Notes under the pieces: model-generated | The model's database searches: none | What the model saw: only the letters and a program-made list of their open reading frames with translations | Told to the model about the DNA's origin: nothing | NCBI GenBank assembly: GCA_001275005.1 | Contig: JWZX01001884.1 | Location: 1-34,617, forward strand | DNA: 34,617 bases | Source of the DNA: Chrysochromulina tobinii | Taxonomy: Eukaryota | Reading direction: 5' to 3' | Made by a program: the position numbers and the translations under genes | Part shown: positions 1 to 34,617 of the stretch, piece after piece | Numbering within the stretch: the first letter of the stretch is position 1 | How the letters are laid out: each line of letters opens with the position of its first letter

Positions 1-2818
1 GCGGCGGCGGTGGCGGCGCTTCGTATAGCGGAGCTAGCGGCTGGGGCAACCGTTCAGGGCTGCGCTTGGGTTTGGGCTCGTCTCCCTCCTCCGCCTCGAC
101 GATGACCGACGCGACGGCGGCAGAGAAGGCGGAGAAGCCGAAGCTCAGGCTGGTCGCGAAGGCGCCCACTTGTTCACGCGCCGCGGCGGCGGCGGAGTTG
201 AGGGCCTCGGCAGCTGCCTCCGTCATCTCGGTCAGAGCGATGTCCCCATCGTCAAAGGCCGCGCCTCTGGGTTGGGGAGCGCCTTCCGCCATCTGCGCGG
301 GCTGCCACGTGGACGAACCGGCAGTTCCGCGCCGCACCATTGGCGGTGCTGCAGGCGGTGGTCCAGCAGGCGACGGCGGCGCTGGGGGCAGCGGCGGCGG
401 CGGAAGGCCGATGCCCTGCTGGACGAGGAGCTGTGCGCAGAGCAGTGCCTTGCGCCGCTTGCAGTGCTCGAGGAGCATCTCCGCGGGCGGCAGCTCCGGT
501 GGCGGCGGGATGCCCGGCGCCTCGCCCCCGACCACCTCAGTCGCCGGCTCGGTCGCCGGCGCCGGCGCTCGGGCGGCCTTGGCCTCGGCCGACACCGCGG
601 CAGGCGGCGGCGCATTCACATTCACACCGGCTGCAAGGAGCCGCAGCAGCTGCAGCGGTTGGTCTGCCTCGCACGCAGCGTACAAGGCCGCCGTGAGCGC
701 CTGCGCCAGCGCGTCCGGGGAGGCGTCGGCGACGAGCGTGCCGGCTGGGAGCAGACGGTGCTTGGGGACCACAAACTCCTTAAGCTCGTACTTGAGACGG
801 ATGAAGACCTCACGGTAGGTGCGCGGCCCTGGCCCGTCGGGCCCGTCCGAGGTCGCAGGTACGCGCACGCTCGCCGGCAGTGCGGGCTGCCAGACGCCAT
901 TCGGGCCGGCGGGCGGCGGCACGCTCGCAGCACCATCGGCAGCCGGTAGCGGCGGCGGCAGCGTGGCCGTGTGCAGGTGGCTGATGAGGTTCACGAGCGG
1001 CTCATCCATCGAATCAAGCACCAGGGAGCGCACCTTGCTCACGTGTACTCCCAGAGAGCGGTGGCAGCCCGCACATTCGAGACAGATGACCACGCCCAAA
1101 TTGATGCTGACCCATTCGGGCGCCGCCGCGCCGCAGTCCGCGCACTTGAGCCCGCTGCTCAGGAATTCTTCGAGAGCGGCTGAGCGATTCGTCGTCTTGC
1201 GCCCCGGTGCGGAGGGCGCTGCTCCAAAGGCGGCTGCCACGGCGGCGTTGATCGCGTCGGCCCAATCGGTCATCGTACGCTGCGAGAGCGCCTGCAGCTG
1301 GATGAGCTCATTCGGAGAGCGCAGCTCGAGATGGAATCCCGTCCCCTTGCGGATCGGCTTGACGTTGCACAGCACGAGCTGCAGCTCGGCCACCTTGAGC
1401 TTCTCCTTCTTGGTGGACAAGTCCTCACCGGCAGTGTGGCGCGAGGGCAGGCGATCGATGGTGAGCGTACCGTTGGCGATGACGCACCAGCACCGCTTCC
1501 ATTGGCGGAGGAGGCCCTGCTGCACGAAGAGGATGCCTTCCTTGACCGCCGCCTCGGACGGCGCGACCGCCGCGGGCGCGTCCGCGCCGGCGAGGAGCGG
1601 TGAGGTGAATGCCTGCAGCAGCGTACGCGGCACGGCCATCTCGGCGGGCGGCATCGAGAGCGACTCGACGAGCGCCTTCAGTGGGACGACCACCTCGCGG
1701 ATCTGGGCACGCACGTCCTCGAGCCCCTGGCCCGCCACCTCCGCCTGGCTCTGCATCGCCCGGATGGAGAGCTCATGGCGTTCGAGAATCTTCTGCTCCT
1801 GGAGCGTGCTCGCGAAGTTGGCGTAAAAGTAGTCGACCAAGGTCCGGGCGAGCGCAATGCGCGCGGCGCGCCGCGTCTCCAGCAGCCGTGCCTGGAACGT
1901 GTGACGTGTCTTGAGGAGTCCCAGCTGATGGCGCAGGACTGCCGCCTGAGTGTCGTGCAGGGTCGCCGAGCCAGAGCGAAGTTCTGCCATCGAGCTCGGG
2001 GTGCCCTGCGAGTCGCCCGCGCTCGAGGCCGCGTCGTCCGTCGAGGCGGAGAAGGAGCGGCCCTCGGCGCCGCCCACGGCCGGGGGGGCGGCGTCGGCGG
2101 GCGGCGGCGGCGGGGGTGGCGGCGCGCCCGTATCGCCGATGACTGCCGAGGAGAGCTCCTCGAGTGATTTGCCAAACTGGGCGTTGAGCTTCTTGCCGAA
2201 GATGGAGATGCCCGCGCCCAGGCGCGACTTGGCCGCGCTGAGCGCGGCGGCACCCGCCTGCGCGGTCGCCTTGGCCGTGGTCTTCGCATGCGCCCTGACC
2301 GCCATGGCCGACCGGTCGTCTTCGAGCGCAAGAAACTCATTGAGTGACTCGTAAAAGTCATGCGAGAGCGAGCTGTACGTAGAGGAGAGGCGTGGCAAGG
2401 AGGCGAGGCCGCGTGGGTCTTCGAGCATCGCCGTCAGCGGCTCGATGAGCAGCGAGGTGACCTGCCGGCATTGCATCGACTCCGCCACCTCCAACTGAGA
2501 AAAGATCTCTGCGAGACTGCTCGAGTTGAGGATGGGCGTCGAGCCCTCGGCGCTGGCCTCGGTGGCGGCCGCAACGCTAAGGTCCGCGTGCGCGAATGCT
2601 TCGCCGCCAGCCGCGGCGAGTGCGTCCCCGAGCTCCTTGCGCGCCAGCGTCGCCGCCTCCGATGCCTTGATCGACTTTTGCGCGAGCGCGAGGATTTTCT
2701 CCGCCGTGCGCTGCAGCGAGGCCGCCTCGCGCTCGGCGGAGGCGAGCGCCTCACGCAGCGCGGGGGTATCCGAGCCGCAGGTCGCCTCCCAGGTTTCGGA
2801 AGCGGTGAGAGGCTCCAT
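1..2818 (-). CDS. ACAP/centaurin-beta-like ArfGAP (BAR-PH-ArfGAP-ankyrin-like), 3'-partial, >=939 aa, no intron seen
   Basis: Manual minus-strand translation from ATG 2818 is open to the window edge. N-terminal '[16 protein letters not shown]' resembles the DSPxFR start of ACAP BAR domains. PH domain at ~1550-1240 ('[23 protein letters not shown]...WADAI'). ArfGAP zinc finger from 1144 ('[41 protein letters not shown]', CxxC-x16-CxxC-x4-R). Degenerate ankyrin 'LYAACEADQ...LLAAGVNVN' and a Pro-rich tail follow. Confidence 0.9.
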
Positions 2819-2981
2819 CGCTGCGTGGGGAGCGCCGTCGACGTCAGGCGCGAAGGACGTCACCCGTGAAGGACGGGAAACTGTGAAGACGTGCGCTGTG
2901 TGAACACTCGGCCGCCCACAATGTACTGCAGACAGTTCGGTCCTACAGCTACAACACGAGCAAGCGTGCGTACTTGTATTC

Positions 2982-4004
2982 TCAACGCACCCTTGAGCCT
3001 TCATAATTTTGGTCCGTCCAAAGACCCTCAGCGCGTAAGGCCTGCTGCTTCTGTGCGTGGCCTCGGAATATGCTGTTGACGTGCACGATGACGGCGTCGC
3101 CCTTACAGCCGTGCTCAAAGTACGTGTGCCCGCTTGGGAAGCGCAGGTGCGGCAGCGACTGCAGGTGCACGGCGTTCGGCTCCCCATCGCTCTGGACGAG
3201 CAAATCGTGCAGCACACGTTGGTTGCGACTCGCCCCAAGGCGAATGAGTTCGCGCTCCCAGGACTTGATGAGCCCGATCGTGCGTGTGTTGCTGAGCACG
3301 CCCATGAAGCCCGCGTTGTGGTAATTGTGCGTGCGAAAGGGCCACAGGGCAGGTTTCTCCACCGGCATCCACATGTCGAACTCGGGAGAAAAGTGTTGCA
3401 GCGGGTCGGAGACCCAAAAGGCATCGACGTCGGCAAAGAGGAGGTTCTTGCCGACTGTCAGATGGCGCAGCATGTGCGTGGCGCGCGCCGCCATCATTTG
3501 CTTGTACGCAAGGCTGTTGAAGCCTGACTCGACGGTGGAGCTGTTGATGTGGCCGCGCTCGACGAGCACCAATGGCTCCGATGGGTACTTTTGCTGCAAA
3601 CGCTTCAAAGCTTTGTCGTCCTCGGCGACGACGAGCACTTCGTAGGGCAGCCCGAGCCTCTTGTACTGCGCGAACCACGCGTGGAAGAAATCGACGTAGC
3701 CGTCGTTGAGCGTGAGCATCACTGTGAAGCGCACAGCATTCGTGTCCAGGTGCTTGCTGATCGGCGATGGGCACACGCAAAAGTAGTACTGACCCCATTC
3801 GGTCCACGCCATACTCGAAAGCGCGTACAGTGCGAGCGCGGCACCAGCCGTGCTTGCATGCCGATGGCGCCATATCAATTTGCGGAACGCCACAGCGTAC
3901 TCTACCACCTGCTTGGCCACCATGGCCGCGCCACACCACGCCGCCGGAGGTGCGTCTTGGAGTGGCGCGTGAACGAGCCTGTAGAAAACCCACAGAGCAA
4001 GCAT
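2982..4004 (-). CDS. Nucleotide-diphospho-sugar transferase (GT77-like, type II membrane glycosyltransferase)
   Basis: Single ORF with an N-terminal hydrophobic segment, 'LVVAED', DxD motif '[10 protein letters not shown]', 'NAGFM', 'RFPSG' and 'IVHVN'. The true start codon is uncertain. Confidence 0.8.
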
Positions 4005-4202
4005 TGTCCCCAGGCGCGATGGTCACAGGATTCCAGTGAACAACGCGCGAGTGAGCAGCGTGACGTTCCTCGACGAAACTTGTGGCTGAATTTGAAACGA
4101 CGGGACGCCGTTTCGACGTTCGCATTCGAGCCTTCTTGGGCTTTCCACCGGGAAATTCAAGTGTGAAGAGTGTGTGTTCAAGAGTGTGTGATCTGGAGGA
4201 AG

Positions 4203-6206
4203 ATGCGTGCATCGTCGGCTGAGGAGACGGAGGAGGCGCCCACGGCGAAGGAGGCCAAGCACGAGGAGCAAATACGCGTGCGAGCGCGAGACGGAGAGGA
4301 GGTCACGTTGTCGCGCGACGCAGCCCGACTCATGGGCACCTTGAAGGATCTGATGGATCTCGCCACCTCCGAGGATGGCATCTATCCCTTGCCCACGATC
4401 ATGGCCTCGACGCTTCAGATGGTGTGCAAGCTGATGGACCCAGACTACACGTGGCCGAGCTCGGACGAGCATTCGGTCGTGCAGCTGATCCAGCTCATCG
4501 AGGACGCCCTCTATCTCGACGCCCCCGTGGTGGCGCTCAAGCACATCCAGCGCGAGATCGCCTCCCGACTCAACGGCAAGCGCGCCCCCGAACTCTGCGC
4601 GCTGATCGGCGCGGGTGGTGACTTTGGCAGCGCTGAGAAGCAAGCGCCGCCAAACGCCGAGCCGGCATTTGTACCGGAAGACGTTGAGGCGCCGCAGCAG
4701 CCGGCCAACTCCACGTTACCGCCCGAGCCGCTGCAGCAGCCCTCGTTCTCGGCGGACGCCATGGAGGCTGCTCTGGGCCTGGTGGACGTGGCCACGTTGG
4801 CCGAGCTCAAGGGCGTGACTCGATCGTGGCGGGCGCTGGCGCAACGTGTCCTCTGCTCGCGCCTGTGCCGCCGCGACGGCCAGCCAGTACCCACACGTCT
4901 GGATGAGATCACCGACCTTGACGTGGAGCAGCTGATCGAGGCCGGCCGGCCCGGGGACGCGGCCGTAGCGGGGCGGATGCTGCCTGGGCTTGCGCGCCTC
5001 CATGGCTACGGCTATGTGGTGGACGTGGCCGCTGTTCGGGCCGCGGATCTGCAAAACGGGGCTTGGGACACGCGCCGCCCTTCATTTCTACATGGGACAG
5101 CTAAGGATGCTCTCAAAAGGATGCATTGCATCTCAGGCGAAGGAGAGCCGCCGTTGGAACTGACGATCGCAGCTGTTGCCTGTGCGGGCTCGGGAATCGT
5201 TTGCGGTATCCCGGTGCAGCAAATGCGCGAGGGCGGCGTCACGGTGCTCAACTTGTCCAATAAGGGGCTCCAAGTGGCTGCAGCCATGCTCGTCGCCTAT
5301 CTCATCCCTGCTACGTCGGTGGTGCTCAAGAACTGCAACTTGCTCAAGAACAGCCTCGACGTTAAGTCGGCCACGATGCTCGCCAAGATCGGCGCGGAGA
5401 AGGGCATCATGCTCTCGGGCATGACGCGTGACCAGAGTTTGGCCTATTTCTCAGGCCAGAACCTCCGACCCGCCGACGCCATCCTCATCGCGTCTGACCT
5501 GAAGTTCATGGCGGTCCTGACCACCCTGGACTTGGACAGCAACAACATCGGCAACAACGGTGCCAAGGCGATCGCGGAGGCGCTGAAGGTCAACGGGGTC
5601 CTGACCGAGCTCAAGCTCTGGAGCAACAAGATCGGGGACGAGGGAGCCATCGCGATCGCGGAGGCGCTGAAGGTCAACGCGGTGATGACCACCCTCGACC
5701 TCGGAGGCAACAAGATCGGGGTTGAGGGTGCCATCGCGATCGCGGAGGCGCTGAAGGTCACGGCGATCTTGACCACCCTCTCCCTCTGGAACAACAGCAT
5801 CGGGGACGAGGGAGCCACCGCGATCGCGCAGGCGCTGAAAGTCAACGCGGTGGTGACCTCCCTCTTCCTCGGATACAACAAGATCGGGGACGAGGGAGCC
5901 ATCGTGATCGCGGAGGCGCTTAAGGTCAACGCGGTGGTGACCACCCTCTACCTCGGAGGCAACCGCATCGGGGTTGAGGGTGCCAAGGCGATCGCGGAGG
6001 CGCTGAAGGTCAACGCGGTCCTGACCAACTTGGACTTGTTCAACAACTCCATCGGTGCGGAGGGTGCCATCGCGATCGCCAAGGCGCTGAAGGTCAGCGC
6101 GGTCCTGACCAGACTGGACATCCAGGTCAATAACATGGGAGATGCAGGGGAAAAAGCGGTGCAAGATGCGGTGAAGGGCAGGAGTGGATTTGAGTTGAAG
6201 CTGTAG
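4203..6206 (+). CDS. Skp1/POZ + F-box-like + RI-type (NLRC3-like) leucine-rich-repeat protein
   Basis: First ATG in the ORF is at 4203. Skp1-like region 4272-4637 ('IRVRARDGEEVTL...PLPTI..STLQMV...LIQLIEDALYLD...IASRLNGKRAPEL..LIG..GDF'). F-box-like region 4746-4853 ('FSADAMEAALGLVDVATLAELKGVTRSWRALA'). About eight 28-aa LRRs ('LTTLDLxxNxIGDEGAxAIAEALKVN'). Confidence 0.85.
   Translation: MRASSAEETEEAPTAKEAKHEEQIRVRARDGEEVTLSRDAARLMGTLKDLMDLATSEDGIYPLPTIMASTLQMVCKLMDPDYTWPSSDEHSVVQLIQLIEDALYLDAPVVALKHIQREIASRLNGKRAPELCALIGAGGDFGSAEKQAPPNAEPAFVPEDVEAPQQPANSTLPPEPLQQPSFSADAMEAALGLVDVATLAELKGVTRSWRALAQRVLCSRLCRRDGQPVPTRLDEITDLDVEQLIEAGRPGDAAVAGRMLPGLARLHGYGYVVDVAAVRAADLQNGAWDTRRPSFLHGTAKDALKRMHCISGEGEPPLELTIAAVACAGSGIVCGIPVQQMREGGVTVLNLSNKGLQVAAAMLVAYLIPATSVVLKNCNLLKNSLDVKSATMLAKIGAEKGIMLSGMTRDQSLAYFSGQNLRPADAILIASDLKFMAVLTTLDLDSNNIGNNGAKAIAEALKVNGVLTELKLWSNKIGDEGAIAIAEALKVNAVMTTLDLGGNKIGVEGAIAIAEALKVTAILTTLSLWNNSIGDEGATAIAQALKVNAVVTSLFLGYNKIGDEGAIVIAEALKVNAVVTTLYLGGNRIGVEGAKAIAEALKVNAVLTNLDLFNNSIGAEGAIAIAKALKVSAVLTRLDIQVNNMGDAGEKAVQDAVKGRSGFELKL
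5510..6180 (+). repeat. 84-nt coding tandem repeat (28-aa LRR units), ~8 copies
   Basis: Near-identical 'atcgcggaggcgctgaaggtcaac' recurs every 84 nt. Confidence 0.9.
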
Positions 6207-7082
6207 ATTGTGCAAGCATGTGAACATGTGTGGATCGCTGTTTCGTGTTCTGTGAAGTTATTTCCTAATTTGGAAGCTGCCGGATTAGGCGTTTTCAATA
6301 GGGTGCTGAATTATTTTCCGAACGCGAGCGGACACCTTCTGACCTGTTAGGAAGCGAGCCTTCCAACGTACTCTGCAGCTCATGTCGAGCTCCACGACGA
6401 CGCCGGGGGCGCCCTCCGTGCCACCGCCAAGCCCGGACTTGCGATCGAGCTGATACGGCTTGCGCCCTAAGCCATGGCACGATCGCAGCCCGCGGCGCAC
6501 GGCCACGGCCTGCGGCGTACCAACCCGCCCTCCGCGCTCCGGGTAAAATTTGCCATGAAGGTGCGCAAGCGCGCACAGCAGCGCTAGAGCAGGCTACGCT
6601 TATGCGCATTGTCAAGCAAGTGCGTGCTACCCTCGGTGACGCACCCTGTCACTGTGGGCCGACTTTGTCACGCATGCCAACGCGTGCTACATGGACGCCA
6701 TCATACGGACGGGACCTTCCGTCGCGTTCGTATCCCGAGCCGTCGGACCTGACCTAGAAAGAACTCGGGCCAGAGCCGGACCCAAGGATCGGGGGCCCGC
6801 TCAGCCGTGATCTGTGATGTATCGGCTATCGCACCCAGTCCGCACTGGACGGGGCACGGGCGCATGGTCGAGCTCTTGGCGCGTAGAACGTACACGGAAG
6901 TACAGGGCTACATGCAGCCATGTCTACGTTCCTAAGTAGGATTCGGAGTCCGGCCCTCTCTCTTCGCCGGCTCCAGGGCCCCCTGGGGGTGTTTGTTGAT
7001 TTCAACATCCCTTTCGCAGATGCGCTGGCCGCTGCACAAAGAAGACCTAATTTGAGCTCTGCACCGCAGCTGATGCTATTTT

Positions 7083-10000
7083 TCAGCCACGGAGAGCTCT
7101 CGCCGCCGGCGCGTTTGGCTCCACACCAAACTGGGGCGGCCTGGCTCGCATCGACTTGGGCGGTTTCTCCTTGGCGGCGCCCCGCGGGGTGGACGGCTTC
7201 ATCTCCTTGTCCTTCTCTTTCGCGTGATCTTTAGTGTGATCAGGGGGAGCTGGAGGCTTGACGCCGCCGCGCTTGGTGGTGGCTCCGCCGCCTCCCGTCT
7301 CGTTGCTGGCACCCGCGGGCTTAGCGCTCAGTACGGCGCTGCTGATGCGGCTGCCACGCGGCGACGGCTCGTGCTGCGCCTGCGGCGCCTTGCGCGGGGA
7401 AACCTCGCGCCGCGTCTTCTTGCCCTTGCGCTGCCGGTCGGCCGGATCGGCGCCGTCTCGGGCACCCTCGTTCCGGCCACCCGCCGCGCTGCTGCTCGGC
7501 GCCGTACTGAGCGCCTCGTAGAGCTTGGGCGGCACGTTGAGAAGCGCCAGGATGGTGGTGACCTGATGAGGCACGCAATCAGCCTGAGGAGGGAGGCACT
7601 CAGCCTGAGGAGGGAGGCACTCAGCCTGAGGAGGACGGCACTCAGCCTGAGGAGGGAGGCACTCAGCCTGAGGAGGACGGCACTCAGCCTGAGGAGGGAG
7701 GCACTCAGCCTAATGAGGGAGGCACTCAGCCTGAGGAGGGCGGCACTCAGCCTAATGAGGGAGGCACTCAGCCTAATGAGGGAGGCACTCAGCCTGAGGA
7801 TGGTGGTGACCTGGTCCCTCAGCCACGAGGGCTCGGCACGGCGCGCGATGGCGAGGAAGGGTTCGGTGGCGTTCGCCAGGAGCATCCCCGCACGAGCGTC
7901 CGCGTCGTGCGCCAGATTAGAGAGCGTCGCGAGCGCCTGCCCGTGTGCCTCGCACCCGTCGTCACGCACGAGCTCGATCAGCGGCGCGAGAGCCCCAGCC
8001 TCCACCAGCCGCCGCTTGTGCTGCGCCGCCTCGGCGGTTTCGCCTTGGGTGAGCCCCCAGAGGGCGCAGCACGCGTGCTTCTGCGCGCTCGCACTGCCGA
8101 GCGAGAGCAGCGTCACGAGAGGCCCCACGCCTCCCACGTTGACAATCGCTCGCTTCGCGACACCCTTGTCCTTTGCAAGGTCGGCCAGCACGCCAGCAGC
8201 AAAGGCCTGCGCCTCCGCGCTCTCGTCACGGCTGAGCAGGGCCACGAGCGGCACGATGCCCCCTACCTTGACAATGGTCGCCTTGTTCTCGCCCTTGGAC
8301 CCGCCGAGGTGCCAGAGCGCCTCGGCCGCGTAACGCGCCGTCTCGAGCTTCTCCGAAGAGAGCAGGGCGACGAGCAGCGGCACGCCCCCCGCGCCCGCGA
8401 CGAGCTGCTGCCCCTTGGTGGTGGCCGCGATGCGCGAGAGGCACGCGCACGCATGCAGCTGCGCCTCGCGCTGCGCCGACGGGATGAGCATCTGGACCAG
8501 AGGCGGCGCGCCCCCCGCCCCGATCAGCGCCTCCTTGTTGGCGGCGAACTGGCTCAAGTGGAAGAGTACCTCCGCCACACGAGTCTGCAAACCGGACGCG
8601 TTGCGCCCATCGCCCAGCAGCCCGCACAGGGGCGCGATGGCTCCTTCGGCGGCGATGGCGGCGCAGTTGGCCGCCGATCGCCCCGCGAGCACCGCCAAGA
8701 TGCGAGTCGCCATGAGCGTGGCCGACGCGTTGCGCACGTGATGGAGGAGCGCCACGAGCGGCCTGACGACAGCATTCCGGTTGGCGTCGCTCGGCGCCCC
8801 GATGTGGATCAGAGCGTTCATTGCATGCCGTTGCGTCTCCTCATCCACACTGCCGAGCAGCAGCACAAGTGGGCCGATCGCGTCCAACGCGGGCCGCGCC
8901 AAGGCGAGCTGGTTCTCGGTGCAGTCGCGCACGAGGGCCTCGAGAGCGGCGGCGGCCCACTGTCGGCCCTGCTCAGTTCCCTCCGCGAGGACGCGGACAA
9001 GCGGGGCGAGACCCCCCGCCCGCGCGATGCCCAGCTGATTGTCTGCATTCGACGCGAGGTGCCACAGGGCGCGCGTCGGCGCATCCCACGAGGTGGTCGG
9101 CGCCGCCGACGCGCGCCCAGACTCGGCCGGTAACGCCGTCGCGGGCCGTTTGAGCATCTCGACGAGAGGCGCCAAACCGCCTTCCTCGGCGACTCGGATC
9201 TGGTTGATCACGTTCTGCTCCGCGAGTGCGCCGATCGCACCGGCCGCCCACCGGCGTGTGAACGCCTCCTCCACGCGCGCCTGCGCTGTCCCGGACGCTG
9301 TGCCCGGCACCGCGGACCCTTGCGCCGCCGGCGAGCCCGGCGCTGTCCCGGGCGCCGTCCCGGGCGCCGTCCCGGGCGCCGTCCCGGGCGGTGCGGGCGG
9401 CGGTGCGGGCGGCAGTGCGGGCGGCGGCACGATTTCCACTTGCGCAACGATGAGATGAGACGTCTTGATCAAGGAGCTGAGCATGGAGGACGCGCTATGG
9501 GTATGCCTGAGCTTGGTCCAGGCCGCCGAGGACGGAGGCATCGTGAGTGCCGGCCCCAAGCTGATCGGGATGACAGCCGCCGTCTCGAGCGCCATCTGCC
9601 TTGGGTGGAGCGTCGTCTCGAGCGCCTTCGTGGAGGGCTCCAGTCGACGCAGCACGGCGACCAACGGCTCGAACGCCCCTTCCTCGGCGATCATGTACTG
9701 CGTGTCGGCGTTGCCCATGCCAATGAATGCAAGGGCGCGCGCTGCCAGCGCTGACGGGCCGAGTATCGGCTCGTACAGCCATTGCACGAGCTGCGTGATC
9801 GCGCCCGCAGCCGCGATCTCGAGCTGCGTAGCATGCACCTTCGCCATGGCCTCGGCCCCGTCGCCGTCCGCTTGGGCCAAATTGGCGAGCGCGCTCGCGG
9901 CGTGCCGCTTGGCACCTGCACTCCCCATCGAGAGGAGCCGAACGAGAGGACGCACGCCGCCCGAGCGAACGATCGCCGCCTTGTTCTCGGCACGCACTGC

Positions 10001-13000
10001 ATCGTCGACGCCCTCCACCTCCGAGGTGACGCTCGCGAGGACGGAGGCCGCGTGCTCCTGGGCGGCCGTTGAGAGCTCCCGCGTGACCATCACGTTGATG
10101 ATGTCGTGGGCGCAGCACGCACGCGCGACGGCGCGTCGTGACGCGAGGTCCGTCGACTGCCAGAGCAGCCAGAGCGCGTACTCCTGCGCTTCCGCCGAGC
10201 CGAGCCGGAAGAGGCTGACGAACCTGAGGAGGGAGGCGAGCACGGGTCGTCAGCACGGGTCGTCAGCAGGGCTCGTCAGCACGGGTCGTCAGCAGGGCTC
10301 GTCAGCACGGTTCGTCAGCAGGGTTCGTCAGTTTGTCATGAGGGAGGCGGACGAACCGGTCAATGCCACCCGCCATCGCGACTGTCATACGCGTCTCGGG
10401 ACTCGTCGACGCTGCCATGTCCTTGAGCGCCGTCGCGGCGCGCGCGCGCACCGCGTCTGACTCGTTGCCAAGTAGCGTCACAAGCTGCTGTGTCACCTGC
10501 AACCAGAGGCCAACCGAGGGCCATCGGTGGGCCATGAGTGTCAGTGTCATTGCAGGGGTCCGTCAGTGCATCATCACACGGGAGCCACTCTCGGCACTTG
10601 CCTGCACTCGGATCTCCGGCGATCTGAGAGCAATGTGCGAGAGCGCCGACCCTGCCAACGATTGGCCAGTCGGCGTGCCATCGCGCAGCTGGCGAGCGAG
10701 CTCGGGGATGGCGCCCGCCTTTGCAAGTGCGCCACGGCTCTCCGAGTCGAGCGACAGGTCGCGTACCAGTCTTGTCACGTGTTCTTTCGCGCTGACGGAG
10801 CACTGCCTGGCGCCACTGCCCGTTGGCATGCTGGGCGGGGAGGCAGGTGCATGCGATCAGGTGCATGCGATCAGATGCATGCGATCAGATGCATGCTGGG
10901 CGGGGAGACAGATGCATGAGATCAGATGCCGTTGGGTGCACTCGGGTGCACTCAGATGCACTCAGTGTGCACTCCGGTGCAATCAGGTGCAATGTGCTCA
11001 GGAGATCCTGTGCAATCAGAGGCAATCAGAGGTGTCAATCTGCCCCCCTCGAGATCGTACCTTAGCATGGAGACGAGCGCCTGCGCGACAGCCCCCTGGT
11101 TGGCGCTGTTGTGGACCACGAGGGCCGCCAGGCTGGCTGCCGCCTCGGCCTTGGCCACTTCCGTGCCGCTCTCAAACAGAGCGGCCAGGGGCGGGATAGC
11201 TCCTGCCTCGGCGATACGCACGCGGTTCTCGGGCAGCGCAGCAAGGGCATGCAATGCCCCAGCGGCCGTCTCCTGCGCGCCACGCGTAAGCACAGCCGCC
11301 GCCAACCCCTCTCCCACGAGCGCGCTGGGGGCAGAGAGGAGCGAGATCAGTGGCGCGAGGCCGCCCTCGTCGGCAATGCGCCGCTGGTTCGCCTCGTGCG
11401 CCGTAGCTAGCGCCCATAAGGCTCCGGCCGCGCTCTGAGAGGTCATCAGAGCATTCCGACGGTCCTCAACTGCGCCGCTCACGCTGAGCAGGGCGATGAG
11501 CAAGGGCACCGCGCCGCACTCGGCGATCGCGGCTTGATTCGCCGGGTTGGACGCGCCGAGGTTCCACAGCGCACAAACGAGCTCGCACGGCAGGTACACC
11601 ACTTCAGAGGGCAATGCTCCACATGTACTCTCCGTGGGTGCCACCGGCGCAGGGTACACTGGCGTCGTGTTGGGCACATGTTCGGCGCGCGCCGCCGCCA
11701 TCCGCGCCGTCTCGAGCGCCGTCTCGGCTCTCAAGAGCTCAACGAGTGGCTCGATGGCACCCACAGCTGCGAGGGACACCTGTGGGGAGGGAGAGGAGGA
11801 GGTCATCGGGCTGTGGAAAAGGGACGTCGGTGGGAAGGAGGGCTGTGGGCGAGGGCTGTGGAAGGGATGTCTGTGGGAAGGAGGGCTGTGGAAGGGGGGC
11901 GAGGGCTGTGGAAGGGATGTCTGTGGGAAGGAGGGCTGGGGGTGAGGGCTGTGGAAGGGCCACCTGGTTGGCTGGATTGGAGCGTGCGAGGCTCGCGATC
12001 GCACGTGCCGCTTTGGCGGCCGTCTCGGCCTCCGACATGCCCGGACTGCCGCTACCTCCTGGGCCCTGTGTGGAGCGACCTGCGGAGCGCTGTGCGGCGG
12101 CGGCGGCAGCCGGTGGTGGCCGTGGTGGTGACGGCGAGGTCAACAGCTTGCCCGACGACGATGTCGGCATGGTCGTGGGCGCCGTGTAGGTGGGTGAGGC
12201 CGCGGCCGCCGACGCAAAGGAAACCTTGCGCGCCGCCGCCGCCGCCGTCTCTCGATGCCCTCTTTGGCCGAGAAGCCCCACAATCTGGGTCGCAATCTCG
12301 TCGCGATTAGACGGATGCTCAAGTGCGATGGCCGCGAGCGCTCCGGCCGCCTCGCGTTGCGCACGCACGCCACCCGCGCCCACAAGCGCCACGAGCGGCG
12401 CGATCCCACCCGCGATCTGGATGAGCTCCTGGTTGGCGGCATGGGGACCGGCGGCCAGGGCCCAGAGCGCCGCCGCGGCCTCCTCCCTGGCAGCGCTCGC
12501 CACGCCGGGCTGCTCGAGTAACCACACGAGACGAGGGATGCCACCTGCCCTCGCCACCTCGGTCTGGTTCAGCCCGTGCTCACGACTGATCTCCCCGAGC
12601 GCCTTGGCCGCGTGCGCACGCACCTCGTCGTCGTGCGTCGCTCCCTCAAGGAGGCGCACGAGCGGCAGCACGCCACCCGCGACTCGGATCGCCTCCTGGA
12701 TCGTCCTGCTGCCTCGCGCGAGGCTCGCCAGCGCCCCCGCGCCCTTCAAATTGCACCTCGCGCAGGTCTCCCGAAGCAGCTGCACCAACGGCCCGATCGC
12801 CGACGCTCCAAAGATGAGCTCCTGCGTCTCCGCGTTGCCGTCGGCGAGGGCCCAGAGGGCGCCTGCCGCCTCTGAGCGCGCGTGAAGCATCTCGAGCGCC
12901 GCCTCGTCCATAGGCGTGCCGAGCTCCTCCTGCACTGTCTGACGAACCTCTGACGAACCCCTGCCGAGCTCCTCTTGCGTTGCCTCCGCGGCGGCGGCGG

Positions 13001-16000
13001 CGGCGGTGGCGGCCGCGGCGGCGGCGGCGGCGGCGGCGGCGGTGGTAGTGGCGGCGGCGGTGGTGGTGGTCGTGGTGGCGGCAGCGCAGCGATGCACGAG
13101 CGGTTCGATGGCGCCTTCTTTGGCCACCAATATCTGCACCGTACTCGAGCTCGCGCACATGTCCGCAAGCACCGCCGCTGCCTTGGCCTGCGCCAACGGA
13201 CTAGTCGAGCCGAGGAGCGCGATGAGTGGCTTGATGCCCCCCTTGCTCGCAATCTCTTGCACGTGCTCGACCGAATCGCCGGATAGGTGCTTGAGCACGG
13301 CGGCCGCAAGCTCTTGCGCCTTGAGGCTCGTCGATCCGCCCCCCTTGATTTGCAATACCAGCCTCTCTATAGCGCCGGCTTCGGCAATCGCGCGACGGTT
13401 GTCCTCATTCTCGGCCGCGAACTTGAGGAGCATTTGGGTCACGTGCACCTGCCCCTCGGCGGATCCCGCGCCGAGCAGAGTCACCAAGCCCGTCGCAATC
13501 GCCAGTTGGTTCGACGGGTCGCCTTGGGCGAGGCATGAGAGGGCTCCGACGGCGGCTTCCTTGGCCGCGATCGTGCCGCTGCCCAGCAGCGCAACGAGGG
13601 GGGAGATGGCGCCCGCGTTGACGATGCGCCCAGGCGCCCCAGGGTGGCTCGCGGCGAGATCCCACAGCGCACACGCGGAGCGTTGCTGAGCGCCCTCGTT
13701 GCGGCAGCCGAGGAAGCTCACCTGATGAGGGAGGCCATACGAGACCGTCAGAGAAAATCAGAGGCCAGCACAGATCTGCAGAGGCCAGCAGGAGGCCACA
13801 TCAGTGGCCACAGCAGAGGCCATCAGAGGCTCACCAGCTTCTTTGCAATCTGCGCTTGGATGTCGGCATTGTTGCGCGCGAGCCGATCAAGAGCCTCCGC
13901 CGCATACACAGCCGCCTGCTCCGTCCCGTCATCAAGCAGCTGCACAAGAGGCCCGATGCCCCCCGCCTTGGCGATGGCGAGCTGGTTGCCCACATCGACG
14001 GACAAATGCCACAGTGCCGACGCGGCTCGTTCCTTCGAGAGAGGCGCCCCCGTTGTGACCAGTGCCACGAGTGGGATGATGCCTCCGGCGGCTGCGATGG
14101 CGCTCAGTCGATCGCCGCCTCTCCCAGCCGTCGTGGCGGGCAATGCAGCGGCTGTCGCCGCTGCGCCCCGCTCGGATGCATTCGTCGCTGTGGGTTCGTC
14201 GCTTGCCATCGAGAGCCCCATCCCACAAGCCTCAGCACCGGCGTGCTCCACAGTCGGTTCGACCGTCGTGCTCTCCGCCCACGTGAACGAGACCACCATG
14301 CCATCGCTCGCCCTCGCATCCACATGGCACTCGAGGCTGCTCACAATGGCTAGCGGGCCTGCATGCTTCTCACGAGAGGCGCTGGTGGACGCGGCAGCTC
14401 GAGTCCCGTCCATTGCGAGCTCGCCGCTCTCGTCACCGCCACCCGCCTCCTTCAGCTGGTGCTGGTGCTGGTGCTGGTGCTGGTGCTGGCGCACCGCCTC
14501 GCGGGCTTCCCGTTCGAGGATTGCCCCCTTGGCAAGATCCGAAATGACAGCGGCCGCGAGCTCCTGCGCCTTGACGGATCCGGAACGTGAAAGCGCCACG
14601 AGCTCGGAGATAGCCCCCGCCTCGACGAGCGCGCCCTGGTTGGCGGTCGAGGCGCACAGGTGCCAGATGGTGCGTGCCGCGTTCTCCTGCGCAAGGCTTG
14701 AGCCGAGGCGGATGAGTTTCAGGAGCGGACCGACCGCGCCGTGCGCGATGATGCTCTCTTGCATGGTCTGGTCGCTGTACGTGAGGTCGGCCAGCGTGGC
14801 AGCGGCTTGCTCCTGGATGCCAACGACGCTGGACGCTGCGGCGGCACGCTCCGGGTGCTCTGCATCCGCGGCGGAAGCTGCAAGTGCTGCGCCCTGGTCC
14901 ATGCCGAGTACGCCCGCGGTGAGCTCCCACATCCTCGTCGCCGTCTTCTTGTTTGGGATCGCGTGGAGCATCGAGATCACGCGCGCGACGCCGCCCGCTG
15001 CCGCAATCGCACGACGGCGCTTCTCCCCTGGCTTCCCCGCCACCGGCACCCACTCCATGCGCCCAAAGATCCTGCCCTGCGGCTTGAGCTCCGCCTCGAA
15101 GTCGATCACATTCTCCGTCCGGAGGCCGTCGAGGCTTACGAAGGCCTCTCCAATCTGAGTGTCCTTGGCCATCGGATCGTCGGCAGACACGTCATCCGAG
15201 TCGAAGACGCGCACGACGAGCCCGCTCCGGACCCCCAACGGCGCGTTCCCCTTCCCGTTCCCACTCCCGTTCCCGTGCGCGTTCCCGACGAACTCCGCCA
15301 GGGCCCCTTGCATCACAATCTCCTCCTCCCAGATTGGGTTGAGCGTCTTGGGGATCACTCTCGTGCGCCGTATCTGGCCCGCCGACGAGAGCGTCGCATA
15401 CGGGTCCGATGTACCTGCAGATCTCGACAGTGGCCATCAGAGGTCATCAGAGGACATCATGAGGTCATCAGAGGATGCAGTGGCTAGTGGCCATCAGTGG
15501 CCATCAGTGGTCATCAGTGGTCATCAGTGGTCATCAGTGGTCATCAGTGGTCATCAGCGGCAGCCCGAGGAGGCAATGTACCTGCGGATCTCGACGCCGG
15601 TCGCCGACGATCCGAGAGGGCGCCGTCCAGAGCGCCGCCCCCGCTCGCGTCTGGCGCCTCGTCCGCTGCAGCGAGCTTCACCGCCTTGCGCACGAGGATG
15701 CGCATCTGCCCATGGCCGCTGAGCCGCGCACGGAGCTCTTCCTTGATCTGCGCGCCAGCCTCGGACGTGCCTGTTGGAGCTTCGGGCAGTGAGCCGCCAT
15801 CGTCGGGCGTGTCACGCGCGTCCCTGGCCAGGTGCGCGAGGGCGCGCGCGGCAGTCTCTGGCGTGCCCGGCACCGCGCTATCGAGCAGCTCGACGAGCAT
15901 GGCGATGCCGCCCGCGTCAGAGATCGCGTCCCTATTGACGGGTGCCAGCCCCAGCTCGGCCAGCGCGGCGGCGGCTTGCTGCTGCGCTGCGCTCGACCCT

Positions 16001-19000
16001 TTTCGAAGCAGTGCGACGAGTGGCGAGACGCCTCCTACCTCGGCGACGGTCAGTGATACGATCGGATTCGAGCGACTCAACCGTCCGATAACAACGGCCG
16101 CGAGCTCTTGCAGATGCTCATCCTCGCTCGAGAGCAGCTCGACCAGGGGCGCCAGCCCACCCGCCTGCGCAATGACCACCCCCACCTCACTGTTCCCCGC
16201 GAGATGCCAGAGAGTGCGCGTCGCGTACTCCTTCGTCTCGAGGCTCGCCTTGCTCACGAGCTCAATGAGCGGCTGGATGCCGCCCGATTTGGCAATGGTC
16301 TCCTGCAGCACAAAGTGATTCGTCGCGAGAGAGAGCAACGCTCGCGCCGCCTCGCGCTGCGCGTCCATATTAGGCACGCGAACGTCCAGGCCGCCGGAGA
16401 TCCACGAGATCAAACTGGGCACCGCGCCCGCCTTCGCCAATGCGAGCTGGTTGGACGGGTTCTCACTGGCAAAGGTCGAGAGGCATCGAAGGACGCGCAC
16501 CGCGCCGCCCGCCGTCTGCACCATCGCGATGCGAGAGGCCAGTCGACCGACGAGCTGCTTGCAGATCTGCTCGCGGTTATCGGGATGCTTGCCCGCGAGG
16601 CTCACGAGGGCGCTGACGGCGTTCGCCTGTGATGACGTGTCCGCACCCGCCTCTGCCCATGCACCGCCATCGACGAGGAGGCTGACCAGAGGCTCGATCC
16701 CCCCCAGCTTGGCGATCGTCGACTTGTTCGAGACGTTGTCCTCCGCGAGGGCCCATATGGTGCGCGCGGCGGCGTCGCGCACCTGCGACGAAACCGCACG
16801 TAACCACACGGAGCCATCGGGTGTGGAGTCAGAAGCAGGTCTCTGGCGTGCCATCAGAAGCAAGTCTCTCGGATGCAAATCAAGAAGCAGGTCTCTCGCA
16901 TGCAAATCAAGAAGCAGGTCTCTCGCATGCAATGGGGTGTACTCAGCGCAGTCCGCATGCAATCAGGCGCCAACGGGTGTGGACTCAGAAAGGGATCCTT
17001 CACACCTCGTCGCTGCCATCCTTGACAAGCCCGCACAGTGGCGCGATGGCTCCCGTGCGTGCGACAGCCGTCTGGATGTCAGCATGGTTGCGTGCAATCG
17101 AGGCGAGCGCCATCGCCGCGTTCGCCTGCATCTCGGCGATCGGGCTCGAAAGCACGGTGATGAGGGCCGGGATGACGTTCGCGTCGGACATGGCCGACTG
17201 GTTGGTTCGGTTGCCCTCGCACAGCTGTGCGACGGCGCGTAACGTGTTGTTCACCAGCTGCACCGCGCCCATCATCTCCTTGCTATTTGAGCACGTGCTC
17301 ACCAGCACGTTGGCAATGAGAGGCACGCCGCCCGCATCGGCGATCCGCTGCTGGATCGCATGCGACTTGTACGCGAGCTGCGTGATTGCATTGACCGCAT
17401 TCTCCTTGGCGCGCGCTGAGCCGCCTAATAGCGCGAGCAGGGGCTCGATGCCGCCCGCGTCCACAATACTGAGCCTGTTGTCCGACGAGTCCTGCGCGAG
17501 GTTCGCGAGCGCAGCCGCCGCCTGTTCCTGTGCCCACGAGCCGTCCACCTCATCAAAGGGGTTGTCGTCGAGCATGCTTACGAGCTTCTCGATGATGAGT
17601 TGACGGTTGGCGTGTTCGATCGAGAGTCGCACCTGAGGAGGGAGGCACTCGGGTGATGAGGGAGGCACTCAGCCTGAGGAGGGAGGCACTCATGTGCACT
17701 CAGACCGTGACGAGGGCACCCTCGGTAGTCAGGGAGGCCACGGCCATCCCGGCTATCCGGTCACTCGCGAGGCCATCACGCCCATCACGCCCATCACGCC
17801 CATCACGCACGAGAGCGCCCTCGGCATGGTTGCGTGCGCGCGTGTTGTTCGTGCCGAGTAGCTGCACAAGAGGCCCGATGCCACCTGCCTCCGTGAGCTC
17901 GAGTCGGTTGGCGGCGTTGGCGGCGAGGGCGTAGAGCGCGCCCGCCGCCTCCTCCTGTGCCTTGTCGCCACAGGAGCCCCCGAGCAGGTTGACCAGCGGC
18001 GAGGTGGCACCCGCGACCGCAATGGCCATCGCCACATTGTCGCTGTCGTGCGCGAGGCGAGCGAGCGCCGAGGCGGCAAACTGACGGCCGGCGTCCCGCC
18101 CATTGTTGAGCAGCTGTACCAGAGGAGCAATGCCCCCCATGCCCACGATCTGGCCGCGATTGTCGGCGACGAGCGCTAACTCGGCGAGCGCCGCCGCCGC
18201 GTATTCTCGCGCACCCTCTCCCTCGTCATCTTGGGCCGTGCGGGGAGTTGACCTCGCATCCACAATCGCGATGAGGGGTGCGATGCCGCCCGTACTCGCA
18301 ATGTCCTTCTGCGCGGCAGTGCAGCCGCTCGCGAGGCGATAGAGCGCGGCGGACGCCTGCTCCCGCGCCACGCCGCTCGCGCTGCGCAGTGCCGTGATCA
18401 GGGGCTGCACGCCCCCCTCGGCCAGGATGATCGACTGGTTGCTCGTGTCGATGGACAACGACAGAGACCAGAGGGCGTAGTCCTTCGCCTCCGCCGCGCC
18501 ACGCTTGAGGAGAGTGATCAAGTCGGCCGCGGCGCCCGCACGGGCGATCTGGGCCTGTGAGCTCGGATTCTCCATCACGAGCTGCCACAAGCAAGTCGCC
18601 GCCGCCGACATGACCTCGAGGGCACCGGCCCCGAGCAGCGCCACCAGCAGGGACGTCACCTGCGCCTGGTTGGCCACATTCTCCTTGCCGAGGGCGAGGA
18701 GGGCGCGGGTCGCAAGCTGCTGCCCTCGCGCACCTCCTGTCGCGAGGAGCATGATCAGAGGTGCGACCCCGCCCGCGGATGCGATCGCCACCTTGTTGGG
18801 CATCTGCTGATCCGCGAGTGACCACAACGCACCCGCCACCTCGGCCTTGACTTCTGGCGTGCCTGTCCGAATTAGAGCGACCAGCTGGGTGATAGCGCCA
18901 AGGTCCGCCACGGCGCCCTGGTTGTCAGGGTTGTCGCGGCAGATGGCGGCCAGGGCGAGCGCTGCCATCGCCTGCATCTCGGGCGTGCCGCTCGCGCTCA

Positions 19001-20019
19001 GCATCATCACAAGCGGTTGGAGCCCGTTCATCCGGGCGATGGCCTCCTGATTGTCGCGGTGCATGTGGGCGAGACGCGCGAGAGCTCGAGCGGCACTCGC
19101 CTGCTCTCAGGGGTGATCCGGGGTGGTCAGGCGAGTGATCAGGGGGCAATCAAGGGGCATTCAGTGGGTCATCAGTCGGTCATCAAGCTGCACTCGCCTG
19201 CGCTTGAGGGCTGCGCCCAGAGAGCAGGGAGAGGAGTGGGAAGATCCCTCCCGCCTTGGCGACACTCTGCTGCACCTCCCCGTTTTCCTCGCTCAGCTCG
19301 GCGATCGCCGTCGCCGCGTGGCACTGCGCCGCGACGTTGGCCCCACTGAGCAGTTGGAGCAGTGGCGCGATCGCTCCCTCGCGTGCGATGGCCTCCTTGT
19401 TGACGGCGTGGCCCGCGCTCAGCTGGGAAAGCGCGAAGGCGGCCGACGACTGGATCTTGCCGCTCGTGAGCATGGCGACCAGCAGCGGCACCGCCCCCGC
19501 GCGCCCGACGTCGTCCTGCACGCTCGAAGCGCCCGCGCAAATGTTGGCCACGCACACGGCGGCGTGCATCTTGGCGTCGTCGATGCCCTGACGCAGCAAG
19601 CGCACGAGCGGAGCGACGGCCGTCCGGATCGGCGCCGCATGCGCCGGCAGCTCGGACAGTGACGACAGCGCAAAGGCCGCCTGCTGCTGCACCTTGTTGC
19701 TGCCCGTGCGGAGCAGCACGATGAGCGCGGGGATGGCGCCTGCGTCAGCGAGGGCGGTCTGCCGTGCGGCACTGCCCGCACCCACGTGCCCCAAGGTCGT
19801 CGCCGCCGCGAGCTGGCCCCCATCCGTGCCCTTGGACAGCATCTGGATCAGCGGGCCAAGCGCACCCGCCTTGACGAGCGCCGCCGCATGCGAGCTCTCG
19901 CCATTGGCATCCTGCTTGGACGCGAAAGCCGCCAGCCGTATGGCGACCTTTTCCTTGGCCTCCATGGGCACGGATTTGAGGGTGCGGATCTCTTCCACGA
20001 GGGTGTCGTGCATGCTCAT
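7083..20019 (-). CDS. Giant armadillo-repeat (Vac8/ARM-like) protein with an internal C2 domain, ~3752 aa, 11 exons
   Basis: Exons 20019-19198, 19100-17811, 17632-17006, 16782-15582, 15414-13835, 13721-11964, 11779-11061, 10830-10602, 10496-10357, 10223-7811, 7562-7083. The total is 11259 nt, a multiple of 3, and all phases are consistent. Many ARM units ('GGIxPLVxLL...AAxALWxLA..NxxxIA'). C2 motifs 'GQMRILVRKAVKLAAAD...GTSDPYA..RTRVIPKTLNPIWEE...VRVFDSD...IGEA' at ~15720-15040. The ATG choice (20019 or 20013) and one acceptor (10831 or 10807) are uncertain. Confidence 0.85.
7563..7810 (-). other. GT-AG intron with 17-nt junction duplication and ~10 copies of a 21-nt repeat
   Basis: CAG|GTCACCACCATCCT occurs at both ends. 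Filler is (CAGGCTGAGTGCCTCCCTCCT/ATT)n. Splicing joins 'LRDQ|VTTILALL'. Confidence 0.85.
10224..10356 (-). other. GT-AG intron with 14-nt junction duplication and (CTGACGA..)n filler
   Basis: G|GTTCGTCCGCCTC at the donor versus G|GTTCGTCAGCCTC at the acceptor. Ends GCCTCCCTCCTCAG. Joins 'GGIDR|FVSLFRLG'. Confidence 0.85.
10497..10601 (-). other. GC-AG intron
   Basis: CAG|GCAAGT donor and TTGCAG acceptor. Joins 'PEIRVQ|VTQQLVTLLG'. The unspliced frame has a stop at 10563. Confidence 0.7.
10831..11060 (-). other. GT-AG intron with CTGATTGC/CTGATCGCATGC repeat filler
   Basis: AG|GTACGA donor and CCTCCCCGCCCAG acceptor (alternative in-phase acceptor at 10807). Restores the ARM reading frame. 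Confidence 0.7.
11780..11963 (-). other. GT-AG intron with 11-nt junction duplication and (CCTTCCACAGCCCT)-like filler
   Basis: CAG|GTGGCCCT versus CAG|GTGTCCCT. Joins 'NPANQ|VSLAAVGAIEPL'. Confidence 0.85.
13722..13834 (-). other. GT-AG intron ending GGCCTCCCTCATCAG
   Basis: G|GTGAGC occurs at both ends. Joins 'IAKKL|VSFLG'. Confidence 0.85.
15415..15581 (-). other. GT-AG intron inside the C2 domain with a 20-nt duplication spanning AG|GT
   Basis: GTCGAGATC(C/T)GCAG|GTACAT at 15576-15595 and 15409-15428. Filler (CTGATGACCA)n. Restores 'AGTSDPY'. Confidence 0.9.
16783..17005 (-). other. GT-AG intron with 27-nt internal repeats
   Basis: GAG|GTGTGA donor and TCGCAG acceptor. Joins 'DGSDE|VRDAAARTIW'. 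Confidence 0.85.
17633..17810 (-). other. GT-AG intron ending GAGTGCCTCCCTCCTCAG
   Basis: Joins 'AEGAL|VRLSIEHANR'. Contains (GTGATGGGC)n and the same 21-nt unit as intron 7563-7810. Confidence 0.85.
19101..19197 (-). other. GC-AG intron with 16-nt junction duplication
   Basis: GCAG|GCGAGTGCAGCT versus GCAG|GCGAGTGCCGCT. Joins 'SPQAQ|ASAARALARL'. Confidence 0.8.
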
Positions 20020-20376
20020 CAGGCCCTCGAGGTCCACCTCCGGACGTCCAAGGAGGCTTGATTCCGCTTACGTTTTTTCTGGCTGTCACGCTCTTGACGC
20101 GTTCGAGGACCTCCCCTGTGGACCAAAGTCGAAAACCAAAAATCGGAAGCGGTGCATGCAGCAATTGTCCGAAAAACAAACGCGAGGTCCAGTCCTCTGC
20201 AGCTGGGTCCGGCTCACAAACGCTACTCACTAACGCGACTCCAGTATGGACCGGGTTTCTCCCATTTTTGGTCAGAGTTTCGTTCAATTTTTGGCGATTG
20301 GCTCGAATTGCGTTCGTGTTCGTCGCGTCTGGGGCTGTGTCGCCTCCTGCCGGAGGTCTGGACTGTGCAGCCCGCC

Positions 20377-21312
20377 ATGGTGTTGGCGCAATGCGAAGGC
20401 GACGGCGCCACCGAAGGCGCTGTCGCAGGGAACGCAAAGCTTCTGCCAGGCTGGGTTGAGTTCGACCCGTGCGACCCGTGCGTCATCTTGTGGTACCTGC
20501 TGGTCAACATCCTGGCCACGTCGGTGTGCCCCGTGCCGATCGCCGGCGCGATGACCGCCATCAGCGCTGTCCTCTTCGGCCTCGTGCCTGGCATGGCGAT
20601 CACCACAACTTCATCGCTCATCGGCGCGTACCTCGGGCATCTGGCGGTCCGGCACCTGTGCCGCCCGTGCTTCATGCGTTCGCTCGGGCGATATCACGAG
20701 CACTGGCTAGCCCTCGACACGGCGATCTCCCAAGCAGGCGCTACGCAGATCGCCCTCCTGATGCGTCTCTCGCCGATGTTTCCGATGGTGGCGAATAATA
20801 TCTTGCTCTCTCTCACGACCATCTCCACGTGGACGTACATGTGGACTTGCGCCGCCGGCGTGATCCCGTCCAACTTGCCCTACGCATACGCTGCCGAGCT
20901 CGGCGTCTCCCTTCATAACCACGAGGACCCCATCATGGTCACGATGACCGTGCTCGGCCTCCTCGCGTCAATGGCGTTCGCGTGGAAGCTCGGCGTCATT
21001 GCCAAGCAGCTGCTGCAGCAGCATGGGGTAGGGGAGGACGGAGAGAGTTCGCAGTCCCTTACTGAGGGCAGCAACGAGCTCTGGGACTCAAACAAGCAGG
21101 ACGGCGGCACGCCGGTGGTGGCTCGCCATCCAGCCGGCGAGGCCATCCGAGGCCATCCGAGGTCACTCGTGCCGCCACCCGTGCCGCCACCCGTGCCGCC
21201 GTTCAGGTTGGCGTTGCCAGTGTGGAGAGACAATTTGGAGGCGTCCTTTCGGGCTTTGAGTCAGATGGGACGAGACTGCTTCTCGCCGCACGCAGCGCCA
21301 AGAATGGTTTAG
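20377..21312 (+). CDS. VTT/SNARE-associated Golgi protein family (TVP38/TMEM64/DedA-like) membrane protein
   Basis: ATG in good context (gccATGg). Motifs 'PVP..GAM...SAVLFG...G...SSLIGAYLG' and 'LLMRLSPMFP..NN.LLSLT.I...Y.....G.IP'. The C-terminal tail is uncertain. Confidence 0.8.
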   Translation: MVLAQCEGDGATEGAVAGNAKLLPGWVEFDPCDPCVILWYLLVNILATSVCPVPIAGAMTAISAVLFGLVPGMAITTTSSLIGAYLGHLAVRHLCRPCFMRSLGRYHEHWLALDTAISQAGATQIALLMRLSPMFPMVANNILLSLTTISTWTYMWTCAAGVIPSNLPYAYAAELGVSLHNHEDPIMVTMTVLGLLASMAFAWKLGVIAKQLLQQHGVGEDGESSQSLTEGSNELWDSNKQDGGTPVVARHPAGEAIRGHPRSLVPPPVPPPVPPFRLALPVWRDNLEASFRALSQMGRDCFSPHAAPRMV

Positions 21313-21376
21313 AATTGAATAAGATGCGTCCATTCATACCAAAATTCACACTTTGCGGCGGACTCTCTTCGCTACT

Positions 21377-24300
21377 ATGGAAGCCTCGCTAGAGGGGCCG
21401 CCGCAGGCCTCAATGAGCGCGCGGCTTGCTGCGCTCCAGCTGCATTCCTGCGGGAACAGCAGCAGTGGCACTCAGTGGTGGGCAGAGCGCGCGGCGCTCG
21501 ACGGTATCGCCGTGGAGCTCGAGGCCTCCAACTTTGTCGTCCTGGACTCGGTCCTGGGCGCATCAACAGTGGCGTCGTTGAGAGCGGAGGTGGAGGGCGT
21601 GCGGCGCGCAGGGCGGCTGAAGGCGTCAGAGCTCGGTGGTGGACGCACGGGCAGCAACGTGGCGTTCACGCGAGCCGAGGCCCGAGGCGACAGCATCGGG
21701 TGGTTCACTGGCGGCGAGGCAGCGCTCTGGCCGGATGGTACGCTGGCGCGGTATCTCGACGTCCTCGACGGGCTGATGGGCGCGCTCGGGAAGCGTGTGC
21801 CACAGCTTCGGGCAACCACGAAGCGCTCGAAGGCGATGATAGCCTGCTACCCGGGCAGCGGCGCGCGCTACGTGCGCCACCACGACAACGCGTGCAGCCG
21901 GAGCGAGGGCGAGCAGTGCAACGGGCGGCGGCTCACGGCCATTCTGTACCTCAACGAGGGGTGGGAGGTTGCCCATGGCGGCCATCTGCGCCTCTACCCG
22001 CCGTACAAGCCCGACGCAGCCAAGGAGGCCCTGCAGGAGCTGCAAGCGTGGTTATTGACGCAGCACGACGCTCCCGATGCTGAGATGGTCGCGCACACTT
22101 TTCACGAGCGGCTCGCGGAAATCACGACAAATGACGATGCGCCGCCGTTGTGCGACGTGGCACCGATCGCCGACCGCCTCATCCTCTTCTACTCGGACTA
22201 CCGCGTGCCGCACGAAGTGTTGCCTGCCCATCGGGATCGACTGGCGGTGACCGTCTGGTATTTCGACGAGGACGAGCATGCCCGAGCGTACAAACCCTCG
22301 GAGGAGACGGACGCGTACGAGGCGCTAGCGGTGGCGAAGCAGATGCGTCGATGGCGCTCGGACGCCGCCGCCACGGGCGGTGGTAGCGCCGCCGACGCCG
22401 CCGCGCCTCGGGGCGTGACTTCCTTATTTGGAAGTACCGAGTCTCTGGACGTGCCCGGCATGGAGCTGTGCCCGATCCCCGACAAGGGACTCGGCCTCAT
22501 CGCGACCCGCGCCTTTGCTCCCGGCGAGCGCCTGATTGCCGAGGCGCCTCTGGTGCTCTGGGAGAGTGCGCGCGGCGCGGACGGCGAGCACAAGTGGTCG
22601 GTGCTTGAGGAGCTCGTGGAGGCGCTTCCGGCGGGCTCACGGCGCGCGTTCGATGGTCTCATGGATAAGTACGCTCCCGACGACCAGTTCAAGACCGCAA
22701 GAGGCATCTGGAACACGAATGCCTTTCGCACGGAGGATGTTCTCGGCGACGGCAAGGCGGCGCAGTGCGATGGCGTGGAGCGATCCGCCGTCTTCCGAGT
22801 GTGTTCACGCCTCAACCACGCGTGTCGTCCGTGCGCGCACGTCGCATGGAGTGCACGCTTGGGGCAGCAGACGGTGCACGCGGTGCGCCCGATCGCGGCG
22901 GGCGACGAGGTAACCATCGCATACGTCGCAGGCGCCGATTGCATGCTGATTGCAACTGATTGCCTCCCTCATCAGGTGACCATCGCATACGTCGCAGGCG
23001 CCGATTGCATGCTGATTGCAACTGATTGCCTCCCTCATCAGGTGACCATCGCATACGTCGCAGGCGCCGATTGCATGCTGATTGCAACTGATTGCCTCCC
23101 TCATCAGGTGACCATCGCATACGTCGCTGGCGCCGAGGCGGGCGGCCGAGCAAGCCGCCAGGCCCACCTGCAAGCGAAGTATCATTTCGGCTGCGTGTGC
23201 GATGTGTGCGAGCTACGCGGCACGGCGCAGCAGGCGAGCGACGATCGCTTCGAGCGGCTTGCATGCATCCACAAGACATTGTCGAGCGTGCCGCCTTTGG
23301 AGCTCGAGGCGACTGTGGCGGAGAGTGTGGCGCTTCTGAATGCGGAGGGGTTGCCTCTGGTGTGGGCGAAGGCAGGCATGCTGCTCGTCATCGTGCAGCT
23401 CAAGCAGTCTGCCCGTCTCGGCCGCGCCGCTCACTGGGCTCGTCGAGGCGCCGCCGCAGCCACCTTCGCTCTCGGCGACGACTCGGCCACATTCCTCAAG
23501 TTTGCCAGCTTGGCGCAACTCTTTGGGCAAGCGGCGGGGGACGCCGAGGACGACGCGCCGGACACCCCCGACGATGCAGGCCGTTGGGCGTGGCTTCCTG
23601 CAGCGAGGGCTGTATGTGCCGCCGCGAAGGACGTCGCCGCTCCGAACGGCGCCCATCACGGCGCTCAGCACGCCGCTCCGAACGGCGCCGCCGCCGACGC
23701 CGACCCGGCACCGCCGTCCGATGCGGACGAGCCCTCGATGCACTCCGTCTACGTGGCTGGTGAGGGGCCGACGATCTTGCCCTCCTAATTGCCTCCTAAC
23801 TGCCTCCTAATTGCCTCCTAATTGCCTCCTAATTGCCTCCTAATTGCCTCCTAATTGCCTCCAGGTGAGGGGCCGACGATCTACGAGCGCGCCCAGGACG
23901 ACGCCACATGGCTGGCCGACGGCCGTGCAGGGCCGCGCGTGCTGCGCTTCGGGCTCATCAGCCATCGGCAGCGCTGGGCGCATCGACTCTGGCCGGCCGC
24001 GCAGGTGCTCGCGGCCCATCTGGATGCGCATCCAGAGCATGCACGCGGCCGAGCCGTCCTCGAAGTCGGCGCAGGCGCGGCGCTCCCGTCCGTGGTCGCC
24101 GGGCTGCTCGGCGCGTGCGCGGTCGTGACCAGCGACTGGCCCGACGCGCGAATGCTGGCCAACACGGCTGCGAATTTGAACGCCAACTTGGCGCCGGAGA
24201 TGCACCAGCGCGTGATGGTGGTCGGATATGATTGGAATACGCCGCCCCACCCGCTTCTGGGCGCGCTCGATGCGATCGTGAGCGGCGGGGCGCGCGCTGC

Positions 24301-24952
24301 GCCGTGCGCCGTGCGCGTGCTCGATCTCGCATTTGATCTCGGTTTCGACCGCGGCGCGGAGGCGCACATTCTGCCGGAGCAGCCACGGCGCTTCGACCTG
24401 ATCCTCATGTCAGACCTCCTCTATGAATGTGAACACGAGGCCCTCCTTCGAGCCATCGTGTGCTGCCTGTCGCGCTCTCGACCAGTGGGCGCCGTGCCGG
24501 GCACCGAGCCGCGCGCTGTGCCGGGCGGTGCGAGTCCACACGAGCCGCGCGTGCTGCTCACGTATCAGGTGCATGACCGGTGCCAGGCTGCTCGACAAGG
24601 CGCCTTCTTCACCATGGTGCCTGCCCACGGGCTTGTCGCCACCAAGCTGCGCAGCGTCGACGTCGGTCGACAATTTGAGGACAAGGAGGAGGAGGAGGCG
24701 GAGGAGGCGGAGGCGGCAGAGGGTGTGGACGACGAGCAGGACGACATCACGAGGCAGGTGCAACTTTGGGAGCTCACTTGGGCGCCGACTTGGGCGCCGC
24801 CCGGGGCGCCGACTGCCCCTCCCCCCGAGGCGGATGATGAGAATGTCAGGAGCGACGCCGCCGACGCGCCGCTCCTCGTAGGGCTCGTGCGCTTGGTCCG
24901 GTCTCGGGCTACGGGCGTGGCTACGGGGCGTTCCAGCTGGCGCTTCGTCTAA
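21377..24952 (+). CDS. Three-enzyme fusion: EGLN/PHD-type 2OG-Fe(II) oxygenase + SMYD-type SET domain + class I (Methyltransf_16, METTL21/EFM7-like) methyltransferase, ~1090 aa
   Basis: Exons 21377-22909, 23108-23759, 23865-24952. EGLN motifs 'RGDSIGW', 'YVRHHDN', 'RRLTAILYLN', 'PHEVLP..RDRLAVTVWY'. SET motifs 'KGLGLIATR', 'RLNHAC', 'EVTIAY' and post-SET 'FGCVCDVC'. Methyltransferase motifs 'LWPAAQVLA', 'VLEVGAGAALP', 'FDLILMSDLLY'. Confidence 0.8.
22910..23107 (+). other. 198-nt intron made of three tandem 66-nt GT...AG units
   Basis: Units 22910-22975, 22976-23041 and 23042-23107. Each is 29 nt of copied exon followed by TTGCATGCTGATTGCAACTGATTGCCTCCCTCATCAG. Removal gives a normal SET 'GDEVTIAY'. 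Confidence 0.85.
23760..23864 (+). other. GT-AG intron with perfect 19-nt junction duplication and ~7 copies of CTAATTGCCTC
   Basis: G|GTGAGGGGCCGACGATCT occurs at both ends. Splicing removes the in-frame TAA and joins the two ORFs ('YVAG|EGPTIYE'). Confidence 0.85.
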
Positions 24953-25248
24953 AGCCGAAGTCGGCGCGGTACGGCTCAGAAAGAAGCTTAAATTAGCGCG
25001 TGACCACATTGTAGAGAGATCTTGCACATTCGGTAATTAGACAGAGGAGAGACCGGGCCGCGGTGCGCGGAAGCGAAGACGAGAGACCGCGCGTCTCATA
25101 CAAGCCGAACTCTCACGCACCTTCGCTTCCCAGCACCGCGAGGGCTCGCGATGTCGTCTCTCCCTCGGCTCAGCACTGCTCTCGCCTCTCGGACGCCACG
25201 AGCAGCCCCCAGCGCGGCGAGCATCTTCGCGTGTAGTGCCTCCGCCGT

Positions 25249-28200
25249 TTACGACACCTCGACGGCGGCCGCGCTGCCCTGGGCATGGCGTTTCGCCTGA
25301 TCGAGCTCGCCAAACGTCTTGACCGTGCAGTCCCGCACGCTCCAAAACTCGGTGACGGCCCGTTGCAAAAAGTAGGCATCGTGGCTGACCACGACGACGG
25401 CGCCCGTGAACTCGCGCAGCGCCGTCGCGAGCACATCGACCGTCTCCATGTCGAGATGATTGGTGGGCTCGTCAAGGAAGAGGAGGGTGGGCTCGGACCA
25501 TGTGATCGCGCACAACACGACGCGCGACTTTTGGCCGCCCGAGAGCTTACCCATGGGCAGCCACGACATGCCGTCGACGATACCGAAGCCGCCCAGCCGA
25601 GTGCGCACCTCGGCCTCCTTGGAGCCGGGGAAGCGGGCCATCAAGAACTCAGTCGGCGTCTGGTACAGGTCGAGCTGCTCCACAAAGTGCTGTGCGAAGA
25701 TGGCAGAGCGCGCGCTCCGGTTGACCTCGATGGTCCCAAAAGTCGCCGCGAGCTGCGAGGTCATCAGCTTGAGTAGGGTCGACTTACCCGCTCCGTTGGC
25801 GCCGAGGATGCCAATCTTGGAGCCGAGGGAGACGGAGAGGCTCAGGTTGCGCAGCAAGATCTTGGGTATCGCTGGGGGGGGGACTGAGTACCCAAAGGCG
25901 GCGTCCGTCATCGTGACTAGATGCGGGCGCTTGAGCGGCGGCGGCGGCGGGAAGACGATCGCGATCGTGGCCTCATCCGTCTTCGCATCCGGATCGGCGA
26001 CGACGGCCCTCGTCCTCCATCTTCGCCAGCTGCTTCTCGCGCTGCTTCGCCTGCGCCACCACGCCCGCATGCCTCTTGTTCTTCTTGTTGTCCGCGCTCG
26101 AGTTCTTCGCAGGGTCGTACTTGTCGACGAGCTCCTGCATGTGCTTCCTCTCGAGCTGCTGCGCCTCGTACCTGTGCGGAGAGGGAGGGCGCCGTGGTGA
26201 GCTCGAGCGCCGTGCCGAGCGCTCGCATGCGCCGCCTCCGCTCGCGCCGCCGCGGGCGCCTCGTACCGCCGCTTTTGAGCGATGCGCTGCTCAGCCATGG
26301 TCTCGACGTACGCGGAGATCGAGCCCTTGTAGTGCGTGAGCGTCTTCGACTTGATCTGGATCACCTGAGGAAGGTTGCACTCGGCAGGCACTCAGCAGGC
26401 CCTGCCGCATCGCAGGCGCTCAGAGGTCATCATCAGAGGCCATCAGCTTCGAGATCGGATCTGGATCATCATCAGAGGCCATCAGCTTCGAGATCGGATC
26501 TGGATCATCATCAGAGGCCATCAGCTTCGAGATCGGATCTGATCATCATCAGAGGCCATCAGCTTCGAGATCGGATCTGGATCACATCCGAGACGACGTC
26601 GTCAAGAAAGCCGCGGTCGTGCGAGACGATGAGGATCGTCGCCTTGCACGCCTGCAGCCACTTGGTCAGCCAGACGAGCGCGGGGAAGTCGAGGTGGTTC
26701 GTGGGCTCGTCGAGCAGCAGCACCTGCAATCAGAGCCAATCAGCATGTAATCAGCATGCAATCAGCATGCAATCAGAGCCAGGTGGTTCGTGGGCTCGTC
26801 GAGCAGCAGCACATCACACGGCACAAAGAGCGCCGCCGCGAGCGTCACGCGCATGCGCCATCCGCCAGACAGATGCTCGATCGGAGCGGAGGCCGTGGCG
26901 GCTGAGAACCCGAGCCCCGAGAGGATGGCGGACGCCCGTGCCGCGGAGCCGTCGAGATCGAGATCTGCCATCAAGGCCTCGGTCTCGTCCAGTCGCTTCT
27001 TGAGGCGTGCGTACACCTTCTCGTTCACGCTGCGCGCCTCGGCCGCCTTCGCATCGGCATCGAGCGCCGTACCGAGCGCCGACGCCGCGTCCGGGGCGAG
27101 AGCCTCCGTCGCCTTCGCCACGGCCTCCGCGAGCTCCGCGTGCCGCCGGCGCAGAATCTGGCCCTCGAGATCGTACCTAATGAGGGAGGCCATCAGAGGT
27201 GGACTCAGAGGGGCACTCGGAGATGCTCAGCCATGGTCTCGACGTACCTAATGAGGGAGGCCATCAGAGGTGGACTCAGAGGGGCACTCGGAGATGCACT
27301 CGGAGGCAATCACGTGCAATCAAGAGCACTCAGAGGCAATCAAGAGAGGCAATCAAGAGAGGCAATCAAGAGAGGCAGTCAAGAGAGGCCATCAAGAGAG
27401 GCAATCAAGAGAGGCTATCTGGTCCTCGCGAGATCGTACCCGAGCACCGTCGCGAGGGGGGTGGAGCCGAGATCGTGCATCGGGTCCTGCTCGACGTACA
27501 CGACCTTGAGATGCTTGGGAAAGCTCGGCAGCTCATAGCTCGCGATCGCCTTCAGGAGCGTGGTCTTGCCAGTGCCGTTGCGCCCGACAAGGCCATACTT
27601 ATGGCCCTGGGAGAGGCGCAGCGACGAGGTCTCATCGAGGAGTGTCTTGCCGGCGCCGGAGAGGAGGATGAGCGATTTGATGGCGACGTCGCGCGAGCCG
27701 CCCGCCGCCTTCGAGGCGAGGTACAGCTCGCACGCCTGCTCTCGCGCGCGCTGCGCCGCCGCCATCTCCTCCTTCTCACGCTTGCGGATCACCTCCAATG
27801 CTGGCGCACCGAGCCGAAGGGTGCCGAACTTGACGCCGCCGTTGCCGCCGCCGTCCTCCTCATCGTCATCGGGTTTGACACCGTCCAATGTGACGGTGCG
27901 CGTGGCTCCATTGGCTCGCGCAGCGGCCGACTGCCGGTTGCCAAAGGCGTCAACCTCCTCGTTGCCGATCCCACCGATCAAATAGTTGGCCACCTTGGAT
28001 GTGTCGTCACCCATTCTGAACGGCTTGTTGAGCAGGGCCGGTGGCGCATTGTCTGACGCTGCACTCGAGGATGCTGCCGGCGCGACGCTCCCGAGTCGCT
28101 CGTGCAGCGTGCGGCACATGGCTTCCGCCGCATCTTCATCCGCGGCCAGCTCATATGAGATCAGTAGGTCCCGAAGCGCTTCAGAAAGGGATTCCACGCT

Positions 28201-28308
28201 CGCGTCGCCCTCCTCGACCACGGTCTGCACGGTACCCACAAGGTAGTCGATCACGTCGTCGTCGATCGCCTTGCCTTGAAGCAGCGATCGGATGGCCACG
28301 TCGGCCAT
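25249..28308 (-). CDS. ABCF3: ABC-F family ATPase (ABCF3/GCN20-like), ~796 aa, 5 exons, one apparent extra base near 26005
   Basis: Exons 28308-27440, 27176-26813, 26723-26586, 26364-26267, 26171-25249. N-terminal 'IDDDVIDYL'. ABC domain 1: '[13 protein letters not shown]', 'LSGGWRMR', '[11 protein letters not shown]', 'VSHDR'. ABC domain 2: 'GANGAGKST', 'LSGGQKSR', 'LDEPTNHLD'. No transmembrane segments. Confidence 0.85.
26172..26266 (-). other. GT-AG intron with 12-nt junction duplication
   Basis: G|GTACGAGGCGC occurs at both ends. Splicing gives the typical ABCF linker '[22 protein letters not shown]'. Confidence 0.85.
26365..26585 (-). other. GT-AG intron with 12-nt exon copy amplified within ~4 copies of a 39-nt repeat
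   Basis: GTGATCCAGATC starts both the intron and the next exon. The repeat unit is the exon-derived GATCCAGATC plus CTGATGGCCTCTGATGAT. Joins '[11 protein letters not shown]'. Confidence 0.85.
26724..26812 (-). other. GT-AG intron with perfect 32-nt copy of the Walker B coding sequence
   Basis: 26781-26812 is identical to 26692-26723. Filler (CTGATTGCATG)n. Joins '[17 protein letters not shown]'. Confidence 0.85.
27177..27439 (-). other. GT-AG intron with 12-nt junction duplication, (CTCTCTTGATTGC)n filler and duplicated 3' end
   Basis: G|GTACGATCTCG occurs at both ends. Ends CTGATGGCCTCCCTCATTAG. Joins '[12 protein letters not shown]'. Confidence 0.85.
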
Positions 28309-28577
28309 TACGACCCTGATTGAAACCGCAATCAAAATTGGTCCTTGACCGCACGCACCGGCTGTCGCGTCTGTCGTGTTAACGTTCACGCAAGCAGGGG
28401 CCCGGCCCGAGGGCGGCGAAACCGCGGTCCGCCGCCGCGCGGCAATCGAACCGAAGAACGTGTACAGTAGCTACGCCAAAACACTGCAAACGAAAACACC
28501 CCCCCGCGCGGCCAGGGCCGCCAGACGCCTGACCCTGGAGCTTACGTTGCGCGCGGCGCTCGCGCGACTAGGGCGCG

Positions 28578-31500
28578 TCATTCCAAGTCCATGCTGATCA
28601 GGCGCAGCTCGTACAGATGCCTGAGCCGCTCGATCACGTCCTCCTTGGTCACGCTCCCCTCCGACTCGGCTGCAAGGTCCGCCGCGAGGCGCGCCGCGCT
28701 CGCGCCCGCGCCCGGGACGACGCGTTCGAGCACCTCGAGCTCGAGCGGATCCGCAAGCTCGAGCCACGTGTCCTCGCCCTGGCCCGCGTCCTTGGCGCGT
28801 ACCTCGACGCGCACGGGCACGCCGGCGGCGTCGGATACGGAGCGCGACGCAAAGGGTCGACGCTGCATCGGTACCGCCCTTTGGAGCGCCTCTGCCTCTT
28901 GGGGGGGGCAAGGAGGACGTCGGGTGAGCACGCCTCATCACAGCATTCACAGCATTCGCAGCATTACAGGACTCACAGGCAAGGACGTCGGGCGAGCGCG
29001 CCTCATCTAGTCATCAGAAGCCATTCGAAGCAATCCGAAGCAAACCAAGGGTAAGCAATCCAAGGCAAGCACCCATCGATCCATCAGAGGCACTCGGAGG
29101 CCATCCGAAGCCATCAGACGCAAGCACCTGTGGGAAAGGGCCGCCGTCGGATGAGCCTCCCATGGAGCACGAGGAGCGGCAATCAGTGGCAATCAGTGGC
29201 ATGCGCACCTGTGGGAAAGGGCCGCCGTCGGATGAGCCTCCCATGGAGCATGAGGAGTGAGAGCGCCTCGTCCGCCTCGAGGAAGCAGGCGAGGGCGTCG
29301 CGTGGCGACTCGACGATGGGCATGCGTGCGAGGTTGAATGAAGTATTCAACAGCATGGGCACGCCCACGAGGGCAAAGAAGGCGGCGATGAGCGCGTGGT
29401 AGATCGGCGCGTCGGCCTCGCCCACGGTCTGCAGCCGTGCCGAGCCGTCGACATGGGTAATCGCGGGCACTTGCTCGCGCACCTCTGGCCGCACCGTCGC
29501 GGTGATCTGCATGTAGGGCGACGCCAAGGTCGGCAGCCCATCGAACCAACTGTCGGCCTCCTCCGCCAGTACCGACGGGGCGAGTGGCCTCCATTGCTCG
29601 CGTTGCTTGACATGGTTGACCTTCCAATGATTCTCGGCCATCGCGGGGTTGGCGAGGATCGAGCGATGACCGAGCGCGCGCGCGCCCACCTCGGCGCGAC
29701 CGTTCACCCAGCCGACGATCTCCCCGCGGGCGAGCGCCTCGGCCGTGTACTGCAGCACTGCCGCGGAGGGGGCATCCCAAGCGCCGTCCCGGGCGCCGCC
29801 CCGCGCTGCGGACGACGGGCCGGTTGCGGCGCCGTACTGGGCAACGGCGCCGTCCTGGGCTCCGGCGCCGTCCTGGGCACCGGCGCCGGCGGCCGTCTCC
29901 GCAGTGCTGGTGGGCCGCGCGGCCTCGAGCTCGGCCTCGAGCTCGGCCTTGATCTGGGCCGCGAGCTCGGCCTCGAGCTCCGCCTCGAGCGCTCGATACT
30001 CCTCAAGATCCTCCGCTGAGACGAAATCCTCATCAGTCTCGTCATCCACCGAGCCCCCATCGGGCGCCGTCCTGGGCGCCGCGGCGAGTGTCACCTCCTC
30101 TATCCACGGGCTGAACTCGTCCATCGCCGCCTGCACCTCCGCCGCGCTGTACGCGCGCCCCATGCATGCAGGCCACGGGCTGCCGCGACGCGCCGGCGCG
30201 GGCACCCCCAGCTGTGGCAGGAGCGCATGGAGCGCGTACGCGGCGCAGCCCGCGGCAATGCCCTCGTCTCCCGGGTACGGGGGAATGAAGACATGCTCAA
30301 AGCCCGCCTCGCGCGCCACGCGTCCATTGAGCACGGAGTTCTGCACCACGCCTCCGACCAAGCACAGGTTCGTCTCGCCAGTCTGCTGCTGCAGCCGGCA
30401 GAGCCACTCGAGGGTCACCTGAAGACTCATCAGTCGTCATCAGTCGGTCATCGGTCGTCATCAGTCGTCATCAGTCGGTCATCAGTCGGTCATCAGTTGT
30501 CATCAGTCATTCATCGGACGTCATCAGTCGTCATCAGTCGGTCTCAGTCGTCATCGGTCGTCATCAATCGTCATCAGTCGGTCATCAGTCATCATCAGTC
30601 GTTAATCAATCGGTCATCAGTCTCACCTCTTCGAGATCCATCTGCACGCGTGCCGCGAGGGCCGCATACGCGCCCCGCATGCTCGCCTGCGCGGCAGGCA
30701 GCTCGGAGCGCTCCGCCAGGATCTTGGGCCCGAGCGCCTTCTGCAGCGCGCGAAAGCCATTGATGGGCGGCAGTTGATCGAATGCCTCCAGGGCGTCCCA
30801 TTCAAGGTGAAGCGCCTCGCCGTCCTCGCCGTCGAGCTTGCCGCGGAGCAGCGGCGTGCTCAGCAGGCGCGCGTGCACGGGGTCGCGCTGGACGTCCGCC
30901 CACGTGCCCGCCCACGGCGCGAGCCCCATCACCTTGCCGCATGCATTCCAGTCGCCAAAGATGTGTGACGAAACCCTCGAGTAGAGCGCGCCGACGGACT
31001 CGAGATTCTCAAACCCATGATTGTAGAGTTCCGAAGGCGAGCGCTGGGGTACCCAGCGCTTGAAGACGCGTGAGAGGGCGGAGCCCTCGAACAGGTACGC
31101 GCTCTCAGCCTCGCGGTGGCCAGGCGGCGCTCCGAGCGTCGACGAGCCTTGCGGCACCGCCACGTAGCCCGTAGCCTCAGGCAGTCGCAGGTCGTGCATA
31201 TAGTGAGTGTCGTCCCGGGCGGCCTGCATCGCGGCGAAGGTCTCGCCCATGCCGTCCATGACGACCACGAGGCCGCGCTCAAAGGGCGCCTGCGTGATCG
31301 CGCACCACACGTGCGCCAGATGGTGCGAGAGCTCAAAGTGCGGCACGCCCGGAAGTAGGTTGTCGTCTGAGAGAGCGCTGGTCGCGTACAGCCCCATCGG
31401 AACGCTCCACGGCAGCCGTCCCTCAAAGGAAGCAACGCGGTGATGGTGGTTGTTGGCGCACACGGCCACGACGTCCTCGATGGAGCTTCCGACGGCCTCG

Positions 31501-31706
31501 AGCGCGTGCCTTGTCGCGGCGGCCGTGTCGCCACCGTCGTGCTTCAGCCGGGAGAGCCGTTCGTTGGGCACGATGATCGAGTGCTGGCCGCACGTGGAGA
31601 TTAGACACGCGCCCGCATCATGCGAGTACTTGTTGAGCCCGAGCACCCACTTGGTCGGCGACGGGCCGATGAGCGTGTAGACGAAGGACGTGACCGCGAT
31701 CATCAT
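28578..31706 (-). CDS. NodU/CmcH-family O-carbamoyltransferase, ~869 aa, 3 exons
   Basis: Exons 31706-30627, 30418-29209, 28897-28578 (alternative acceptor 6 nt further on). Motifs 'VLGLN..SHDAGA', 'HHLAH', 'DGMGE', 'GKVMGLAP', 'GGVVQN', 'GDEG', 'GARALGHRSIL', 'VKQREQWRPLAPS', 'HVDGSARLQTV', 'LLNTSFN'. Confidence 0.88.
28898..29208 (-). other. Compound intron containing a 53-nt copy of the upstream exon end and donor
   Basis: 29124-29176 matches 29205-29257 with 1 mismatch. The acceptor is AAG at 28898 or CAG at 28892. Confidence 0.7.
30419..30626 (-). other. GT-AG intron almost entirely made of (CTGATGACGA/CCGA)n
   Basis: GAG|GTGAGA donor and TTCAG acceptor. Joins 'QMDLEE|VTLEWL'. Confidence 0.88.
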
Positions 31707-31730
31707 TTGTGTTCACACAGCTTGACCTCG

Positions 31731-31836
31731 AGCAGCTCTGAATGAAACGGATGTGAGCAGGTGCTTGCGTTTCGCGCCAGCTCTCGTGGGACCAGCTCTG
31801 TGAGAAACGGCTGTGAGCCGGAGCTTGCGTTTCGCG
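31731..31836. repeat. Imperfect 60-nt-period direct duplication in a divergent intergenic region
   Basis: 'cagctctg..gaaacgg.tgtgagc.gg.gcttgcgtttcgcg' occurs at ~31733 and ~31793. Confidence 0.75.
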
Positions 31837-32000
31837 AGAAGGGGACCCGAGAAGGCACCGCACCTCACAGTTGAAAGGTCGTGCCTGCACCTCGAGGCTT
31901 TGTCGCAAAGATGGATCTCCTCCCTGGAGAAACTCGGAAATATTTCTCAGCCAACGAAAACGATTTCCGTGTCGAAATTGCCTTTTCGGGCGACGTGACG

Positions 32001-32579
32001 ATGTCTCGAAGCCTCATTGCGCTCGCAGCCGTTCTCGCTTGTGCGCACGCGTTGCCGGATACAAAAGCCCCAATCGAAGCTGTTGGCAAAGCTGCTGATG
32101 GTTCTGCTCGTCAGCTGCAGGCCCATGGGGCCGCCGCACCGGCACCGCCGAAGCCCAAGAGCGTCAGCATTTGGTCCATAGCAAAGCGGTTTTTCACGTC
32201 GCGCGAGAAAGCGAAGACGAAAGTGGCGAGTCACGGCGCGAATGCGACGATTCCGACCATGACGCCCCAGTACGCCATGGGCTTCAAGACCATGGTTTCG
32301 TGGTGGTGCAAGAATGCGACAAACAAGGAAAAGGCTTTGTGCCAGCTGAGTGCGCAGGGCAAAGCTACCGGCGACGCACTCAAGAAACCGCCCTCTCTCG
32401 ATGAAAGCAGGGAGGCTGTCAAGGCCTACTGCGCCGAAAAAACACACCAAAGCAAGCTCGTTTGCATCCAGTGGAGGATAAAGGCAGCTGTCGTCAAGAG
32501 TGTGGGGTCGAAGGCAGCCGCTGCGAAGAGCGCGGGGTCGAAGTCGAAGGCAACCGACACCAAGACTGGAGAGTTGTGA
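32001..32579 (+). CDS. Small, probably secreted, Lys/Ala-rich protein of unknown function (192 aa)
   Basis: Signal-peptide-like 'MSRSLIALAAVLACAHA'. Two C-x10-C modules ('WWCKNATNKEKALC', 'AYCAEKTHQSKLVC'). Confidence 0.65.
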   Translation: MSRSLIALAAVLACAHALPDTKAPIEAVGKAADGSARQLQAHGAAAPAPPKPKSVSIWSIAKRFFTSREKAKTKVASHGANATIPTMTPQYAMGFKTMVSWWCKNATNKEKALCQLSAQGKATGDALKKPPSLDESREAVKAYCAEKTHQSKLVCIQWRIKAAVVKSVGSKAAAAKSAGSKSKATDTKTGEL

Positions 32580-32880
32580 GCGTCGATCTGTACGATGCCG
32601 TGGGGCACTAAATGCACGCGGCCTGTGTGTGTGGGGATGCTGTTGGCTGCCCGCCCTTACAACCATAAACGCCGCGCGGCGGAACGGGTAGCTCTAGTAG
32701 TGGGTGCGGGCACAATACATCGCGAATTCGATCAGTCTTGATGACGAACCGCCACGGCCACGCGACCGCACGCGGGAGTCAGGCGCGATGGAAAACACGA
32801 ACCGACACATGCGCATGAAGATCATAGTAAAAGCGCGGGGGACAGTTTTAGTGACAAGTACAACAGTAGCTGACAAATTG

Positions 32881-34378
32881 CTAGACAGCCCGCGTCTTCT
32901 CCTTCTCGTCTGCTCTGCCACGACTGACGATGGCCGCGATCGATGCCGCAAGCCCGAGCCCCAGTGGCAATGTGTTCAAGCTCAGCCGGCGCGCCTCCGC
33001 GGGCGGAGCCTGGCCATCCGCGAGCTTGTGAAGGATCTCATCGGCGATGGCGCCCTCGACGATGTCGAGGCGCGACTTGAGTGGGAAGGTCGAGGCTACT
33101 TGGCCCGGGGTCGCCTTCGAGATCACCACCGCGCCCTCGTCGGCCGACAAAGCTGGCTTCACCGCGGAGGCACCCACTCCCTCTTCTTCAGAGCATGCAA
33201 GGAGGGCGGCGAAGATCATGAACACGCCGCCTACCCAGGTGCCGATCGAGACGGGCTCCCGAAGGGCCAAGTAGCCCATGATGCCCGCAAAGAGCGGTTG
33301 GAGCGCAGCGAATGGCTGTGCCTTCGCGGCAGAGATGGAGCGCATCGCTTCGAATTGGACTGACGAGGAGAGGAATCCGGGCACGAAGACCCCGAGCGCC
33401 ATCAGCCCAAACTGGGCCAGTGGAATGTGACGAATGCGCCGAACGGTCGCCGCAGAGGGTCCTCCGCGAGCCACGTCGAGGAGCATCACTGCCGTCGAGA
33501 TCCCTCCCATGTAACACATGCGAAGGAGGTTGAGGGAAGCCGCGCTGACCGATTGCAAGTGAACAGTCGTACGCACGCGAAACCACCCGTAAAGGAAGGC
33601 GCCCACCTGAGGACGAAAGCCATCGAACGCCATCGAACGCCATCAGAGGCTCACTCAGAGACGCAATCAGCTCGAGCCACCGCAAGGCACTCACCACGAG
33701 TGCAGCTGCCCCTCGGAGATTCAATGCAGCGGAGGTCATGCCGCTGCCATCCTGAATTCCGTCGACGACCGCCACGAGGACGGCGGCGCCGAAAGCCAAG
33801 CCGCACGCGGCCCATGTGCGTGCGCCAAAGTCACCCAGTCCGAGCAGCACCGACAGAAGCGGTACGAAGACGTTGTCGGTCGACTGGAAGATCTCCGCCA
33901 TCGCAGCGGGGACTCTGCAAGTTCCCCACACCGAAAAGAAGGAACAGAGGACCGAGAGCAGAGCGAGCTCAAAGGCGGCGAGATGCGGGCTCTGCTCGCT
34001 GTCGGATCTACCCTTGGCCCTGTCGGGCTCGCGTCTTGCCATAAAGAACTGTATCGTGCGAGTGATGGTGGCCAGGAGGCAGAGAACGTTGTAACGGACA
34101 AACACTATGAAGATCATCCCGAGCGGCTCTGCACCGGGAACCGTAGCCAACGATCGCAGGAAGACAGTGTAGCTTCCGAAACCCGCGTTTGCGAGCAGCA
34201 AAAGCAGCTTGGCACGGGCCAGAGCACCTGCCGTGACAGGAGTAAGGCCTCCTCGAAGACGATGTACGGCCGTCGCGTGCACATCCTTCGGAGTAAACAT
34301 CAAAGGCCGGCTCTGAACCCGGGCGTCGACGCTGACGGTAGCCACCAGGCACACGAGCAGGAAGCAGCTGGGAGGCAT
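32881..34378 (-). CDS. Drug/metabolite transporter (EamA/DMT) family protein with N-terminal signal-like extension, ~469 aa, 2 exons
   Basis: Exons 34378-33695 and 33606-32881. About ten hydrophobic segments. EamA motifs 'VFVPLLSVLLG' and 'ISAAKAQPFAALQPLFAGIMGYLALREP....W.GG..I'. Confidence 0.8.
33607..33694 (-). other. GT-AG intron with 12-nt diverged junction duplication
   Basis: G|GTGAGTGCCTT versus G|GTGGGCGCCTT. Contains CTGATTG and (TTCGATGGC)n. Joins 'AAALV|VGAFLYG'. Confidence 0.85.
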
Positions 34379-34617
34379 GCTTGACGACCTGGAGCGGCTT
34401 CGCGCTCGAGGGTGGGCCACCGAGCAGCTTCACCGACCCTGCCGCGTTACAGGGTCGGACGCTATCCGGTATTTGCCCTGGCAAACCGCTCAGGGAAACA
34501 CAGGAAATGTCCTTTTCATTATGAATACACACAACACGTAAGCAGCACAGCTGTGAAGACAATACAATACAATACAGGCCAGGCCTCAACTGAGACACAT
34601 GCAGGCAGAGAGCTGAG

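Follow-up and report, generated by a model that had tools for sequence, protein, structure and literature searches.

How new spliceosomal introns originate is an open question, and bursts of intron gain are credited, in the available sections of PMC12130899, to transposon-derived Introners. The question raised by the present locus is how approximately half of its introns came to be bracketed by two copies of their own gene's sequence. In this study, we analyzed a 34,617-nt stretch of DNA from a haptophyte alga (the window), in which all 19 introns of the set, each starting with a GT or GC donor and ending in AG, were located. They are spread over five genes, each of which becomes a single open frame once the introns are removed, in agreement with the claim of a previous reading of the DNA by its letters alone (the sequence-only reading) that splicing restores the proteins. 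The open frame of the ABC-F gene additionally requires the skipping of one extra window base at 26004, which is absent from all four sequencing runs compared. The observation as a whole proved largely real, and was confirmed in part in the form in which it had been claimed.

An in-register exon duplication of 12–32 nt was identified at 10 of the 19 introns (Table 1; introns are named by their first position). The sequence-only reading had counted 13, of which ten were upheld; the evidence at 11780 and 33607 is borderline, and in 28898 the copy does not lie at the junction. A junction repeat score of at least 11 was obtained for 10 of the 19 true donor/acceptor pairs versus 2 of 342 mismatched pairs. 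When other exon positions were swapped in, the observed junction score was not reached in any of 818 trials for seven of the ten duplication-flanked introns, nor equaled in any of 2677 trials for 19101; it was reached in 1 of 818 trials for 26172 and in 4 of 818 for 15415. The identity between intron ends and exon ends, whose comparison with controls had been proposed beforehand and was run on the introns of the window, is far above both nulls for the ten duplications.

The duplication supplies the donor in all ten duplication-flanked introns and contains the AG as well at 7563, 15415, 19101 and 22910, as had been asserted for the donor in general and the acceptor on occasion; the duplicated stretch contains (C)AG|G at 15415, 19101 and 7563. 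Most echoes of the exon start at the splice junction, 0–3 nt upstream. In six of the ten cases the duplication includes only 0–1 upstream bases, so that the AG is supplied by non-exonic filler. The lengths are variable, as claimed, and not of the short fixed 3–9 bp type of target-site duplication (TSD) seen in MITE-type Introners with terminal inverted repeats (TIRs). Duplication events internal to introns measure 53–55 nt.

Table 1. Introns of the window and one exon stretch, with junction duplications and interiors.
Feature	Position	Strand	Junction duplication	Interior and other observations
ARM-repeat gene intron	7563..7810	-	17 nt, exact	Filler of 11 tandem 21-nt acceptor-like units; splicing deduced from frame
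ARM intron	10224..10356	-	14 nt, 1 mismatch	Tandem filler of 13-nt units; DNA unitigs contain both junctions
ARM intron, GC donor	10497..10601	-	Not significant (6 nt)	
ARM intron	10807..11060	-	No local duplication	Acceptor deduced from the reading frame and the spacing of ARM repeats; DNA unitig 10281-11876 runs across it without a break
ARM intron	11780..11963	-	Borderline: 6 nt exact, 11 nt with 1 mismatch (58/818)	
ARM intron	13722..13834	-	Borderline: 7-nt exact repeat (12/818)	Shared acceptor module at end
ARM intron	15415..15581	-	20 nt (14 upstream + 6 downstream, 1 mismatch), gives AG and GT	10-nt tandem filler
ARM intron	16783..17005	-	Not significant	27-nt tandem filler
ARM intron	17633..17810	-	None at junction	Decayed internal copy of upstream exon end at ~17711; 35 nt in common with intron 7563
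ARM intron, GC donor	19101..19197	-	16 nt, 1 mismatch (12 exact)	
SET-domain intron, 2OG-oxygenase/SET/methyltransferase gene	22910..23107	+	31 nt, 2 mismatches	66-nt unit (duplication plus acceptor module), three copies in window, five in L002; splicing not in RNA
Intron	23760..23864	+	19 nt, exact	11-nt tandem filler
ABC-F intron 4	26172..26266	-	12 nt, exact	Non-repetitive filler; spliced in RNA
ABC-F exon 4 stretch	26288..26311	-		Source of 24-nt insert in intron 27177
ABC-F intron 3	26365..26585	-	12 nt, exact	39-nt tandem units including echo; spliced in RNA
ABC-F intron 2	26724..26812	-	32 nt, exact	11-nt filler; splicing deduced from homologues
ABC-F intron 1	27177..27439	-	12 nt, exact	Internal 55-nt duplication of own 3' end; spliced in RNA
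Carbamoyltransferase intron 2	28898..29208	-	2-nt repeat	Internal 53-nt copy (49+4, 1 mismatch) of upstream exon end and donor; second donor at 29127; spliced from outer donor in RNA
Carbamoyltransferase intron 1	30419..30626	-	6-nt repeat only	Tandem filler of 10-nt units; retained unspliced in one RNA-library contig that crosses it
EamA-gene intron	33607..33694	-	Borderline: 4 nt exact, 12 nt with 2 mismatches (20/818)	Spliced in RNA

Splicing was observed directly for 5 of the 19 introns, and all 19 are needed for open frames or for alignment to homologues. Among the joints listed for region 21300-34400, at least five of nine introns (26172, 26365, 27177, 28898 and 33607) are represented, each seen in two to three runs of RNA but absent from the DNA run, and three of these five (26172, 26365 and 27177) are duplication-flanked. 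None of the 12 introns in region 7400-24000 was spliced among the joints listed there, where RNA cover of the ARM gene is thin, which is not evidence against splicing. The confirmation by RNA junctions looked for by the sequence-only reading thus extends to five introns and not to the other 14. We set aside as noise the 15 joints listed for 7400-24000, which connect copies of repeats, and likewise 10 of the 15 listed for 21300-34400.

Short tandem repeats, which had been said to make up most interiors, were found in 17 of the 19 introns, all except 10497 and 26172. The introns have a GC content of 59% versus 68% in exons, and their filler is rich in branch-point-like CTGAT/CTGAC/CTAAT motifs. 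The shared vocabulary proposed earlier holds loosely, whereas no whole-length family is seen within the window, where 5 of 171 intron pairs share at least 15 nt; the fillers draw on a loose set of motifs and have a 14-nt acceptor end in common, rather than forming a single element. This acceptor module terminates five of the 19 introns, with a variant ending a sixth, and is found at the end of four of the ten duplication-flanked introns (7563, the variant, 10224, 22910 and 27177). It is also present on many other contigs, with many loose ends and, at 23087, a summed depth of ~10,700 versus ~37 on the flanks, which is not a copy number. A module common to many contigs and to introns' ends suits a mobile family and argues against a repair reading. 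All echoes and 42 of 42 vocabulary matches in introns are in sense orientation, a pattern chosen post hoc that fits an RNA template as well as selection.

TIRs were absent, as claimed, with the shuffle test negative at all 19 introns: the best inverted matches were 2–6 nt, and the lowest value was 10 of 200 shuffles (one intron), the others being at least 36. No poly(A) tail was seen in the introns and no reverse transcriptase (RT) or endonuclease was identified among the 28 window frames scanned. Scans for filler motifs returned no matches in viral contigs or in genome contigs, as did a search of Rfam. The fillers of the window are not of the TTAGGG type, and the host's own telomere unit may differ. 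A small hairpin between a branch-like motif and the acceptor (5/6 pairs) was observed in 3 of the 19 introns; the branch and acceptor consensus sequences are complementary by nature.

Two fillers contain foreign exon pieces, with sources 0.9 kb and 16 kb away, and these point to template-switch repair. Intron 27177 holds a 24-nt copy of ABC-F exon 4, from 0.9 kb off, flanked by two copies of the 55-nt stretch and with microhomology of 5 nt and 3 nt at its joints, while the donor end of intron 10807 is a 17-nt exact copy of ABC-F 27162-27178, in another gene 16 kb away. The background level for such foreign matches is 13–14 nt, and both pieces are also present in independent assemblies or unitigs. 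Beyond the echo, the interiors are unlike their flanking exons. At the joints between echo and tandem filler, microhomology was just 0–2 nt at the 12 junctions tested (nine in the window and three in relatives), which counts against the repair reading.

The claim of a recurrent mechanism was borne out in relatives, whose orthologues have repeats of 11–33 nt arranged in this same layout at 5 of the 12 positions that could be tested, and in which there are empty sister sites. Telomere-like filler of the CCCTAA/GGGTTA type was found in relatives L004-L008 and L010, and in one L010 intron GGGTTA repeats are followed by CCCTAA-type repeats, the order that would result if a break had each of its ends extended before the two were joined. 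Site b has an intron in L004 and L005 and is empty in L006-L009 and the window; site l has one in L006-L008 and P0122 and is empty in L004, L005 and L010. At site b of L005 the intronic copy reads TAC, as in the empty sites, and the exon copy TTC, the intronic copy having retained the ancestral codon. This layout, with telomere-like filler and empty sister sites, supports gain by target duplication. We left L003, P0001 and P0002 out of the empty-site count as they lack introns but are possibly transcripts, and left L011-L013 (46% over 26 aa) and a cut-off intron at the end of L009 out of the comparison. A candidate decayed echo at site d of L006, which needs an indel and has an in-register score of 0, was not counted, and an unbiased repeat scan of five relative loci revealed no further convincing cases.

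Introns of the window were compared with distant orthologues; for none of them was a close relative identified in which the site is empty, and the gains in the window are thus undated. A sister strain is represented in run X20, whose organism differs by about 1%. Empty sites of the kind that the sequence-only reading had proposed to look for are seen at the relatives' sites b and l; in distant orthologues the sites of 27177 and 26365 are empty and those of 26724 and 26172 are occupied in some. The site of 26365 is empty throughout L004-L010, the position of 26172 is common to L006-L008 and L010, and that of 26724 to L006-L008. Two of the four ABC-F positions thus coincide with introns of relatives that are 77–79% identical in coding sequence (P 0.020-0.035, post hoc), and the objection that the positions might be ancient and shared is in part borne out. 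These common positions suggest that some duplications may renew old introns, although they may also reflect parallel gain at GT sites.

The explanation we favor, with about an even chance of being correct, is that the ten duplication-flanked introns are products of staggered-break repair with templated filler, in which the site of the break becomes duplicated and the gap is closed with sequence from short templates. Offset nicks would have their ends filled in, giving a duplication of variable length. Template-switching synthesis by a presumed enzyme, whose products are the fillers seen here, would then add branch-point-like sequence, often ending in the acceptor module, using as templates the 3' ends of other introns or nearby exons and, in relatives, a telomere-like repeat. 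With a left copy starting GT or GC and an AG before the right copy, the insert would be spliced out and the protein left unchanged, a step that is documented for the five introns seen in RNA and deduced from frames and homologues for the rest; exon events that cannot be spliced would be purged. Slippage or unequal exchange between the copies could later amplify units, as at 22910 and 26365, or delete the intron exactly. Because existing splice sites are affected in 28898, 17633 and the 3' end of 27177, the process likely renews old introns too, and new introns would likely keep being made by it. In the staggered-cut and templated-synthesis model as originally proposed, target duplication, templated filler and recurrence stand, whereas the echo-filler joints have scarcely any microhomology and the count is 10, not 13. 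A broader proposal, which we put forward tentatively, is that haptophytes run a standing, element-free intron factory in which RT-like healing of staggered breaks copies short RNA templates (the telomere repeat in one lineage, branch-point/acceptor repeats here) and the duplicated target gives the donor; the same process would rewrite old intron ends, and the flanking repeats would permit exact deletion, so that introns would be gained, renewed and lost rapidly at sites used more than once.

The main rival to staggered-break repair is a retro-mobilized Introner, a doubtful but serious contender. A short non-autonomous RNA ending in the acceptor module, perhaps from excised intron 3' ends, would be reverse-transcribed at a nick (target-primed reverse transcription), leaving an insert with a constant 3' end and 5' truncation, and a target duplication of variable length from which the donor comes. 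The acceptor terminus common to six introns (five matching and one variant), the module's high summed depth and its many loose ends, and the sense-only orientation of echoes and vocabulary are all in keeping with this, as is the length of the duplications, since 12–32 nt is within the range of non-LTR elements. In addition, a Pavlovales Introner is classed in the available part of PMC12130899 as non-LTR, 'co-opt 5' carry 3''. However, fewer than half of the duplication-flanked introns end in the module, the fillers are diverse, the 24 nt inserted in 27177 are ordinary exon sequence, no poly(A) tail was seen, and the 28 window frames scanned include neither an RT nor an endonuclease. Less probable again, and unlikely, is that old introns were remodeled: a break in an existing intron would be partly repaired from spliced mRNA or cDNA, writing the start of the next exon before the old 3' end in an abortive intron loss, so that the repeats would date repair rather than gain. 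Such repair from spliced RNA is reported in human cells (PMC12065846, available text). Introns 26724, with its perfect echo, and 26172 lie at positions shared with relatives whose introns lack an in-register echo; the echo at site f of L006 is perfect (22/22) despite a position shared with L010, which is 9% diverged; the usual start of echoes at the junction would be expected; and L004/L005 and P0122 lack several neighboring introns in a row, a pattern known from RT-mediated loss. Remodeling is opposed by sites b and l, which have empty sister and outgroup sites, the former with its ancestral codon, by the duplication at 15415, which straddles the junction, and by the filler of 26724, which has 18 nt in common with the 22910 module and does not resemble an old remnant. 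Moreover, no echo crosses a spliced junction, the neighboring exons being too long for this to be telling.

Two simpler accounts carry far less weight. That the duplications are assembly artefacts, or that apparent splicing results from RT jumps between direct repeats, a known artefact, is hardly credible. The number of copies at 22910 does differ between assemblies (3 versus 5), and L001, L002, X1 and X12 may derive from the same material as the window. Nevertheless, the junctions are reproduced in two other assemblies and in short-read unitigs, which weighs against the concern about artefacts raised with the sequence-only reading, and L002 matches the window exactly at 11 of the 12 introns it covers, L001 at all eight. 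The introns also have GT/GC-AG ends, their interiors break the frame, homologues exist without them, and splicing in the same RNA runs is also seen for 28898 and 33607, which have no long repeats. That an exon segment with AG|GT was simply duplicated in tandem in the genome, its interior later decaying and expanding by repeats, is already disfavored and very improbable. The mechanism is established (PMC3443670, available text), and the (C)AG|G within three of the duplicated stretches would suit it, but the six duplications with next to no upstream bases have an AG that comes from filler, and the interiors differ from the flanking exons in both sequence and GC content.

These results indicate that a lineage with about half of its introns in long variable exon duplications, with filler that forms no family, would be missed by screens that cluster families. 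Such a lineage offers many recent, datable events with which repair-based and RNA-based gain could be tested in a cultured alga. If some echoes lie on old introns, however, junction repeats are no proof of recent gain.

The gained introns of Daphnia resemble those described here in their target direct repeats, heterogeneous inserts, lack of TIRs and staggered-break model, and their flanking repeats are reportedly 5–12 bp long. Direct repeats flank 43% of them (PMC3443670, available text), whereas here repeats of 12–32 nt flank 10 of all 19 introns and supply the donor, and the filler is a splice-signal-like or telomere-like repeat with nearby exon pieces. Tandem genomic duplication at AGGT, in the same source, likewise has a duplicated exon that gives splice sites and leaves the protein unchanged, but here the interior is not exon-derived and the acceptor is usually from filler. 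The TIR-less, TSD-bearing Introners of haptophytes share with our introns the lineage, the co-option of a splice site from the duplicated target and the absence of TIRs; they differ in forming near-identical element families with short or fixed TSDs, rather than 12–32 nt and no one family, and, unlike those published, the process here duplicates existing splice sites too. The genome paper of E. huxleyi is said to remark on 10–11-bp intronic repeats. In the available parts of PMC9860276, Introners of a Chrysochromulina sp. MAG have a 4-bp TSD, TSDs are 3–9 bp in general, and Prymnesium MAG families have a TSD and no TIR (among rows 3–32 of 155). For E. huxleyi, fam24, with 5 copies, is described as '10bp terminal direct repeats, co-opt 5' carry 3'' (PMC12130899, available sections).

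Introner-like elements of Polarella glacialis and Symbiodinium also recruit the donor from the duplicated target: in the accessible text of bioRxiv 10.1101/2020.10.14.339549, classes 4, 5, 6, 8 and 10 take the donor from the TSD and the acceptor from the insert, and class 14 derives donor and acceptor alike from the TSD. They differ in being transposon families with a class-fixed TSD of 3–8 nt and, in Symbiodinium, inverted repeats. SD-MMEJ/Pol-theta and patch-mediated repair in rice similarly combine duplication with templated nearby pieces and microhomology, whereas here the templates are 0.9 and 16 kb away and the echo-filler joints lack microhomology. In the available portion of PMC7407515, insertions in rice join a tandem duplication to pieces templated from nearby, and they are not presented as regularly giving rise to spliceable introns. 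The telomere repeats in relatives L004-L008 and L010 resemble those placed at repaired breaks when telomerase makes interstitial telomeric insertions, as it is known to do. A literature search, which reached few subscription journals and supplements in part, found no paper on long variable exon duplications at haptophyte introns. Set against the accessible portions of this literature, haptophyte Introners with a TSD and without a TIR are known already, and what is new are long variable duplications with non-family filler.

The window is GC-rich eukaryotic DNA in which introns occur in five genes: a very long ARM-repeat gene, a 2OG-oxygenase/SET/methyltransferase gene, an ABC-F gene, a carbamoyltransferase gene (best named homologue in Prymnesium parvum, 63%) and an EamA transporter gene; the other genes are predicted to be intronless. 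On the strength of the Prymnesium match we regard the organism as a haptophyte. Nineteen introns were located, each starting in GT or GC and ending in AG, and once they are removed each of the five genes reads as one open frame. Homologues align without a break across all the junctions of the ABC-F gene (four) and the carbamoyltransferase gene (two). Contigs spliced at introns 26172, 26365, 27177, 28898 and 33607 (named by their starts) were each present in two or three of three RNA runs, so that among the joints listed at least five of the nine introns of that stretch are spliced, and a DNA run showed none of these joints; a second, thinly covered RNA comparison had a spliced joint at 0 of 12 introns among those listed, and one RNA-library contig reads across 30419 unspliced. 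The window's introns are identical in two other assemblies (11 of 12 and 8 of 8 of those covered), the sole mismatch lying at 22910, where the array of 66-nt units has five copies in one assembly (L002) versus three in the window, and most ARM-gene junctions were recovered without differences in short-read unitigs. Since these DNA sources may be the window's own material, the agreement tests assembly only.

Coordinates of features in the window and in two ABC-F relatives (L009, L010)
Position	Strand	Feature	Observation
4203-6206	+	Leucine-rich repeat gene	Seven 84-nt repeats; apparently without introns
7083-19998	-	ARM-repeat gene	At least 3,700 codons; ten introns; embedded C2 domain
10807-11060		Intron	Donor reproduces, without mismatch, 17 nt of ABC-F sequence from 16 kb away
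21106-21200		C-terminal coding tail of VTT-domain gene	Two antisense copies of intron-filler vocabulary plus a 12-nt tandem repeat; covered unspliced by an RNA contig; possibly an unspliced, exonised insertion
21356-24952	+	2OG-oxygenase/SET/methyltransferase gene	2OG-Fe(II) oxygenase, SET and Methyltransf_16 domains within one frame
22910-23107		Array of 66-nt units	In frame, with no stop when read in the exon frame; a retained or partly spliced array would put 22-residue repeats into the protein; part covered unspliced by an RNA-library contig
26004		Surplus base	Shifts the ABC-F frame; absent from all four sequencing runs compared; one gap apiece in assemblies L001 and L002; probably an assembly error
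26288-26311		Exon sequence	Copied exactly (24 nt) inside intron 27177
31812-31819		Near 31815	Additional letters with a short repeat on the flanks in X20, a ~1% divergent read run
32017-33083		Region 32000-33000	Several small indels in X20
L009 1734-1853, 2055-2153, ~2238 onward		Three introns	Alike 5' starts; both complete introns end in an 11-13-nt upstream-exon copy supplying AG, the mirror image of the window layout; candidate Introner family
L010 419-518		Intron	GGGTTA repeats, then CCCTAA-type repeats; no duplication; absent from close relatives L004-L008

Direct copies of exon sequence at the junction are called echoes here. An in-register repeat scoring at least 11 (12-32 nt) was found at 10 of the 19 introns versus 2 of 342 mismatched pairs. 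When the downstream exon was swapped for other exon positions, eight of the ten repeats were never equalled (0/818 or 0/2677), and the remaining two were equalled 1/818 and 4/818. Ten of the 13 duplications originally claimed stand. Those at 11780 (58/818) and 33607 (20/818) are borderline, and at 28898 the 53-nt copy, though real, lies within the intron, where it duplicates the upstream exon end and donor, with RNA showing the outer donor in use. Six of the ten repeats extend only 0-1 bases to the upstream side of the junction and so supply the donor alone, with AG coming from the rest of the interior (the filler); the repeat at 15415 spans both sides (14+6). As a whole, the earlier interpretation of a recurrent intron-creating mechanism is partly supported.

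Tandem repeats are present in 17 introns, and branch-point-like motifs number 127 on the sense strand versus 25 on the antisense. An identical 14-nt acceptor module, common to many other contigs of the DNA run, ends five introns and a variant ends a sixth; only 5 of 171 intron pairs have 15 nt or more in common. A search of the introns for TIRs found none, as the sequence-only reading had stated. Two interiors carry foreign pieces longer than background exact matches (up to 13-14 nt). The 24-nt insert in 27177 is flanked on either side by a copy of 55 nt from that intron's own 3' end, with microhomology of 5 nt and 3 nt, and the 17-nt ABC-F copy lies on a unitig spanning its intron unbroken. 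Both look like duplication combined with a templated insert, without the involvement of an element. Where an echo meets tandem filler, 0-2 bases match at each of the 12 joints tested, which counts against a simple microhomology model.

Scanning with the ABC-F linker alignment gave 437 candidates, of which 13 loci were confirmed: two from the same organism, one intronless, three weak (dropped) and seven intron-bearing orthologues (L004-L010) with 77-79% identity to the window CDS. Repeats of 11-33 nt occur at 5 of their 12 testable intron positions; L005 and L006 echo the start of the downstream exon and have CCCTAA-type filler, and L009 echoes the upstream exon end ahead of AG. L004 and L005 have an intron at site b, where L006-L009 and the window have none; in L005 the intronic copy retains TAC, the codon found at the empty sites, and the exon copy has TTC. 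The intron at site l is in L006-L008 and the relative P0122, with L004, L005 and L010 empty. Both sites fit gain with target duplication, and the L010 intron resembles a break whose two ends were each lengthened by telomere repeat before being rejoined.

Other distributions speak against gain alone. L006 and L010 have introns f and i in common, yet L004/L005 and P0122 lack them (tree support at the inner forks 82/77 and 86/88), a pattern implying either exact loss or gain in parallel. Two of the four window ABC-F introns, including 26724 with its perfect 32-nt echo, match echo-less introns of L006-L008 in codon and phase (post hoc P 0.020 for 59 GT sites, 0.035 for 32 GTR sites), suggesting that part of the echoes may be younger than the introns carrying them; the sites of the other two are empty in every genomic orthologue covering them.

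The most likely origin, to which we give about an even chance, is repair of offset nicks. Fill-in would duplicate 12-55 nt, template-switching synthesis would supply the filler, and selection would retain insertions that splice; later slippage would multiply units, and the flanking repeats would allow exact deletion. The products and their splicing are observed; which enzyme acts, and in what sequence the steps follow, we infer. A short Introner mobilised by a retro route is possible but doubtful. Somewhat less probable still is abortive RNA-templated loss rewriting old introns, which would make echoes younger than their introns, as may be the case at the positions shared with L006-L008; sites b and l speak against it. 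Plain tandem duplication is improbable. These three can coexist with one another. An artefact is very improbable.

Our literature search, of incomplete coverage, turned up no account of a haptophyte in which about half the introns bear long exon duplications of variable length, and the gain and loss of haptophyte introns is called an open question (PMC8379373; related papers are PMC11282704, PMC4580454 and PMC8469720). Every ingredient of the proposed process is already published. Intron gain is tied to tandem duplication and to repair with direct repeats (PMC3443670), and templated insertions (PMC7407515) and RNA-templated repair (PMC12065846) are described. Among known systems, Introners co-opt a short TSD as a splice site, TIR-less haptophyte families among them (PMC9860276, bioRxiv 10.1101/2020.10.14.339549), an E. 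huxleyi family is listed with 10-bp terminal direct repeats, and a Pavlovales family is classed as non-LTR (both PMC12130899).
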